64,000 nt of DNA from Promethearchaeota archaeon (GCA_019057795.1 JAHLWS010000070.1:128001-192000), one strand, 5' to 3'. Counted from the first letter of the stretch, positions 1 through 64,000 are shown. Numbers and translations: made by a program. Notes: generated from the letters alone by a model not told the origin.

Positions 1-72
1 CTTTTAACCTGAAGGTCGTGGGTTCGATATGCTCGTTCGAAAAGATCGGGTGCGAAATTCCCACATGGCCCG
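1..72 (+). tRNA. tRNA-Lys(UUU), 5'-truncated by window edge, with 30-nt T-loop intron (29..58)
   Basis: Anticodon loop CTTTTAA at 1-7; T-stem GTGGG(18-22)/CCCAC(60-64); acceptor 3' strand ATGGCCC + G; BHB with central helix TTCG/CGAA and bulges ATA/ATT. Confidence 0.88.
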
Positions 73-215
73 CTAATATTTTACTATTTGTAAAGGCTGA
101 GTTAAAATTTATTTTTAAAAGAAAAGTTTTGCATGAAATAATTAATCGAGTATGCATTAAAGGTAAATATAAAGATAGTTCGTTAAAACGAATAAGCTCT
201 CTTACAGCTAAAAAA

Positions 216-1232
216 ATGGTTGATATAGAATTTAAATTACCATCTGATGAACCCGAACAATTAATAGTTAAATCCCAAGACACTACTAACGAAGCATATG
301 GGTGTGAACCGGACAAAAGAGACATAGAGGCCCTCTTAAAATATGGTGTTATAAATTTAAATAAACCCAGTGGTCCAACAAGCCATGAAGTAGTCTCTTG
401 GGCCCGCAAGATTTTAGGAATTGATAACGCAGGACATGGGGGGACTTTAGATCCAAAGGTTACTGGAATATTACCTTGTGCGCTTGGTAAAGCTACCAGA
501 GTCTTGTCGGCATTATTGAATGCCGGTAAAGAATATGTAGGAGTTATGTATTTGCACACACCTGAGAAATTAAAAAAAATTGAAAAAGTATTTAAAATAT
601 TCACAGGTAAAATTTATCAAATGCCTCCTATAAAATCATCAGTAGTTCGAAAATTGAGAATAAGAGAGATATATTATGCTAAAGTGCTTGAGGTAAATAA
701 GAATCATGTATTATTTAAGGTCGGATGCGAAGCAGGTACTTACATCCGAAAATTATGTTTTGATATAGGTGAAGCTTTATGTTCAGGAGCACATATGCTA
801 GAATTAAGGCGAACTAGAGTAGGTAATTTTATAGAAGATAAAAGCCATGTAAACCTTCATAATCTAAAAGACGCGTATTCTATATACCGTGAAGAAGGTG
901 ATGACTATTATTTGAGGAAAGTAATTTCTCCTATGGAAAAAATGGTATCACATTTGCCAAAAATATATGTAAGAGATACTGCTGTTGATGCTTTATGTCA
1001 TGGTGCAGATTTAGCTTCTGCTGGAACGTGTTTTGTAGATGCACGAATCAATAATAATATGCAAATAGTTTACATGACGCTTAAAAAAGAATTAATTGGT
1101 TTTGGTACTGCTAAAATGAATGCAATCAAGATTTACAAGGCAAAATCTGGAATTGTGGCTAGAACCAATAAAATATTTATGGAACGAGGCATTTATCCTC
1201 GGTGGAACGAAATAATCAAAAACAAAAAGTAA
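216..1232 (+). CDS. cbf5: H/ACA RNA-guided pseudouridine synthase Cbf5 (TruB family, PUA domain)
   Basis: NKPSGPTSHEV, GHGGTLDPKVTG, CEAGTYIRKLC motifs; ATG 216 chosen because the ORF-track start overlaps the tRNA. Confidence 0.95.
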   Translation: MVDIEFKLPSDEPEQLIVKSQDTTNEAYGCEPDKRDIEALLKYGVINLNKPSGPTSHEVVSWARKILGIDNAGHGGTLDPKVTGILPCALGKATRVLSALLNAGKEYVGVMYLHTPEKLKKIEKVFKIFTGKIYQMPPIKSSVVRKLRIREIYYAKVLEVNKNHVLFKVGCEAGTYIRKLCFDIGEALCSGAHMLELRRTRVGNFIEDKSHVNLHNLKDAYSIYREEGDDYYLRKVISPMEKMVSHLPKIYVRDTAVDALCHGADLASAGTCFVDARINNNMQIVYMTLKKELIGFGTAKMNAIKIYKAKSGIVARTNKIFMERGIYPRWNEIIKNKK

Positions 1233-1246
1233 GAAAATATAAAAAT

Positions 1247-1885
1247 ATGAAGCAAAAGAACCAACATTATTCTACTCAGTTCCCAGATGTAAAAATTAAA
1301 GTTTATTCCGTTCCAGAAAGTTTAAAACAGCATTTATTCATTTTTAAAACTATCACGGGAGTTTTTTCATTTAAAAAAATAGATTTAGGAACTAAGGTTT
1401 TTATTGAGCACATGACCGTCCCAAAAAAACAGAGCGTTTTACTCGATCTGGGGTGCGGGTATGGTGCGATTGGAATTGTGTTAGCATATATATCACCTCA
1501 AAGCACAGTTTATCTAATTGATATAAATAAAAGAGCAATCTGGTGCACTAGGGAAAATATAAAATATAATTTATTGGATAGGACAAACAAAGTTATTACT
1601 TTATCAGGAAACTATTTTAAACCTATAAAAAATAAAAACATAAAGTTTGATGGAATTTATATGAATCCACCTTTACGCAATGGTAGAAGAGAATTTCTCA
1701 AGCTATGTGAAGAGGTTCCTTATTTTTTAAAGCCAAAAGGACTATTTCAATTCGTGATTAAAAAAAAAATGGGCGCAGAATATGTATTAAAATACATAAA
1801 TAGCAATTTTTCAAAGATATTCGATATCAAGATAATTTGTAAGAGATCTGGATACTGGGTTTTTGATCTAACTATATTAGATTAG
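1247..1885 (+). CDS. RsmC/MTS-family class I SAM methyltransferase
   Basis: GVFS..IDLGT, LDLGCGYGAIG, NPP, terminal GYWV. Confidence 0.85.
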   Translation: MKQKNQHYSTQFPDVKIKVYSVPESLKQHLFIFKTITGVFSFKKIDLGTKVFIEHMTVPKKQSVLLDLGCGYGAIGIVLAYISPQSTVYLIDINKRAIWCTRENIKYNLLDRTNKVITLSGNYFKPIKNKNIKFDGIYMNPPLRNGRREFLKLCEEVPYFLKPKGLFQFVIKKKMGAEYVLKYINSNFSKIFDIKIICKRSGYWVFDLTILD

Positions 1886-2003
1886 AGCAATAATTTTGAT
1901 TTTATTAATAATAAAATTCAAGAAAATTTTTTAGTAAAAATGGAAAATTTTTTTACAAATCGAATATTCTTTTAAAAAATACAGCAAGGAAAGAGGATTT
2001 TTT

Positions 2004-2261
2004 TTGACTAAAAAAAGAAAGATAGATGTTCTACTTCATGAGCTGGTTCCCAAACATTACCTTTTAACAAAAGAAGAATCGCAAAATTTGTTAGAAAAAT
2101 ATAAAATACATATTTCTGATTTACCTCAAATGTTTGAAAAAGATCCAGTAGCAATTGCAATTGGTGCAAAAGAAGGTGATATTGTTAAGATTGTTCGAGA
2201 TTCTCGTACAACAGTAAAATTCATAAATTATTATCGTTATGTCAAAAAAGAAAAAGTGTAA
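2004..2261 (+). CDS. rpoH: RNA polymerase subunit Rpo5 (H)
   Basis: HELVPKH, LPQ..DPV, GDIVKIVRDS, YYRYV; TTG start. Confidence 0.95.
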   Translation: MTKKRKIDVLLHELVPKHYLLTKEESQNLLEKYKIHISDLPQMFEKDPVAIAIGAKEGDIVKIVRDSRTTVKFINYYRYVKKEKV

Positions 2262-2306
2262 TTAATCTCTTTTATTGAAATTAATATTAAATAGGTTAGA
2301 CAAAAA

Positions 2307-5300
2307 TTGAGCGCTGAAAGATTATCTAATAACGATAAGTGGGTCGTTTTAAAAAGTTTATTTGATGAGAAGGGTCTAGTGCGTCAACATCTCGATTCTT
2401 ATAATATTTTTATTGAAGATGAAATGCAAAGTATAGTAGATGAATCGAATGAAGTAGTACCGGATATTCCCGGCTTCAAAATAAGTTTTGGGAAAATTAA
2501 GGTTGGGGTGCCTAAAGTCAGGGAAGCGGACGGTGCCACGATGGAAATCACACCTATTGAGGCTAGAATTCGAGAATTAAGTTATGCTGCGGATATTATA
2601 TTAGAAATGACCCCCATAACTATTGATGAACGAACTCAAAGGGAGGAAATGGAAGAGACACTTGATATATATATTGGTAAAATACCTATAATGCTAAAAA
2701 GTTGTCGTTGCCCTTTGGAAAACTTAACAGAACAAGAGTTAATTAACCGAGGAGAAGACCCACTTGATCCCGGTGGATATTTTATAATAAATGGGACTGA
2801 GCGCGTACTGGTGACGCAAGAAGATTTAGCTCCCAATAGAATTTTAGCGGAAGAGGCAAGTAGAAGTTCAAGTGCTACACATCAAGCAAAAGTATTTTCT
2901 ACGAGAAGTGGTTTTCGGGCACCTGTAACTATCGAAAGAAAGAAAGACGGAAATTTAAGAGTCTCGTTTCCTTCTGTTCCAGGCAAAATTCCGCTTGCGA
3001 TCTTAATGCGTGCCTTAGGGTTACACTCTGATAAAGAAATTTTTGAAGCCATTTCAGAAAATGATGATATTCAGAAAGAATTGATTCCAGTTATAGATGT
3101 TGCTTCGGAAATCCAAGTATTAAAAGATCCTGAAAAATCTCAACAAAATGCTTTAGATTATATAGGAAAGAGAGTCGCAATTGGGCAAACAAAGGATTAC
3201 CGAATTAGAAGAGCGCTTCAAGTTTTAGATAGATACCTTTTACCTCATATTGGAAATGCGGAAGAGGATCGAATAAAGAAAGCTTATTATTTAGGTCAAA
3301 TGGCTCAAAAAGTAATGGAACTCGCCTTAAAATTTCGTGAGTCTGATGATAAAGATCATTATGCCAATAAAAGATTGAAATTAGCTGGTGAATTATTTAC
3401 ATCCCTATTTAGAGTTGCGTTTTTAAATCTTGTAAAAGACATAAAGTACCAACTAGAACGTACCGCTGTTCGAGGGAGAGCTCCTAATATCAAAACTGCT
3501 GTGAGAGCGGATGTAATTACTGAAAGGATAAGACATGCTTTAGCAACAGGCAACTGGGTTGGAGGTAAAGCTGGCGTTAGTCAATTGTTGAATAGAACAA
3601 ATCATGTTGGGACATTAAGTCATTTAAGGAGAGTAATATCGCCATTAAGTAGAAGTCAACCGCATTTTGAAGCGAGAGATTTACATCCCACCCAATGGGG
3701 TAAGATTTGTCCAGCAGAAACCCCAGAGGGGCCAAACTGTGGTTTGGTTAAAAATCTTGGATTAGCTTCTATTATTTCTGTTGGCGCCGATGAGAGAATT
3801 ATTGAAAACATATTAATAGATTTAGGAGTAATTCCAATTAATGAAGTAAAAAGAATAAAAGGGGAAAAGGTAAATGTATTTCTTAATGGCAAATTAGTCG
3901 GTATTCATCAAAAACATAATCCCTTTTTAAATCAACTTAGAGAGAAGAGACGTAAAGGCGAGATTGGTCAACATGTGAATATTGGATATTATAACGATTC
4001 TAAAGAGATTCAAATAAATTGTGATGCAGGGAGAGCGACTAGACCATTATTTATAATTAAGAACAAACAAATCCTCATTACGAAAGAAGATGTAGAGAAA
4101 ATTAAACAAGGTAAGTATGCGTGGACAGATTTGATTGAGAAAGGTGTTATTGAATATCTAGACGCAGAAGAAGAAGAGAATTCTTATATTGCTATGTTTG
4201 AAGAAGATATTACGGCTGAACATACACATTTAGAGATTTCTCCTGCTGCTATTTTAGGAATATGCGCTTCAGTAATTCCATTTCCAGAACATAATCAATC
4301 TCCACGAAATACATACGAAGCGGGGATGGTTAAACAAGCATTAGGACTATTTGCTGCAAATATGCATTTAAAACTTGATACGCGTGGTCATACGCTTCAT
4401 TATCCTCAACTACCATTAGTTATAACGAGCCCAATGAAGATAATTGGAATTAATCGCCGACCAGCGGGACAAAACTTCATAGTTGGCATGATGAGTTTTG
4501 AAGGTTATAATATTGAAGATGCAATTATTATAAACAAATCCTCAATAGAACGCGGTCTCGCACGCAGTCATTTCTTCAGAACTTACGATGCCGAAGAAAG
4601 GAAATATCCCGGAGGAGAATTGGATAAATTTGAAATACCAGAAAGAGGCGTTAGAGGTTTCAAATCCGCTGAATCTTATCGATTATTATCTGAAGAAGAT
4701 GGAATTATCGAACCTGAAACCACTGTAGGGGGGGGCGATGTTTTAATAGGACGCACATCTCCTCCACGATTTATTAAATCTTACGAAGAATTTGAATTGA
4801 TGCAACCAAATAGAAGAGAAACTTCAAAAAATATGCGTCACAATGAGAAAGGAATTGTAGATACTGTAATTATTTCTGAAACTGTTGATGGTAATAAATT
4901 AGTAAAAATTAAAGTAAGAGACCTACGTATTCCTGAATTAGGAGATAAATTCTCTTCACGACATGGACAGAAAGGGGTACTGGGGTTAGTCCAGCCGGCG
5001 GAGGACATGCCTTTCACTTCAAATGGCGTAATTCCAGATATTATTGTAAATCCTCATGCTATGCCATCAAGAATGACCTTAGGACAGCTCTTTGAAGGAA
5101 TTAGTGGTAAAATTGCGTGTACAACCGGAGAATTAGGTGATGCAACAGCGTTCGAATGGAAAGATATTACGAAACTTCAAGATCAATTAGTAGAAGCGGG
5201 ATTTGAATTTAATGGAAGAGAGGTAATGTATAATGGAATTACAGGAGAAAAATATGAGGCAGGAATTTATTGCGCCCCAATTTATTATCAAAAATTGTAT

Positions 5301-5678
5301 CATCTTGTTGCAGACAAACTTCACGCAAGAGCAAGGGGGCCAGTTCAAATTCTAACTAGACAACCAACAGAAGGAAGAGCAAGAGAAGGAGGTTTACGAT
5401 TCGGCGAGATGGAACGAGATTGCTTAGTGGGTCATGGGTCCGCTTTATTATTAAAGGAAAGATTGCTTGATGAGTCTGATAGAACTGTAATTTTAGTTTG
5501 TGAGAAATGTGGGCTTTTAGCAGTTTACGATCGAAACAAAGATAAAAGATATTGTCCTATATGTGGACAAGGAACTGTAATATCAAAAGTAGTATGTTCT
5601 TATGCTTTTAAACTGCTACTCCAAGAAATGATGAGTTTAGGACTTGCGCCACGTCTAAAATTAAAAGAAAAAATTTAA
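2307..5678 (+). CDS. rpoB: RNA polymerase subunit Rpo2 (B), unsplit
   Basis: GGYFIINGTERV, CPAETPEGPNCGLVKN, GDKFSSRHGQKG, GGLRFGEMERDC, C-terminal Zn ribbon. Confidence 0.99.
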   Translation: MSAERLSNNDKWVVLKSLFDEKGLVRQHLDSYNIFIEDEMQSIVDESNEVVPDIPGFKISFGKIKVGVPKVREADGATMEITPIEARIRELSYAADIILEMTPITIDERTQREEMEETLDIYIGKIPIMLKSCRCPLENLTEQELINRGEDPLDPGGYFIINGTERVLVTQEDLAPNRILAEEASRSSSATHQAKVFSTRSGFRAPVTIERKKDGNLRVSFPSVPGKIPLAILMRALGLHSDKEIFEAISENDDIQKELIPVIDVASEIQVLKDPEKSQQNALDYIGKRVAIGQTKDYRIRRALQVLDRYLLPHIGNAEEDRIKKAYYLGQMAQKVMELALKFRESDDKDHYANKRLKLAGELFTSLFRVAFLNLVKDIKYQLERTAVRGRAPNIKTAVRADVITERIRHALATGNWVGGKAGVSQLLNRTNHVGTLSHLRRVISPLSRSQPHFEARDLHPTQWGKICPAETPEGPNCGLVKNLGLASIISVGADERIIENILIDLGVIPINEVKRIKGEKVNVFLNGKLVGIHQKHNPFLNQLREKRRKGEIGQHVNIGYYNDSKEIQINCDAGRATRPLFIIKNKQILITKEDVEKIKQGKYAWTDLIEKGVIEYLDAEEEENSYIAMFEEDITAEHTHLEISPAAILGICASVIPFPEHNQSPRNTYEAGMVKQALGLFAANMHLKLDTRGHTLHYPQLPLVITSPMKIIGINRRPAGQNFIVGMMSFEGYNIEDAIIINKSSIERGLARSHFFRTYDAEERKYPGGELDKFEIPERGVRGFKSAESYRLLSEEDGIIEPETTVGGGDVLIGRTSPPRFIKSYEEFELMQPNRRETSKNMRHNEKGIVDTVIISETVDGNKLVKIKVRDLRIPELGDKFSSRHGQKGVLGLVQPAEDMPFTSNGVIPDIIVNPHAMPSRMTLGQLFEGISGKIACTTGELGDATAFEWKDITKLQDQLVEAGFEFNGREVMYNGITGEKYEAGIYCAPIYYQKLYHLVADKLHARARGPVQILTRQPTEGRAREGGLRFGEMERDCLVGHGSALLLKERLLDESDRTVILVCEKCGLLAVYDRNKDKRYCPICGQGTVISKVVCSYAFKLLLQEMMSLGLAPRLKLKEKI

Positions 5679-5761
5679 GCAAATTATCTCATTTTTACTC
5701 TATTTACTATAATTTATCAATTAAATAACCAAACTTCAATTGTAAAATAAAAAAAATAGAT

Positions 5762-6187
5762 TTAAAGGCCAAATCCTAGGAATCCATAAAGCTCTGGTAT
5801 CATAGTATAGAGAAGAAACAAGAAAAACAATGTTAGTAAAGATATCCATACAGCTTGATCCCAAGAAAGGTCGATTAAAAATTTTGTTAAAATCAAAATA
5901 ATTAGAAATCCAATGACAGGCGTTAATTGAGTTAAATAGTTTGAGCCACTAAAAGCTATTAAATTACCAATTGCTCCTAATACTGAATTTATTGCTCCCA
6001 GAATTATTGGTAATATTAAAACGCAAATAAAAGCTAAGAGAATAATTAAAAATTTTTTATCAGAAGCTTTAGTTTTAGAAACAATAAGCAAAACCGAGAT
6101 GTAAATGATTAACGCGACAATTACAGTTGCTAGTATTAACCATAAAATAAAGAATAAAGTGCTTTCCCATTGAAATAACATTTTCAA
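5762..6187 (-). CDS. Hypothetical multi-pass membrane protein (~4 TM)
   Basis: Four long hydrophobic segments; fills a gap between genes. Confidence 0.7.
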   Translation of the reverse strand: MKMLFQWESTLFFILWLILATVIVALIIYISVLLIVSKTKASDKKFLIILLAFICVLILPIILGAINSVLGAIGNLIAFSGSNYLTQLTPVIGFLIILILTKFLIDLSWDQAVWISLLTLFFLFLLYTMIPELYGFLGFGL

Positions 6188-6387
6188 AACTCCAATTTAA
6201 TTTTTAAGTTTGTTTAAAAAATAATTTATAAGAAAAAATTCTCCTTCTTTTATAAATGTTTATCATATTTACTATTGATTAACATTGAGATTAAACTAAT
6301 TTTAAAATTAGTAATATTATAAGGATTTATGGATAATTATATAAATCTGAAAAAAATTAGAATTAGGTGTTTTTGTTAACGGATTAA

Positions 6388-6618
6388 TTATATACCAAAC
6401 GATATAAGGAAGAAATGGAACGCGAAACCTAGAAATACAGCTGCAAAGCTTATTGAAAGGATCGAGAGTTTAATTGATAATTCCCTTCCATATCTTGTAT
6501 AAACTATTAAAATTGTTAAACTAACCAACCCAACTATTAGAAAAATCCACGCTAATATCCAAATAGTTAATGAAGGAACTTGAAAATCATTAATTTGAAG
6601 GAATGTAAACAACATCAA
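6388..6618 (-). CDS. Small hypothetical membrane protein (2 TM)
   Basis: Two hydrophobic helices joined by YTRYGRE loop. Confidence 0.6.
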   Translation of the reverse strand: MMLFTFLQINDFQVPSLTIWILAWIFLIVGLVSLTILIVYTRYGRELSIKLSILSISFAAVFLGFAFHFFLISFGI

Positions 6619-6816
6619 TAATCGCTAAATATTTTTATGATTTAAATTATATGTTATCTTTTATTTTTTTTTAACTTTATTAATGTTCTCAAGAATAGCA
6701 TCTTTTGACTTAATTTTAGTCACTTCTTATTAAATAAATTAAAATTTAAAGTTATATTCTATATATATTATCATTATTTAGATCTATATAATTAAAGGAA
6801 AATTAATGAGATAAAA

Positions 6817-7599
6817 ATGCATTTTTTAAGTAGATTAATTGAAAACCCAATTTTAGAGGATCCTGCAAAAAATCATATGAACATTCATAGACATTTCTAC
6901 AGGTATTCTAAAGGAGATTTTATTGGTCCCGCATTAAAAATCACTAAAACTAAAGCAAAAATAACTTTGAAAGGAACTCATGAATATGAAGATTTAATTT
7001 CAGAAATTATCGCAAAAACTATTTCGGATCCAAAAAAAGGTTTTGAAGTGGAAGGAACACTAATTACTGGCATGGATTTATCAGAGGCCATCACGGATTT
7101 AGGGTTAAATTGGATTTTAAAAAAATCTACGGGTAAAACAAAGAATTACAAAGCAGATATTGTTGATCAAATTAACAAAAATCAGTTACTCCAAGCAATT
7201 AATGTATTTCGAGAAAATAGTTATTTGTTACTCTCCTTTATTATTAACCCAACCAGTAAAGTCACAACCAAAAAAAAGATACCACAGCCATCTAAAAAAA
7301 AGGCTGAAGATGATGATTTAGGTAAAAGAATACAGTTTTGTACTGGAATTATGAGTAATACAGATGCAAATATTAAGATGGTTTTAGATTTAGTTGCTTC
7401 TGATTTTAAAACGGACGTTCCTAATAACTGGAAAACTATTATTTTGCTCAATAACTACAACATAACTGAGATTGTTATTCCAAAAAACATCAAGGACTCT
7501 CGCTTATTAAGGATTATGGCCATTAGGAAAGGGAAAATGTATCGATCAATTAATATAGATGGCGAACTAATAGAAAAACAGTATTCAATCTTTGTTTAA
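6817..7599 (+). CDS. Hypothetical soluble protein
   Basis: 260-aa ATG ORF co-oriented with tfe; no family confidently recognised. Confidence 0.75.
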   Translation: MHFLSRLIENPILEDPAKNHMNIHRHFYRYSKGDFIGPALKITKTKAKITLKGTHEYEDLISEIIAKTISDPKKGFEVEGTLITGMDLSEAITDLGLNWILKKSTGKTKNYKADIVDQINKNQLLQAINVFRENSYLLLSFIINPTSKVTTKKKIPQPSKKKAEDDDLGKRIQFCTGIMSNTDANIKMVLDLVASDFKTDVPNNWKTIILLNNYNITEIVIPKNIKDSRLLRIMAIRKGKMYRSINIDGELIEKQYSIFV

Positions 7600-7701
7600 T
7601 TTTTTTGAAGTTAAATTCCATCATTTAAAAATTCAAAAAATTTAATTTTTAAAAAGGTTTATGTAAATTATTAATAGAAAAAATATGGAATATTACGTAC
7701 T

Positions 7702-8283
7702 ATGAAGGAATTAAATCCTTTGTTAAGATCGTTTTTATATATAATAGGTGGAGATATTGCCACAGAAGTAGGAATTCAATTATTGAACTCGGAAAACCAA
7801 GATATAACTGATGAAGATATAACAGAAAGTATTAAAGAACGAATTAAAAGTGGAGACTATAAAATAGATATTGACCCAGATGACACTGTTATTTTAAAAT
7901 TAAATACAGTAAGAAAAACATTATACATATTATATAGTGCAAAATTAGCTCAATTTAGAAGAATACGTGATAAGTCTACAGGTTGGTTTATATATTACTG
8001 GTGGCATCAATTTGATTTGTTGGAAGAAATCTTAATGGAAAAAAAGAGATTAGTAGAAAGAAAGTTAAGAGAAAGGTTAGAATTTGAAGAAAATAACTAT
8101 TTTTTTATATGTAAGAAGTGTCAAAATTCAATTATTAAGTATAATTTTGACATGGCATTTGAATTGAATTTCAGATGTCCAAATTGTGGAGATCCATTAG
8201 AAGCTCAAGATAATCAAAATTTTATTCAGTTTTTAAAAGAAAAAATAGTTTCAATTGAAAATGCTGATTTATCAATTGACTAA
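7702..8283 (+). CDS. tfe: Transcription factor E alpha
   Basis: Winged helix (TDEDI, LNTVRKTLY, RDKSTGWFIYYW) plus CxxC...FRCPNCG Zn ribbon. Confidence 0.92.
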   Translation: MKELNPLLRSFLYIIGGDIATEVGIQLLNSENQDITDEDITESIKERIKSGDYKIDIDPDDTVILKLNTVRKTLYILYSAKLAQFRRIRDKSTGWFIYYWWHQFDLLEEILMEKKRLVERKLRERLEFEENNYFFICKKCQNSIIKYNFDMAFELNFRCPNCGDPLEAQDNQNFIQFLKEKIVSIENADLSID

Positions 8284-8364
8284 GAAATTTAATTACTTCT
8301 TAATTTTGCACCAAAAAAGAATAACTTCTAAAAGAATTATCTAAATTTCCAAGGCGTTTAAACA

Positions 8365-8901
8365 TTAATCTTTCTTTTTTGTAATAAAAGCAATATCACC
8401 AAGAGAGGAACCATGAGATTTTTTCATATACTTGCTTTGTTTGGCACTTGGTTCAATTTCATCTATTTTTTTAAGAAGTGTAATATTGTAGACTTTTTCT
8501 ATTTTTCTTGCCAATTTTATAGTTGGTTCAACTTTTCCGGCTTCAATTCTTCTTAATAAAGAAGGTTTCTCGTTTAATTTTTGAGCAAATTGATCTTGGT
8601 TAAATCCGCGGGAATTTCGAGCGTTTCTAATTCTTTTCGCGTAATCATGAACAATTTCAATATTTTCATCGCCATCTCTTTTAGGCAAAAATTTTTTCAC
8701 GGGTCTCTTAAGTTTAACATATGTCTGCTGTTGAGAATAGGATATTTTAGGTTCATTCCTGATTTTTTTGCCATATTGGGCACAACTTTGACACACAGTA
8801 ATTTTTGCTTCTTCTATTAAAACTTTTTGTCCTTTTCCCCATATTTTACCTCCACATATGGGGCATTCCTTATCAAATTGATTCGATCCTTTTTTTGACA
8901 T
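8365..8901 (-). CDS. mbf1: Archaeal multiprotein bridging factor aMBF1
   Basis: N-terminal CPICG...VCQSC, HTH (IRNAR..QDQFAQKLNEKPSLLRRIE), C-terminal SLGD; divergent from pan. Confidence 0.9.
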   Translation of the reverse strand: MSKKGSNQFDKECPICGGKIWGKGQKVLIEEAKITVCQSCAQYGKKIRNEPKISYSQQQTYVKLKRPVKKFLPKRDGDENIEIVHDYAKRIRNARNSRGFNQDQFAQKLNEKPSLLRRIEAGKVEPTIKLARKIEKVYNITLLKKIDEIEPSAKQSKYMKKSHGSSLGDIAFITKKKD

Positions 8902-9144
8902 AATACAATCTTATATACAATAATTTCTAAGGAAAAGTACTATATATAATGAATTGGATGTAGAACTCTTAAAATTTTCTGTTTAAAGCTAAAAATCGTT
9001 ATAAAATATAACCAATAAATTTTTTAGAAATCGATATTTTTATCATATGAGTGTATTACCTTAAATTTAAATGAATAAATTGTTATTAATAAATTAGAAA
9101 ATTTACTTGAAATTTAAATAAATAAAAGATGGGGTATTTTCTTT

Positions 9145-10353
9145 TTGACTACAACCAAAGAAAGGAGAAAAAAGGAAGAAACTAAAGATGAAGAGTATTT
9201 AATTACTTATACAAGGCACCTGGAAAAGAGATTAAGAAATTTAGAGACTGAAAAACAGTTGTTAGATGCTGAACGTCTAAGATTGGAACAAGAACTACAT
9301 AGTTTAAGAAATGAAATTGATCGGTTAAGAGAACCTCCTTTAGTATCTGCTACTGTAATTGACATGTTAGATGAAACAGGTAAAGTTATTGTAAAAAGCT
9401 CTACTGGCCCTAGTTTCGTTGTTAACCCTAGTAGGAAGGTTAAAAACGAAAATCTAGCTCCAGGAATGAGAGTTGCTCTAAACCAGAGAACTTTCGCAAT
9501 AATGGAAATCTTACCAACAAAATTAGATCCTTTTGTAAAAGGAATGGAAGTTATCGATACAATTCCCAATATTAGTTACGAAGATGTCGGTGGTTTAGAT
9601 GAACAAATACTAGAAGTAAGAGAAACAGTTGAATTACCTCTGTTAAAACCAGAATTGTTTAAAAGAATAGGGATTGATCCGCCTAACGGTGTTTTACTTT
9701 TTGGACCTCCAGGGACCGGTAAAACATTAGTTGCGAAAGCGGTTGCTCATGAAACAAGCGCTACATTCATTAGAATAATAGGATCGGAGTTAGTTCAAAA
9801 GTTTATTGGTGAAGGTGCTCGTTTGGTCAGAGAGATATTTAATTTAGCAAAACAAAAAGCCCCCACTATATTATTTATAGATGAATTAGATGCTATCGGG
9901 TCTCAAAGATTAAAAATTGCTACATCTGGCGATAGAGAAGTACAAAGGACTTTAATGCAATTATTAAGTGAATTAGATGGTTTTGAAGAAAGAGGAGATG
10001 TAAAAATAATTGGCGCAACAAATAGAATTGACATTTTAGATCCGGCTTTATTAAGACCAGGTAGATTTGACAGAATGATTGATTTTCCAATGCCAAATGG
10101 GGAAGCTAGAACTTCAATCTTTAAAATCCATACAAGAAATTTAAGAATTGATGGAGTATTAAACTTTAAAAAGTTGGTTGAGTTAACTGAAGGAGCGACG
10201 GGTGCAGACATAAAAGCAATCTGCACTGAAGCTGGAATGTTTGCAATAAGAAAAGAAGCTGAAGCAATTGTTAAAAACGATTTTATTGAAGCAATAAATA
10301 AAGTTATGAATAAAATGAAAGATAAAGCTATTGAATCTAAGTTATATTCTTAA
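9145..10353 (+). CDS. pan: Proteasome-activating nucleotidase
   Basis: N-terminal coiled coil, GPPGTGKT, FIDELDAIG, DPALLRPGRFDR, C-terminal HbYX (LYS). Confidence 0.97.
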   Translation: MTTTKERRKKEETKDEEYLITYTRHLEKRLRNLETEKQLLDAERLRLEQELHSLRNEIDRLREPPLVSATVIDMLDETGKVIVKSSTGPSFVVNPSRKVKNENLAPGMRVALNQRTFAIMEILPTKLDPFVKGMEVIDTIPNISYEDVGGLDEQILEVRETVELPLLKPELFKRIGIDPPNGVLLFGPPGTGKTLVAKAVAHETSATFIRIIGSELVQKFIGEGARLVREIFNLAKQKAPTILFIDELDAIGSQRLKIATSGDREVQRTLMQLLSELDGFEERGDVKIIGATNRIDILDPALLRPGRFDRMIDFPMPNGEARTSIFKIHTRNLRIDGVLNFKKLVELTEGATGADIKAICTEAGMFAIRKEAEAIVKNDFIEAINKVMNKMKDKAIESKLYS

Positions 10354-10426
10354 TCTTCCTTTTTACAAACATATTAAATATTAATAACTTTATTTTTATG
10401 TAAATAGTTGTAGTAATTAATTTAAA

Positions 10427-10918
10427 ATGGAAAACAAACTATTCTTTGCTTTAAGAAAAGTAAAGGCTATTTCTGATTACCAATTTGGACAAACAGTAAC
10501 AAATATTCTATTTGAAAATGATAATAATATCCATATTGAATTTTCTAAAAAGACGGATAAAATAAAGCATATATATTACGATGAGAAACTTTTGCTAAAT
10601 TTGAGACCAACTAATGGATTCTTTACATTAAGTTTATTTGCAGCTAATAAAATAATTAAAAACATTTCAACACCGAGATTGAGAGCAGTCGTGTTGAATG
10701 ACATATCTGACTTTATTAAAAAAGGTCGTAACGTGTTTTGTAAACATGTTTTGGATATAGACGATAATTTAAGACCCTTAGATGAGATTATTGTTGTTAA
10801 TCAAAAGAATAACCTTTTAGCAATTGGAAAACTAGCGATCCCCATCCCTTATGTTCGAAGTTTTAAAACTGGAATCGCAATAAAAGTTCGGAAAGGAATC
10901 GATAAATCAAAATTATAA
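10427..10918 (+). CDS. PUA-domain protein (archaeosine TGT C-terminal-like)
   Basis: DYQFG, GRNVFCKHV..D..LRP.DE, LLAIGK, KVRKG. Confidence 0.8.
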   Translation: MENKLFFALRKVKAISDYQFGQTVTNILFENDNNIHIEFSKKTDKIKHIYYDEKLLLNLRPTNGFFTLSLFAANKIIKNISTPRLRAVVLNDISDFIKKGRNVFCKHVLDIDDNLRPLDEIIVVNQKNNLLAIGKLAIPIPYVRSFKTGIAIKVRKGIDKSKL

Positions 10919-10968
10919 GCCTTAATAAATTTTAATAATATATATAGTTAGGAGTTATTGAGAAAAAA

Positions 10969-11448
10969 ATGGTAAAATTACCAAAAGAGATGCAAAAAAG
11001 AGAAAACAGCAAACCTAAGCGCCCTCAAGCAACAAAAAAGAGAGAAGGGCAACAAATTGCTTCAAGACAAATGCGTCGCCGAATGCAACAGCAAGGAGTT
11101 GAAATGGATCAAATTAACGCTACTCGAGTAATAATAGAAGGAGTAGAAAAGACGCTCATAATTGATCAACCAGAGGTTGTTTTATTGAAGCAAATGGGAC
11201 AAGAAATCTATCAAATAATTGGTGAAGCACAAGAGTATTCTCCAGGGGATATTTTAATTGGAGAAAAGGAAGATGTTGAGACTACGGAACTTGTTGAAGA
11301 ATCTGAAACAAAACCAATTATTACTGAAAATGATATAATGCTAGTAGCAGCTCAAGCAAATGTCAATAAAGAAGAGGCGAACGCAGCATTAATTGATAGT
11401 GAAGGAGATATAGCAAAAGCTATTTTATTTCTGAAAAATAGACCTTAA
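10969..11448 (+). CDS. nac: Nascent polypeptide-associated complex protein
   Basis: RQMRRRMQQQG, IDQPEV, YQIIG, UBA-like DIMLVA..GDIAKAI. Confidence 0.9.
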   Translation: MVKLPKEMQKRENSKPKRPQATKKREGQQIASRQMRRRMQQQGVEMDQINATRVIIEGVEKTLIIDQPEVVLLKQMGQEIYQIIGEAQEYSPGDILIGEKEDVETTELVEESETKPIITENDIMLVAAQANVNKEEANAALIDSEGDIAKAILFLKNRP

Positions 11449-11533
11449 TTTACTATCAAATAAAATTAGTAAAAAAAAAGAATTAAGAATCATAAATCAT
11501 TCACTATTTTATAAACAATTTGGTAAGAATTAT

Positions 11534-11887
11534 ATGTCAAAAGTAAAGAAAAAACCTACTGGGCTACATGGAGGCTTATCCGAAGAAGAAGTAAAATTCG
11601 AAAAAATTATGCAATTTTCAGGTTGGATATTTTTAATCGCTCTAATTTTAGTAATGGGGGCGTTGATTATTTTCGATTCTGTATTAGGGTTAATTGAATT
11701 AGAATTAAATGCATCAACATTTACGTTAATTATTTTTTTCGGGACTAATTCTGCAATTAGTTTTGGATTAGCTACAAGAATTAAAAAAAATAGAGATCAA
11801 AAGAAGAAATTGTACTTTGATTGGTTAAAAGGCGAATTTCTATTTGGCATAATTGCTATTTTTGCTGTAGCTGTTTACCAATGGTAA
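11534..11887 (+). CDS. Hypothetical membrane protein (~3 TM)
   Basis: ATG ORF with three hydrophobic segments. Confidence 0.65.
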   Translation: MSKVKKKPTGLHGGLSEEEVKFEKIMQFSGWIFLIALILVMGALIIFDSVLGLIELELNASTFTLIIFFGTNSAISFGLATRIKKNRDQKKKLYFDWLKGEFLFGIIAIFAVAVYQW

Positions 11888-11921
11888 TCATTTTTTATTA
11901 CATTTCGATTACCAACTATAT

Positions 11922-12251
11922 TTATTTATAATCTTCTCTTGCTGGACTAAATACATCTATAACATCCGTATCTTCCAAAATTATCGCCCCGTGTTTTTCG
12001 TTAGAATCAAAAACATAACTATCTCCTTCTTTTGCTATAAATTCTTCATTTTCAGTAATAAATTTTAATTTGCCCTTTAACACATATCCAATTTGATGTT
12101 CTTTATGTGAATGTAAGGGAATTTGTGAGCCCTTAATTAGATTAAAATGGCATAACATCATATTCTTGTTATAGGCTAAAGTTTTTCTATATATTCCGTG
12201 TAAATTTTCTACTGAATCAACAGAATTTTTGCTTACGAGGTTTTTTCTCAT
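11922..12251 (-). CDS. Cupin-domain protein
   Basis: PLHSHKEHQIGYVLKG, GDS...H, DVFSPAREDY. Confidence 0.88.
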   Translation of the reverse strand: MRKNLVSKNSVDSVENLHGIYRKTLAYNKNMMLCHFNLIKGSQIPLHSHKEHQIGYVLKGKLKFITENEEFIAKEGDSYVFDSNEKHGAIILEDTDVIDVFSPAREDYK

Positions 12252-12675
12252 CTAAATAACACTTTTAATTTGATTTCATCGATTTTTTATTTAAATATAC
12301 TCATAGTCTTTAATTTTTAAATTTTATATATTCAATTGAAAATTACAAAATCAGTAAAGACGACATTAATTTATTTAAGGATAAAATAACGAGATTAAAT
12401 ATGGTTCTTTCGAATTTTTCTGAAAAAGTATGGTGTTTTCTGCGGTTTAGTTAACTGGTGTTTTAAATTTCAAATCAAGAGTTAATAAATTAAGTTTATA
12501 TTAGAAAAAAAAATACATTTTTATATCAAAAGAGGTAAAATATAAACGATAACAAATAATTATTAAGGGTATTGTTTCAGTTCATGGTGCCGACAAAAAC
12601 ATTTAGTTTTTAACCTGATAGTATACCTTTATCTCTTATTAGAATATTATAAATTAAAATTTGTGATGGATTGCT

Positions 12676-14805
12676 ATGGTCTTGATTCCAAAATCTGAAA
12701 CAACTGTTGTTAATAAAGGTTTAAGAAGTGGTTTTTTAAAAAATTTATTACCAAGAGTTTCCCGAACTGAAGGTGATGTAGTCCCTTTTGATCCTCTAAA
12801 AATAAAACAGAGTATTGTTAAAGAAACAGGGTTAAACGATAAAGTCGCTGATAGCATTACTGAATTAGCGGTTAGAAGAATTATATCCTCCGGTATAATG
12901 TTTCTTTCTGGTCCACACATTAGGGAAATAGTCTGTTCAATATTATCTGAACAACATTTTGAAGATGAACGAAAGCTATATACCAGAATAGGTATGCCGT
13001 TGATGGATTACGAAGCAATTTTAGAGAAGGGTGTGAATGAAAATGCTAATCAAGATATGAATCCTGAGAGCATCCATCATTGGGCTGCTAATAGAATATC
13101 TGACGAATATGCACTTTTAAGAATTTTAGATTCAGAAGAAGCACACGCTCATCTATATGGAGATATTCATGTACATATGCTCAGGTATTTTGATTTACGG
13201 CCTTTCTGCCAAGAATGGGACCCTCGTATGATTCTTGAGCATGGTCTTCCCCCTGTCGATAGTTGGGCTCATTGTAGCAAATCTGGTCCTGCAGGAAGTT
13301 TGCGAGTAGCTGTGACTCATCTTGCTAAATGGCTTGGGATTATTCAGGGCGAATTTAGTGGAGGACAGGGATATGATTATATAACCACTTTTTTAGCACC
13401 ATATGCTCGGGGCATTTCTAATAGAGAGATTGAGCAATCAATGCAATGCTTAATTTTTGAAACAAATCAAATTTTTGCTGCTCGGGGAGGACAGGTACCA
13501 TTTACATCAATATCGTGTACCCCAACTATACCTGATGGTTTATTAAATATTCCTGCTATTGGCCCTCATGGAAAAAATATTGGGATATATGGAGATTATA
13601 GAGAAGAATGTCTTAAACTTTTTGATGCTTTAACAGAAGTTTATATACAAGGAGATTATAACGGAAAACTATTTGCATTTCCAAAACATGAGGTAAAAAT
13701 AAAAAAAGAGTGGCTTAAAGAATTCGAACCATCTTACATTAAAATAATGGAAGAAGTAGCTACGATGGGGACTCCATATTTTCTAAACATGTGCCCAGAT
13801 TGGATGCCAGACGAAATTCATAGTCAATGTTGTAGAAAATTTCTAAGTGGCAATCAAATTATAAGTCAATGTATTGTAGATCCTGAAAAAAGGAAAAACT
13901 TCAACATATGGGAAAATTACGTTACCATTGGCTCACTTCAAAGTGTTAGTCTAAATTTACCTAGATATGCATATATGTCCAACAATGAAGACGATTACAT
14001 TAGGATTTTAGGGGAAAAAATGGAGCTTTCAGCTAGAATCCTAAAAAAAAAATGGGATTTAATGGAAAGGCGATTAAAAACAGGGCATCTACCCTTATGT
14101 AGTGGCAAAATTAATGGTGACCCAATTTTTAAATTGCGAGAGCAAAATCTTTCAATAGGTTTTACTGGCCTGAATGAAGCCGTAAAAAGTATGAGCGGCT
14201 TTGAATTGCATGAAAATGATACGGCATATAACCTCGGAAGAAGAATATTAGAATACATGGTTGCTAAGTGTAATACCATGACAGAAAGAGATGGGATTTC
14301 CTATTCACTTTGGGAACAGCCCTCAGAATCCAGTTCTGGGCGCTTTGCTAAATTAGATTTGAAACATTTCCCAAAGAAAGCCATACCTCAGTCATCAGGT
14401 AAATCTGCTTATTATACAAACTCAGGTCATTTTCGGTATGATGCAGATATACCGTTATCTGAAAGAATTCGAAAACAGGGAGATTATCATCCTATTGTAA
14501 ATGGAGGAGTAATTACACACATTTGGTTAGGAGAACAAAAACCGGACATTCATGCTCTTTGGGAACTCACGAAAAATATTTGTCTTAATACAAATACTGC
14601 ATATTTTGCATATACTACAGATTTTATATATTGTCCATCCTGTCGTAAGATGTATCGAGGAAGTCAATTTACGTGTCCTCAATGTTATTCTGAAGATGTG
14701 AAAGTATATTCAAGAGTTACGGGATATTACAGTGAAGTAAATAGATATAATTTAGGAAAAAGAGCAGAATGGGAAGCAAGAAAACGAGAAAATTTATTTA
14801 TATAA
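12676..14805 (+). CDS. nrdD: Anaerobic (class III) ribonucleoside-triphosphate reductase with N-terminal ATP cone
   Basis: ATP cone, NENAN, YYTNS, CxxC-CxxC, glycyl-radical SRVTGYY. Confidence 0.95.
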   Translation: MVLIPKSETTVVNKGLRSGFLKNLLPRVSRTEGDVVPFDPLKIKQSIVKETGLNDKVADSITELAVRRIISSGIMFLSGPHIREIVCSILSEQHFEDERKLYTRIGMPLMDYEAILEKGVNENANQDMNPESIHHWAANRISDEYALLRILDSEEAHAHLYGDIHVHMLRYFDLRPFCQEWDPRMILEHGLPPVDSWAHCSKSGPAGSLRVAVTHLAKWLGIIQGEFSGGQGYDYITTFLAPYARGISNREIEQSMQCLIFETNQIFAARGGQVPFTSISCTPTIPDGLLNIPAIGPHGKNIGIYGDYREECLKLFDALTEVYIQGDYNGKLFAFPKHEVKIKKEWLKEFEPSYIKIMEEVATMGTPYFLNMCPDWMPDEIHSQCCRKFLSGNQIISQCIVDPEKRKNFNIWENYVTIGSLQSVSLNLPRYAYMSNNEDDYIRILGEKMELSARILKKKWDLMERRLKTGHLPLCSGKINGDPIFKLREQNLSIGFTGLNEAVKSMSGFELHENDTAYNLGRRILEYMVAKCNTMTERDGISYSLWEQPSESSSGRFAKLDLKHFPKKAIPQSSGKSAYYTNSGHFRYDADIPLSERIRKQGDYHPIVNGGVITHIWLGEQKPDIHALWELTKNICLNTNTAYFAYTTDFIYCPSCRKMYRGSQFTCPQCYSEDVKVYSRVTGYYSEVNRYNLGKRAEWEARKRENLFI

Positions 14806-14851
14806 TTTTTCTTTTTTAATTTCTTAAATATTTTTGAATCTTACTAAATAT

Positions 14852-15169
14852 ATGAACAAAAAATTATCGCTTAAAGAATTTCAACAACAAATTGACGAGT
14901 GGATTCTCAATCACGGTGGTTATTGGCCTCCTCTTTCTATGCTCGGTGCAATTATAGAAGAAGTAGGAGAATTAGCAAAAGAAATCAACCATCTTGAAGG
15001 GTTCAAACCAAAGAAGTCTGACGACGCAAAATTAGATATTGGTGAAGAGCTCGCAGATGTCATTTTTGCGACAATCTGTGTTGCTAACCATTACAAAGTA
15101 AATATGAATTGGGAATTAGCTAAGGTTATTGAAAAATATGCAACAAGAGATTCAAAGAGATTTTTATAA
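14852..15169 (+). CDS. MazG-like nucleotide pyrophosphohydrolase
   Basis: YWPPL, EEVGELAKE, EELADV, RD..RF. Confidence 0.88.
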   Translation: MNKKLSLKEFQQQIDEWILNHGGYWPPLSMLGAIIEEVGELAKEINHLEGFKPKKSDDAKLDIGEELADVIFATICVANHYKVNMNWELAKVIEKYATRDSKRFL

Positions 15170-15307
15170 TAAAAAAGAAGAGCACAAATTTTTAAACAAT
15201 TTTATTGAGAAAACTCTTTCAATTTGAAAAATTTTAATCCTTTTATGCGTTTTATTTTTTTAAAACATCGGTAATGATAATAATAACTATTAATTTATAA
15301 TAAAAAG

Positions 15308-16483
15308 ATGCTAGAAGAAGGATTAGAGAAACAAGAAATACTCAAATTACTTGAGAAAAAGTTAGAGAAAGATCTTTCGTACGATTCAGGCTTTATTTTA
15401 GGGTCTATGTGCACAGAACCTTTAGATTTCGCTAAGGAAATTTATATTAAATATATTTCTAAAAATTTAGGAGATCCCGGATTATTTTTAGGGACTGCAA
15501 CCTTAGAAGACGAATTAGTACTTGAAATTGGTGAGTTATTTGGAAATAAAGATATAATCGGAACATTTACTACTGGGGGTTCAGAAGCTAATTTAATCGC
15601 CATGAGGATTGCTAAAAAATTACGACCTGAAATAAAAAATCCCGAAGTTGTAGTTTCGACTTCAGCTCATATTTCTTTCGATAAAGCAGCCGATATATTG
15701 GACATTAAACTTAGGAAGGTACAATTAAGAGAGAATTTTGAATTAGATTTAAACCATTTCGAATCTCTTATCAATAAAAATACTTGCGGAGTTGTTGGAA
15801 TTGCAGGTACAACCTCGTTAGGTTTAATTGACCCAATCGAAGATATGGGTAAAATTATCGAAGGAGAGAATATTTTCTATCATATTGATGCCGCTTTTGG
15901 GGGATTTGTGTTACCATTTCTAAAAAAACTAAAGTATAAAATTCCTCCATGGGATTTCTCAGTAAAGCCTGTAAGTTCAATTACAGCGGATCCCCATAAA
16001 ATGGGTTTAGGTGTAATACCTTCCGGGGGATATTTCGTTAAAGATGCGTCTATATTACAAAAAATTGGTTTTGAGATTCCTTATTTAGCAGGAGGAAATT
16101 TTAAGCACTTTCATATGGTTGGAACTAGACCAGGAGGTCCAATTATCGCATTTTGGGTAATTTTGAGAGCTTTAGGTATTAACGGTTTTATTGAGATGGT
16201 AAAAAAATGTATGGATAATACTAAATATTTAGTAAAAAGAATATCTGAAATTAATGGGATAACATTAGCGGCTAACCCCGTTATGAACGTAGTAGGGATA
16301 ACAACAGAGAATGGAGAAAGTATATGTGAAATTGATGATGCATTACGTAATAATAAGTGGATGTTAGGTAAATTTATAGATTTTAATTTAATTAGAGTTG
16401 TTCTAATGCCACATGTAAAAAGAGACCATATATCTAATTTTACTTCTGATTTAGAAAAAATAGTAAAAAAACTAAATTTATAA
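15308..16483 (+). CDS. mfnA: L-tyrosine/L-aspartate decarboxylase MfnA (group II PLP)
   Basis: LGSMCTEP, NLGDPGLF, GGSEAN, HIDAAFGG, DPHKMG, GTRPG. Confidence 0.9.
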   Translation: MLEEGLEKQEILKLLEKKLEKDLSYDSGFILGSMCTEPLDFAKEIYIKYISKNLGDPGLFLGTATLEDELVLEIGELFGNKDIIGTFTTGGSEANLIAMRIAKKLRPEIKNPEVVVSTSAHISFDKAADILDIKLRKVQLRENFELDLNHFESLINKNTCGVVGIAGTTSLGLIDPIEDMGKIIEGENIFYHIDAAFGGFVLPFLKKLKYKIPPWDFSVKPVSSITADPHKMGLGVIPSGGYFVKDASILQKIGFEIPYLAGGNFKHFHMVGTRPGGPIIAFWVILRALGINGFIEMVKKCMDNTKYLVKRISEINGITLAANPVMNVVGITTENGESICEIDDALRNNKWMLGKFIDFNLIRVVLMPHVKRDHISNFTSDLEKIVKKLNL

Positions 16484-16604
16484 TAAATTTAGTTAAATAA
16501 AAATTTTATAATATCCATCAGAAATATATTTATAAACCAAAAAGTAATTTAATAATTTATATAGATTTATTAGGGTTTAATCTCTCTTAAGAAATGAAAT
16601 AGGA

Positions 16605-17477
16605 ATGGGAAAAGAAAAAAAAAAATCACTTGGAATAAAGACAACAAGATATTTTACTAAAACTTGTACTAAATGTAAGTTTGAATACCCAAATTGGTTT
16701 ACGAATTGCCCTAAATGTGGTGCTGCTTGGGATTCTGTAGAAGCAGAAAAGACTACTGGTGCAAAGGAGGCGCTAAAGAAAACAATAAAAATTGTTGTTA
16801 AAATAACAGAAGAAGATTTTAATAATACATTAGAGAGAGTTAAATTAATTTTTAGCGCTGATCAAGGCCGATCTTGGTATCAAATGGAAATGGAGAACCA
16901 ATTGGACTTTTTTATAGCAGAAATCACTGATGTTCCTGTTGGATCTGTTATTATTTATTACATTGAAGTTATATTAATTCATGGTGAGCAAGTTATTGAA
17001 AATAATGAGGGCAATTATTTTCATTATAAAGTTGGCGTACCTATCGAAGATTTAGAAAAAGATCAACAAATTTCTAAAGGAAAAATCGTAAATCATGCGA
17101 AAAAACAACTAAATAAAGCTGTAAATGAATATAACGAGGTTTTAGAAGATTTTACTATAGCGAAAACACAAAACACAAATGATTTAGTCCAAAAACCACC
17201 GAAACCACAACCTGAATATTTTAAACCTAAATCAGAATCGAATGCAAATTCAAAAAAGGAAATGATTGACAACTCAACTGGAATCTCTCAAATTTTTATT
17301 AATAAACCTAGTATGCAACCATCTCAGCATCCAAAAGAATATAGAGCTGAAGATAATATTACTATCTTTGGAAAACTTCAGACTAAAATTGATCCAGATT
17401 TAAAAATATGTCCTCATTGTAATTCTAGAATCAAAATAATATGGAGCACATGCCCCATCTGTGGTAAGAATCTTTAA
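16605..17477 (+). CDS. Protein with N- and C-terminal Zn ribbons and central beta-sandwich-like domain
   Basis: CTKC-x10-CPKC; SADQGRSW...YYIEV...NEGNYF; CPHC-x10-CPIC. Confidence 0.75.
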   Translation: MGKEKKKSLGIKTTRYFTKTCTKCKFEYPNWFTNCPKCGAAWDSVEAEKTTGAKEALKKTIKIVVKITEEDFNNTLERVKLIFSADQGRSWYQMEMENQLDFFIAEITDVPVGSVIIYYIEVILIHGEQVIENNEGNYFHYKVGVPIEDLEKDQQISKGKIVNHAKKQLNKAVNEYNEVLEDFTIAKTQNTNDLVQKPPKPQPEYFKPKSESNANSKKEMIDNSTGISQIFINKPSMQPSQHPKEYRAEDNITIFGKLQTKIDPDLKICPHCNSRIKIIWSTCPICGKNL

Positions 17478-17503
17478 AATATTATTTTAAAATTAAATAA
17501 AAA

Positions 17504-19267
17504 TTACAATTTACTACCACACTTATTACAAAACGCATAATCAGAGGATAAAATTGCCCCACATTGTTCGCAAACTAAGAGATCTTTAGATTTTGGCTCT
17601 TTTTTCTCTTCTTGAACAGTTTGGGTAGAAGTAATAGTTGTAAACTTACTATGTTCGCTTTCAATATCCGCAACATTAGGGATTATTCTCAGTTTAGATT
17701 TTTCTTCTTCTTCAGATTTTTTGGTTGCACTAAATAGTATGAAGGGAGTACTTTGATCAATAGAATTTTCTTCAAATTTTTGAGTGAGTGTTTGAAATAG
17801 TGAACTTGCTTCAGGTGTCGTGTCTAAAGGAGGAGTGGGAGGGATTGATTTTGAAGTTTTATGTTCAATTTGTTTTTCTTTCTTTTCCTTCTTTTCTTTC
17901 TTTAATGTTTTCATATCCTCAAGTAATTTTTCTTGCTTCTCCCGAGCTTCGAGGATTTTCTTTTCTTTTTCTTGTTTCTTTTTTTCTTTAGCAAGTTTTT
18001 TCATATCTTTTTTAGATAAAATAGTTTGAGGCATATAATCGATTAGTGATTCTGAAGAGGGTTGAGTAAGTGAAGTTTGAAAAAGTGGAGTTACGCTTGT
18101 TGGTTCTGCTTTTGATTCCGGAGTAGGCTCAAATGTCATAGAAGCAGGTTGAGGTTTGGGTGGTTCCTCTCTTTTCATTACGCGAAATGGTGTCTGAGTT
18201 GAAGGAACTACTTCCGATTTTTCAGATTTAATTGTTTGAAATTCCTTGGGTGGAGTTGCCGGCACTGGAATATTTGACGAAAATGGTATTGTTTGGGGTT
18301 TATAAACTTCACTTTCAACAGTTGAGGATTCTGGAAATATTGAAGGAAGTATTTCAGGTTCTGATTTCTCAGTTTTTTGAAGCAAAATTTCATCAGGCGT
18401 TTTAAATTCAATTTCTGTTGGTTCGGGCATTGATATTTCTGGTTCTGGTTGAGGTTCAAATGTTGGAAAAGGTTCGGGAACGGGGGGCGCCTCATATTCA
18501 ACCTCTGGTTCTGATTCGAAGGATGACATTTGTTCTGTCGATTTTATAGAGGGGGGTTCTGGAACAGGTGGAGCCTCAAATTCAATTTCAGGCTCGGGTT
18601 TAAAAGATTGTATTGGCTCAGGAACGGGTGGTGCTAAATATGCGTCTGTAGGTTCAGAAGGAGTTTCGCTAGGCGGAGGTGAGGGGGCGTCTCCTGGTGT
18701 AAAGACAGTTGCATTGGCGAGAAATTGTTCAGGTACACCTTGTCCTATCATTAGACAAGCAAGAATATAAAAACAATCTCCAACTCCATCACCTGTTTTA
18801 GCTGAAGTCTCCATATAATACAAGTTAAAATCTCTTGTAAACTTACTAATTTCTTCAATTGAAACTGCTCTTTGATCAATCAAATCACTCTTATTCCCAA
18901 CAAGTAATATAGGGATGTCAGTTTTGATATTAGCTCTAACTTCTTCAATCCATTGAGGTAAATGTTCAAAACTTGCAGAATTAGTAAGATCAAAAACTAA
19001 TACCGTACCTAATGAACCTCGATAATACATTGGTCTTATGGAACTAAAACGTTCTTGACCGCCTGTATCCCAAAGTTGAAGTTTACACTTAATAAGCCCT
19101 TCCGCCGTCTCTATTGCTATTGTTTTGACATGAAAATCAACACCAATCGTCATCTTGTAATCTTCTGTAAAGAATCCCTTTGAAAATCGAAGAGTTAGAG
19201 CAGTTTTACCAACTCCACCATCTCCTACCACGATTGATTTAAAAAGATAATCATACTCTTCAACCAT
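17504..19267 (-). CDS. Rab-like small GTPase with long Pro/Glu-rich tail and C-terminal Zn ribbon
   Basis: GDGGVGKT, TIGVDF, WDTGGQERF, YYRG, GNKSDL, ETSAK; CEQC-x10-CNKC. Confidence 0.92.
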   Translation of the reverse strand: MVEEYDYLFKSIVVGDGGVGKTALTLRFSKGFFTEDYKMTIGVDFHVKTIAIETAEGLIKCKLQLWDTGGQERFSSIRPMYYRGSLGTVLVFDLTNSASFEHLPQWIEEVRANIKTDIPILLVGNKSDLIDQRAVSIEEISKFTRDFNLYYMETSAKTGDGVGDCFYILACLMIGQGVPEQFLANATVFTPGDAPSPPPSETPSEPTDAYLAPPVPEPIQSFKPEPEIEFEAPPVPEPPSIKSTEQMSSFESEPEVEYEAPPVPEPFPTFEPQPEPEISMPEPTEIEFKTPDEILLQKTEKSEPEILPSIFPESSTVESEVYKPQTIPFSSNIPVPATPPKEFQTIKSEKSEVVPSTQTPFRVMKREEPPKPQPASMTFEPTPESKAEPTSVTPLFQTSLTQPSSESLIDYMPQTILSKKDMKKLAKEKKKQEKEKKILEAREKQEKLLEDMKTLKKEKKEKKEKQIEHKTSKSIPPTPPLDTTPEASSLFQTLTQKFEENSIDQSTPFILFSATKKSEEEEKSKLRIIPNVADIESEHSKFTTITSTQTVQEEKKEPKSKDLLVCEQCGAILSSDYAFCNKCGSKL

Positions 19268-19506
19268 ATCAGTCTACCATAACTATAATTAATAATTATT
19301 TCTTTATCCTATTGTTATTTATTCAAATTTCAGTGTATTATTATAATTAATAAAAATTTAATTAATTATACTTTTGGAAAAATTTCAAATATTCAGTTAA
19401 ATTTACTATAGAATTAGTGTTGGTTAATAGATTGATCTGAATAAGGATTTATTAGATATAATATTCTAAACATAAAAAATTAGGTATTTACCTAAAAAAT
19501 AAATAA

Positions 19507-20394
19507 TTATTCCTGTATTTTATTAGATTCTTCTTCGATTTCAACACTTTCAAACCATTTATTAATCTCATCCAAGTTTTGCTGCGGAAAGTCGTAAGAG
19601 TGTTCTATATCGGGGTATAATCCCTTTTCTACCTCATTTTTATAACTTTCTAAAGCATTTCGGACTGAGCTTCCAATATCAGCAAAGTATTTGAGAAATT
19701 TTGGCTTAAAGTCAGTAAAAAGCCCTAACATATCATTTATAACTAAGATTTGACCATCACAATAAGACCCCGCACCAATACCAATAGTAGGGACATTCAC
19801 AGTTTTTGTTATTAATTTGGCAATTTGCCAAGGAATGCTCTCTAACACTATAGAAAAAACACCCGTTTTTTCTAAATTTTTAGCATCAATTATTAACTTT
19901 TTTGCGGTTTCTACTGTTTTTCCTTGAACTAAGAAACCGCCAAATTCATATATAGCTTGAGGAGTAAGCCCAATATGCCCCATCACTTGTATATCTGCAT
20001 CAATAATTGCTTTTATCGTAGGACAAATCTTTGTTCCGCCCTCAACTTTGACGGCTTCAGCGCCACCTTCTTGAATAAACCTTCCAGCGTTTTTCACAGC
20101 TTCTATAATATCAATCTTATACGATAAAAAAGGCATATCCGCAACTATCATAGCATTCGAAACTCCACGTGCCACTGCTTTAGTATGGTGAATCATTTCG
20201 TCCATCGTAACTGATAATGTATTCTTATACCCAAGCACTACCATGGAAAGAGAATCGCCTACGAGAATTAAGTCAATTCCGCAATCATCAACGATTTTGG
20301 CAAATGAATAATCATATGATGTAATAGTTACTATTTTTTCCCCGCTTTTTTTTTTTTCAATTATTTTTTTAGCAGTTATTTTTTGTAGCGCCAT
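19507..20394 (-). CDS. panB: 3-methyl-2-oxobutanoate hydroxymethyltransferase
   Basis: TSYDY, LVGDSL, DMPF, VKVEGG, GHIGLTPQ, CDGQILV. Confidence 0.96.
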   Translation of the reverse strand: MALQKITAKKIIEKKKSGEKIVTITSYDYSFAKIVDDCGIDLILVGDSLSMVVLGYKNTLSVTMDEMIHHTKAVARGVSNAMIVADMPFLSYKIDIIEAVKNAGRFIQEGGAEAVKVEGGTKICPTIKAIIDADIQVMGHIGLTPQAIYEFGGFLVQGKTVETAKKLIIDAKNLEKTGVFSIVLESIPWQIAKLITKTVNVPTIGIGAGSYCDGQILVINDMLGLFTDFKPKFLKYFADIGSSVRNALESYKNEVEKGLYPDIEHSYDFPQQNLDEINKWFESVEIEEESNKIQE

Positions 20395-20469
20395 ATATGA
20401 AGTAACCCCATAATTTAGAAAAATGTTTTGTTTATTTATAAGCATATGATTAGAAAGTATAAAAATATT

Positions 20470-20545
20470 AGGGACAGAGGGGAGTTTTGAATGCCTAATA
20501 ACAACTGTACGGGATGTCGCTCCATCATTCTACAACTCAAACAAT
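20470..20545 (-). other. Intergenic GC-richer hairpin upstream of panB (candidate structured RNA)
   Basis: Minus-strand stems GAGTT/AACTC, GAATG/CATTC, AGCGAC/GTTGTT with G-U pairs. Confidence 0.35.
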
Positions 20546-20615
20546 TTAAAAATTAAAAAGGAGCAAAAAAAGGGTTTATTTGAAATAAGATAAAGTTATA
20601 ATATCTTCTTTTAAA

Positions 20616-21560
20616 CTACATGAAAGTAGATTGTAGGATCTTACGAAATTTTTCTAATTCTATCTTGATTTCATTAATTTTACTTGTTGGAGTACTTATT
20701 CCTATATAAAATGTATTTTCTATATTACCAGAGATTATTGAATACCTTTTTACATATTCCGTTCTATCCTCGGACAACGCTACTCTATCGTCTATTTTAA
20801 CATCTTCATCTTTTAATCTCTGAAAAAATTCAAGATCTTCGTTAATTCTATTACTAATTTTCTCTTCAAAAGCTCTTATATCCATAACATCCATGTAATG
20901 ATCAGATATGATAAGTCCTGATGCGGTGTATAAAATTGCATAACTACAACTAAACTGATTAACAATTTTACTTAATCCTATATCAATTACATCTAAATTT
21001 AATAATTTATCCAAAGAATAAGAAATTGCTTTCGAAATTGACGAAATGTCGTAGTAAGATGTGTCAAAGAATTTAAATTTCATATCTTTATTTTGGGATA
21101 AAATTAAATTTTTAATCATTTCTGCTCGATCGAAAAAATCTTCACTATTTTTAAATTTTGGATCATATTTATTGAAACATATTATCACTTCGTTGGAATA
21201 ATCTAAATCTCTATAAATATCTAACAAATCATGAAGATATTTTACAGATTCTTCGAATTTGATTTCATCCTGAATATCTATAAGATAATAAATATAATTT
21301 GTTTCAGTAAAATATATGGGATTACTTACGTATATTTTTCTGAATTTCTTCTGACCACCCATATCCCAAAGATTAATTCGATAGGTTTCTAGGAATTTAA
21401 AAGAACTATAATCTATTTTTATTGTAGGCTTTAGATTTTTCACCCGTTCGTAAAAGTTATATTTTTTTCTTAAAGCAATTAACGCACTACTTTTTCCGGC
21501 ATTGTCTAAACCAGCGATAACTAATTTAAATTCATTTTTTTCGCGCTTATCTATCGTCAT
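20616..21560 (-). CDS. Arf/Rag-like small GTPase with C-terminal roadblock/longin-like domain
   Basis: GLDNAGKS, PT, WDMGGQ, NKYD, DTS; C-terminal YAILYTASGLIIS. Confidence 0.85.
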   Translation of the reverse strand: MTIDKREKNEFKLVIAGLDNAGKSSALIALRKKYNFYERVKNLKPTIKIDYSSFKFLETYRINLWDMGGQKKFRKIYVSNPIYFTETNYIYYLIDIQDEIKFEESVKYLHDLLDIYRDLDYSNEVIICFNKYDPKFKNSEDFFDRAEMIKNLILSQNKDMKFKFFDTSYYDISSISKAISYSLDKLLNLDVIDIGLSKIVNQFSCSYAILYTASGLIISDHYMDVMDIRAFEEKISNRINEDLEFFQRLKDEDVKIDDRVALSEDRTEYVKRYSIISGNIENTFYIGISTPTSKINEIKIELEKFRKILQSTFM

Positions 21561-21746
21561 ATTTACTAAATTTTTAATATTTTTTTATTAATTAACAATC
21601 TCTAAAATTAAATTATAAATCTTATTTTTTTTATTTATTTTTATGCTAATTGTAAAAAAACTCAAATTTGAAATTACAATTATATTTTCAATAAAATTTT
21701 TTAATAAACAAATCATTAAATAAATCTGATAAAAACTAACTAGTAT

Positions 21747-22781
21747 ATGATGTATATGGACGCTAAAGATATAGATTATTATTCTCTAGGTTTTGAATAT
21801 ATTGAAACTAAAACTATGTTTGTTTCAGATTACAACGACGGAAAATGGGACGAAGGAAAATTAGTCCCGTTCGGAAAATTTGAAATTTCACCTGCTGCTT
21901 GTGTATTGAATTATGGACAGGGAATATTTGAGGGTATGAAAGCGTTAAGAACTAAAAATGGAGAAAAAGTCCTCTTTAGACCAAAGGAAAACGCGAAAAG
22001 ATTTAACGAAAGTGCTAGTAGAATGTTAATGCCAAATTATGACGTAAGCAAATTTGTTGATGCGGTTAAAGATGTGGTGAGAGCAAATGAAGAATATATA
22101 CCACCTTATGATAGTGCTGGAGCACTTTACCTTCGTCCTTTAATGATTGGAAATGGACCGATAGTTGGTGTAAAACCAGCAAAAAGTTATAAATTTATAA
22201 TTTTTGCGATTCCGGTAGGACCGTATTTCCCAGAAGGATTTAGGGGTATTGATTTAGAGATTACGAAGAAGTATACAAGAGCCGCTCCAGGTGGGACTGG
22301 TGCAACCAAAACATGTTGCAATTATGCCGGATCTATGTTAGCTGGAAAGGAAGCTAAAGAAAAGGGCTTTGCTCAAGTCATTTTTTTAGACGCAGTTCAT
22401 ATGGAATTTATTGAGGAGGTTGGAGCGGCAAATTTTTTTGCTGTGATTAACGGAACCCTTGCAACTCCAAAAACAACTGGAACAATTTTGCCCGGTATTA
22501 CGCGTAAATCAATTTTAGAATTAGCTTCAAAGAAAATGGGAATAAAAATTGAAGAGCGAGATATTTCCTATAAAGAATTGTTTGAAAATTCTTGTTCTGA
22601 AGCTTTTTGTGCAGGAACTGCTGCAGTTATTACTCCGATTAAATCTATTGTCCTTGAGGATAAAAAAAGGATTTTTAGTGAAGGTGAACCTGGCGAAATT
22701 ACAAGAAAGATTTATGAATTGCTGGTGGGTATTCAGCGTTTAGATATTGATGATGAATTTGGTTGGGTTGTAAAGATTTGA
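21747..22781 (+). CDS. ilvE: Branched-chain amino acid aminotransferase
   Basis: YGQGIFEGMKA, LYLRP, K..NYA, EEVGAANFF, ILPGITR, GTAAVI. Confidence 0.95.
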   Translation: MMYMDAKDIDYYSLGFEYIETKTMFVSDYNDGKWDEGKLVPFGKFEISPAACVLNYGQGIFEGMKALRTKNGEKVLFRPKENAKRFNESASRMLMPNYDVSKFVDAVKDVVRANEEYIPPYDSAGALYLRPLMIGNGPIVGVKPAKSYKFIIFAIPVGPYFPEGFRGIDLEITKKYTRAAPGGTGATKTCCNYAGSMLAGKEAKEKGFAQVIFLDAVHMEFIEEVGAANFFAVINGTLATPKTTGTILPGITRKSILELASKKMGIKIEERDISYKELFENSCSEAFCAGTAAVITPIKSIVLEDKKRIFSEGEPGEITRKIYELLVGIQRLDIDDEFGWVVKI

Positions 22782-22834
22782 AAAAAATAAAGTCTAGCAA
22801 TAGAATTTAATTAAACTCTTTTTTTATGTGTTTT

Positions 22835-24025
22835 TTAATTAACCAATAACATTAAAGAAAAAACTGCATACAGAATTCCAAAACAGATAAGTGTTGGTAT
22901 AACTATATGTTTAAACGATTTTATATAATTAGTTTTAAAATAATTAATATTATAGGCTAAACAAGGATGAAGTGGGGTAATTAAATATCCTAAGTAAATT
23001 GCAAAATAAAGAAAAACAAAATCGATTATGGGCATTGATAGGACTAAGTTTTGAATCAAATAAATCGGGATTAGAATTGAACTCGGTAATTGTACTCTAC
23101 CAGTAGTAAATCCAAGGATAAACCCAATACTGATGAATAAAGCAAAGTGTAGATTTAAAGCGCCAATCTGTTCAGGCACTCCAGATTCTAAGAAAATACT
23201 CAGAAACAAAAACATTGAGATGATTAGTAGAGGAAATCTCCATACTTTCATTTTTCGCGAAATTTCTTTTATATTAAATACATTCATTTTAGCAAACTTT
23301 AATGCGATGGAAATGCTTATGATTAAACCTATAAAAACAAACAATTCAGGAAAACTTATTGGGAAAAAGAGTCTTCCTAAGAAATCTATAATGGGAGCGA
23401 TGATGAGGGGAATCAAATTATGGAAAACTAGTTTTAAGTTTCGGTTTGTTGATTCTTTTGATTTATCTACTGGTTTAAGTAAAGTAAAATATCCTACAAA
23501 AACCATTAAAATAAATGGAATTAATAAAGCTAAAACAATTAAATAAAGTGATATCCCAGATAGGACACTTGCCACGAGAATAGCAGATGAGAGAGGATAA
23601 ATTAAAAGTAAAACATGTCGATACCAGACATTAATTGCGACTTTTCGATTAGAATCTAAAGCCGGATCTATTTGGTCTACTATTGGTGCCGACATTAATG
23701 CCCCTCCTGCCACAGGTAATAAGCCAAATAATGCTGGACTGACCATTAAAGCAACTTTCTTAGAAACTTTCATATTTTGAATTAATTCAAGCATGAGTCC
23801 CGATTCTTCCATTATACCGCCTAAAATTGGTATTAACAAAACTGAAAGCGCTAATAAAACAATTGAAGGATTAATAATAACTTCAATCATGGAATTAATA
23901 ATGTTTACTTGAGTTAAAAGTCCAAAAATGATTGCGCTAATGCCTAAAACAACACTTAGCTCTTTCTTTGAGAAAATTAAGATCAAAGCAATAATAAGAA
24001 GAAAGCTTAATAACGGGGGAATCAC
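22835..24025 (-). CDS. DUF401-family putative transporter
   Basis: GLLPVAGGALMSAP, NVWYRH...YPL, TPLHPCL; many TM helices. Confidence 0.8.
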   Translation of the reverse strand: MIPPLLSFLLIIALILIFSKKELSVVLGISAIIFGLLTQVNIINSMIEVIINPSIVLLALSVLLIPILGGIMEESGLMLELIQNMKVSKKVALMVSPALFGLLPVAGGALMSAPIVDQIDPALDSNRKVAINVWYRHVLLLIYPLSSAILVASVLSGISLYLIVLALLIPFILMVFVGYFTLLKPVDKSKESTNRNLKLVFHNLIPLIIAPIIDFLGRLFFPISFPELFVFIGLIISISIALKFAKMNVFNIKEISRKMKVWRFPLLIISMFLFLSIFLESGVPEQIGALNLHFALFISIGFILGFTTGRVQLPSSILIPIYLIQNLVLSMPIIDFVFLYFAIYLGYLITPLHPCLAYNINYFKTNYIKSFKHIVIPTLICFGILYAVFSLMLLVN

Positions 24026-24125
24026 ATTAAAGAAAATATTTAATTCCTTAAAAATTACGCTATAGCATCTTTGTGGGAGAATAGAAGATCATTTAAAAAT
24101 TTCGCAAAGTCATTAAAAAATAGAA

Positions 24126-24635
24126 TTAAAAGGATAGTTTTTCTATCAAAATTTCGAAAGCTGTTTTGATGTTTTCCCCTGTCTTTGACGAGATCTTTAC
24201 ATAACTTATAATATTTTCATATTCTTTCTTAATTTCTGAGATAAATTCATCTATAGAGAGGGATTCATAAGGATTAACCAAATCTTTTTTAGTTCCTATC
24301 AATAATATAGGAATATTTCCAAATTCTTTTAATGTAACTATCCATTCTTGAACATTTTCAATTGTATTTATTCTCGTTAAATCAAAAAGAATAAAAGCTG
24401 CGAGAGAACCGTCAACAAAACCATTCAAAAATGTTTTGAATTGATCTTGTCCAGCAAAGTCCCACATTATAAAATTAAATTCAGTTCCATTAACAGCAAT
24501 AATTTTTGAGTAAAAATCAACGCCTCTGGTTAATCTACGATTAGCTTCAAAACTATCATGAACAAGCCGATTTAGAAATGAGGTTTTTCCTACTCCGCCA
24601 TCACCGGAAACAATGATTTTTATCGTTTTCTTCAT
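24126..24635 (-). CDS. Rab-like small GTPase
   Basis: GDGGVGKT, TRGVDF, WDFAGQDQF, GTKKDL, SSKTG. Confidence 0.9.
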   Translation of the reverse strand: MKKTIKIIVSGDGGVGKTSFLNRLVHDSFEANRRLTRGVDFYSKIIAVNGTEFNFIMWDFAGQDQFKTFLNGFVDGSLAAFILFDLTRINTIENVQEWIVTLKEFGNIPILLIGTKKDLVNPYESLSIDEFISEIKKEYENIISYVKISSKTGENIKTAFEILIEKLSF

Positions 24636-24780
24636 GATTATTAATATCTGTTTAGCTAAAGATTTAAAAACTTATATTTAAAATTAAATTTTGTAATATT
24701 AGAACATAAAAAAAAATTATTAGAGCATTTAATATGCTTTTACAAAAATGTCCAGGTAAACTAACGGTAAAACAAAAAAT

Positions 24781-25293
24781 ATGTCAGTTAAAATAATAAT
24801 TATAGGTGATACACACTTAAATTCTTTTAAAAAATTGCCAAAAGAAATGGCCCAAGCTATAAAAGAAGGGGAGTGGATTATTCATGTAGGGGACTATACG
24901 TCAATAGATACGGTAGAAGGTTTAATAAGGTGGAAAGGCGATAAATTTAAAGGAGTGTTTGGTAATGCCGATCCTTTGAGTATTAGGAAGATATTACCAG
25001 ATAAGATTATATTAGAGATAAAGGGTAAAAAAATAGGGATTACGCATCCATTCTGTGGAGGCCCTGAAACATTTATTAAGGCAAGGGTGAAAAGAGAGTT
25101 TAAGGACTATGATGTTGATGCAATTGTATTTGGGCATACTCATGAACCTGAAATAATAGAGGTGAATAAAATTTTACTGATAAACCCCGGGAAAGGGTAT
25201 TTAGAAAAAAATTCTTTTGGAACTACAACTTCTTTTGCAATTTTAACAGTAACTGAAACGTTACAAGCAGAAATTATTAAAATTGCCCTTTAA
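24781..25293 (+). CDS. YfcE/MJ0936/Vps29-family metallophosphoesterase
   Basis: GDTH, HVGD, GNAD, GHTH, INPG. Confidence 0.88.
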   Translation: MSVKIIIIGDTHLNSFKKLPKEMAQAIKEGEWIIHVGDYTSIDTVEGLIRWKGDKFKGVFGNADPLSIRKILPDKIILEIKGKKIGITHPFCGGPETFIKARVKREFKDYDVDAIVFGHTHEPEIIEVNKILLINPGKGYLEKNSFGTTTSFAILTVTETLQAEIIKIAL

Positions 25294-25324
25294 AATCATA
25301 ATCAATAATTTTCAACAAATTTAG

Positions 25325-25430
25325 AAGATGTGTGTAAAGATATTAAGCAGCATGGGGGATTCAAGAGGGTTTAATACTATTTTTACCATCCTATTGAGCA
25401 CTCATAATTTCTACTCACATTTCGACACTC
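25325..25430 (+). other. Intergenic long irregular hairpin (candidate ncRNA)
   Basis: Nested stems AGATGTGTGTA/TACTCACATTT, ATGGG/CTCAT, TTCAA/TTGAG with G-U pairs on + strand. Confidence 0.35.
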
Positions 25431-25602
25431 TTTGATACAAAATTCATCCTTGCTAAAATTCTTTTTAAGTTTAATTCAGAATAAAATACATAAAAAAAAA
25501 TAGGGTTTAAAAATCAATTTTATAAAATAATGATTAGAATAGATAAATAATTTCAATTAAAATTAAATTTGAAATTGAATTGAACTTTAAAGGTAATGAA
25601 AA

Positions 25603-26442
25603 TTGGAAGGAAAAAAGAGAACCTATTTGTATGGCATTCTAATAGTTATTTTAGCTTTAATAATATCGTTTACTATGTTGTTTACTTTTTACTGGTCTGT
25701 TTTGGTTTGGACTCTTGCTGCTAACGAAGACTTTTTGTTAGGTTTGGTTGTTATTATTAGCAGAATCTTGATATTAGGAATTATGTCGTTCTTTCTCTAT
25801 CGCAAATGGTTAAAGCAAGAAGCAATATATACTTCAGATGCTTATTTTTTATTCGGATCCTTTTTCGGTATACTATCATTTGGAAAAATCTACGACATCT
25901 TTTATAACCTAGCGTTTATGTCCATGGAGTTTGATGCGGAATTTATTTTACTTTTGTTAAAAATACGGTTTTTTATAATAGTTGTAAATGTAATGCCAAT
26001 TTTATATATAGGATTAGAAGTAATCATTACATTTTTTAACATGTATAAGAATAAAGAGATGAATAAGAAGCAATTTAACAAGTTAAGATTGAGGATCATT
26101 TTAATTTTTATCTTGATATTAGTATTAATCATAAGCTTGGCTCCAACACCTGATTTTCTCAGCAAAATTCTTCCGTTCATCACACTGGTAATGTTTTTAG
26201 GAATTGCTATCATGTTCTTGTTTATGTACAAAAATGAACGTTTATCCCAAGCAAATGGTTTAATTATTGGAATCGCTTTTATTTGTTTTATCGCTTCTAA
26301 TTTGCTTCGAGCAATTCTACTAAGCACAGAGCTCTACTACATTGTTTTCGTTGAATTAATTGACATTGGTGTTACTCTACTTATATTTATTGGATTTGTT
26401 ACTAAACCTAAATATGCTAAAATAAAAAGCAAATCTAAATGA
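25603..26442 (+). CDS. Hypothetical multi-pass membrane protein (7-8 TM)
   Basis: Alternating hydrophobic helices and basic loops. Confidence 0.75.
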   Translation: MEGKKRTYLYGILIVILALIISFTMLFTFYWSVLVWTLAANEDFLLGLVVIISRILILGIMSFFLYRKWLKQEAIYTSDAYFLFGSFFGILSFGKIYDIFYNLAFMSMEFDAEFILLLLKIRFFIIVVNVMPILYIGLEVIITFFNMYKNKEMNKKQFNKLRLRIILIFILILVLIISLAPTPDFLSKILPFITLVMFLGIAIMFLFMYKNERLSQANGLIIGIAFICFIASNLLRAILLSTELYYIVFVELIDIGVTLLIFIGFVTKPKYAKIKSKSK

Positions 26443-26569
26443 TTTGTATTTTTTAATATTCCTATTATTTTTTTTTCATGAGTTTTTACGATTAATTTCG
26501 AGCTTTAAAAACTTTAATTTAAATAAATTGTTAGAAATTATATAATTGAAATATTATTTAGTGGTTTTA

Positions 26570-27256
26570 ATGAAGATTTCTAAAAATTGGAAAAATTTTG
26601 CCTCATTATTTATAATATTTGGTCCGGTTCAATATGTAATATTTACCGCAGTAGCTATGATATATTACGCTGGAGGAACAATTGTAAATCCTCTTAGTTT
26701 AGGATATAATTTTTGGGGTAATTTTTTTAGTGATTTAGGTCGTGTTACGGCACTTTCAGGGGCTTCGAATGTTATTTCCTTTACCATATTTACAATAACT
26801 GCGTTAATACTAAGTTTTTCCTTTATTCCTTTTGCTTTTGCTCTTCCGACATTTTTTAAAAATGACAAAAATCAATATCTTATCGCCAGAATTGGTTCTT
26901 TAACTTGTTTAATTTCTATCTTCTTTTTAATTACTACTATTTTAACGCCATGGGATATTTTTTCTACAACCCATTTGATGTTTGCTAATTTGTTCAACAT
27001 CACCGGAGCTATAGGAGTAATATTTTTTGCCGTTGCTGTTTTATACAACAAAAATTACCCAAATATTTACGCTTTCACATATGGAGTGCTGTTGATCATC
27101 GCTATTGTTTATACTGTAGTGTTGGTATTTTTACCAAAATCTATAACACCAGAGGGTTTAATAATACAAGCGTCCATGCAAAAGATTTCTCAATATTCGT
27201 TTCTATTTTGTTTCTTAATCCAAGGTTACGGTGCTTGGAAACTCCAAAAAAGCTAA
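26570..27256 (+). CDS. DUF998-like membrane protein
   Basis: YAGG...GYNFWGNFFSDLG, H in TM, QK motif. Confidence 0.65.
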   Translation: MKISKNWKNFASLFIIFGPVQYVIFTAVAMIYYAGGTIVNPLSLGYNFWGNFFSDLGRVTALSGASNVISFTIFTITALILSFSFIPFAFALPTFFKNDKNQYLIARIGSLTCLISIFFLITTILTPWDIFSTTHLMFANLFNITGAIGVIFFAVAVLYNKNYPNIYAFTYGVLLIIAIVYTVVLVFLPKSITPEGLIIQASMQKISQYSFLFCFLIQGYGAWKLQKS

Positions 27257-27305
27257 GTAAAAGCAGTAAATTCTATCTAAAACTTTATTTTTATTTTAAA
27301 TAAGA

Positions 27306-28778
27306 TTAAAACTTATTGTTTGACTCTTGTACTAAAATGCTAAAATTTTTGACCATTTCTTCCAAACTGGGAAAATCTGGAAGATTATTCTCGCCTAATA
27401 CTTTTGAAACTCTACGAACTTCCTTGTCTTCACCAACTAACCAAAAGAATATTGGTTTTGAAGAGTGTTTAACATTATCTATTATTTGATCTATATCGTT
27501 CATAGCCCTAAATTGTCTCGAACAGAACATCATATTAAAAATTCCTTCGACATTGGGCTCACTTAATAATGTTTTATAAACATGGGTTGTTACAACATCA
27601 GGTCTTACTTTGTTCATCATAGCTTTTTCCATTGCAGGCCAAATATCTATAAAAGCAAACCTATTCGGAGGCATCCAATCAGGAAACACATCTACGAGTG
27701 CATCGTACGCTTTATTTCCTAAAATAGGATAATTTAAACCATATTTCATAGTTAGATCTGCCGTTATTGTACCAGCACCTCCCGAACCGGCTACGAATGA
27801 AACGTTACCTTTTTTTGGTAGAATTTTACCCGTCTCATAAATAATTGAAAATGTCCGAGCAAATTGAAATAACTCGTAAAAGCTATTGGCGTAGATTACT
27901 CCTGATTGTTTGATGATTCCATTGATCAAACGCGAGTTTTCAGCTAAGGAACCTGTATGACTAAGGGACGCCTTCTGACCTTGTGGAGTTGTCCCACCTC
28001 TTAATAAGATTATTGTCTTATTAGGCATAGATCTTACCTTCCTACAAAGTTCAATAAATTTTCTCGAATTTTTAAACGATTCTAGATATATTGCAATAAC
28101 ATTAACGGAATTATCTTTTATTAAGTACTCTAAGAATTCTATTTCGCTCAAATCCATTTTGTTCCCAATAGAACACGCATATCTAAATCCTAGATTGGGA
28201 TATTTTGTCATAACATGCATTAGATATCCGCCATTTAACATCCCCGATTGGCTAATTATTGCAATATTGCCCCTTTTAAAATTAGAGAAAACACCAAAAC
28301 CAGAAAAAAAGCCTTCTTTTTCCTCACCATCGCTATCTCCATCAATAGTACTAAGACCCATGCAATTAGGTCCAACAATTCTTATTTTGGAAAAATTTTC
28401 GGTAATTTCGACGATTTTATTTTTTAATTCAATACCTTTTTCACCGACTTCTTCGAATCCAGATGCTTCAATAATCGCCCCTTTTACGCCTTTTTTAATG
28501 CAATCCTTTAAAATGTCAGGAATAAATCGATTTGGAATGTAAAAAATCGCAATTTCGACATCATCTTCAACATCCAAGATGCTTTTTTTGAATTCTAAAT
28601 TATATAGTTTACCTTCTGCATTAGGGTTAATAAGATGAACTTTTCCTTTAAAATTGTTTGTTATAAGATTAGTAGCGATCCGAAATCCACCTTTAGTTAA
28701 CTTTTTTGAGGCACCTATAACAGCTACAGATTTTGGATGTAAAAACACATCTATTATGTCCGTATTTACCAATACCAT
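27306..28778 (-). CDS. Acetate/acyl-CoA ligase (ADP-forming) alpha-subunit-like CoA-binding protein
   Basis: PKSVAVIGAS, GPNCMG, SQSG, GNKMD, SHTGSLA phospho-His loop, GSGGAG. Confidence 0.88.
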   Translation of the reverse strand: MVLVNTDIIDVFLHPKSVAVIGASKKLTKGGFRIATNLITNNFKGKVHLINPNAEGKLYNLEFKKSILDVEDDVEIAIFYIPNRFIPDILKDCIKKGVKGAIIEASGFEEVGEKGIELKNKIVEITENFSKIRIVGPNCMGLSTIDGDSDGEEKEGFFSGFGVFSNFKRGNIAIISQSGMLNGGYLMHVMTKYPNLGFRYACSIGNKMDLSEIEFLEYLIKDNSVNVIAIYLESFKNSRKFIELCRKVRSMPNKTIILLRGGTTPQGQKASLSHTGSLAENSRLINGIIKQSGVIYANSFYELFQFARTFSIIYETGKILPKKGNVSFVAGSGGAGTITADLTMKYGLNYPILGNKAYDALVDVFPDWMPPNRFAFIDIWPAMEKAMMNKVRPDVVTTHVYKTLLSEPNVEGIFNMMFCSRQFRAMNDIDQIIDNVKHSSKPIFFWLVGEDKEVRRVSKVLGENNLPDFPSLEEMVKNFSILVQESNNKF

Positions 28779-28984
28779 ACCACTCTTTTTTTTTGTTTAA
28801 GCTAGAATCTTATTAATTAACTCTGAGTAAACTTGTTGCTAAAGTAAAATCAATTTTGTTAGAAAAGGTATAGGAAAAGTTAAACTATTCGAAATTAAAC
28901 TATAATTTATTTATTAATTCGTATAAATAATAGAAAACTCTCATAGTCATCTGTTATATATTCAAGATAAAATATTCCAAAAGT

Positions 28985-29209
28985 ATGATGCAAAATATCG
29001 ATTGGCAAAATTATAGACATCCCAAATTTCTACAATCGTTAAACTTAACATTAGACGAGCTTAAGCTTTTAAACTTATTTTTAAAGCAAAGAAAGCTTGA
29101 TAAGGTTGATGAGATAGAAAATAGGGAAATTTCAAGGCTTCTTACCACTAGTAATAACCCAAATTCTTCAAAATATTACGCTAAAGAAAAAGTTGGTATA
29201 GATATATAA
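28985..29209 (+). CDS. Small hypothetical protein
   Basis: 74-aa ATG ORF in otherwise empty gap; no motif. Confidence 0.4.
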   Translation: MMQNIDWQNYRHPKFLQSLNLTLDELKLLNLFLKQRKLDKVDEIENREISRLLTTSNNPNSSKYYAKEKVGIDI

Positions 29210-29362
29210 TAAAAACTCACGGTTCTTAATAATTAAATTATCCTATCTTTAAATTGGGTATTGTTTTTATCTTATTAATTGTACGAGAAATAGAGAACAT
29301 TTATATCTATGTTTATTTATTATGTTTTCAGTGTTTAAAATAATCCTTATAAATTTAATAAA

Positions 29363-29614
29363 ATGACTGAAAGCAACGAAAAGATAAGGGAAAGGATTAA
29401 TATCGCAGCTTACTATTTAACCCAAAAGAAACACCCTTACGACACGCTCTGTTGGATGCTTGCTGAAAGACAACTGTATTTTCAGCAAAATTTTCAGACA
29501 CCTGAAAAAAATTTAATTAAAAAAAAGGCTGCTGAAATTTTTTTCTCAACCCCACCATACGATATTCTATGCTGGTTGATATCAGAATTTGATATAATCC
29601 TGAAGACTAAATGA
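29363..29614 (+). CDS. Small protein with two DUF2934-like helical repeats
   Basis: I..AAYYL...PYDTLCWMLAE and I...AAEIF...PYDILCWLISE. Confidence 0.7.
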   Translation: MTESNEKIRERINIAAYYLTQKKHPYDTLCWMLAERQLYFQQNFQTPEKNLIKKKAAEIFFSTPPYDILCWLISEFDIILKTK

Positions 29615-29790
29615 ACTAAGAAGACTTCTAAACCGTATTTTTTAATATAGGTTTCAAATTTAAAATTAATTTAAAAATAAATTTTTAGGGTAGATACCTA
29701 ATATTCTTCTTTTTGCTCAAAATTAGTTAATAATAAGTTATAAAAAGTCAATTTTCAATACAAGCATTTAAATAGAAAAAGTAATAATTG

Positions 29791-29823
29791 TTTTTATAGT
29801 AAAAAGGATTTTTACAGTAAAAA
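29791..29823. promoter_or_regulatory. Tandem palindromic operator TTTTTAYAGTAAAAA (2 copies) downstream of TATA-like TTTAAATA (29768-29775)
   Basis: 29791-29805 TTTTTATAGTAAAAA and 29809-29823 TTTTTACAGTAAAAA, directly before an HTH gene. Confidence 0.6.
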
Positions 29824-29837
29824 TATTGTGATTTTTT

Positions 29838-30254
29838 ATGCCTGAAAAAAAAGAAAAAAAAAAGCCAATCTTTGAAAAGGTGGGTCTTGTGTTTCGAAAT
29901 CCTATGAGAGTAGAAATACTTAGGGAGCTTTCCTTAAGTTCTCAACGACCTGTAGATTTAGCAAATAAATTGGAAGTTGAACGCCAAAACATTAATTATC
30001 ACATAGGTGCGCTAAAGAGAGGAGGAATAATTAAGACACAGAAAATGGAAGTCTCAAAAGAGGAAGCGTCAAAAATGAAAGGTGCTATAGTTAATAAAGT
30101 GACTGAGAATGGAAAATTAAAAATCTCTTATGGGGTTGAACTTACAAAAAACGGCAAAGAGATAGCTAACCAATTTATAGACCCTCTTTATGAAGAAGAA
30201 AATTTGGAAGAAGAGCATAAAAATGAACGCACAATAAAAAAAGGAGGAAAGTAA
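29838..30254 (+). CDS. ArsR-like winged HTH regulator
   Basis: NPMRVEILREL...DLANKL...NINYHIGALKRGGII. Confidence 0.85.
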   Translation: MPEKKEKKKPIFEKVGLVFRNPMRVEILRELSLSSQRPVDLANKLEVERQNINYHIGALKRGGIIKTQKMEVSKEEASKMKGAIVNKVTENGKLKISYGVELTKNGKEIANQFIDPLYEEENLEEEHKNERTIKKGGK

Positions 30255-30257
30255 ATT

Positions 30258-31289
30258 ATGAAGAATGTAAGCGTTCAAATTGTAGAAATGTTGTTCGAAA
30301 ATCCGTTAGAAATTTTGGAATTTGAAAAACCTCAATCTCACGGTAATATGACAATTATCCCGATTATCTATAAGGGTAAAACCTTAGAATTTATTAGTGT
30401 ACAAGAAGCCGAAGAACTTGGCTTAATAAGTATAAATGAAACAGATACGGTTAGCCAATTGGAAGTTATAAACAATAGCGATAAACAAGTCTTAATCCCT
30501 TTTGGTGTAACCGTTCACGGTGGAAAACAAGATAGAACTATATGGGAACCGATCCTTTTGGCAGCAGGAGGAAAACAAAATATTTCTGGTACCAATAAAG
30601 GAGCACTGGAACAAAAATACACGATCCCAGCGAAATGCGTAGAACAATCGAGATGGAACTATCGCAAGGGAAAAGGGTTTAAATCTTCCAGTACAAGGCT
30701 ACATCCCAATGTTGCTTACGAAGCCATATCTTCTGCGGGTCAAGGCTCAGTTTGGAACGAAATCCAAGCTTATAGAACAGAAATGATATACAACAGTAAT
30801 ATTGCCCCAACTCAGAGTTACCTAGAAATGACCGAGAATATTGAAAAAGAAACGGAAAAAATTGTAAAATCGTTTAAAAATCTAGAAGATCAGTGCGGTA
30901 TAGCTACTTTTATCAATGGCGAGTTTATAGGTATAGAATTTTACGCAAACGCACAAGTATGGGAAGCAATGAGTAAAGATATCCTGAAAGCGTTTACCAT
31001 CGAATCGTTGAGATTTAAAGATAAACCCTTTAATAAGAAATCAGAAATAAATAAGGCGCAATTGATTACGGCTTTGCAGAGTTTAAAATTAAAATTCACT
31101 ACAAGAAAGGGCATTGGTCTTGGCGAAGTGGTCGAATTTGAATCGCAAGATAAAAAATGGCGAGGCAATACTCTTGTGCACGAGAACTCGTTAGTTCAGT
31201 TTTATATCGTGTCGAAAAGAGGAGGAAGCAGCAGTTCTGATAGGCAAGAACAACTTTTTCAAACAAATATAAGCCAAAGATATATATAA
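30258..31289 (+). CDS. ARPP-1 (DUF6569)-like protein
   Basis: V..LEV.N, GGKQDR, CVEQSRW, QGSVWNEI, Q.G.A.FINGE..GIE. Confidence 0.7.
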   Translation: MKNVSVQIVEMLFENPLEILEFEKPQSHGNMTIIPIIYKGKTLEFISVQEAEELGLISINETDTVSQLEVINNSDKQVLIPFGVTVHGGKQDRTIWEPILLAAGGKQNISGTNKGALEQKYTIPAKCVEQSRWNYRKGKGFKSSSTRLHPNVAYEAISSAGQGSVWNEIQAYRTEMIYNSNIAPTQSYLEMTENIEKETEKIVKSFKNLEDQCGIATFINGEFIGIEFYANAQVWEAMSKDILKAFTIESLRFKDKPFNKKSEINKAQLITALQSLKLKFTTRKGIGLGEVVEFESQDKKWRGNTLVHENSLVQFYIVSKRGGSSSSDRQEQLFQTNISQRYI

Positions 31290-31468
31290 TATCCTAAAAG
31301 TAAGCATTAGATGTATTGAAACACAATATTTCAATTTTAATTATTTTTTTTATTTTTCTTCTCATTTTTCACTCTACAAATTTGTAAAAACTTAAATAGA
31401 ATCTGATAAAATTATAAATTACTACGAAATCTAAAAGTAAAAATTGAAAGAATAAGGAGGTATAGAGC

Positions 31469-31792
31469 ATGCCATATATTATTGTACAAATTTGGTATCC
31501 TACTGACATAAATACTGAGGTTACCGAAAAATTTTTAGAAGTTGTAAAAGAATTTCCCTTTGATAGATCACTTGGTAAAGAAACGATAACAGTTGCTTCA
31601 AATACTAATAAAAATGGAACAGAAGTTATGAGCGTAATGGAAGTTAAACAAGGGAAATTAGAAGAAGCTTGGGCTTGGGGCCGTAATAGAATGGGGCCTT
31701 TCCAGAGCATTAAAGGATTAGAATATGATATGAGGCTCTGGACAACGCTAGCTGAAGCCTTCGAGGGAAGTGAGTATTCTCTTCCAGAGTAA
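31469..31792 (+). CDS. Small hypothetical alpha/beta protein (paralog of 31995..32324)
   Basis: SD AAGGAGGT; MPY..., FPFDRSLG, GKLEEA, IKGLEY..W..EAF. Confidence 0.75.
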   Translation: MPYIIVQIWYPTDINTEVTEKFLEVVKEFPFDRSLGKETITVASNTNKNGTEVMSVMEVKQGKLEEAWAWGRNRMGPFQSIKGLEYDMRLWTTLAEAFEGSEYSLPE

Positions 31793-31850
31793 GTTAAACA
31801 AAATTATTTCTTTTTTTTTTTTAATTCTATTTATTAAAAAAGTGTTAACT

Positions 31851-31927
31851 TTATAATCCGGAACACAACCCCCAACCTAATTACTTATCATCTCGCTTCT
31901 TAACTCTCAATTTCCCTAAAGGAAACT
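31851..31927. repeat. Degenerate copy of the 23S 3' trailer segment (32500..32567)
   Basis: Colinear blocks TTATAA, TCC.GAACA, ACCCCC, TAATTA, TCATCTC, CTCTCAATTTC, GAAACTA in both places. Confidence 0.6.
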
Positions 31928-31994
31928 AGGAATTTTTTCTTGTAAAATGAAAAAAAAGAAGGTATAATTTGAAATTTGCTAAGTAGTCTTGCGT

Positions 31995-32324
31995 CTATTC
32001 CGGTGGTTTTTGTCCTATCGACGAATAAGCCTCGTCTATATTGGACCAAACCTCTATTGTATATTCAAATCCTTCAATGGAGAGAGCAAAAAAATTTCCT
32101 ATCGCTTGTGAACGGAGATATGCTTCTTCAAGTCTTCCTTTGCTTACTTTCAATACAGATATGGTTTTTACACCCTCTTCAGTTGCTTTAATAGCATTTC
32201 CAGGTATAAGACCTTCTCCTAACGACTCGTCTGGAGGGAATTTTTTATTTGATTCGATACCTTTTTTTACAACTTCAGCTGTTTTGTCGCTCGGCCATTT
32301 CGTGAAACTAATTAAATATGGCAT
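31995..32324 (-). CDS. Small hypothetical alpha/beta protein (paralog of 31469..31792)
   Basis: SD GAGGTG; MPY..., FPPDESLG, GRLEEA, IEGFEY..W..EAY. Confidence 0.75.
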   Translation of the reverse strand: MPYLISFTKWPSDKTAEVVKKGIESNKKFPPDESLGEGLIPGNAIKATEEGVKTISVLKVSKGRLEEAYLRSQAIGNFFALSIEGFEYTIEVWSNIDEAYSSIGQKPPE

Positions 32325-32506
32325 ATTTTTCACCTCTATTTTAATTTTTAATTTAAATGTGTTTTTGAGCTGGTTTTTAAATTAGATTTCGATGTGATGA
32401 ATAACTAGTCTAGTAGGTATTTAAATCTTGCACGTTTTTGTCAGAAAATGATAATTATTTGGAATTTTAAAAAATAAATATAAAAAATAAAAATAGGAGT
32501 TATAAA

Positions 32507-32620
32507 CTCCAGAACATACCCCCTCTACAATATAATTAACTCATCTCACCTCTCAATTTCGAAACTAATTATAGTCTAACATTCTACACAAATCTCACTC
32601 ACTCTAAGCCTGAACCTTGA
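32507..32620 (-). other. 3' strand of the 23S pre-rRNA processing stem with BHB half-site
   Basis: Complementary to 35975-36097; BHB half CAG-GCTT-AGA-GTG (32600-32612). Confidence 0.8.
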
Positions 32621-32635
32621 GCTCCTCTTTCGAAT

Positions 32636-35964
<3,329 letters not shown>

Positions 35965-35974
35965 GTCTACTTAA

Positions 35975-36097
35975 GGAAAGATTCAGATTGCTTGTGAAAA
36001 GACTTGTGTATTCAGAGACTATAAATATTTGAAAATTGAAATTTAAATTTTATTGAGACGAAAATATTCTATATTATATCTATGGGGAGTATGTTCT
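35975..36097 (-). other. 5' strand of the 23S pre-rRNA processing stem with BHB half-site
   Basis: BHB half CAC-AAGC-AAT-CTG (35984-35996) pairs with trailer; AGAACATACTCCCC pairs with GGGGGTATGTTCT. Confidence 0.8.
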
Positions 36098-36110
36098 TAT
36101 GAGCACGTTT

Positions 36111-36176
36111 TTCGTTTTTTTTCGTTTCAGTTCGTTTTTTTTCGTTTCAGTTCGTTTTTGTTCGTTTCGTGTTCGT
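36111..36176. repeat. 10-nt-periodic TTCGTTT repeat in rRNA leader
   Basis: TTCGTTT starts at 36111, 36121, 36131, 36141, 36151, 36161. Confidence 0.9.
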
Positions 36177-36180
36177 GCTT

Positions 36181-36348
36181 GGTCCGGAGCCCTTAAACAA
36201 CCGAGGAATTGGTCGTTTTAGGCACTCATTTCCTGTAGCATCAGGCATATTGACCGAAGTCACTTCTGATTAACTTCCATGAGGCCGGTACCTGTTATTG
36301 ATGGTATTTCATCGATTTTCGATGAGATAATTTTCTCAGCCAATAACG
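36181..36348 (-). ncRNA. Structured 5' leader (ETS-like) of the 23S transcript
   Basis: Closing GGT.CCGG/CCGGACC, CTCAT/ATGAG, ATCAG/CTGAT, TGAC-TTCG-GTCA tetraloop hairpin, GTTATTG/CAATAAC. Confidence 0.55.
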
Positions 36349-36552
36349 CGACGATGTTAATAGGGATAAATTTAGATCACAAATTAAAAATCCATCGACG
36401 AAATATTAGAGTAATTTCTTGATTAAAAATTTTATGGTCGGGATTGATAAACTTTAAAAGGAAGGAGCGGTCTTTCATTTGACTAATAATAAGATCGTAA
36501 TGGATAAATAAGCAGAAGTTTAATAATTTTTTTAACGATAGTTATATTGGAA

Positions 36553-36582
36553 AAATCATAAATCATAAATCATAAATCATAA
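36553..36582. repeat. Tandem repeat (AAATCAT)x4
   Basis: Read directly from sequence. Confidence 0.9.
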
Positions 36583-36731
36583 TAAAATAAAATTCAAAAA
36601 TGAATAAAGAAATTAAAAATTCAGTTAAGGGCTCTTTTAAAAGAAATGAGTAATATTAAAGGGGTTGTCTAAAATATATTAAAAATCTGAGTATCTGACT
36701 AATAATAATCAATATTTTTGTTTTATTAATA

Positions 36732-37628
36732 ATGGAAAAAATGGAAAAAATGGAAATAATGGACAAGAAGATTTTGATAGGAACTTCGGGATGGGGGTAT
36801 GATGAGTGGGTAGGGCCATTTTATCCTAAGAGTTTGAAAAAGGAGGATTATCTTTCATATTATTCGGAAATATTTTACACAAACGAAATAAATACTACTT
36901 TTTACAACATTCCTTCGAAATTAGTGGTAACTCGCTGGAGAGACAAGACTCCCTCAGATTTCTTGTTTACGGCGAAGCTTCACAGAAAGATTACTCACGA
37001 ACATAAGTTAGATATTAGTTTATGTTTAAACGATTTGAATTATTTTTTAGAAGCGATGAGTCCTTTATTAGAATCCAAAAAGTTATTAGGGTTTTTAATA
37101 CAGTTACCTCCTTCCTTTAATAAAGAGGAGCATTACGATAATTTAAAAGATTTTATTGAAAATTGGCCGGGTAATCCAGAACAAGAAGGTTATAATTTGA
37201 TTATAGAATTTAGGCACGAATCTTGGATGGATGACGATGTTTTTAAGTATTTAAAAAGAAATTCGCTTACATATTGTGCCGTTATTGAGCCATTATTGCC
37301 TCCTAGAATGGACGTTACAAATCCAAAATTTGCGTATATTAGGTTTCATGGTTATGGGCAAAATATTTGGTTTAATTATTATTTCAAAGAAGAGGAGATT
37401 AAAAAATGGGCAATTTCAATAAGAGATGTAGTTCAAAAAGCCGATAGAGTAGGGATATATTTTAATAATCATTTTTCGGGATATGCTACTAAAAATTCTT
37501 TAATGATGATGCGAGAGTTAAATCTAAATCCCAGAAAAGAACCTAAACAAGTTAGAATATTAGATATAAAGAAAAAATCTGGTACTTATTCAAGAGGACA
37601 AACAGGTTTAGATAAATTTTTAAATTAA
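36732..37628 (+). CDS. DUF72-family protein
   Basis: IGTSGW.Y..W.G.FYP, EINTTFY, QLPPSF, EFRHESW, YIRFHG, YFNNH. Confidence 0.92.
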   Translation: MEKMEKMEIMDKKILIGTSGWGYDEWVGPFYPKSLKKEDYLSYYSEIFYTNEINTTFYNIPSKLVVTRWRDKTPSDFLFTAKLHRKITHEHKLDISLCLNDLNYFLEAMSPLLESKKLLGFLIQLPPSFNKEEHYDNLKDFIENWPGNPEQEGYNLIIEFRHESWMDDDVFKYLKRNSLTYCAVIEPLLPPRMDVTNPKFAYIRFHGYGQNIWFNYYFKEEEIKKWAISIRDVVQKADRVGIYFNNHFSGYATKNSLMMMRELNLNPRKEPKQVRILDIKKKSGTYSRGQTGLDKFLN

Positions 37629-37680
37629 AACACAAATTTAACTTGTTAGTAAGCATAATAGATTCTGTTGCTAAAAGAGG

Positions 37681-38715
37681 TTGGTTAAATTGAAAAAATT
37701 GAATCACAACTTATTAAGAATTGGTTTCATTGGTCCAGGAGCTATTGGTAGTTTATTCGGAGGATGTCTTGCTTCTGTTCATACTGATGCTAACCCATTA
37801 GAGATTATTTTTTTTTGTAGAAGGGGTCATGCTAAGGTAATAAATAAGCGTGGAATAAAGATATACAGCGATAAATGTAATAAAACGCTAACTAATATTA
37901 AAGCTTTCGAGAATGCTGAGGATTTTACTGAAATATCTATAAATGACAAGAAATACAAATTAGATTATTTATTTTTAACGACTAAAACATACGACAGCGA
38001 GAGAGCGATGATTCAATATAAAGAATTGATTAATTCGAGTAATTGGTTAATAATTCTACAGAATGGTATAGGTAACGAGGAATTAGTGAAGAAATATTGC
38101 GATGAAAATAAAATTATAAGAATAATTACTTCGCATGGTGCATTACTGAAAGAATATGGTCATGTGTATCATACAGGCGTAGGATTTACAAATATGGGGT
38201 TTGTCTATTTAAAACCCCCAGAACAAAATCATAGTCGTAATAAGAGCGGTTATATAAAATTAAACATGTTAAAAAATCGTCTAGACGCGGGAGGTTTAGA
38301 AACTGAAATTGTTGACGATATTATTAAGCACACTTGGGAAAAGGCATTTGTAAACATTGGAATTAACGCGTTAGGGGCGTTAACTCGTTTAAATAATGGA
38401 AATCTTTTAGAGAATGAAAAAATGAAACAATTAATGAGTGCCGCGGTTAAAGAGGCGTTAGAAGTAGCTAAGTTAAAATGCATCGAACTTTCAGATAGGG
38501 ATTATGTTAGGTTAATGTATTCTGTTGCCGAAAAAACATGTAATAACAAAAATTCAATGCTACAAGACATATTAAAAGGAAATCTTACAGAAATTGACTT
38601 TCTTAATGGTAGAATTGTAAGTTTAGCAAAAGAAGTAGGAATAAAAGTCCCGATAAATGAAATGCTCACTTTTTTAATAAAAGGATTAGAGGAATCTTTT
38701 AGACAAGAAAATTAG
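37681..38715 (+). CDS. panE: 2-dehydropantoate 2-reductase
   Basis: GPGAIG, TKTYD, LQNGIG, WEK..VN..IN, SMLQD...TEIDFLNG. Confidence 0.92.
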   Translation: MVKLKKLNHNLLRIGFIGPGAIGSLFGGCLASVHTDANPLEIIFFCRRGHAKVINKRGIKIYSDKCNKTLTNIKAFENAEDFTEISINDKKYKLDYLFLTTKTYDSERAMIQYKELINSSNWLIILQNGIGNEELVKKYCDENKIIRIITSHGALLKEYGHVYHTGVGFTNMGFVYLKPPEQNHSRNKSGYIKLNMLKNRLDAGGLETEIVDDIIKHTWEKAFVNIGINALGALTRLNNGNLLENEKMKQLMSAAVKEALEVAKLKCIELSDRDYVRLMYSVAEKTCNNKNSMLQDILKGNLTEIDFLNGRIVSLAKEVGIKVPINEMLTFLIKGLEESFRQEN

Positions 38716-39236
38716 GCTTTTAGGGTCATATAGTAGGCATTCTCCCCATCTCGATAATATTTCTCTTTTATGTTATGGGCGATAAAATTAAATTTTTTGT
38801 ATAAATTAATAGCAATATAATTACTCACTCTTACTTCTAGGACAAACTTGTCTACTTTATATTTGTTTAATTTTTTCATAGAGTTTGATAACAAAATTGC
38901 TGCTATACCTGACCTCCTATAGCTCGTTAAAACTGCTATTGAGACCAAATGTCCTTTATTCATCAATTTCAAACTATTTATCGCGGGAGCTCGTTCAACC
39001 CTCCACATTATATATCCAATAATTTTTCCATTGCTATTACAAGCAACTTGAAAGGATTCTGGATAATTATCTAATATGCTTTTGTAAAAAAAATAAGGAT
39101 AATCTTCGGGTAATTCTTTTTCGTTTACTTCGATAACGCCTTCTAAGTCTTCTAAGGAGCAATTTCTTACAACGATTGGTTTTTTATCATTGAAAATATT
39201 GAAGTAATTAGTCCGCGTATCTTTTTCTGTACCCAT
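38712..39236 (-). CDS. N-terminal acetyltransferase (Ard1/RimI-like GNAT)
   Basis: LPEDYP, GHLVSIAV..YRRSGIA, LEVRVSN..AI.LY, YYRDGENAY. Confidence 0.9.
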   Translation of the reverse strand: MGTEKDTRTNYFNIFNDKKPIVVRNCSLEDLEGVIEVNEKELPEDYPYFFYKSILDNYPESFQVACNSNGKIIGYIMWRVERAPAINSLKLMNKGHLVSIAVLTSYRRSGIAAILLSNSMKKLNKYKVDKFVLEVRVSNYIAINLYKKFNFIAHNIKEKYYRDGENAYYMTLKA

Positions 39237-39341
39237 AGTTGTATGAGCTCAAATTATAGTTCTTGATATTTAAAATTATAGCTATATAAAATATTATTTT
39301 AGAACTTTTTAAGTTTTTTTAAATAATAAAAAGGTTTAAAT

Positions 39342-40139
39342 TCAATTTTTTACAATTTTGAAAGCAACTTTTTTTTGTCTTTTAACATATCGAATTATAG
39401 TTTCTAAAGATAAAAGAATGTTTTTTCTGTTATTAAAATTATCAATAATGCTTTGCAATTCTTTCTTATCAATTTGTTTTAATTTTTTAGCGATCTCAAT
39501 CATTACAGGTAATGTTCTGACAATATTATCTACAATCGTAATATCTGCCCATATTGAAGTTCTACTAATTGGATTTAAATCAACTGCGATTACTTTTTTT
39601 CCGATCCTTTTTAATGCTTCTGTTCGGTCTCCATCTTCTAAAGGGACAATAATTACATCAGAATTTTGAATTGATTCTACCAACCTTCTATTACTATCCA
39701 ATCCTTCAATTTCGACTATTTTTTCATCATTAATACCTCGAATATCAATAGCTCCTGCCTTTTCTAATACATTCTTAATAGCCTTGATTCGTCCTGTTTT
39801 CCTATAAAATAAATTTATTTCGAGTGGAGCATTTATCACATTCGAAAGTTTAACGAGTTCATGAGGTACTAGTGCCGCAACATTGCCATTAACGCTAATC
39901 ACTGGCTTTTTAGCAAGCAGAAGCATTGCTACTGCAGCTTTAATGGCTCTCTTAGCAGCTTCATTTGTTTTTTCACCTAAAATGTAATCAAAACATTCAC
40001 CTCTCCCATGAGCTATTAAACCTGCCTCAGCTACAACTAGTTTTTTCATCCCTTCTATAATTCTATGACGATATTTTAAGCTCTCATACCGGGGATGAGT
40101 TTTAGGAACATCAGAATTATTATTTTTATTGGTAACCAT
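39342..40139 (-). CDS. pps: 4-phosphopantoate--beta-alanine ligase (phosphopantothenate synthetase)
   Basis: HPRYESL, GLIAHGRGECFDY, SVNGN, VPLEDGDR, DLNPISRT. Confidence 0.94.
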   Translation of the reverse strand: MVTNKNNNSDVPKTHPRYESLKYRHRIIEGMKKLVVAEAGLIAHGRGECFDYILGEKTNEAAKRAIKAAVAMLLLAKKPVISVNGNVAALVPHELVKLSNVINAPLEINLFYRKTGRIKAIKNVLEKAGAIDIRGINDEKIVEIEGLDSNRRLVESIQNSDVIIVPLEDGDRTEALKRIGKKVIAVDLNPISRTSIWADITIVDNIVRTLPVMIEIAKKLKQIDKKELQSIIDNFNNRKNILLSLETIIRYVKRQKKVAFKIVKN

Positions 40140-40233
40140 AAAACAACAATTATTATTACATAGGCCTTTATATAGGTTGAAATGGAAGAAAAATTATTAA
40201 TCTTTTGTTAATTTTATCTCATTGTTGTTGATT

Positions 40234-41508
40234 ATGGCTCCAGTAGAACATAAAAAAAGCGAGGATTTAAAAGTTTACAAGATAAAAAAGCTTTTAGACA
40301 AGCTTAAATCTAAAAAAGGTTTTCATACAGAGCTGATATCTTTATATATACCTCATGATCGAAAACTTTCGGATGTTACCAATTATTTAAAGAACGAAGT
40401 AAGCGAAAGCCAAAACATTAAATCAAAATTAACTCGTAAAAATGTATTAGATGGAATTTCAACACTTATAGGGATGTTGAAGAATTATAAAGAAGTTCCA
40501 GGGAATGGATTAGTTATGTTTGCTGGAGCAATCCCTCAAAACAATACTCCTGGTACAGAAAAAATGGAAAGATATATCGTAGATCCCCCAGAAAAGGCAA
40601 AAACATTTAGATACCACTGTGCGAGCGAATTTTTACTATGGCCATTAGAGGACATGCTCAAATCAAAGGAAACTTATGGATTGCTTGTTATCGGCCGAAA
40701 GGAATCAGCAGTTGGGTATATCACGGGAAATCATGTAGAAATTGTGAGAGAATTTACCTCTGGGATTCATGGAAAGCATAAAGCTGGTGGTCAATCGCAG
40801 AAAAGATTTGAAAGATTGATTGAAGAGGGAGAAAAGAGGTTTTATAGAAGAATATCTGAAGAAGTTAACGAATTATTTTTAAAAATAGAGGATTTACAAG
40901 GAATTTTTATTGGAGGGCCTGGTCCTTCTAAAGAAAAGTTTGTAAACGATGAAAGTTTAGATTATCGATTACGAGATAAAATTTTAGACGTTGTAGACCT
41001 TGGTTATGGGGGAACTGAGGGAATTCGCGCTTTGATTGAAAAGATTAAAAAAAAAATATCAAACGTAAAATTCATTCGGGAAAAAGAAGTTGTCCAAGGA
41101 TTTTTAAAGGAGGTATCAAATGAATCGGGTTTAGCTGCTTACGGTCTTAAAGAAGTAGAAAAAGCTTTAACTATGGGTGCTGTGAAAAAATTAATTCTTT
41201 CTGAAAAATTAGATATTTATCAATTAAAAATTGAATGTTCGAATTGTGGCCATAAAGAATCTCGTATTGCAAGGGAGTTAGAATTGAACAAAGTAGAATT
41301 ATCCATCCAAGAAGAAAGTTGTCCAAAATGTAGTTCAAGCACATACAACCTTGTAAACACGGTATCTATAATTGAAGAGCTGGGTTCCATAGCAGAAACT
41401 ATGAACACTGATGTGGTACTTATTTCTCCAGAAACAGAAGAGGGAGAAATGTTATATAGTACTTTCGGAGGAATTGTTGCAATTCTTCGTTTCAAACTTA
41501 CTTATTAG
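40234..41508 (+). CDS. prf1: Peptide chain release factor aRF1
   Basis: TELISLYIP, NIKS, YHC, GGQS, FGGIVAILRF; Zn-ribbon insert in domain 3. Confidence 0.97.
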   Translation: MAPVEHKKSEDLKVYKIKKLLDKLKSKKGFHTELISLYIPHDRKLSDVTNYLKNEVSESQNIKSKLTRKNVLDGISTLIGMLKNYKEVPGNGLVMFAGAIPQNNTPGTEKMERYIVDPPEKAKTFRYHCASEFLLWPLEDMLKSKETYGLLVIGRKESAVGYITGNHVEIVREFTSGIHGKHKAGGQSQKRFERLIEEGEKRFYRRISEEVNELFLKIEDLQGIFIGGPGPSKEKFVNDESLDYRLRDKILDVVDLGYGGTEGIRALIEKIKKKISNVKFIREKEVVQGFLKEVSNESGLAAYGLKEVEKALTMGAVKKLILSEKLDIYQLKIECSNCGHKESRIARELELNKVELSIQEESCPKCSSSTYNLVNTVSIIEELGSIAETMNTDVVLISPETEEGEMLYSTFGGIVAILRFKLTY

Positions 41509-41553
41509 TATAAAACCCATAACTCTTAATTCAAAAAAAAAGGGTTGATTAGT

Positions 41554-42537
41554 ATGGAATTAAAAGAAATGTTATTAAATTTAAAAATAATCATGTTTGG
41601 TGGTAAAGGAGGCGTAGGTAAAACAACTTGTGCCTCAAGTTCAGCAATCTGGGCAGCAGAGCATGGTAGAAATACCTTAATTATTAGTACAGATCCTGCA
41701 CATTCACTAGGAGATAGTTTAGGAATCAATCTTCCTCCAGGTGAGCCGACACCTATACCCGGAATAAATAATTTGACTGCCTTAGAAATCGATCCAAAAA
41801 AAAACTTGGCAGAATATAAAGGTTTAACGAGTGTAAATCCCATGGAAGGGATGAAAATGCCTGGTTTAATGGAAGGTATTCCAATGATGGAGGATTTGCA
41901 AGATTTGACTTCGATGAATCCACCAGGTATCGATGAAGCTTTCGCATTATTAAAAGTATTAGAAATTATAGAGACAGAACATGACTATGATTTAGTTATA
42001 TTTGATACAGCCCCAACAGGACATACTCTTAGGTTTTTAAGCCTTCCAGAAACGCTATCGGGGTGGATAGGTAAACTACTGAAAATGAGATTAAAACTTG
42101 GAAGCATAATGGGTCTAATGAAAAGTTTATTTTCTAGTAATGAAAAAGAAAAAGATAACTCTTTAGAAGTTTTAGAAAGATTAAAAAACTCTATCATTAA
42201 TGCGCGAGAGGATCTCACAAATCCTCTGAAAAATTCTTTTGTTGTTGTGATGATACCGGAAGAGATGGCTATTTCAGAAACAGGTCGCCTTTTAAACGAA
42301 TTATATAAATATAAAATTCCTGTTTCAAACATTATAATCAACCAGTTATATCAAGCTGAAGAAGAATTATGTGATTTTTGCAAAGCTCGACGAAACATGC
42401 AACACCGTAATTTATTAAACATTTATAAAATTTTTAAAGAAAAATTGGGAAAGAATTTGATTGAAGTTCCTCTTTTTAGAGAAGAAATTAGAGAATATAA
42501 CAGATTAAAGGAATTTAGCGAATATCTTATCAAATAA
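41554..42537 (+). CDS. Get3/TRC40 (ArsA-family) ATPase
   Basis: GGKGGVGKTT, STDPAHS, PGIDEA, DTAPTGHTLRFL, CDFC dimer motif; single ATPase domain. Confidence 0.9.
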   Translation: MELKEMLLNLKIIMFGGKGGVGKTTCASSSAIWAAEHGRNTLIISTDPAHSLGDSLGINLPPGEPTPIPGINNLTALEIDPKKNLAEYKGLTSVNPMEGMKMPGLMEGIPMMEDLQDLTSMNPPGIDEAFALLKVLEIIETEHDYDLVIFDTAPTGHTLRFLSLPETLSGWIGKLLKMRLKLGSIMGLMKSLFSSNEKEKDNSLEVLERLKNSIINAREDLTNPLKNSFVVVMIPEEMAISETGRLLNELYKYKIPVSNIIINQLYQAEEELCDFCKARRNMQHRNLLNIYKIFKEKLGKNLIEVPLFREEIREYNRLKEFSEYLIK

Positions 42538-42539
42538 AT

Positions 42540-43499
42540 TTATCTATTAAATTCTTTTAAATATTTGCAATATAAACATAGATTTGTATTTCCACATGGA
42601 TATCCACACTCTTCACAAGAATTATATTGTTTTGCTTTATAATGGTTATAAAATATTTCAGACGTTTCTAAAAAACCATTGAGTAAATTGAATTCTATTT
42701 CTGGGCTAAATTTTTTACATTCTAAAATAAAATCTAAAACTCTTTTCCTTAGAATTGGATCTTTTTCTCTGTAGGGGCAATGCGAGGGATAATAGTCAAA
42801 TTTTTTCAAGTTTGAATAAAGAAAGATTTCTTCTTCAGGAATTCTCATCAAAGGAGTAATTTTTCTTATGAAATACTTGCTAATTTCTTTACTCTCCCTT
42901 TTAAAGAGATATTGATTAGAGATTGTTCGAAATCTCTTAAATAAAATGTTCATAAGGTATGTTTCTGCGATATCTGTTAGGTTATGCCCCATTGCGAGAA
43001 CATCAGCGCCTAATTCTTTTGCTATTGCATTTAACAATCTTCTCCTAAATGTTGCACAATAATTGCAGGCATATTTATAATCTATAGATTTACTTTTTAA
43101 TTCTATAATCTCATCTAAAGTCTTTCCTGTTTTTTCTTTAAATGAAACAATCTTATGCTCAATTCCATATTTTTTACAAAATCTATTCGCATTCTTTATA
43201 CTTTCGCTCCTATAATCTTTGATACCCTCATCAACGGTTATAGCGATAATAGGTTGAGAGTGAAAATTATTTTCTTGAATTTTTTTAAGATTATACAGTA
43301 ATGCTATAGAATCCTTTCCGCCAGAAAGTCCCACAACAATTTTATCTCGAGGTTTTAGCATTTTGTATTTGGATATTGTCTTATAAATGTTTTTCTCTAT
43401 TCTTTTTGTGAAGCATTCAGTACAAATTAGTTCACCAGAATATTTTCTGTGGATTACTAATGCATTTTTATTACAATAATCACATGTACTTATTTTCAT
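42540..43499 (-). CDS. tRNA 2-thiolation protein (NcsA/TtuA/Ncs6 family)
   Basis: Terminal Zn fingers, SGGKDS PP-loop, CNYC..RR, GHNLTD.AET, CPY. Confidence 0.88.
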   Translation of the reverse strand: MKISTCDYCNKNALVIHRKYSGELICTECFTKRIEKNIYKTISKYKMLKPRDKIVVGLSGGKDSIALLYNLKKIQENNFHSQPIIAITVDEGIKDYRSESIKNANRFCKKYGIEHKIVSFKEKTGKTLDEIIELKSKSIDYKYACNYCATFRRRLLNAIAKELGADVLAMGHNLTDIAETYLMNILFKRFRTISNQYLFKRESKEISKYFIRKITPLMRIPEEEIFLYSNLKKFDYYPSHCPYREKDPILRKRVLDFILECKKFSPEIEFNLLNGFLETSEIFYNHYKAKQYNSCEECGYPCGNTNLCLYCKYLKEFNR

Positions 43500-43554
43500 A
43501 AGCACCTTATAACTATTTTCATGATTGCTTATGAAGATCACATCAACTAATTAA

Positions 43555-45348
43555 TTAAATCCAAAAAAGATCAAATCCAAATTTTATAAAAGATAATAGG
43601 AAATTACCAACTATAAGAATTAATGCGATAATTCTGATTGTATTCAATACAATACTTTTAATTCTTTTTTTGTCGTCATACAAATACTCGTAAGAGATTT
43701 CGAAAACAGTATTTTCTTTAAGTTTAGTATTTTCGGGCAAATTTACTAATACAGTATCTTTATATCCATCGCCTATTTTATCCACTAGTTCATAGTTATC
43801 TTCTCCTAAGATTATTTCACCATTTTGATCCTCTCTAAGATTATCTTTTAAGTATATTTTCACAGATTCTATTTTTTCCACACGATATTCGGTCAATTGA
43901 CATTCTGTATCAATTCCTTTATATATTAGCCTATCTTTTTTCTTCTTTTTAGATTTGTAATTTTCACCAAAAATCCAATCTACCAATTCTTTCACGAATC
44001 TATCTCCATCAAATATTGGTAAAGGCATCATGTTGAATAATGTTATACTAAATGCTATAATAAAAAGCCACATTATTTCCCTAAGCAAGAAATCTGGCCA
44101 GTTACCGGTAAAAAAATTTGCAAATTCGTTTAGATGCATCCAATAGTAAGTACTTTGAACCCCCACGAAGACACCTACAACCTCGACATCTAATATATAA
44201 TCAATCCCCAGTTCTGAAGTTAGGTTTATGGCTTTTAAAGTAAAACTTGTTAGTAAAATTTCTAATGTGTCGCCGTTGGATTTATTTATTGCAGTTCCAT
44301 TTACTTTTGTGATTAAAATGTCTGTTTCCGTATCACTGGAATCATTATAGGTAATTCGTAATCCCATACCGTTATCCGTATACTCATAACGGATTCCTAT
44401 ATCGTAACGAGGTCCTAAAGTAACATTTTTTTTAGAATAGGATTCACTAAAAGGGTTATAAGTTTTAAAAGTTAAATTATCTCCAATTGAAAAATTAATT
44501 CTAGTACTTTTATTTAATATAGAAGTAAGACTAATTCCTTGGTTTAAATCAAGGTTCAAAAAATTAGCATCTGGTTCACCTGAATTTTTAATAGCAATGA
44601 TAGCATCTCCAGCTTCAAGAGTCCCATTATTGAAGCCCCCATCTTGCGGTGTTAATACAGTATAAACCTGTGTGACTTGTACATAAAAAGGAGAAATTAA
44701 TGTTGGAAAACTAAGAATTAGCAAGAATGCTAAACCAGCAGTTAACGCATTTACATATGTTCCTGCTGCCGCTATTCTAAATCTTGTATTTCGATGGAAT
44801 TTTGACGATCTTAATTCTCTTTCATCAACTTCTACAAATGCACCAAATCCCACTAGGTAAAACAAGCCAACACCAAGTACACCAGTAGATTTAATTTCCA
44901 CTCCATCGATACTAGCTGAAATTCCGTGAGCAAATTCGTGGGTAGTCATAATAAATAATAATGGTAAAAATAAGTAAAATAAAATAGGTAGATCAATTGT
45001 AACTCCAGGGATGAGTAAAACAATAGCATTTTCAATACTTGGTTGAAATATTAAATTAATGATATTTATAAAAAAGAAATAGAAGCCAAAAATTATAAAA
45101 CCAAACGATACAAATATTCCAATATTCCAAAATATTCTCCACAATTTTGGTTTTCTTCTTGAAATGTTTATGATAAACTTATTTAGCTTTTTAGTTTTAA
45201 ATAACGCTAGTAATGGAAAAAATAAACTATATGCTTCTTTTTTATTTCTTAATAAAAAAACAAATACGATTACGATAATCCAAAAAGCTAAGGAAATGAT
45301 AAACCAAGGATTGAGTAAAAAATCTACAATAATATCGAGTAAAGTCAT
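43555..45348 (-). CDS. Site-2 protease (M50 intramembrane metalloprotease) with PDZ-like insert
   Basis: HEFAH, GAFVE, AAG..N, NMMPLPIFDG. Confidence 0.9.
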   Translation of the reverse strand: MTLLDIIVDFLLNPWFIISLAFWIIVIVFVFLLRNKKEAYSLFFPLLALFKTKKLNKFIINISRRKPKLWRIFWNIGIFVSFGFIIFGFYFFFINIINLIFQPSIENAIVLLIPGVTIDLPILFYLFLPLLFIMTTHEFAHGISASIDGVEIKSTGVLGVGLFYLVGFGAFVEVDERELRSSKFHRNTRFRIAAAGTYVNALTAGLAFLLILSFPTLISPFYVQVTQVYTVLTPQDGGFNNGTLEAGDAIIAIKNSGEPDANFLNLDLNQGISLTSILNKSTRINFSIGDNLTFKTYNPFSESYSKKNVTLGPRYDIGIRYEYTDNGMGLRITYNDSSDTETDILITKVNGTAINKSNGDTLEILLTSFTLKAINLTSELGIDYILDVEVVGVFVGVQSTYYWMHLNEFANFFTGNWPDFLLREIMWLFIIAFSITLFNMMPLPIFDGDRFVKELVDWIFGENYKSKKKKKDRLIYKGIDTECQLTEYRVEKIESVKIYLKDNLREDQNGEIILGEDNYELVDKIGDGYKDTVLVNLPENTKLKENTVFEISYEYLYDDKKRIKSIVLNTIRIIALILIVGNFLLSFIKFGFDLFWI

Positions 45349-45452
45349 ATAAGTTTTTTGAGCTTTAGTTTATCGAATATCAAGGTTAATTAAGAATAAA
45401 AATTAAGTTTATTCTTTTTGCTGAAATAAGGCAATTTTCTTTTAATGAGTAA

Positions 45453-46196
45453 TTAAGGAATTAAATTATTTTTTTTTAAAAACCAATTATTAATCAAGAA
45501 TTTTTGAGAAAGGTTCTTTCGAGGAAGATAATGATTATTAATAGTAGATTTCGGCACCCACATCTCCTTATTATTGAATTCAATTAAAATAGCCTTTTCT
45601 GTTTCTCCCAAGATTATTCCATCGACATTACTCAAGTCTTTTAGGATATCTCCTCGAAGTGCTATGCCAGAAAAAAGGTCGTTTTTATAACAATTAGATT
45701 CGTCATTAATTTCTTCAATTTTATTCCTATTACGAAGTTCCTCTTGTTTGAGTTTAATTACTTTATTTTCGTTGCTAGTTCTAGTTCTTTTTGGTATCGT
45801 CGAATAAACTATTTTTTCCTTAAGTAAATGAATCAATAATAACCTTAAAATTTCCGTTTGAGCAAGATTAAGCATTTTAGAATAAGTTCCAATATTAATC
45901 CACAATATGTTTGCATCTTCATCTTCCCAACTAAAAGATAACGAAGTTTTCTTATCCTTGTAAATATGATGACTTTGCCAATTTAGAGTTTGACGATTTA
46001 ATACTCGCAAGATCATAACGATCTCTTCTAACGAAATTTTAATTATTTTACCTTCATTGGTAGAGGGTTTTTCCCAAATTCCATCAGGTTTTTTTTTAAT
46101 GCAATGGATAAAAATAAAGGGGTCTAAGCTCGAGGGACTACTCACTATCATCCCGGTGTTCTGTCCGAAAAAGCTTTTTGAATGTGAATCCACCAT
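45453..46196 (-). CDS. Hypothetical protein, possible Whirly/PC4-like N-domain plus small C-terminal beta domain
   Basis: Duplicated strands-then-helix pattern; ETEKAILI...W.PKS tail. Confidence 0.7.
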   Translation of the reverse strand: MVDSHSKSFFGQNTGMIVSSPSSLDPFIFIHCIKKKPDGIWEKPSTNEGKIIKISLEEIVMILRVLNRQTLNWQSHHIYKDKKTSLSFSWEDEDANILWINIGTYSKMLNLAQTEILRLLLIHLLKEKIVYSTIPKRTRTSNENKVIKLKQEELRNRNKIEEINDESNCYKNDLFSGIALRGDILKDLSNVDGIILGETEKAILIEFNNKEMWVPKSTINNHYLPRKNLSQKFLINNWFLKKNNLIP

Positions 46197-46351
46197 TTTT
46201 TTAAAGAGTTGTGTTTATTTTAAATAATTGTAAGATAATATATTTTGAACTAAAAAAATACCACTAATCTCCATAAAAATGATAAAAAATTAAAAGATAA
46301 AATAATTATATGATCTATAAAAAAGAGTTATTCTCGTAAGAAAAAAACCTT

Positions 46352-46458
46352 AGCGGGGTGGGCTAGCCTGGTTTATGCCGCAGGGCTCATAACCCTGAGA
46401 ACACTGGTTCAAAAGATTTTGATTGATTTACAACAATCTGAGATTCCAGTCCCCGCTA
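46352..46458 (+). tRNA. Initiator tRNA-Met(CAU) with 31-nt T-loop intron (46414..46444)
   Basis: AGCGGGG/CCCCGCT (A1-U72), CAGGG-CTCATAA-CCCTG with three G-C pairs, T-stem ACTGG/CCAGT; BHB TTCA/TGAG with bulges AAA/ATT. Confidence 0.93.
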
Positions 46459-46626
46459 TTTTATTTCATTTTTTATCTTAAATTGATAAAATCCTTAAAA
46501 ATGTAAAATGAATTAAAATAAAGAGAAAATTAATTATATTTAACAATTAATAATCACGCCTATATTTCATAAAATTTGTTAATATAGTAATCGATTGTAT
46601 AATAGAAATTTCACATGAGTTAAATT

Positions 46627-47355
46627 ATGAATGGAACTCAATCTTATGAGTTTTTTCCAGCAATTCGTTGTTGGGTTAAACATCTTTTAGAAGGGAAGTA
46701 TAACGCTGAAGAAAAGTCAATATTCACGATCTTTGGAGCTCTTAGAAAAATTCGACTTGTCGCAACAATTACTAATAGAGAAGATTTCGTTAGTAATACA
46801 TCAACAGGGGAATTAAGCACCAATTTAAGATTCGAACTGGATGATGGAACGGGTTTAATCTCTGCTGTCAAGTGGGATGTTGATTTAGATAAATATAACG
46901 ATTTAAATCAAGGAGATATTGTAGATATTTTAGGAAGAGTGGGTTTTTATGGTGATACCGTTCAAATTAGTAATATCAAATTGATAAAAAAAGTGAAAGA
47001 TCCAAATTATATCTTACTACGAGACTCTGAAATAATAAAAAAAATTAAATCTGGAGATATCCACGAGATTCCTATTGATTTTGAAACGGAGGAAGAATTC
47101 TCTTTTGATAATACTTCTGATGAAATTCGTATAGACAAAATATTTGGAGAAGATCAGCCTTCAGAAGTTGATAAACTTAAAGAAAAGATTTTTTCGATAA
47201 TATATGAATATTCTCAAGACGGAAATGGTATAAGTCTAAAAGAATTACAATTAAAGTTGCAGATTCCCGAAAATAAACTGAGGACCTATATTAACGATTT
47301 AGTGATGGAATCAAGAATTTATCCAACAGAAGAAAATATATATCAAAGTTACTAA
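46627..47355 (+). CDS. RPA32-like OB-fold + winged-helix protein
   Basis: IRLVATI, FELDDGTG, GDIVDILG, acidic linker, C-terminal wH (INDLVMESRIY). Confidence 0.8.
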   Translation: MNGTQSYEFFPAIRCWVKHLLEGKYNAEEKSIFTIFGALRKIRLVATITNREDFVSNTSTGELSTNLRFELDDGTGLISAVKWDVDLDKYNDLNQGDIVDILGRVGFYGDTVQISNIKLIKKVKDPNYILLRDSEIIKKIKSGDIHEIPIDFETEEEFSFDNTSDEIRIDKIFGEDQPSEVDKLKEKIFSIIYEYSQDGNGISLKELQLKLQIPENKLRTYINDLVMESRIYPTEENIYQSY

Positions 47356-47480
47356 AAACAATTCTAAATAGAAGCGATTTTTTTGAATTTTCTTTTCAAA
47401 TAATTTTTCAAAATCGATAAATTATTTTTGTTAGAATGATTAATACATTTAGTAGAAAAAGTAAAAAAAGGTAAACTAAA

Positions 47481-47888
47481 ATGGATATAAACAATTATCA
47501 AGAATTATTAGACAAGGGATATGAAAATATCCCCGAAAATGTAAAGAAATTGTCTAGATTTGAAATACCAAAAGTTCAGATAAGAATAGAAGCTAAGAAT
47601 ACTTATATTACAAATTTCAATAAAATTATCAATACTTTAAATCGCGATCGAAAACATTTCATTGTTGAGTTTTTAAAAAAAGTAGGGACAATGGGAGAAA
47701 TGAGGGGACAACATCTATTTTTAAAAGGAGTTTATAAAGAACAAGTTTTAAATCGGTTAATTGAATTATATTCTAAAACATATGTATTATGCAATATTTG
47801 TAATAAACCTGATACAGAAATTCAAAGAGAAGGGAAAAAAAAATTTCTTAAATGCACCGCTTGCGGCGCACATGAAGAAATAAAATAA
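47481..47888 (+). CDS. eif2b: Translation initiation factor 2 beta subunit
   Basis: RFEIP, NF..I...LNRD, YVLCNICNKPDT, CTACGA. Confidence 0.93.
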   Translation: MDINNYQELLDKGYENIPENVKKLSRFEIPKVQIRIEAKNTYITNFNKIINTLNRDRKHFIVEFLKKVGTMGEMRGQHLFLKGVYKEQVLNRLIELYSKTYVLCNICNKPDTEIQREGKKKFLKCTACGAHEEIK

Positions 47889-47915
47889 AAATAAAAATAG
47901 TTTAATGATTGCCAG

Positions 47916-48212
47916 ATGAGAGTATATCTTAAAATCCATCGTCGAAATGGTATCGATACGGTTGCATGTTGCGATGAGTTGTTATTAAGCCAAATTTTTA
48001 TTGAGGGCAATTTGAAAATTGAAATTAACGATCGCTTTTTTGGGGGCGATCTTCTAAACATAGATAAGGCAGGAGATTTGTTAAAAAGGGCGTCGTACTT
48101 TAATATAGTGGGTGAAAATATAATCAATAAGGCAATTGCCCTTAAAATCCTTTCTAAAGAAGGAGTTAAAAAAATTAATAATATTCCAATGGCAATAAAA
48201 ATGATGTTTTAA
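47916..48212 (+). CDS. DUF424-family protein
   Basis: VACCDELLL, FFGG, NIVGE, I.NIP. Confidence 0.88.
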   Translation: MRVYLKIHRRNGIDTVACCDELLLSQIFIEGNLKIEINDRFFGGDLLNIDKAGDLLKRASYFNIVGENIINKAIALKILSKEGVKKINNIPMAIKMMF

Positions 48213-49129
48213 TGCCTCATAGATTTTGTGCAATATGTGGAAAGGCTCTAGAAGAAAAAGCGCCTTATTTTGGTATGTGCCTTAACTGTTTTTTAAAAGA
48301 AAATCCATTATTCGAATTGCCAAAAAGTATCAGTTTTAAAATGTGTAGCGATTGCAGGAAATATTCAAAAAAAGAAGAATGGATTGAACCTGTTGAAAAT
48401 GAACTATTTCCTATTATAGAAGAGGTAATATCTCGATTTTTATTAAAATCTTATTTAAAACAAGATTTAATCACCTTTTCATTCTCATTTGAAGAATTAA
48501 TGTTTACTCATAAAGATTTGTTATCTTCTTTTGATCTTACAATTACAGGAATTTTGAGAGAAGATCATAAAATAACTCATCAACAAACGATAAAAGTCAA
48601 AATAAATTACGAATTATGTAAAAATTGCTCTAATTTAAGAGGGGGAATGTATTTTTTATCAATTATTCAATTACGGGTAAAAAATGAGAATCAATTTGAG
48701 ATTATTAATAAAGTTTTGGATGATATCCTTTATCTTGTAGAGAATATCTTTAAAAAAGACGATAAACAATATATTTCAAAAATGGAAGATCAAAAACTTG
48801 GTGTGGATTTGTATTTAAGTACGAATGAGTTAATGAAACACATAGTTTCACATTTAAAGTCAAAATATAATTTTATTTTAAAAAGAACAAAAAAGCTAGT
48901 AGGGAGAGATGCTCAAAAGGGAAGAAATCTCTATAGATTAAAAACACTTATAAAATTTTTACCAATTAAAAAAAATGACTATATTTTTATAAACAAATCC
49001 AAATATTTTGTAGAGAATATTACCAAAAATAGGGTTTTGTTAAGAGATGAAAACCATGTTAAACTCATAAAAAACTTTTCTTTTTTTGATGGTAAAAAAT
49101 CGTTTAAAAGGATTATGGATGGGGATTAA
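48212..49129 (+). CDS. nmd3: NMD3-family large-subunit maturation protein
   Basis: CxxC pairs, CKNC...IIQLR, GVDLY, LVGRD..GR.LYR; TAATG overlap with DUF424 gene. Confidence 0.88.
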   Translation: MPHRFCAICGKALEEKAPYFGMCLNCFLKENPLFELPKSISFKMCSDCRKYSKKEEWIEPVENELFPIIEEVISRFLLKSYLKQDLITFSFSFEELMFTHKDLLSSFDLTITGILREDHKITHQQTIKVKINYELCKNCSNLRGGMYFLSIIQLRVKNENQFEIINKVLDDILYLVENIFKKDDKQYISKMEDQKLGVDLYLSTNELMKHIVSHLKSKYNFILKRTKKLVGRDAQKGRNLYRLKTLIKFLPIKKNDYIFINKSKYFVENITKNRVLLRDENHVKLIKNFSFFDGKKSFKRIMDGD

Positions 49130-49993
49130 GTGGAGAAAAAAAACAATGGTTTTATTGATGAAGATGAGGAAGAACTTAAAAAACAAATTTCAAATGATAA
49201 TTTTAATAAAAAATTTAATACAAGATTAGATGATTTGGAAAAAAAGAGGATTGATTCAATAAGAATTAAAAAAATTGATCAAACTAAAAAAAGAGCCACT
49301 GTAGATTCTGTTTTTGATGAAAGAATGTATTTACATATAAATAAATTATTAAAAACTGGACATTTAAACCGAATTGAAGGGATAATTTCTGCAGGTAAGG
49401 AAGCAAATGTTTACCTTGCTTACGGTGAAAATAATCGCGAAGTTGCGATAAAGATTTATAAGATTGATAGTAATACATCAAGATGGATGAGAAATTATAT
49501 TATAGGAGATCCTAGATTTAAAAAAATACCACATAATATATCAAAAATTATATATTTATGGGCAAGTAAAGAGTTTAAAAATCTTAAAAGGGCATATAAA
49601 GCTGGTTTGAGCGTACCTGAGCCTATCTATATAAAAAACAATATTTTAATCATGGAATATATTGGTTTTGGACCAATTCCTGCACCAAAACTTAAAGATA
49701 TAAAGTTTCCAAAGGAACCTATTAACCTATTAAATGAAGTTCTTGGTTTTATTAAAAGCTTATATCAAAATGCAAACTTAGTTCATGGTGATTTATCCGA
49801 ATTTAATATTTTATATCATAATCAAAAACCAATTGTAATTGACATCTCACAAGCAGTCACTACATATCATCCAAAAGCAGAAGTTTATTTAGTGAGAGAT
49901 ATTAAGAACATTTTTAATTATTTTGAAAAAATTGGAGTTGAAATTCCTAATCCAGAGGATTTTTATTACGAAGTTATAAATTTAGATAAATAA
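49130..49993 (+). CDS. rio1: RIO-type serine/threonine kinase Rio1
   Basis: VFD, SAGKEANVY, YIIGDPRF, WASKEFKNL, HGDLSEFN, IDISQAV. Confidence 0.95.
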   Translation: MEKKNNGFIDEDEEELKKQISNDNFNKKFNTRLDDLEKKRIDSIRIKKIDQTKKRATVDSVFDERMYLHINKLLKTGHLNRIEGIISAGKEANVYLAYGENNREVAIKIYKIDSNTSRWMRNYIIGDPRFKKIPHNISKIIYLWASKEFKNLKRAYKAGLSVPEPIYIKNNILIMEYIGFGPIPAPKLKDIKFPKEPINLLNEVLGFIKSLYQNANLVHGDLSEFNILYHNQKPIVIDISQAVTTYHPKAEVYLVRDIKNIFNYFEKIGVEIPNPEDFYYEVINLDK

Positions 49994-50039
49994 AAAAATA
50001 AACATTCATTATCGAAGGTACTAAAGTTAAAATAGAATT

Positions 50040-50597
50040 ATGAAAATAGGAAAAAATAGAATTGCGGTAATAATTGGAAAAAACGGTGAAACTAAACGAG
50101 AAATTGAAGAGTCACTGGGAGTTAAGATTAATTTGGACAGTGAATCTGGAGATTGCGAAGTGAGGCCTGTTATAGGGCACCCAAAATATAATCCCCTTAA
50201 TATCTTTATTACTCAAAAAATTATTAATGCTATAAACAGGGGATTTAACCCAATTAAAGCTATGAAGCTTCTAGACGAAACTTTTGACATAGAAGTTTTT
50301 AATTTGTATAGCATATTAGGAAAATCTGAGAAGAAAATAAAAAGATTAAAGGGGAGGATTATTGGTAGGAATGGTGAAATGAGAAAAGCAATCGAAAGAT
50401 TTGCCGAGAGCCATGTATCTGTCTATGGAAAAACAGTCTCAATCATTTCCGATTATGAGAATTTACAAATCGCAAGAAAAGCAGTAAGTATGATATTGAG
50501 TGGGATGCCTCATCACTCGGTACTAAAGTATTTAGAAAATAAATACAACGATAAAAAGAAGGAAGAATTTAAAAAATTATATAAGCCTCAATTCTAA
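50040..50597 (+). CDS. KH-domain ribosome biogenesis protein Dim2/Pno1
   Basis: RIAVIIGKNG, GF.P..A..LL, RLKGRIIGRNG, HVSVYGKTV; follows rio1. Confidence 0.9.
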   Translation: MKIGKNRIAVIIGKNGETKREIEESLGVKINLDSESGDCEVRPVIGHPKYNPLNIFITQKIINAINRGFNPIKAMKLLDETFDIEVFNLYSILGKSEKKIKRLKGRIIGRNGEMRKAIERFAESHVSVYGKTVSIISDYENLQIARKAVSMILSGMPHHSVLKYLENKYNDKKKEEFKKLYKPQF

Positions 50598-50663
50598 TTA
50601 GCGTTTTTGGCTTTCTTTATATTCGGATGTTTGTTTCGCATTGAGTTGAAATAGTTATGAACC

Positions 50664-51017
50664 TTAGTCTAACAATTTCTTGATATTTCCTAAAATATCT
50701 TTTCCATATATAATTTGCTTAATTTCACTTAATAGATTAGAAATGGAGTAAATACTTTCATTAACATAAAGCTCCTTATAAGAATCATTTTTAGTTTTAT
50801 CAAAATTTATCTCAAAACTTTTAATCGAAAAACTTTCCTTGTTGTAAGGTTTGAAAACCACTATACATCGAGGATACATGCTCTTTTCTCTTAGGTAGAC
50901 AGCCCATCCTTCATAAAAATATTTTACCTTGATAGAAAATAAATTTTCCCACGCAAATAGACTTTTTAAAACTGTACTTACTTCTCTTTGAGTTTTAGAG
51001 CAATATTTTGGATCCAT
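50664..51017 (-). CDS. Hypothetical protein downstream of ftsZ
   Basis: 117-aa ATG ORF. Confidence 0.65.
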   Translation of the reverse strand: MDPKYCSKTQREVSTVLKSLFAWENLFSIKVKYFYEGWAVYLREKSMYPRCIVVFKPYNKESFSIKSFEINFDKTKNDSYKELYVNESIYSISNLLSEIKQIIYGKDILGNIKKLLD

Positions 51018-51064
51018 ATAATTAATTAAAGAAATGAATTTAAAAAGGAGTAGTAAAAATTACA

Positions 51065-52171
51065 TTAATCAAAAGCAAGTTCACCGATGTTAAAAATATC
51101 ATTTGATAATCCAATTTTTTTATTAGATATGTTCTTGTTACTAAATGATTGAACGGGTGATATATTTTTTCCAAAAATCTGCGGTGATTTAATACCAGTT
51201 ATAAGGAGCATAACTCTTAAATACCCCTCGTACTCATCGTTTACTCGGGCACCCCAGATTACCATCGCATTGTTCACATCCATTTTTTCAGAAATTTTTT
51301 TTGCTACAGAATTTGCTTCTGCGAGGGTCATATCGTTCCCTCCACAAATATGAATTAAAGCACCCTTTGCGCCGTCAATAGATACATCTAGTAATGGTGA
51401 GTTGAGAGCGTCTTCAATGGCCTCTTCTACACGGTTACCTTTATTGCCGGATTCACCCACTCCCACAATTGCTACTCCTCCCGTACTTAAAATGGTCCTA
51501 ACATCAGCAAAGTCTAAATTAATTAGTGAAGGTAAAGAAATTGTTTCAGTTATTCCCTTTACCATCGTTGCTAAAACTTCATCTGCGACGCTAAACGCCT
51601 CTATGATCGGTAAATCTGGAGCAATGTCTAAAAGGCGATTATTATCGATTACTACTAGTGTATCCGCGTATTTCTTTAATTCATTAAGTCCCATTTGAGC
51701 TTTTTCTATTCGTCCTATTTCAGTATCAAACGGTAATGTGACTACGCCTACAACTATTGCCCCTTCAAGTTTAGCTATTTCAGCGACTATAGGTGCGCTT
51801 CCGGTCCCAGTCCCCCCACCTTCTCCACAGGTAATAAAGACTAAATTAGCTTCTCTTAGTATCTTTGTTAAATCTTCACGAGATTCTTCTGCTGCTGCTC
51901 TACCAATGTCGGGATTACCACCTGCACCTAAGCCTCGTGTTAAATTTTTACCAATTAACAATTTTATGTGGGACTCAACGCTTTCTAAATGTTGGAGATC
52001 TGTATTTACCGCCACACATTTAGCTCCTTTTATTCCTATTTTCATTAACCGATTAATGGTGTTGTTTCCAGCTCCTCCGCATCCAACAATTTTTATATTA
52101 GCGTAACCAAAATTTTCACGAGTTGGTCTGATTACTTCTCTCTTTCGAGCATTTCTTATTAGAGATTCCAT
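51065..52171 (-). CDS. ftsZ: Cell division protein FtsZ
   Basis: GCGGAGNN, NTD, GLGAGG.P..G, GGGTGTG, NLDFADV, IWGAR. Confidence 0.97.
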   Translation of the reverse strand: MESLIRNARKREVIRPTRENFGYANIKIVGCGGAGNNTINRLMKIGIKGAKCVAVNTDLQHLESVESHIKLLIGKNLTRGLGAGGNPDIGRAAAEESREDLTKILREANLVFITCGEGGGTGTGSAPIVAEIAKLEGAIVVGVVTLPFDTEIGRIEKAQMGLNELKKYADTLVVIDNNRLLDIAPDLPIIEAFSVADEVLATMVKGITETISLPSLINLDFADVRTILSTGGVAIVGVGESGNKGNRVEEAIEDALNSPLLDVSIDGAKGALIHICGGNDMTLAEANSVAKKISEKMDVNNAMVIWGARVNDEYEGYLRVMLLITGIKSPQIFGKNISPVQSFSNKNISNKKIGLSNDIFNIGELAFD

Positions 52172-52286
52172 TAAAAAACAACAGATTGTTTTGTATGTGT
52201 TATAGAAATAATATAAATGAAATTTTAGAATTAATATAATATGCTCATATTATTTGCAAATTACAAAAAAGAACAATTTTAAATTA

Positions 52287-53516
52287 TTAAGTTAGGGAAA
52301 AATCATAATTTCTCAAAGGATCAAAAATTTCGGTAATAATCTTATTCTTAACAACAATTATTTTAGGGAGTGTATATGGAAACCGATTAGAAAAAGTCAG
52401 AGTATACGCTCCGACATTCGTAACCATTACAATATCATTTTCTTTTAAATATTTAGTAAAAAAATAATTTTTCGCTAATACATCTTGATCAGTAGGCATA
52501 ATTCCAGCTATTGAAGTCTTAAATTTATGTGGTTCGTTGATTTTTGATGCATTGTAAAATCTTAAAGAGCACTTTGCGAATTTGGGACAAATGTGATTTC
52601 CTATATCTAAAAAAATCCATCTATCTTCAGATACCTTAATAATTTTCGCAAGAAATATACCAGCATCTCCAATAAAATAGCGTCCTGGTTCAAAATAGAT
52701 ATTTTTAAAATTGAACTCAGAGTTACTTAAGGTTGAGTTTATATTATTCGCTATTTCTCTTAATTGGGTTTCTGGCATTATAACTGCTTCTGGAAAACCG
52801 CCTCCTAAATTAATATTTTCTACATTAATCCCCGCATCTGATAAAATTTTAATATTTTCTATGAGAGATTCTACATTTTTTTTAAACTGTCCAAAATTAT
52901 TCATTTGAGTAGAATAATGAGATAAAATCGTTGTTAATTTGATGTTTTCACATTCTTTTACTAAATTTGTTAATTTTGTTAAATTAGATTTGTCTAATAC
53001 GATTCCTAATTTACTCCCATATTTTTGAGAATTAATTCTAATGCAAATATTTTGAATTTTTTGATATTTTTTAGCAATCGAGTTAATTTGAATTAAATCG
53101 TTTAAGTTATAGACAATAATTTCTTTTATATTCTCTTTTATGCATTTTTCGATGAGATTATGTGGTAAATAAGGTCCTCCTACGATAATTTTGTTTGGAG
53201 GAAATTGCAATTTTAACGCTAAATTTAATTCAGGTAATCCGATTAATTCAGCACCTATACCTTCCGATTGAATAATTTTACAAATTTCTGGGAGAAAATT
53301 GGCTTTAAATGAATAAAAACATTGAAAATTTTTAAAAACTGATTTAAATACTCTACAAAAGGAGTTAATATTATCTCTAACCCTATTTTCTAAAAAAATC
53401 ATCAATGGAGTTGTTGAATTTCTTAAAATGTCGTTGAGTATAATCGTATCAATTAATACATTTCCCTCTTTTTTATTTAAATAGGGATTTCCAGATATTT
53501 TCTTCAATTTAATCAA
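52287..53516 (-). CDS. Divergent LysA/ODC-family (fold III) PLP enzyme
   Basis: YSFKAN, SKLG, NLGGGF, EPGRY, GAYT; catalytic-Cys motif replaced by GIMPTDQD. Confidence 0.8.
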   Translation of the reverse strand: MIKLKKISGNPYLNKKEGNVLIDTIILNDILRNSTTPLMIFLENRVRDNINSFCRVFKSVFKNFQCFYSFKANFLPEICKIIQSEGIGAELIGLPELNLALKLQFPPNKIIVGGPYLPHNLIEKCIKENIKEIIVYNLNDLIQINSIAKKYQKIQNICIRINSQKYGSKLGIVLDKSNLTKLTNLVKECENIKLTTILSHYSTQMNNFGQFKKNVESLIENIKILSDAGINVENINLGGGFPEAVIMPETQLREIANNINSTLSNSEFNFKNIYFEPGRYFIGDAGIFLAKIIKVSEDRWIFLDIGNHICPKFAKCSLRFYNASKINEPHKFKTSIAGIMPTDQDVLAKNYFFTKYLKENDIVMVTNVGAYTLTFSNRFPYTLPKIIVVKNKIITEIFDPLRNYDFSLT

Positions 53517-54813
53517 CTTTTTTTGAAATTAATTCTTGATAAGCTTTATGAGTTTTTCTAGCTACTATATCCCAAGAAAATTTTTGACGAACTCTAATTT
53601 TACCTTCTGATCCTAATTTTTTACTGAAGTTCTTCCTTTTTAGTAGCGTTATAACTTTATTAGCTATGTCTAAATAATTATCATATTCAACTAATAAACC
53701 ATCAATGTTATTCCTAATGACTTCTGGAGTTGCTCCTACATTTGCACCTATAACCGGTTTGCCAGAAGCCCAAGCCTCTAAATATACAATGCCAAACGCA
53801 TCGCTTCGGCTTGGCATTAAAAACAAATCTGTTTCGTTAAAAGCTGCTATTTTTTTTTTATCGTAATAGCCTTTTAAATTATCTGGAGTTAAATTAATAA
53901 CTCGGCGAGTTATCGTTTTTTTAATTTTTGAGAGCTCTAGATTAAACGCAATAGTGGAAGGTCCAATAAAAACAAAATATACTTTCTTATATTTATTAAT
54001 AATGTAGGGAATTGCTCGTAAAATAGAAATCGCTCCTTTCTCGTAATTTTTATAACCACAAAATAAGATCATTTTATATTTCTTTTCCCCTGGCTTGAAG
54101 TACTTTTGTTTAAATTTAAATTTGTTGTTAATTCGACCAGAAGAGAGATCAAACTTTTTGTAGTCTACTCCCATCGAAATAACTTTAATTTTATCTTCTG
54201 GTAGGTTAAACTTTTCTACCATTGCTTTTTTTTCAAGATTCGTACACGCAATGATTTGATCAAATTTTTTTAAAGCTTCGAAAAGGTTTTTATTGAGATA
54301 TCTAGGATTAGAGAAATGAAAAAAAGGCGTACAAACAGTAGGTTTATTGATAAGTTTTCCAAGTATTAAACTTGTTATAAGATTAAAGTATGGAAAGAAG
54401 GTTGTATGAATTAAATCAAAGGAAAATTTAGTTGAGTGTGCTATTTTTTCAATTATATCTCCTAAATAAGGACCATTTTTTAAAAACTCAATCAAACAAT
54501 CATCAGATAGTCTCAAAAGATTGTAGGATGGAAGATTTTTAATTATTTTTAATTTTTCTTCTAATAAAATATTATATTTTATAGGAAAACGCGTGATTTT
54601 TAAATTATTTACAAAACCATAATGTTTATCCCCAATATTTATTATTCTACCATTAGGTTGTCTTAGGGCTTTAAAATCAATTGCGGTGGAGGTATGGATA
54701 TCAACTTGGTAATTGTATTTCGAATTTAATATCTCTGCCATCGTTTGGATATAAAACTCTGCTCCCGAGATTGCGGGGAAATATCTTGTCGGGAGATATA
54801 AAATCTTGTTCAA
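53509..54813 (-). CDS. Glycosyltransferase family 4
   Basis: P.ISGAE, TPFFH, PSRSDAFGIVYLEAWASGKPVI, FSW. Confidence 0.9.
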   Translation of the reverse strand: MNKILYLPTRYFPAISGAEFYIQTMAEILNSKYNYQVDIHTSTAIDFKALRQPNGRIINIGDKHYGFVNNLKITRFPIKYNILLEEKLKIIKNLPSYNLLRLSDDCLIEFLKNGPYLGDIIEKIAHSTKFSFDLIHTTFFPYFNLITSLILGKLINKPTVCTPFFHFSNPRYLNKNLFEALKKFDQIIACTNLEKKAMVEKFNLPEDKIKVISMGVDYKKFDLSSGRINNKFKFKQKYFKPGEKKYKMILFCGYKNYEKGAISILRAIPYIINKYKKVYFVFIGPSTIAFNLELSKIKKTITRRVINLTPDNLKGYYDKKKIAAFNETDLFLMPSRSDAFGIVYLEAWASGKPVIGANVGATPEVIRNNIDGLLVEYDNYLDIANKVITLLKRKNFSKKLGSEGKIRVRQKFSWDIVARKTHKAYQELISKKVD

Positions 54814-54862
54814 ACTTAATATCCTTTTTATTTATCAATTATAATTATTATATGATAACTAA

Positions 54863-55255
54863 ATGTCTAAGGATTTATTATTTGATGTTTATTCAATTGC
54901 AAAAAAGAAAGGCGTAATCGATGATGAGTTAATAAATTTCATTGATACGATTTTTCCTAATAAGGCAGATAAGGTTTTAGATGTTATAAAAAAAGGCATA
55001 ACAAAATATACTTATAAACCTTCGAATAGAGTTATTTGGCTCGCTTCAGGAGAAAATCGCGAATATTTAATATATCCTAAATTATATTGTTCATGCTTAA
55101 ATTTTTATAAGGAGGTTGTAATAAATCAATCCATAGGATGTTGTAAACATCTTATAACTCAAGTAATATGTGAAGCATTAAATAAATATAAAAAAGTTGA
55201 GTTAAAAGATAAAGAATTTGAAGATTTAATTAATAATTTGGAATCAAAATTTTAA
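54863..55255 (+). CDS. SWIM zinc-finger protein
   Basis: EY....YCSC.NF...CKHL. Confidence 0.85.
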   Translation: MSKDLLFDVYSIAKKKGVIDDELINFIDTIFPNKADKVLDVIKKGITKYTYKPSNRVIWLASGENREYLIYPKLYCSCLNFYKEVVINQSIGCCKHLITQVICEALNKYKKVELKDKEFEDLINNLESKF

Positions 55256-55879
55256 TACTTCTGCATTTTCTATTGAATTTTCAACTAAATCGAAAATATT
55301 GATTTTTGATTCTGAATGTTGTATTTCATGAGGTTTAGCGTGAGTTTCAGGGTATTGTGGATTAAATTTACACCCCGCTGATGGGATAGAAGATACTTCA
55401 TATGACCCAATTTTTTTATTCATATTTATTACTTCTTGTTTATCACATCCTATTAGCGGCCTTAATACTATAAAATCTTGAATTATATTATTATATGAAT
55501 ATAAATTATCTAAAGTTTGACTGGCTTGTTCTCCCAAAATATCTCCTGTAACAATTATTTTTGTATTTTCTAAACTTCCTAAACGTTTTGCTGTTCGAAG
55601 CATTAATCGCTTGCATAAAACACAAGTTAATTTTCTATCGCAAAATTGTTTAAAAGCTTCCAAGTTGTTATCGTGGTTAATAATATAGATTTTTAATTCG
55701 TTATTTGTGTACTTTGATAATAATTTGACAAGATCTATAACTTTGTTTTTCATAGAATGATTTGCATCATCTGAGGTTAAAAATGAGAGAAACACTGGAA
55801 TAAAACCCCTTTTAATCATTAAATATGCTGCGATTGAGCTGTCTAAACCACCTGAAAGTAAAGATATAAATTTTCTCAT
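55244..55879 (-). CDS. ThiI-like PP-loop sulfurtransferase domain lacking THUMP
   Basis: LLSGGLDS, CVLCKRLM, TGDILGEQASQTL.NL, RPLIG.DK.E. Confidence 0.82.
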   Translation of the reverse strand: MRKFISLLSGGLDSSIAAYLMIKRGFIPVFLSFLTSDDANHSMKNKVIDLVKLLSKYTNNELKIYIINHDNNLEAFKQFCDRKLTCVLCKRLMLRTAKRLGSLENTKIIVTGDILGEQASQTLDNLYSYNNIIQDFIVLRPLIGCDKQEVINMNKKIGSYEVSSIPSAGCKFNPQYPETHAKPHEIQHSESKINIFDLVENSIENAEVLKF

Positions 55880-55894
55880 CGTTCACTTCAAATT

Positions 55895-56497
55895 TTAATT
55901 TGTAGTTATTTCTTCTCTTTCCCATTCTTTTAAATATTTATTAAAATCCTCAAGCATAATTTGTCTGGATATTTTAATTTTGTTTTTATATTCGAGTTTT
56001 TTAATTTTTAACATAATCTTTTTATTCTTTTTTAAGTGTTCTAGAGCTTTAGGATATTCATCTCTAAAAATCTCTTTAATATCATCAAAATCCGTATTTT
56101 TTAGGAAATCGTAATATCTAATTACATAATTACATAATGGATCAATACTTATTTCAAAATTAAAAGCATCAACTTGTTTTAAAGCCAAGGGGTAAGCCTT
56201 GCATGCTAGTGGTTTAATTTCCTGTACTTTACAACCATTTTTTTTATCATAAAAAGGGCATCCCTGAGTTTCGTTGTCCAATCGTATTTTATATGTCACA
56301 ACAAGTATTTTTTTGTTTAAAATGTCTGGAAATACTAAATCCTCGATAATTTTAAAGGCAATACCTTTTTTTTTAGCGATTTCTATTAATTTATTTGCCT
56401 CTTTAGGATATATTGGTATTCTTTTTTTGGAACCAAAAATTTCATAACAGCATATCCCGCATTTTAGACATTCATATTTTAGCTCAGTCAATTCCAA
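55895..56497 (-). CDS. YkgJ/FliB-family CxxCxxCC cysteine-cluster protein
   Basis: CLKCGICC, CPFY, C.V...KPLACKAYP. Confidence 0.88.
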   Translation of the reverse strand: MELTELKYECLKCGICCYEIFGSKKRIPIYPKEANKLIEIAKKKGIAFKIIEDLVFPDILNKKILVVTYKIRLDNETQGCPFYDKKNGCKVQEIKPLACKAYPLALKQVDAFNFEISIDPLCNYVIRYYDFLKNTDFDDIKEIFRDEYPKALEHLKKNKKIMLKIKKLEYKNKIKISRQIMLEDFNKYLKEWEREEITTN

Positions 56498-56691
56498 AAA
56501 ATTACCTTTTTCAGATGATATTGAAATGAAAACCTCATTATATTTATAGATACCTTAAAAAATTAATTTATGTGATAATATTAATATATTACTTTAACAG
56601 TAAATCATGAGTCTATTAGGATAACACATTGATTTAAAGACATAAAAAAGATTCTAATTATATCGTATAAACAATACTTAAGGTAAAAAAA

Positions 56692-57507
56692 TTGACTGAG
56701 TCTGGGATAAGGATTATTAAACATAATGATATTAAAGAAGAAGAATTCAAGGACCCTATTTGTATTTTAGGAATGCCAGGCATCGCTGATGTTGGAAAAT
56801 TCGCTATAGATTCCTTAATTGGACAATTAGATGCCCAAAGTTTTATGGATTTTATATTTGATGATTACCCCGCTGGAGCTATAGTTGATGATAGTCTATT
56901 ATCAGCACCTAAAGCAGAAATTCTTTTTTGGAAAGATCCAAGTTATCGAAGAGATATTCTTTTAATTACTGCAGATGCGCAAAGTTTAACACCTAAAGGC
57001 ATATATAGAATTTCAAATTTTCTTACAGAGATAATAGATCAATGTAAAATTAAGTTGATAATTGCTTTGGGAGCGTATCCCGTAAATAGTCGCAAGATAG
57101 ATTCAAAAATTCCAAAAATATTTGCAAGTTCAACTAACCGAGAACTGTTAGATAATTTTTTATCAAAAAATAACTGTGAAAAAATCCAAAAAGGGGTTAT
57201 TATTGGTGCTAATGGGTTAATCCCAACTTTAGCAAAAGCGAGATTTAATATAGATGGGATTGTTCTTTTGGCAGAAACTGATAATATGGCAATGCTTAAT
57301 GAAGATATCACCGATTTAAAAGCTTCAATAACGCTCTTAGAAATGATTAAGAAATCTTTTATGTTACCAATTAAAAAGAAATATTCCCTTGATAATATTG
57401 AAGATATTACAAAAAATCTTCAAAGTAAAAGAGATCAACTAGAAAAAGATCTCGGTACATTTCAATTTGTTGATATTGACGATAAGAGAAAGTCATTATA
57501 CATTTAA
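56692..57507 (+). CDS. PAC2-family proteasome assembly chaperone
   Basis: GMPGIADVGK, DAQS, ALGAY, IIGANG, LLAET, C-terminal LYI (HbYX-like). Confidence 0.85.
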   Translation: MTESGIRIIKHNDIKEEEFKDPICILGMPGIADVGKFAIDSLIGQLDAQSFMDFIFDDYPAGAIVDDSLLSAPKAEILFWKDPSYRRDILLITADAQSLTPKGIYRISNFLTEIIDQCKIKLIIALGAYPVNSRKIDSKIPKIFASSTNRELLDNFLSKNNCEKIQKGVIIGANGLIPTLAKARFNIDGIVLLAETDNMAMLNEDITDLKASITLLEMIKKSFMLPIKKKYSLDNIEDITKNLQSKRDQLEKDLGTFQFVDIDDKRKSLYI

Positions 57508-57607
57508 AATTATTTATTTTTTTTACATGATTTATGTTTTTAGGAATTCTACTAACAACTTTAATTATTTGCGAAAAATATTTTAACAATAATTCATTTT
57601 AAAAAAT

Positions 57608-57757
57608 ATGAAGTATGTTTGCGCTAGAAAAAGTTGTGGAAAAGAAGTCTCTAAAAAAGAATTAAACGCTCTTCCTGGAATAAAATGTTCCCACTGTGGA
57701 TTTCGCATCTTATACAAAAAACGCCCTGATGTTATAAAAAGAATTAAAGGGATATAA
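57608..57757 (+). CDS. rpoP: RNA polymerase subunit Rpo12 (P), 49 aa, below ORF-track cutoff
   Basis: Own translation MKYVCARKSCGKEVSKKELNALPGIKCSHCGFRILYKKRPDVIKRIKGI. Confidence 0.9.
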   Translation: MKYVCARKSCGKEVSKKELNALPGIKCSHCGFRILYKKRPDVIKRIKGI

Positions 57758-57787
57758 AACTTTATTAATTTGAAAGTAAGATTTTTT

Positions 57788-58723
57788 TTAAACGCGATCT
57801 ATGGATTCATATCTCATATGATTTACAAGTTCTTTATATCTGTTCCGTATAGTAGCTTCAGTTACACCTGCTGCTAATGAGATCTCTTTTTGAGTCCGGC
57901 GTTCTCCTTCTTGTATCGCCGCTACATATAAAGCAGCACCCGCTAGACCAGTGGGTGCTTTTCCATCAGTAATATGATATTTTTTTGCTAATTTTAATAA
58001 TTCTGCTGCTCGATTCTGAGTTCTTCCTGAAAGTTTTAATTCAGCACAAAATCTAGGGATAAAATTTATTGGAGAGGAAACTTGAATATTTATTTTTAAT
58101 TCGATTAGAATTAACCTATAACAACGAGCAATTTTTTTTTTATCGACTAAAGCAAATTCGATAAAATCATCCAAAGTTTTCGGAATATTATTCAACCTGC
58201 ATGATAAATAAATGGAAGCTATCAACATTGCCTCAATAGATCTTCCTCTTATTAGATTTTTATGAGCCATTTTTCTGTAAATATGAGCAGCCGATTCTTT
58301 TAAGGCTTTGGACAGATTCAGTTGAGAAGAAAAGCGATCTAATTCGTTCATAGCATAAGCTAAATTTCGATCTATTGATTTATTTGTCCTCGTTCTTACA
58401 TGCCATTTTCTTAAGCGATATACTTCAGCTTTCATTTTTGGGCTGATACTTTTGCCGAACGCGTCTTTATTTTTCCACCCAATCATAGTACTTAATCCTT
58501 TATCATGAATTGTCAAAGTTGTTGGCGCTCCTACTCTAGCTTTTTTATTGGCTTCTTCTGAAGAGAAAGCTCTCCATTCAGGACCAGAATCAATGAGATT
58601 TTGGCTCAAAACTAAACCGCATACATTGCAAATTAACTCACCACGGGTGCTATCAGAAATCAGATTTGTATTCCCACATTCTGGGCATAAATTTAAATTA
58701 TTTTGAAGCATTGAAAGATCCAA
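57788..58723 (-). CDS. tfb: Transcription initiation factor IIB
   Basis: CPECG..RGELIC..CG, GPEWRAF, HDKGLST, RGRSIE, VTEATIRNRYKE. Confidence 0.97.
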   Translation of the reverse strand: MDLSMLQNNLNLCPECGNTNLISDSTRGELICNVCGLVLSQNLIDSGPEWRAFSSEEANKKARVGAPTTLTIHDKGLSTMIGWKNKDAFGKSISPKMKAEVYRLRKWHVRTRTNKSIDRNLAYAMNELDRFSSQLNLSKALKESAAHIYRKMAHKNLIRGRSIEAMLIASIYLSCRLNNIPKTLDDFIEFALVDKKKIARCYRLILIELKINIQVSSPINFIPRFCAELKLSGRTQNRAAELLKLAKKYHITDGKAPTGLAGAALYVAAIQEGERRTQKEISLAAGVTEATIRNRYKELVNHMRYESIDRV

Positions 58724-58891
58724 TTACTTATACCCACACATATTTCAATTCCTTAATTTCTATAATTAAAGTCATACTTTTAAATGTTTGCGTTTTTAGG
58801 ATTTATCAGTTAATAAAAATCACATTTTAAAATTTTTGTTTTTAATATTTCACCGAAAAATTTTAATAATTTATATTTTTCTGATTATATA

Positions 58892-59338
58892 ATGCGACAT
58901 TTTTATAAAAGTCATGGTAAGCATTGTTATCTTCGATCTTTTCAGACATCTTGCAGAAAGTGTGGTGCAGATGTGTTATATTGGGAATGCACTCATGGAA
59001 GTAAAATTTTTTTTGAGTACCCACCTTATGGAAAATTGCGAAGACATTATTGTCGGAACCTTAATAGAATATCACATAAAAGAAAAATTTTTCCAGTTGT
59101 TGTTAAAAAACCTAAAGGTCTTTTGGAGAACCCTTATTTCAGTTGTCCAGTGTGTGGGAAATTGTTTAGAAAAGAAATATATTTAAAAGATCATCTAAAT
59201 GAACTAAAAAAAAATGATTCCAAGCATAAATTATTTTTTCAAAATAAAATAATATTTAAAAATAAATTTAACGATATGAATAAATTTCGTGACAAACCTA
59301 GGTTTGGGAGAATTAATATAAGGGCATCAAAAAAATAA
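58892..59338 (+). CDS. Zinc-finger protein (CxxC/His cluster plus C2H2-like finger)
   Basis: CRKCG...ECTHGSK...HYC; CPVCGKLF....LKDHL. Confidence 0.7.
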   Translation: MRHFYKSHGKHCYLRSFQTSCRKCGADVLYWECTHGSKIFFEYPPYGKLRRHYCRNLNRISHKRKIFPVVVKKPKGLLENPYFSCPVCGKLFRKEIYLKDHLNELKKNDSKHKLFFQNKIIFKNKFNDMNKFRDKPRFGRINIRASKK

Positions 59339-59445
59339 AATTCAAACCCATAACATTTTAATAAAAATTTTATAATTATATTTATACTAATATATTATTA
59401 TTAATTCTTCACTAGGATATATAAATCTAAAAAATTGAGGAAAAA

Positions 59446-60054
59446 ATGACAACTGATCCAGCAACCGTTATTTATAATTTATTGCAAAAAGATCCCAGTA
59501 TTATTGCTGCTGCTGTAGTTCAAGGAAGAGATAACATTCTTCACTCAACAGATAACTGGGACATTAGCCCTGATATTGCTAAAGTTAGTTCAAGTTGGAA
59601 CAGCTTAAACGCTCAGTTTATCATGATTTCTGGTGTAAAATATTCTGTGCTTCAATGTACATCAGAAAGGATAGTAGCTACTTCAATGCGGGGCGAAGGA
59701 CATATAATTGGAGCAAAAGATGGAGAACACAAAGTAATAATATACCTTGAACCAGATGGTGAACCTATGGGAGCAACGATGGACACATCAAGAGCAGTTT
59801 CAGAGTTAAGTGCAAAACAAGCTTATGTGGGTGCTGATACTCAATTTAGTGGAAACGGTGTAACCCCTGCACCTGTTGCAGGAAAAAGTATAGACCCTCA
59901 ATTAAAAGGGGAAATTCAGTCTTTCTTAGAATGGATTAAAGATGGCGAGGGGCTTTCAGGATATATTAATTATTATCTTCAACAAAATAACGCCCATATC
60001 ATATCTGAACTTTCAAAAATCTATAGCGAGTTAAGGCAAATATTTGGAGTGTAA
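59446..60054 (+). CDS. Profilin-like protein with C-terminal helical extension
   Basis: TDNWDIS, ISGVKYSVLQ.T.ERIV, GEGHII match the pattern of Lokiarchaeal profilins; ~80 extra residues. Confidence 0.78.
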   Translation: MTTDPATVIYNLLQKDPSIIAAAVVQGRDNILHSTDNWDISPDIAKVSSSWNSLNAQFIMISGVKYSVLQCTSERIVATSMRGEGHIIGAKDGEHKVIIYLEPDGEPMGATMDTSRAVSELSAKQAYVGADTQFSGNGVTPAPVAGKSIDPQLKGEIQSFLEWIKDGEGLSGYINYYLQQNNAHIISELSKIYSELRQIFGV

Positions 60055-60139
60055 TTTGACTTTTAACTATAGTGATATTATTGGAAAGCTCTCAGAAAAA
60101 ACATAAAAACAATCAAAAATCTTCAAAAAGTAATGACAA

Positions 60140-60595
60140 ATGCCTCTTTCCAACAAATTACCTTCCAAAAATCAAAATTCTCAAAATAGCGACGAGCGAA
60201 AAAAAGTGGTTAAACAACCAAAAAAAAAGTTTGAAAAAAGAAAATCAGTGTATATGACTGATGAGGATTTAGAAATGGATATACCCTTAGTTCCTGAAGC
60301 ACCAAAAAAGTTAACGGTTAATTCTCGAGGTCTTTCTACTGACTTGCTTATTGAAATGAAAAAGCTTGAATCGGAAAAAATAAAAGTAGTTTTAGTTAAT
60401 TGTGAACGGTGTAAAAAAATAATCCCCGTGCCAATTCCAAAGAAATTTATATCAAAATCAAAGCTACCTGTTGTTCCCATAAGTTATATTCACAAAAACC
60501 CTCAAAATAAAGATCAACATTGTATAACTCTTCATGTTGATCATGATTTTGATATACGTCGGCAACGTATATCAGATGTTGTTTTTTCTCCTTAG
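60140..60595 (+). CDS. Hypothetical protein with C-terminal CxxC...H...H domain
   Basis: CERC...IH...HCITLHVD..F.IRR. Confidence 0.7.
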   Translation: MPLSNKLPSKNQNSQNSDERKKVVKQPKKKFEKRKSVYMTDEDLEMDIPLVPEAPKKLTVNSRGLSTDLLIEMKKLESEKIKVVLVNCERCKKIIPVPIPKKFISKSKLPVVPISYIHKNPQNKDQHCITLHVDHDFDIRRQRISDVVFSP

Positions 60596-60604
60596 TAAAT
60601 ATAT

Positions 60605-60826
60605 TCACATTAAATAAGTAACGACCACGATAATAAAAGGAATTAAACATAATAGACAGATAAAAGCAATAAAACTATTTCTCCATTTCAAATCGTTAGG
60701 ATTAAGAATTGCATTGCAATTTTCACAATATTTCTGGTTTGGGTCAATTATTTCACTATCACAGTTATAACATCGTGTTAGCGCATTATTCTTTTTATTT
60801 GTAGAATTGTGTTTAGACCTAGACAT
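60605..60826 (-). CDS. Small Zn-ribbon protein with C-terminal TM anchor
   Basis: CYNC-x11-CENC then hydrophobic C-terminal helix. Confidence 0.6.
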   Translation of the reverse strand: MSRSKHNSTNKKNNALTRCYNCDSEIIDPNQKYCENCNAILNPNDLKWRNSFIAFICLLCLIPFIIVVVTYLM

Positions 60827-60939
60827 TAAATTCAAAGACTTATATTATTTAATAGAATTAAAAAAATGCTGTAAGCTATATTATATAATTCTCAATTTAA
60901 ATAAAATTATAAATTCATTGTTTAATTGGTGAATAATCG

Positions 60940-61752
60940 ATTTCTGGTTATATAGGCAAAAGAATTAGATTAGAACGAATTTTTAATAGGGAAACAAATA
61001 AGACGATCATAGTTCCTATGGACCATGGATTAACTGTAGGGCCTATTAAAGGAATTAAAAGAAGTTTAGGAGAAATGGTAAATAAAATAGCATTAGGGGG
61101 CGCAAATGCCGTTTTAGGGCATATTGGGATTCCATTATACGCCCATAGAGGATATGGTCCAGATATTGGCTTAATTTTACATTTATCTGGTTCAACCTCT
61201 CTAAGTCCCAAGTCAAATTATAAAGTTTTAGTAAATAATGTATTAGATGCAGTAAAATTAGGAGCCGATGGTGTATCTTTGCATATTAATATTGGAACAA
61301 AGGCAGATCCAGAAATGCTAGAGATTCTAGGAGCAGTTTCACGTGAATGCCGAGAGTTTGGAATGCCCCTTTTGGCTATGATGTATCCTAGAGGGGAAAA
61401 TATCGAAAACGAACACGATGTTGAGGTCGTTAAAATAGCAGTAAGAGTCGCTGCGGAACTAGGGGCAGATATTGTGAAAACTAATTGGACGGGAGACCCA
61501 GATTCTTTTAATGAAGTAATTGAGGGGTGCATGGCACCAGTAATTATCGCGGGAGGGGTTAAGGCGGGGATTAAAGAACTTTTGGAAATAACTAAGCAAT
61601 CCATAGATGTTGGAGGCGCTGGAGTTGCCTATGGAAGAAATGTATTTCAAGCGGATAATCCTACAAAAGTTGTGAAAGCGCTTTATCTAGTTGTTCACAA
61701 AAATTATGAAGTAGAAGAAGCCATTAAAGAAACAAACATAAAAGGTCTATAA
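60940..61752 (+). CDS. Class I (DhnA-type) aldolase: ADH synthase AroA'/fructose-bisphosphate aldolase family; probable ATT start
   Basis: GKRIRLERIF upstream of PMDHG, AMMYPRG, ELGADIVKT, IAGG, GRNVFQ. Confidence 0.9.
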   Translation: MSGYIGKRIRLERIFNRETNKTIIVPMDHGLTVGPIKGIKRSLGEMVNKIALGGANAVLGHIGIPLYAHRGYGPDIGLILHLSGSTSLSPKSNYKVLVNNVLDAVKLGADGVSLHINIGTKADPEMLEILGAVSRECREFGMPLLAMMYPRGENIENEHDVEVVKIAVRVAAELGADIVKTNWTGDPDSFNEVIEGCMAPVIIAGGVKAGIKELLEITKQSIDVGGAGVAYGRNVFQADNPTKVVKALYLVVHKNYEVEEAIKETNIKGL

Positions 61753-61791
61753 AACGCAAATTTATTAAATCAAAAATAGTATTTATAAGAA

Positions 61792-62160
61792 ATGAGACCC
61801 ATAATCGAAAAAACTAAAGAGATTGATAAGGCTAAGATTTATTTATCGCTTTTTAAATTGCATAAAAGTTATCTCTTGCTTATCTCTGATCAAGAAAACA
61901 GAGGTATCGGAAATGTAACTTTAGGAAGCCCACCTACAATTGAAGGAATGAAAGCGTCATCAGTTACACATCAGTTATTCGGAGTCCAAAGAAAATTATT
62001 AAGCAAAATTATTGTTGAAAAGACATCTTCTTATCTTAATGCCCCAGTATTATTATTGTTGTTTTTAAAATCAGTAGAAAACGAAAATGAGATCGTAAAA
62101 ACGCTGATCTTATTCTTAAATGAAGCGTTAAATGAAATCTCTAACAATACTGATAAATAA
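61792..62160 (+). CDS. PAC4-like proteasome assembly chaperone candidate
   Basis: LLLIS...IGNVTLGSP...LFG..LSKII.EK...PVLLLL pattern. Confidence 0.55.
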   Translation: MRPIIEKTKEIDKAKIYLSLFKLHKSYLLLISDQENRGIGNVTLGSPPTIEGMKASSVTHQLFGVQRKLLSKIIVEKTSSYLNAPVLLLLFLKSVENENEIVKTLILFLNEALNEISNNTDK

Positions 62161-62200
62161 TTAAAGAGGTTGAAATGAGCCCTATTTTGAAGAGGAAAAA

Positions 62201-62364
62201 TGCAGAGAAGGGGATTTGAACCCCTGTAGACCTATGTCAATGGATCTTGAGTGTGGTTCAAAAACGCAAAAGATTACGGTTTTTGAAAATGTCCATCACC
62301 GGTTGCCGCTTTATTATTCCTTATGGAAATAATTCTTGCTTTGACCTGGCTTGGTTATCTCTGC
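62201..62364 (-). tRNA. tRNA-Leu(CAA) with two non-canonical introns (D-loop ~62302..62340; position 32/33 ~62251..62290)
   Basis: GCAGAGA/TCTCTGC acceptor, ATGGA-CTCAAGA-TCCAT after splicing, long variable arm, AGGGG-TTCAAAT-CCCCT. Confidence 0.9.
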
Positions 62365-62453
62365 TCTATTTTAATTCTTTATTATCTCTTATATATTTTG
62401 TAATGATAAGTATAATTTAGTAATTTTTTGAAGATGAGGTGATATTCGCATTA

Positions 62454-62681
62454 TCATCCCATAAGGAACATAAATACAAAAAGGACTGCCATCATCCCGA
62501 ACATAAAAATCATTTGAACCCTTCCTTTTTTCTTTTTCTTTTTTTCATGGGTGAGATAATTATCTCGACAAGTTTGACTGCAAAACTGCTTATCCGTTGG
62601 CATTGCCTTTCCGCATACTGGACAATGACCATGTGGCCCCCATTTCTTTTTAATTTGGTCTTTCCATGAAGCTTGAGACAT
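62454..62681 (-). CDS. DUF2116-family Zn-ribbon membrane protein
   Basis: PHGHCPVCGKAMP.D..FCS..C, poly-Lys, C-terminal TM. Confidence 0.85.
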   Translation of the reverse strand: MSQASWKDQIKKKWGPHGHCPVCGKAMPTDKQFCSQTCRDNYLTHEKKKKKKGRVQMIFMFGMMAVLFVFMFLMG

Positions 62682-62762
62682 TTTTATTTCATCTATATAT
62701 TGACTGTTTAGAACTATGTTAGTAAAATGTTGCAAATTAAAATAATTTATTATAAAAAAATC

Positions 62763-63470
62763 TTAGTTTGATATAGTAGTACCAATAATCTCTTTTTCAT
62801 TATCCCAAAATTTTTTAAATTGAATTAACTTTTTTCCTGAAATTACCATTATTGTAATTTTACTTCTTTTTAATATTTGTAAAGAAACTGCATCAAAAAT
62901 CCTATACTCTCCCGCAGCTGCTTGCTTATCTCCTGATGAATGTATAATAATATCTCGTAATTTATTATAAGAAAGATTTTTAATCAATTTTGCATCTTTA
63001 AAGAGTTTTGGATCTTTATCAAATATACCTTCTACATCTGTGAGGATTATTAACTTGTTTGCATTTATATATTCTGCAACTTCGATAGCTACAGAAGTTG
63101 TCGATTGACCCAGTTGTAAACCACCCATTACTACAATTTTATGAGTTAGAATAGCAATTGATAACTCTTCAATTGATTTTGGTACTTGGGGGTAAGCAAA
63201 TTCTTTCAAATTAGTAATAATTAATCGAGAATTTATACGCGAAATATCAATTCCAATCAAATCACATAAAGCCTCATTCTGAGTAAAATCTCTTATAACA
63301 TCAATGTATTCCCTCGCTATTATTCCTCCTCCACAGACAACAACAATGGAATCGTATTCTTTATTGTTTTTAACTATATTGCAAAATTCAGTAATTCTTT
63401 TAGAATTTATCGTTCTCCCTTCAGAAAATAAAAGAGACCCCCCAATCTTTATCACAATATTCTTATTCAT
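62763..63470 (-). CDS. pyrH: UMP kinase
   Basis: KIGGS, GGG.IAR.YI, D.IGI..SR.N, GQST..VA, TDVEGIFDKDP. Confidence 0.93.
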   Translation of the reverse strand: MNKNIVIKIGGSLLFSEGRTINSKRITEFCNIVKNNKEYDSIVVVCGGGIIAREYIDVIRDFTQNEALCDLIGIDISRINSRLIITNLKEFAYPQVPKSIEELSIAILTHKIVVMGGLQLGQSTTSVAIEVAEYINANKLIILTDVEGIFDKDPKLFKDAKLIKNLSYNKLRDIIIHSSGDKQAAAGEYRIFDAVSLQILKRSKITIMVISGKKLIQFKKFWDNEKEIIGTTISN

Positions 63471-63546
63471 AATAAAATATAATTGATTTTTATTTTTTAA
63501 TAATATATATTATAATTGAATTGATAAATTTGATTATTCAAGGAAT

Positions 63547-64000
63547 ATGGCTAATACGACAAATAAAATTACAGTTAAAGTTCCACATCGTATTTCTGGC
63601 TTTTTTGAGATTGTAGATAAAAAGAATGGCAATCAAATTAACAACCCTGTACAAATTGGTTCTCGAGGAGCCGGATTTAACGTAAGTGGGAAAGGAAGAA
63701 CAGATTTATCATTTGAAAACTTAGAAAAGGGAAAAGAAAGTTGTTGTACAATTTATATTAATGACGAAAAGTTTGATAAAAAAGCAGAAACAACATGTTT
63801 TATCTTTGATTATATTAAAAAATTGATAAAAGATCCCGTTAAAGTTAAAATCGAACATTTTTTCGATTTACCCGTTGGATGCGGATATGGCGCAAGTGGT
63901 TCAGGTGCATTAGGAACGATTTTTGGGTTGAACAAACTATTTAATCTAAACTTGGACGATTTAGAAAACGGAAAGATTGCCCATATTGCAGAAGTTGTCA
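63547..64000 (+). CDS. pok: Pantoate kinase (GHMP family), 3'-truncated by window edge
   Basis: Own translation: VPHRISGFF, GSRGAGF, LPVGCGYGASGSGAL, AHIAEV. Confidence 0.88.
   Translation, partial: MANTTNKITVKVPHRISGFFEIVDKKNGNQINNPVQIGSRGAGFNVSGKGRTDLSFENLEKGKESCCTIYINDEKFDKKAETTCFIFDYIKKLIKDPVKVKIEHFFDLPVGCGYGASGSGALGTIFGLNKLFNLNLDDLENGKIAHIAEVV

Follow-up and report, generated by a model that had tools for sequence, protein, structure and literature searches.

In the window, that is, the whole 64,000-nucleotide stretch of DNA analysed here, the encoded precursors of three tRNAs and of the 23S rRNA are likely substrates of the endonuclease EndA, and they exemplify a condition that extends across the genome. 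All three tRNA genes and the 23S gene carry BHB-type inserts, in agreement with an earlier note on this DNA that every stable RNA here depends on, or resembles, a BHB substrate; the same note had placed the DNA in an Asgard lineage, and the genome is indeed one of the Promethearchaeota/Lokiarchaeia (a MAG of 87 contigs with an estimated contamination of 7.5%). From the gene structures, the motifs, the EndA architecture and the presence or absence of introns in relatives, we infer that EndA would cut four short introns from the precursors of tRNA-Lys(UUU), initiator tRNA-Met and tRNA-Leu(CAA) and a 30-nt intron from the 23S rRNA, in the loop of helix 91, that the 23S rRNA would be freed from its transcript at the canonical BHB of its processing stem, and that RtcB would afterwards join the cut ends. 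Maturation of the initiator tRNA-Met, the tRNA-Lys, the tRNA-Leu and the 23S rRNA would depend on EndA and RtcB, and the initiator tRNA, the other tRNAs for which no compact copy was found and the large rRNA all appear reliant on one endonuclease and one ligase. That splicing also acts as a regulatory control point of translation, as the note went on to propose, is speculation.

Before the removal of inserts ARAGORN reported no tRNA in the window, and neither did Rfam, at the gathering cut-off or at E<=5. Upon in-silico removal of the BHB-bounded inserts, three high-scoring tRNAs emerge, each with a canonical cloverleaf and the expected identity elements (ARAGORN 113.9-121.1). The three genes carry four introns, none of them at 37/38, as had been read from the sequence beforehand; the introns are 30, 31, 39 and 40 nt long. 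The tRNA-Lys(UUU) gene (G000:C70:127969-128072) starts 32 nt upstream of the window, so that only its 3′ two-thirds lie inside (1-72, plus strand; ARAGORN 119.8 without the intron). Its 30-nt intron sits in the T-loop at position 59/60 (29-58, plus strand) and forms a strict hBHBh′ motif, UUCG AU/A ... CGAA AU/U (slash at the predicted cut), lying between the T-stem (5 bp) and an inner helix of 6 bp, with pairing of 4/4 in the central helix, 5 in the outer and 6 in the inner; the T-stem, the 4-bp helix and the two 3-nt bulges are all visible in the MFE fold.

The same position, 59/60, is interrupted in the initiator tRNA-Met gene (46352-46458, plus strand; ARAGORN 121.1 without the intron), which is recognised by A1:U72 and an anticodon stem with three G-C pairs. 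Here the intron is 31 nt long (46414-46444, plus strand) and has a strict BHB, UUCA AA/A ... UGAG AU/U (central 4/4, outer 5, inner 4); relatives lack this intron or have one elsewhere in the gene. The class II tRNA-Leu(CAA) gene (62201-62364, minus strand; ARAGORN 113.9 without both inserts) has two introns with relaxed BHBs. Intron 1 (39 nt, 62302-62340, minus strand) lies in the D-loop at 21/22, with a central helix GGUC:GGCA in which three of four pairs form; its boundary was set by comparison with insert-free relatives, which shift it to 21/22, and the placement at 22/23, where there is no BHB, was rejected. Intron 2 (40 nt, 62251-62290, minus strand), at 32/33, has a central helix AUGG:CCAC, also with three of four pairs, and a 9-bp inner helix, and is common to G022 and G036, of the same genus. 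Counting the helix 91 intron of the 23S rRNA, the central 4-bp helix is mismatched in three of the five window introns, namely both Leu introns and that of helix 91.

Genome-wide, we counted approximately 45 tRNA genes, 13 of them compact and about 32 interrupted (29 resolved and 3 others), which is about 70% interrupted. Intron positions were counted from the 29 resolved genes, with three multi-intron tRNA loci left out; these gave 37 introns, of which 6 are at 37/38 and 31 (~84%) are non-canonical. With 13 of ~45 genes compact and 31 of 37 introns non-canonical, most other tRNAs of the genome are neither intronless nor canonical. Eleven of the 37 resolved introns fall at 58/59 or 59/60, the latter position being used in 9 different tRNAs, the modal length is 30 nt and the load is about one intron per tRNA gene. 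A genome-wide search with the strict BHB reduced 453,416 candidates to 12 single-intron genes and one two-intron gene, and the rest of the census used relaxed motifs with acceptor stems as anchors, single deletions made without a motif, and alignments with compact tRNAs. ARAGORN -i was dropped as a source of intron positions, since it mislabels Trp as 'Glu(ttc)', Ser(CGA) as 'Leu(caa)' and Glu(CUC) as 'Lys(ctt)', and the detection of tRNA loci as GC islands was dropped because Lys(UUU), Leu(CAA) and a Gln gene escaped it. Standard tools miss all three window tRNAs and find only about one third of the genome's tRNA genes as compact, so annotations of Lokiarchaeial MAGs will under-call tRNAs and mis-size the 23S rRNA.

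Alternatively, the tRNA loci with inserts could be pseudogenes or products of misassembly, with the functional tRNA copies elsewhere. The 87 contigs and 7.5% contamination of the MAG would leave room for this, as would the rejection of these loci by standard finders, but the genome yielded no compact gene for Lys(UUU), initiator Met or Leu(CAA), and relatives assembled independently carry the same interrupted genes, with conserved exons and diverged introns. We therefore regard this explanation as extremely improbable and treat the interrupted loci as genuine intron-bearing genes.

Next, the enzymes. The relaxed EndA that had been postulated is matched by a broad-specificity architecture, judged from the protein sequences: two paralogs, encoded on C69 (200 aa) and C74 (201 aa), both match PF01974 and PF02778, each has an N- and a C-terminal EndA domain, and they are 32% identical to each other. 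The alpha paralog is the putative catalytic subunit, keeping the Tyr-His-Lys triad in alignment to 3p1z_B and 1a79; its best match is the alpha subunit of Aeropyrum pernix (3p1z_B, E=4e-34), and its 'ISKPR' aligns with the 'VEKPR' of the crenarchaeal-specific loop of A. pernix (K58 = K44), while the M. jannaschii EndA aligns with alpha from residue 69 onward only. The beta paralog lacks the catalytic His, with a Ser at the position of the M. jannaschii residue. The genome resembles A. pernix and its (alpha-beta)2 EndA (3P1Z, 3AJV; PMC3241643) in having two ~200-aa paralogs, one (alpha) that carries the triad together with the lysine of the 'KPR' loop and one (beta) without the His, but its beta is closer to the M. 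jannaschii EndA (1a79) than to the crenarchaeal beta. An (alpha-beta)2 EndA with an L1/CSL loop has been reported for Asgard (Kaneta 2018, PMC5829648). An RtcB gene is present in the genome.

The 23S rRNA gene (32633-35966, minus strand) is 3334 nt long against a model of 2987 positions, and since no 16S was found in the window, it is unlinked to a 16S there. Both features that had been noticed in it, a BHB stem and a BHB-like insert in helix 91, are supported, the former by co-folding of the flanks and the latter by a 30-nt insert with a relaxed BHB. The flanks fold together (-108 kcal/mol) to give a long processing stem whose 3-4-3 BHB is canonical: a helix is followed by a 3-nt bulge, the 4 bp AAGC:GCUU, a second 3-nt bulge and another helix. 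The 5′ strand (35978-35998, minus strand) reads UUCAC, AAGC, bulge AAU and CUGAAUCUU, with the predicted cut between 35988 and 35987, and the 3′ strand (32598-32618, minus strand) reads AAGGUUCAG, GCUU, bulge AGA and GUGAG, with the predicted cut between 32604 and 32603; the motif lies 21 nt 5′ and 30 nt 3′ of the mature ends given by the Rfam model. In archaeal rRNA processing stems such a BHB is cut by EndA, leading to a circular pre-rRNA (PMC7714728; PMC12918454), and the stem found here, with the same long flank-flank helix around the 23S and the same 3-4-3 BHB, is in no way unusual.

In the helix 91 loop, beside the A-loop helix 92, we found a putative mini-intron of 30 nt (33185-33214, minus strand). 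Helix 91 has 34 nt here against 3 in the archaeal model, and 30 of the 34 (33214-33185) lie within a relaxed BHB register, GCAC AU/A, a 9-bp inner helix and GCGC AU/A, the slash again at the predicted cut. In this genome (G000) the central helix has 3/4 pairs, the fourth position being an A-C mismatch, and a single unpaired C shifts the outer helix out of place (HBh′-like); the central helix is 4/4 in four relatives. The register was chosen by comparison: GCAC:GYGY, with cuts 2 nt past each strand, fits 12 of 12 insert-bearing genomes as GCAC NN/N ... GYGY NN/A, the intron sequences being otherwise unrelated, and in all 12 an inner helix of 3-9 bp directly abuts the cuts. A register with symmetric 5-nt bulges around CGCA:UGCG, which fits G000 and G060 only, was rejected. 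Predicted excision leaves the 9-nt loop CGCACAUAA, and the predicted spliced product is the exact sequence of nine of nine insert-free relatives, two of them of the same genus; because the 3′ end of the insert always rebuilds the native loop, predicted excision yields exactly the insert-free allele.

Helix 91 is one of several such sites. In a sample of about 20 genomes, compared over the 3′ two-thirds of the 23S, inserts at seven other sites have a 4/4 central helix in 11 of 11 cases, 8 of them exactly at the alignment boundary and the other 3 shifted by two nt. With helix 91 included (n=22), 55% of the insert boundaries score as BHB compared to 2.3% of 427 displaced control positions. These putative mini-introns of the family are ~30 nt long (29-38), their modal length is that of the genome's tRNA introns, and they sit near the peptidyl-transferase region, in helix 91 and elsewhere in domains IV-V; in the window's 23S, the 5′ 737 nt contain no insert of more than 9 nt.

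The helix 91 and other ~30-nt inserts might instead be expansion segments retained in the mature ribosome. Lokiarchaeial 23S rRNA does keep big expansions, and the window's own gene has a supersized ES39 at helix 98, a 191-nt insertion by alignment to the model (32740-32930, minus strand), which is no candidate for an intron and whose size matches Lokiarchaeota ES39 (PMC7594248). Furthermore, the helix 91 insert lengthens the hairpin, and its fold is stabler than 200 of 200 shuffles (z = -3.7). However, an expansion segment would not need to conserve a BHB motif, so the retention of the cut register in 12 of 12 genomes despite unrelated intron sequence counts against this explanation, as do the exact recovery of the insert-free allele, the intact central helices at the other sites and the excess of BHB boundaries over controls. 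We consider retention in the ribosome improbable, and excision of the 23S inserts as mini-introns remains our reading. BHB introns are known from the 16S rRNA of Thermoproteales (PMC4496867), and rRNA-gene BHB introns are mentioned elsewhere (PMC6125680); the Lokiarchaeial ones share with the crenarchaeal ones the BHB boundaries, an excision that restores a conserved rRNA helix and a presence that is polymorphic among relatives, but differ in being ~30 nt long, in which a homing endonuclease cannot fit, and in using many 23S sites. We found no description of Lokiarchaeial 23S mini-introns in the literature searched, and the population, which spans at least 8 sites in the family, appears to be undescribed. 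If borne out at the RNA level, it would widen the known range of rRNA BHB introns to Asgard, with 30 nt as a minimal form.

We hypothesize, with about equal weight for and against, that one population of ~30-nt EndA-dependent mini-introns runs across all RNA classes of Lokiarchaeia, namely tRNA, 23S rRNA and, within the present genome, mRNAs (uL11 for example), with turnover between species of a single genus. If this is true for all of these RNA classes, splicing by an endonuclease and RtcB would be a general step of gene expression, beyond tRNA, in close prokaryotic kin of eukaryotes. Within the window, screening for mRNA introns produced false positives only: NMD3 and RIO1 are separate genes, the Ras-like GTPase gene is intact, and the 58.8-kb candidate was rejected as it had no family support. 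Genome-wide, the mRNA screen was too permissive for use.

The introns had also been described as an actively spreading population, which is supported in part. Intron content of the orthologous initiator Met, Leu(CAA) and 23S genes differs among genomes of one genus, indicating that turnover is fast, and with the same gene carrying different introns in sister species, this family is a natural system for the arrival and loss of protein-spliced introns. The variation of these configurations within a genus, the uniform length of ~30 nt and the use of 59/60 in 9 different tRNAs would also be expected if introns now multiplied by gene-to-gene copying in the genome, in a Thermoproteales-type transposition. 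However, in an all-against-all comparison of 27 introns of the genome for sequence families, no pair exceeds the shuffles (the best pair, from two paralogous Gln tRNAs, scores 0.33, and the shuffles reach 0.44), and a like result is published for other Asgard families, with 1.5% in cross-isotype families against 28% in Thermoproteales (bioRxiv 10.64898/2026.10.13.758758). Reuse of one site by unrelated sequences fits a permissive site with fast sequence drift equally well. Copying is therefore unlikely, and since the introns lack common sequence families, 'spreading' here denotes turnover.

The tRNA intron and EndA traits of Asgard are already published (PMC5829648; PMC11291895; bioRxiv 10.64898/2026.10.13.758758). 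Non-canonical and multiple tRNA introns are known in Asgard (Valentin-Alvarado 2024, PMC11291895; bioRxiv 10.64898/2026.10.13.758758) and in Thermoproteales (Sugahara 2008 and Fujishima 2010, as cited in later papers). The genome shares with both the BHB introns off 37/38 in the D-arm, anticodon stem-loop, variable region and T-loop, the possibility of several introns per gene and the escape from standard finders; unlike Thermoproteales, its introns lack sequence families. Its load of about one intron per tRNA gene is like that of the 'other Asgard families' (0.91) and unlike that of the focal families (2.2) of the same study (bioRxiv 10.64898/2026.10.13.758758), and this Lokiarchaeial genome has a strong hot spot at 59/60.

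ARAGORN reported no tRNA in the 64-kb window, and the sole Rfam match there, even at E<=5, was the archaeal LSU rRNA (35966-32633, minus strand). By locating GC-rich intergenic islands and deleting candidate inserts in silico, we recovered three tRNA genes in this part of the source genome (G000; 4.95 Mb, 87 contigs, 31% GC; the window is C70:128001-192000): Lys(UUU), initiator Met and Leu(CAA). The tRNA-Lys(UUU) gene starts at C70:127969, 32 nt before the window, so that only window positions 1-72 belong to it; its 30-nt intron (29-58) lies in the T-loop at position 59/60. The layout T-stem, UUCG, bulge AU|A, inner helix, CGAA, bulge AU|U, T-stem is a strict hBHBh' form of the bulge-helix-bulge (BHB) motif recognized by the endonuclease EndA, and the MFE fold gives the same structure. 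Initiator tRNA-Met (46352-46458) holds a 31-nt intron (46414-46444) at the same 59/60 position, with boundaries UUCA AA|A ... UGAG AU|U. For tRNA-Leu(CAA) (62364-62201, minus strand), which has two inserts, exhaustive double deletion reached an ARAGORN score of 113.9 when the D-loop lost 39 nt and site 32/33 lost 40 nt, and relatives without the D-loop insert place the junction of intron 1 at GGUCAA|CGGUG, position 21/22. Because only 3/4 central-helix pairs form in both Leu introns, these are relaxed BHBs. The three genes thus carry four introns, none at 37/38, as an earlier note on this DNA had described, and the BHB pattern of the window is real and beyond chance.

The same load is seen genome-wide, where only 13 tRNA genes are compact. 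Combining strict BHB removal, acceptor-anchored relaxed BHB removal, motif-free single deletions and alignment to compact tRNAs, we resolved 29 interrupted genes with 37 introns, the commonest length being 30 nt. Twelve introns fall in the D-arm (15-28), nine at 59/60, two at 58/59, two at 32/33, five at 42-47 and one in the acceptor stem (6/7); six are at 37/38 (Thr-UGU, Arg-CCU, Tyr, Ser-UGA, Ser-GGA and Ser-CGA), the Tyr intron, computed as 35, having been assigned there by eye from the sequence. It is therefore not the case that most other tRNAs are intronless or canonical, the outcome that the earlier note had named as refuting its inference. In tRNA-Ser(GCU) (C70:5454-5568, plus strand), a 31-nt insert is found within the acceptor stem after nt 6, and its deletion gives an ARAGORN score of 117.9. 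Three further loci, clearly multi-intron and outside the 29-gene count, are located at C52:1159-1320 (plus), at C73:95200-95409 (minus) and elsewhere on the minus strand of contig C73, the last with a possible Phe(GAA) call. They span 160-210 nt, with good acceptor and T-arms and at least 2-3 inserts each, and some of the Phe, Asn, His and Cys genes absent from the census are probably among them.

Two EndA genes were identified in the genome with Pfam. The C69 protein (200 aa) has the catalytic alpha subunit of Aeropyrum pernix EndA as its best match (E=4e-34), retains the Tyr-His-Lys triad and carries an "SKPR" aligned with the crenarchaeal-specific-loop lysine K44, while in the C74 protein (201 aa) Ser replaces the catalytic His. 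As the two are only 32% identical, they are true paralogs and not strain duplicates. Their sequences predict an (alpha-beta)2 architecture with an L1 loop, the type that Kaneta et al. described for Asgard and tied to relaxed-BHB cleavage (PMC5829648), which accords with the broad-specificity enzyme that had been proposed. An RtcB gene is found 15 kb upstream of the window. Among Promethearchaeota MAGs, alpha-subunit identity amounts to 75-97%, and this also identifies the Asgard lineage.

The 23S gene measures 3334 nt against a model of 2987 positions. Its 5' and 3' flanks co-fold to a long stem (-108 kcal/mol) in which a helix is followed by a 3-nt bulge AGA on the 3' strand, the 4-bp AAGC:GCUU, a 3-nt bulge AAU on the 5' strand and a second helix, confirming the BHB stem noted for this gene. 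This motif is the textbook site where EndA releases archaeal pre-rRNAs. BHB processing stems of archaeal rRNA were previously known (PMC7714728, PMC12918454). Upstream of the stem we observed a 10/20-nt tandem array whose RNA strand is rich in CGAAA (36108-36177, minus), and a GC-rich 136-nt stretch with two hairpin domains (36165-36300, minus; z = -2.35), neither of which matched an Rfam family.

Over its final 600 model positions, the Rfam alignment of the gene shows two insertions; the first 733 positions contain no large insert. The 191 nt in helix 98 (ES39; 32740-32930, minus) match the supersized ES39 published for Lokiarchaeota, share the size class of that of Lokiarchaeota B5 and are no candidate for an intron. 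The other insertion, 34 nt replacing 3, lies in helix 91, the hairpin immediately preceding that of the A-loop. We gathered this region from about 30 family members and aligned 21, of which nine, among them G001 and G047 from the genus of G000, are insert-free, with GGGAG-CGCAC(A/C)UAA-CUCCC-type hairpins and a 9-nt loop. The remaining 12 carry 30-38 additional nt at exactly one position, all with the layout GCAC, 2 nt, cut, 1 nt, inner helix, GYGY, 2 nt, cut, AAC; the inner helix has 3-9 contiguous pairs, and its sequences show no relation between genera. Predicted cuts 2 nt past each central-helix strand yield precisely the insert-free allele. We class the motif as relaxed HBh', because the outer helix is shifted by one unpaired C and the central helix of G000 has an A-C mismatch. 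Collectively, this single cut register bears out the BHB-like character of the insert, and sequence comparison argues that it is an intron and not an expansion.

Aligning the 3' two-thirds of the gene from 19 genomes, we found 29-36-nt inserts (one of 62 nt) at seven additional sites, each occupied in only one or two genomes. A 4/4 central helix is present in all 11 of these; it coincides with the alignment boundary in eight and is displaced from it by 2 nt in three. Overall, 55% of all 22 23S inserts pass the BHB score, compared to 2.3% of 427 displaced control positions. One relative (G043, L100) has six short inserts in this region, five of 30-32 nt and one of 62 nt, where G000 has one. Several relatives (L094, L095, L097, L099, L105 and L109) also have larger inserts, 120-209 nt long, at another two positions in domain V (G000 23S positions ~2661 and ~2848).

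The introns had further been described as actively spreading, and here turnover is evident. The single initiator tRNA gene lacks an intron in four family members; the other states are 37/38 only, 59/60 only, variable-region with or without T-loop, and 37/38 plus 59/60, with four configurations inside the genus of G000. Likewise, the Leu(CAA) 32/33 intron was seen only in that genus (G000, G022 and G036), and the D-loop site is filled in several other genera and empty in G022 and G036. Copying, however, finds no support, as no similarity above shuffles was detected among 27 G000 introns compared. This agrees with a motif-free census of Asgard archaea that recorded repeated intron gains and, for other Asgard families, no general route of arrival (bioRxiv 10.64898/2026.10.13.758758). 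The initiator T-stem of G000 and G060 is CUGG/CCAG versus GUUCG/CGAAC in nearly all relatives (46352-46458 versus L119-L146), and resembles the inner hairpin of the relatives' T-loop intron, GCUGG..UCCAGC; from sequence, the difference may reflect intron/exon re-registration.

The tRNA-intron and EndA parts are already known, with introns in 92-95% of the tRNA genes of Atabeyarchaeia and Freyarchaeia (PMC11291895). What seems to be new is the population of mini-introns in the 23S; we found no literature on about-30-nt BHB introns in Asgard rRNA, which is weak evidence from a limited set of papers. The further proposal that splicing is a shared control point for translation is unsupported.

No mRNA intron was found within the window. 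Elsewhere in the genome, the N-domain profile match of the sole uL11 gene (C73:108700-108985, minus) begins only at position 26, and its GGPP, GPAVGPTGIN and downstream segments are in different frames with short hairpin-bearing inserts between them. Two such inserts divide the gene into three reading-frame segments and flank a micro-exon for GPAVGPTGIN. The window also encodes a ribosome-biogenesis pair, NMD3 directly followed by RIO1 kinase (48212-49993, plus), and a GTPase of the Ras/Roc family (587 aa) whose C terminus carries a zinc ribbon (17504-19267, minus).
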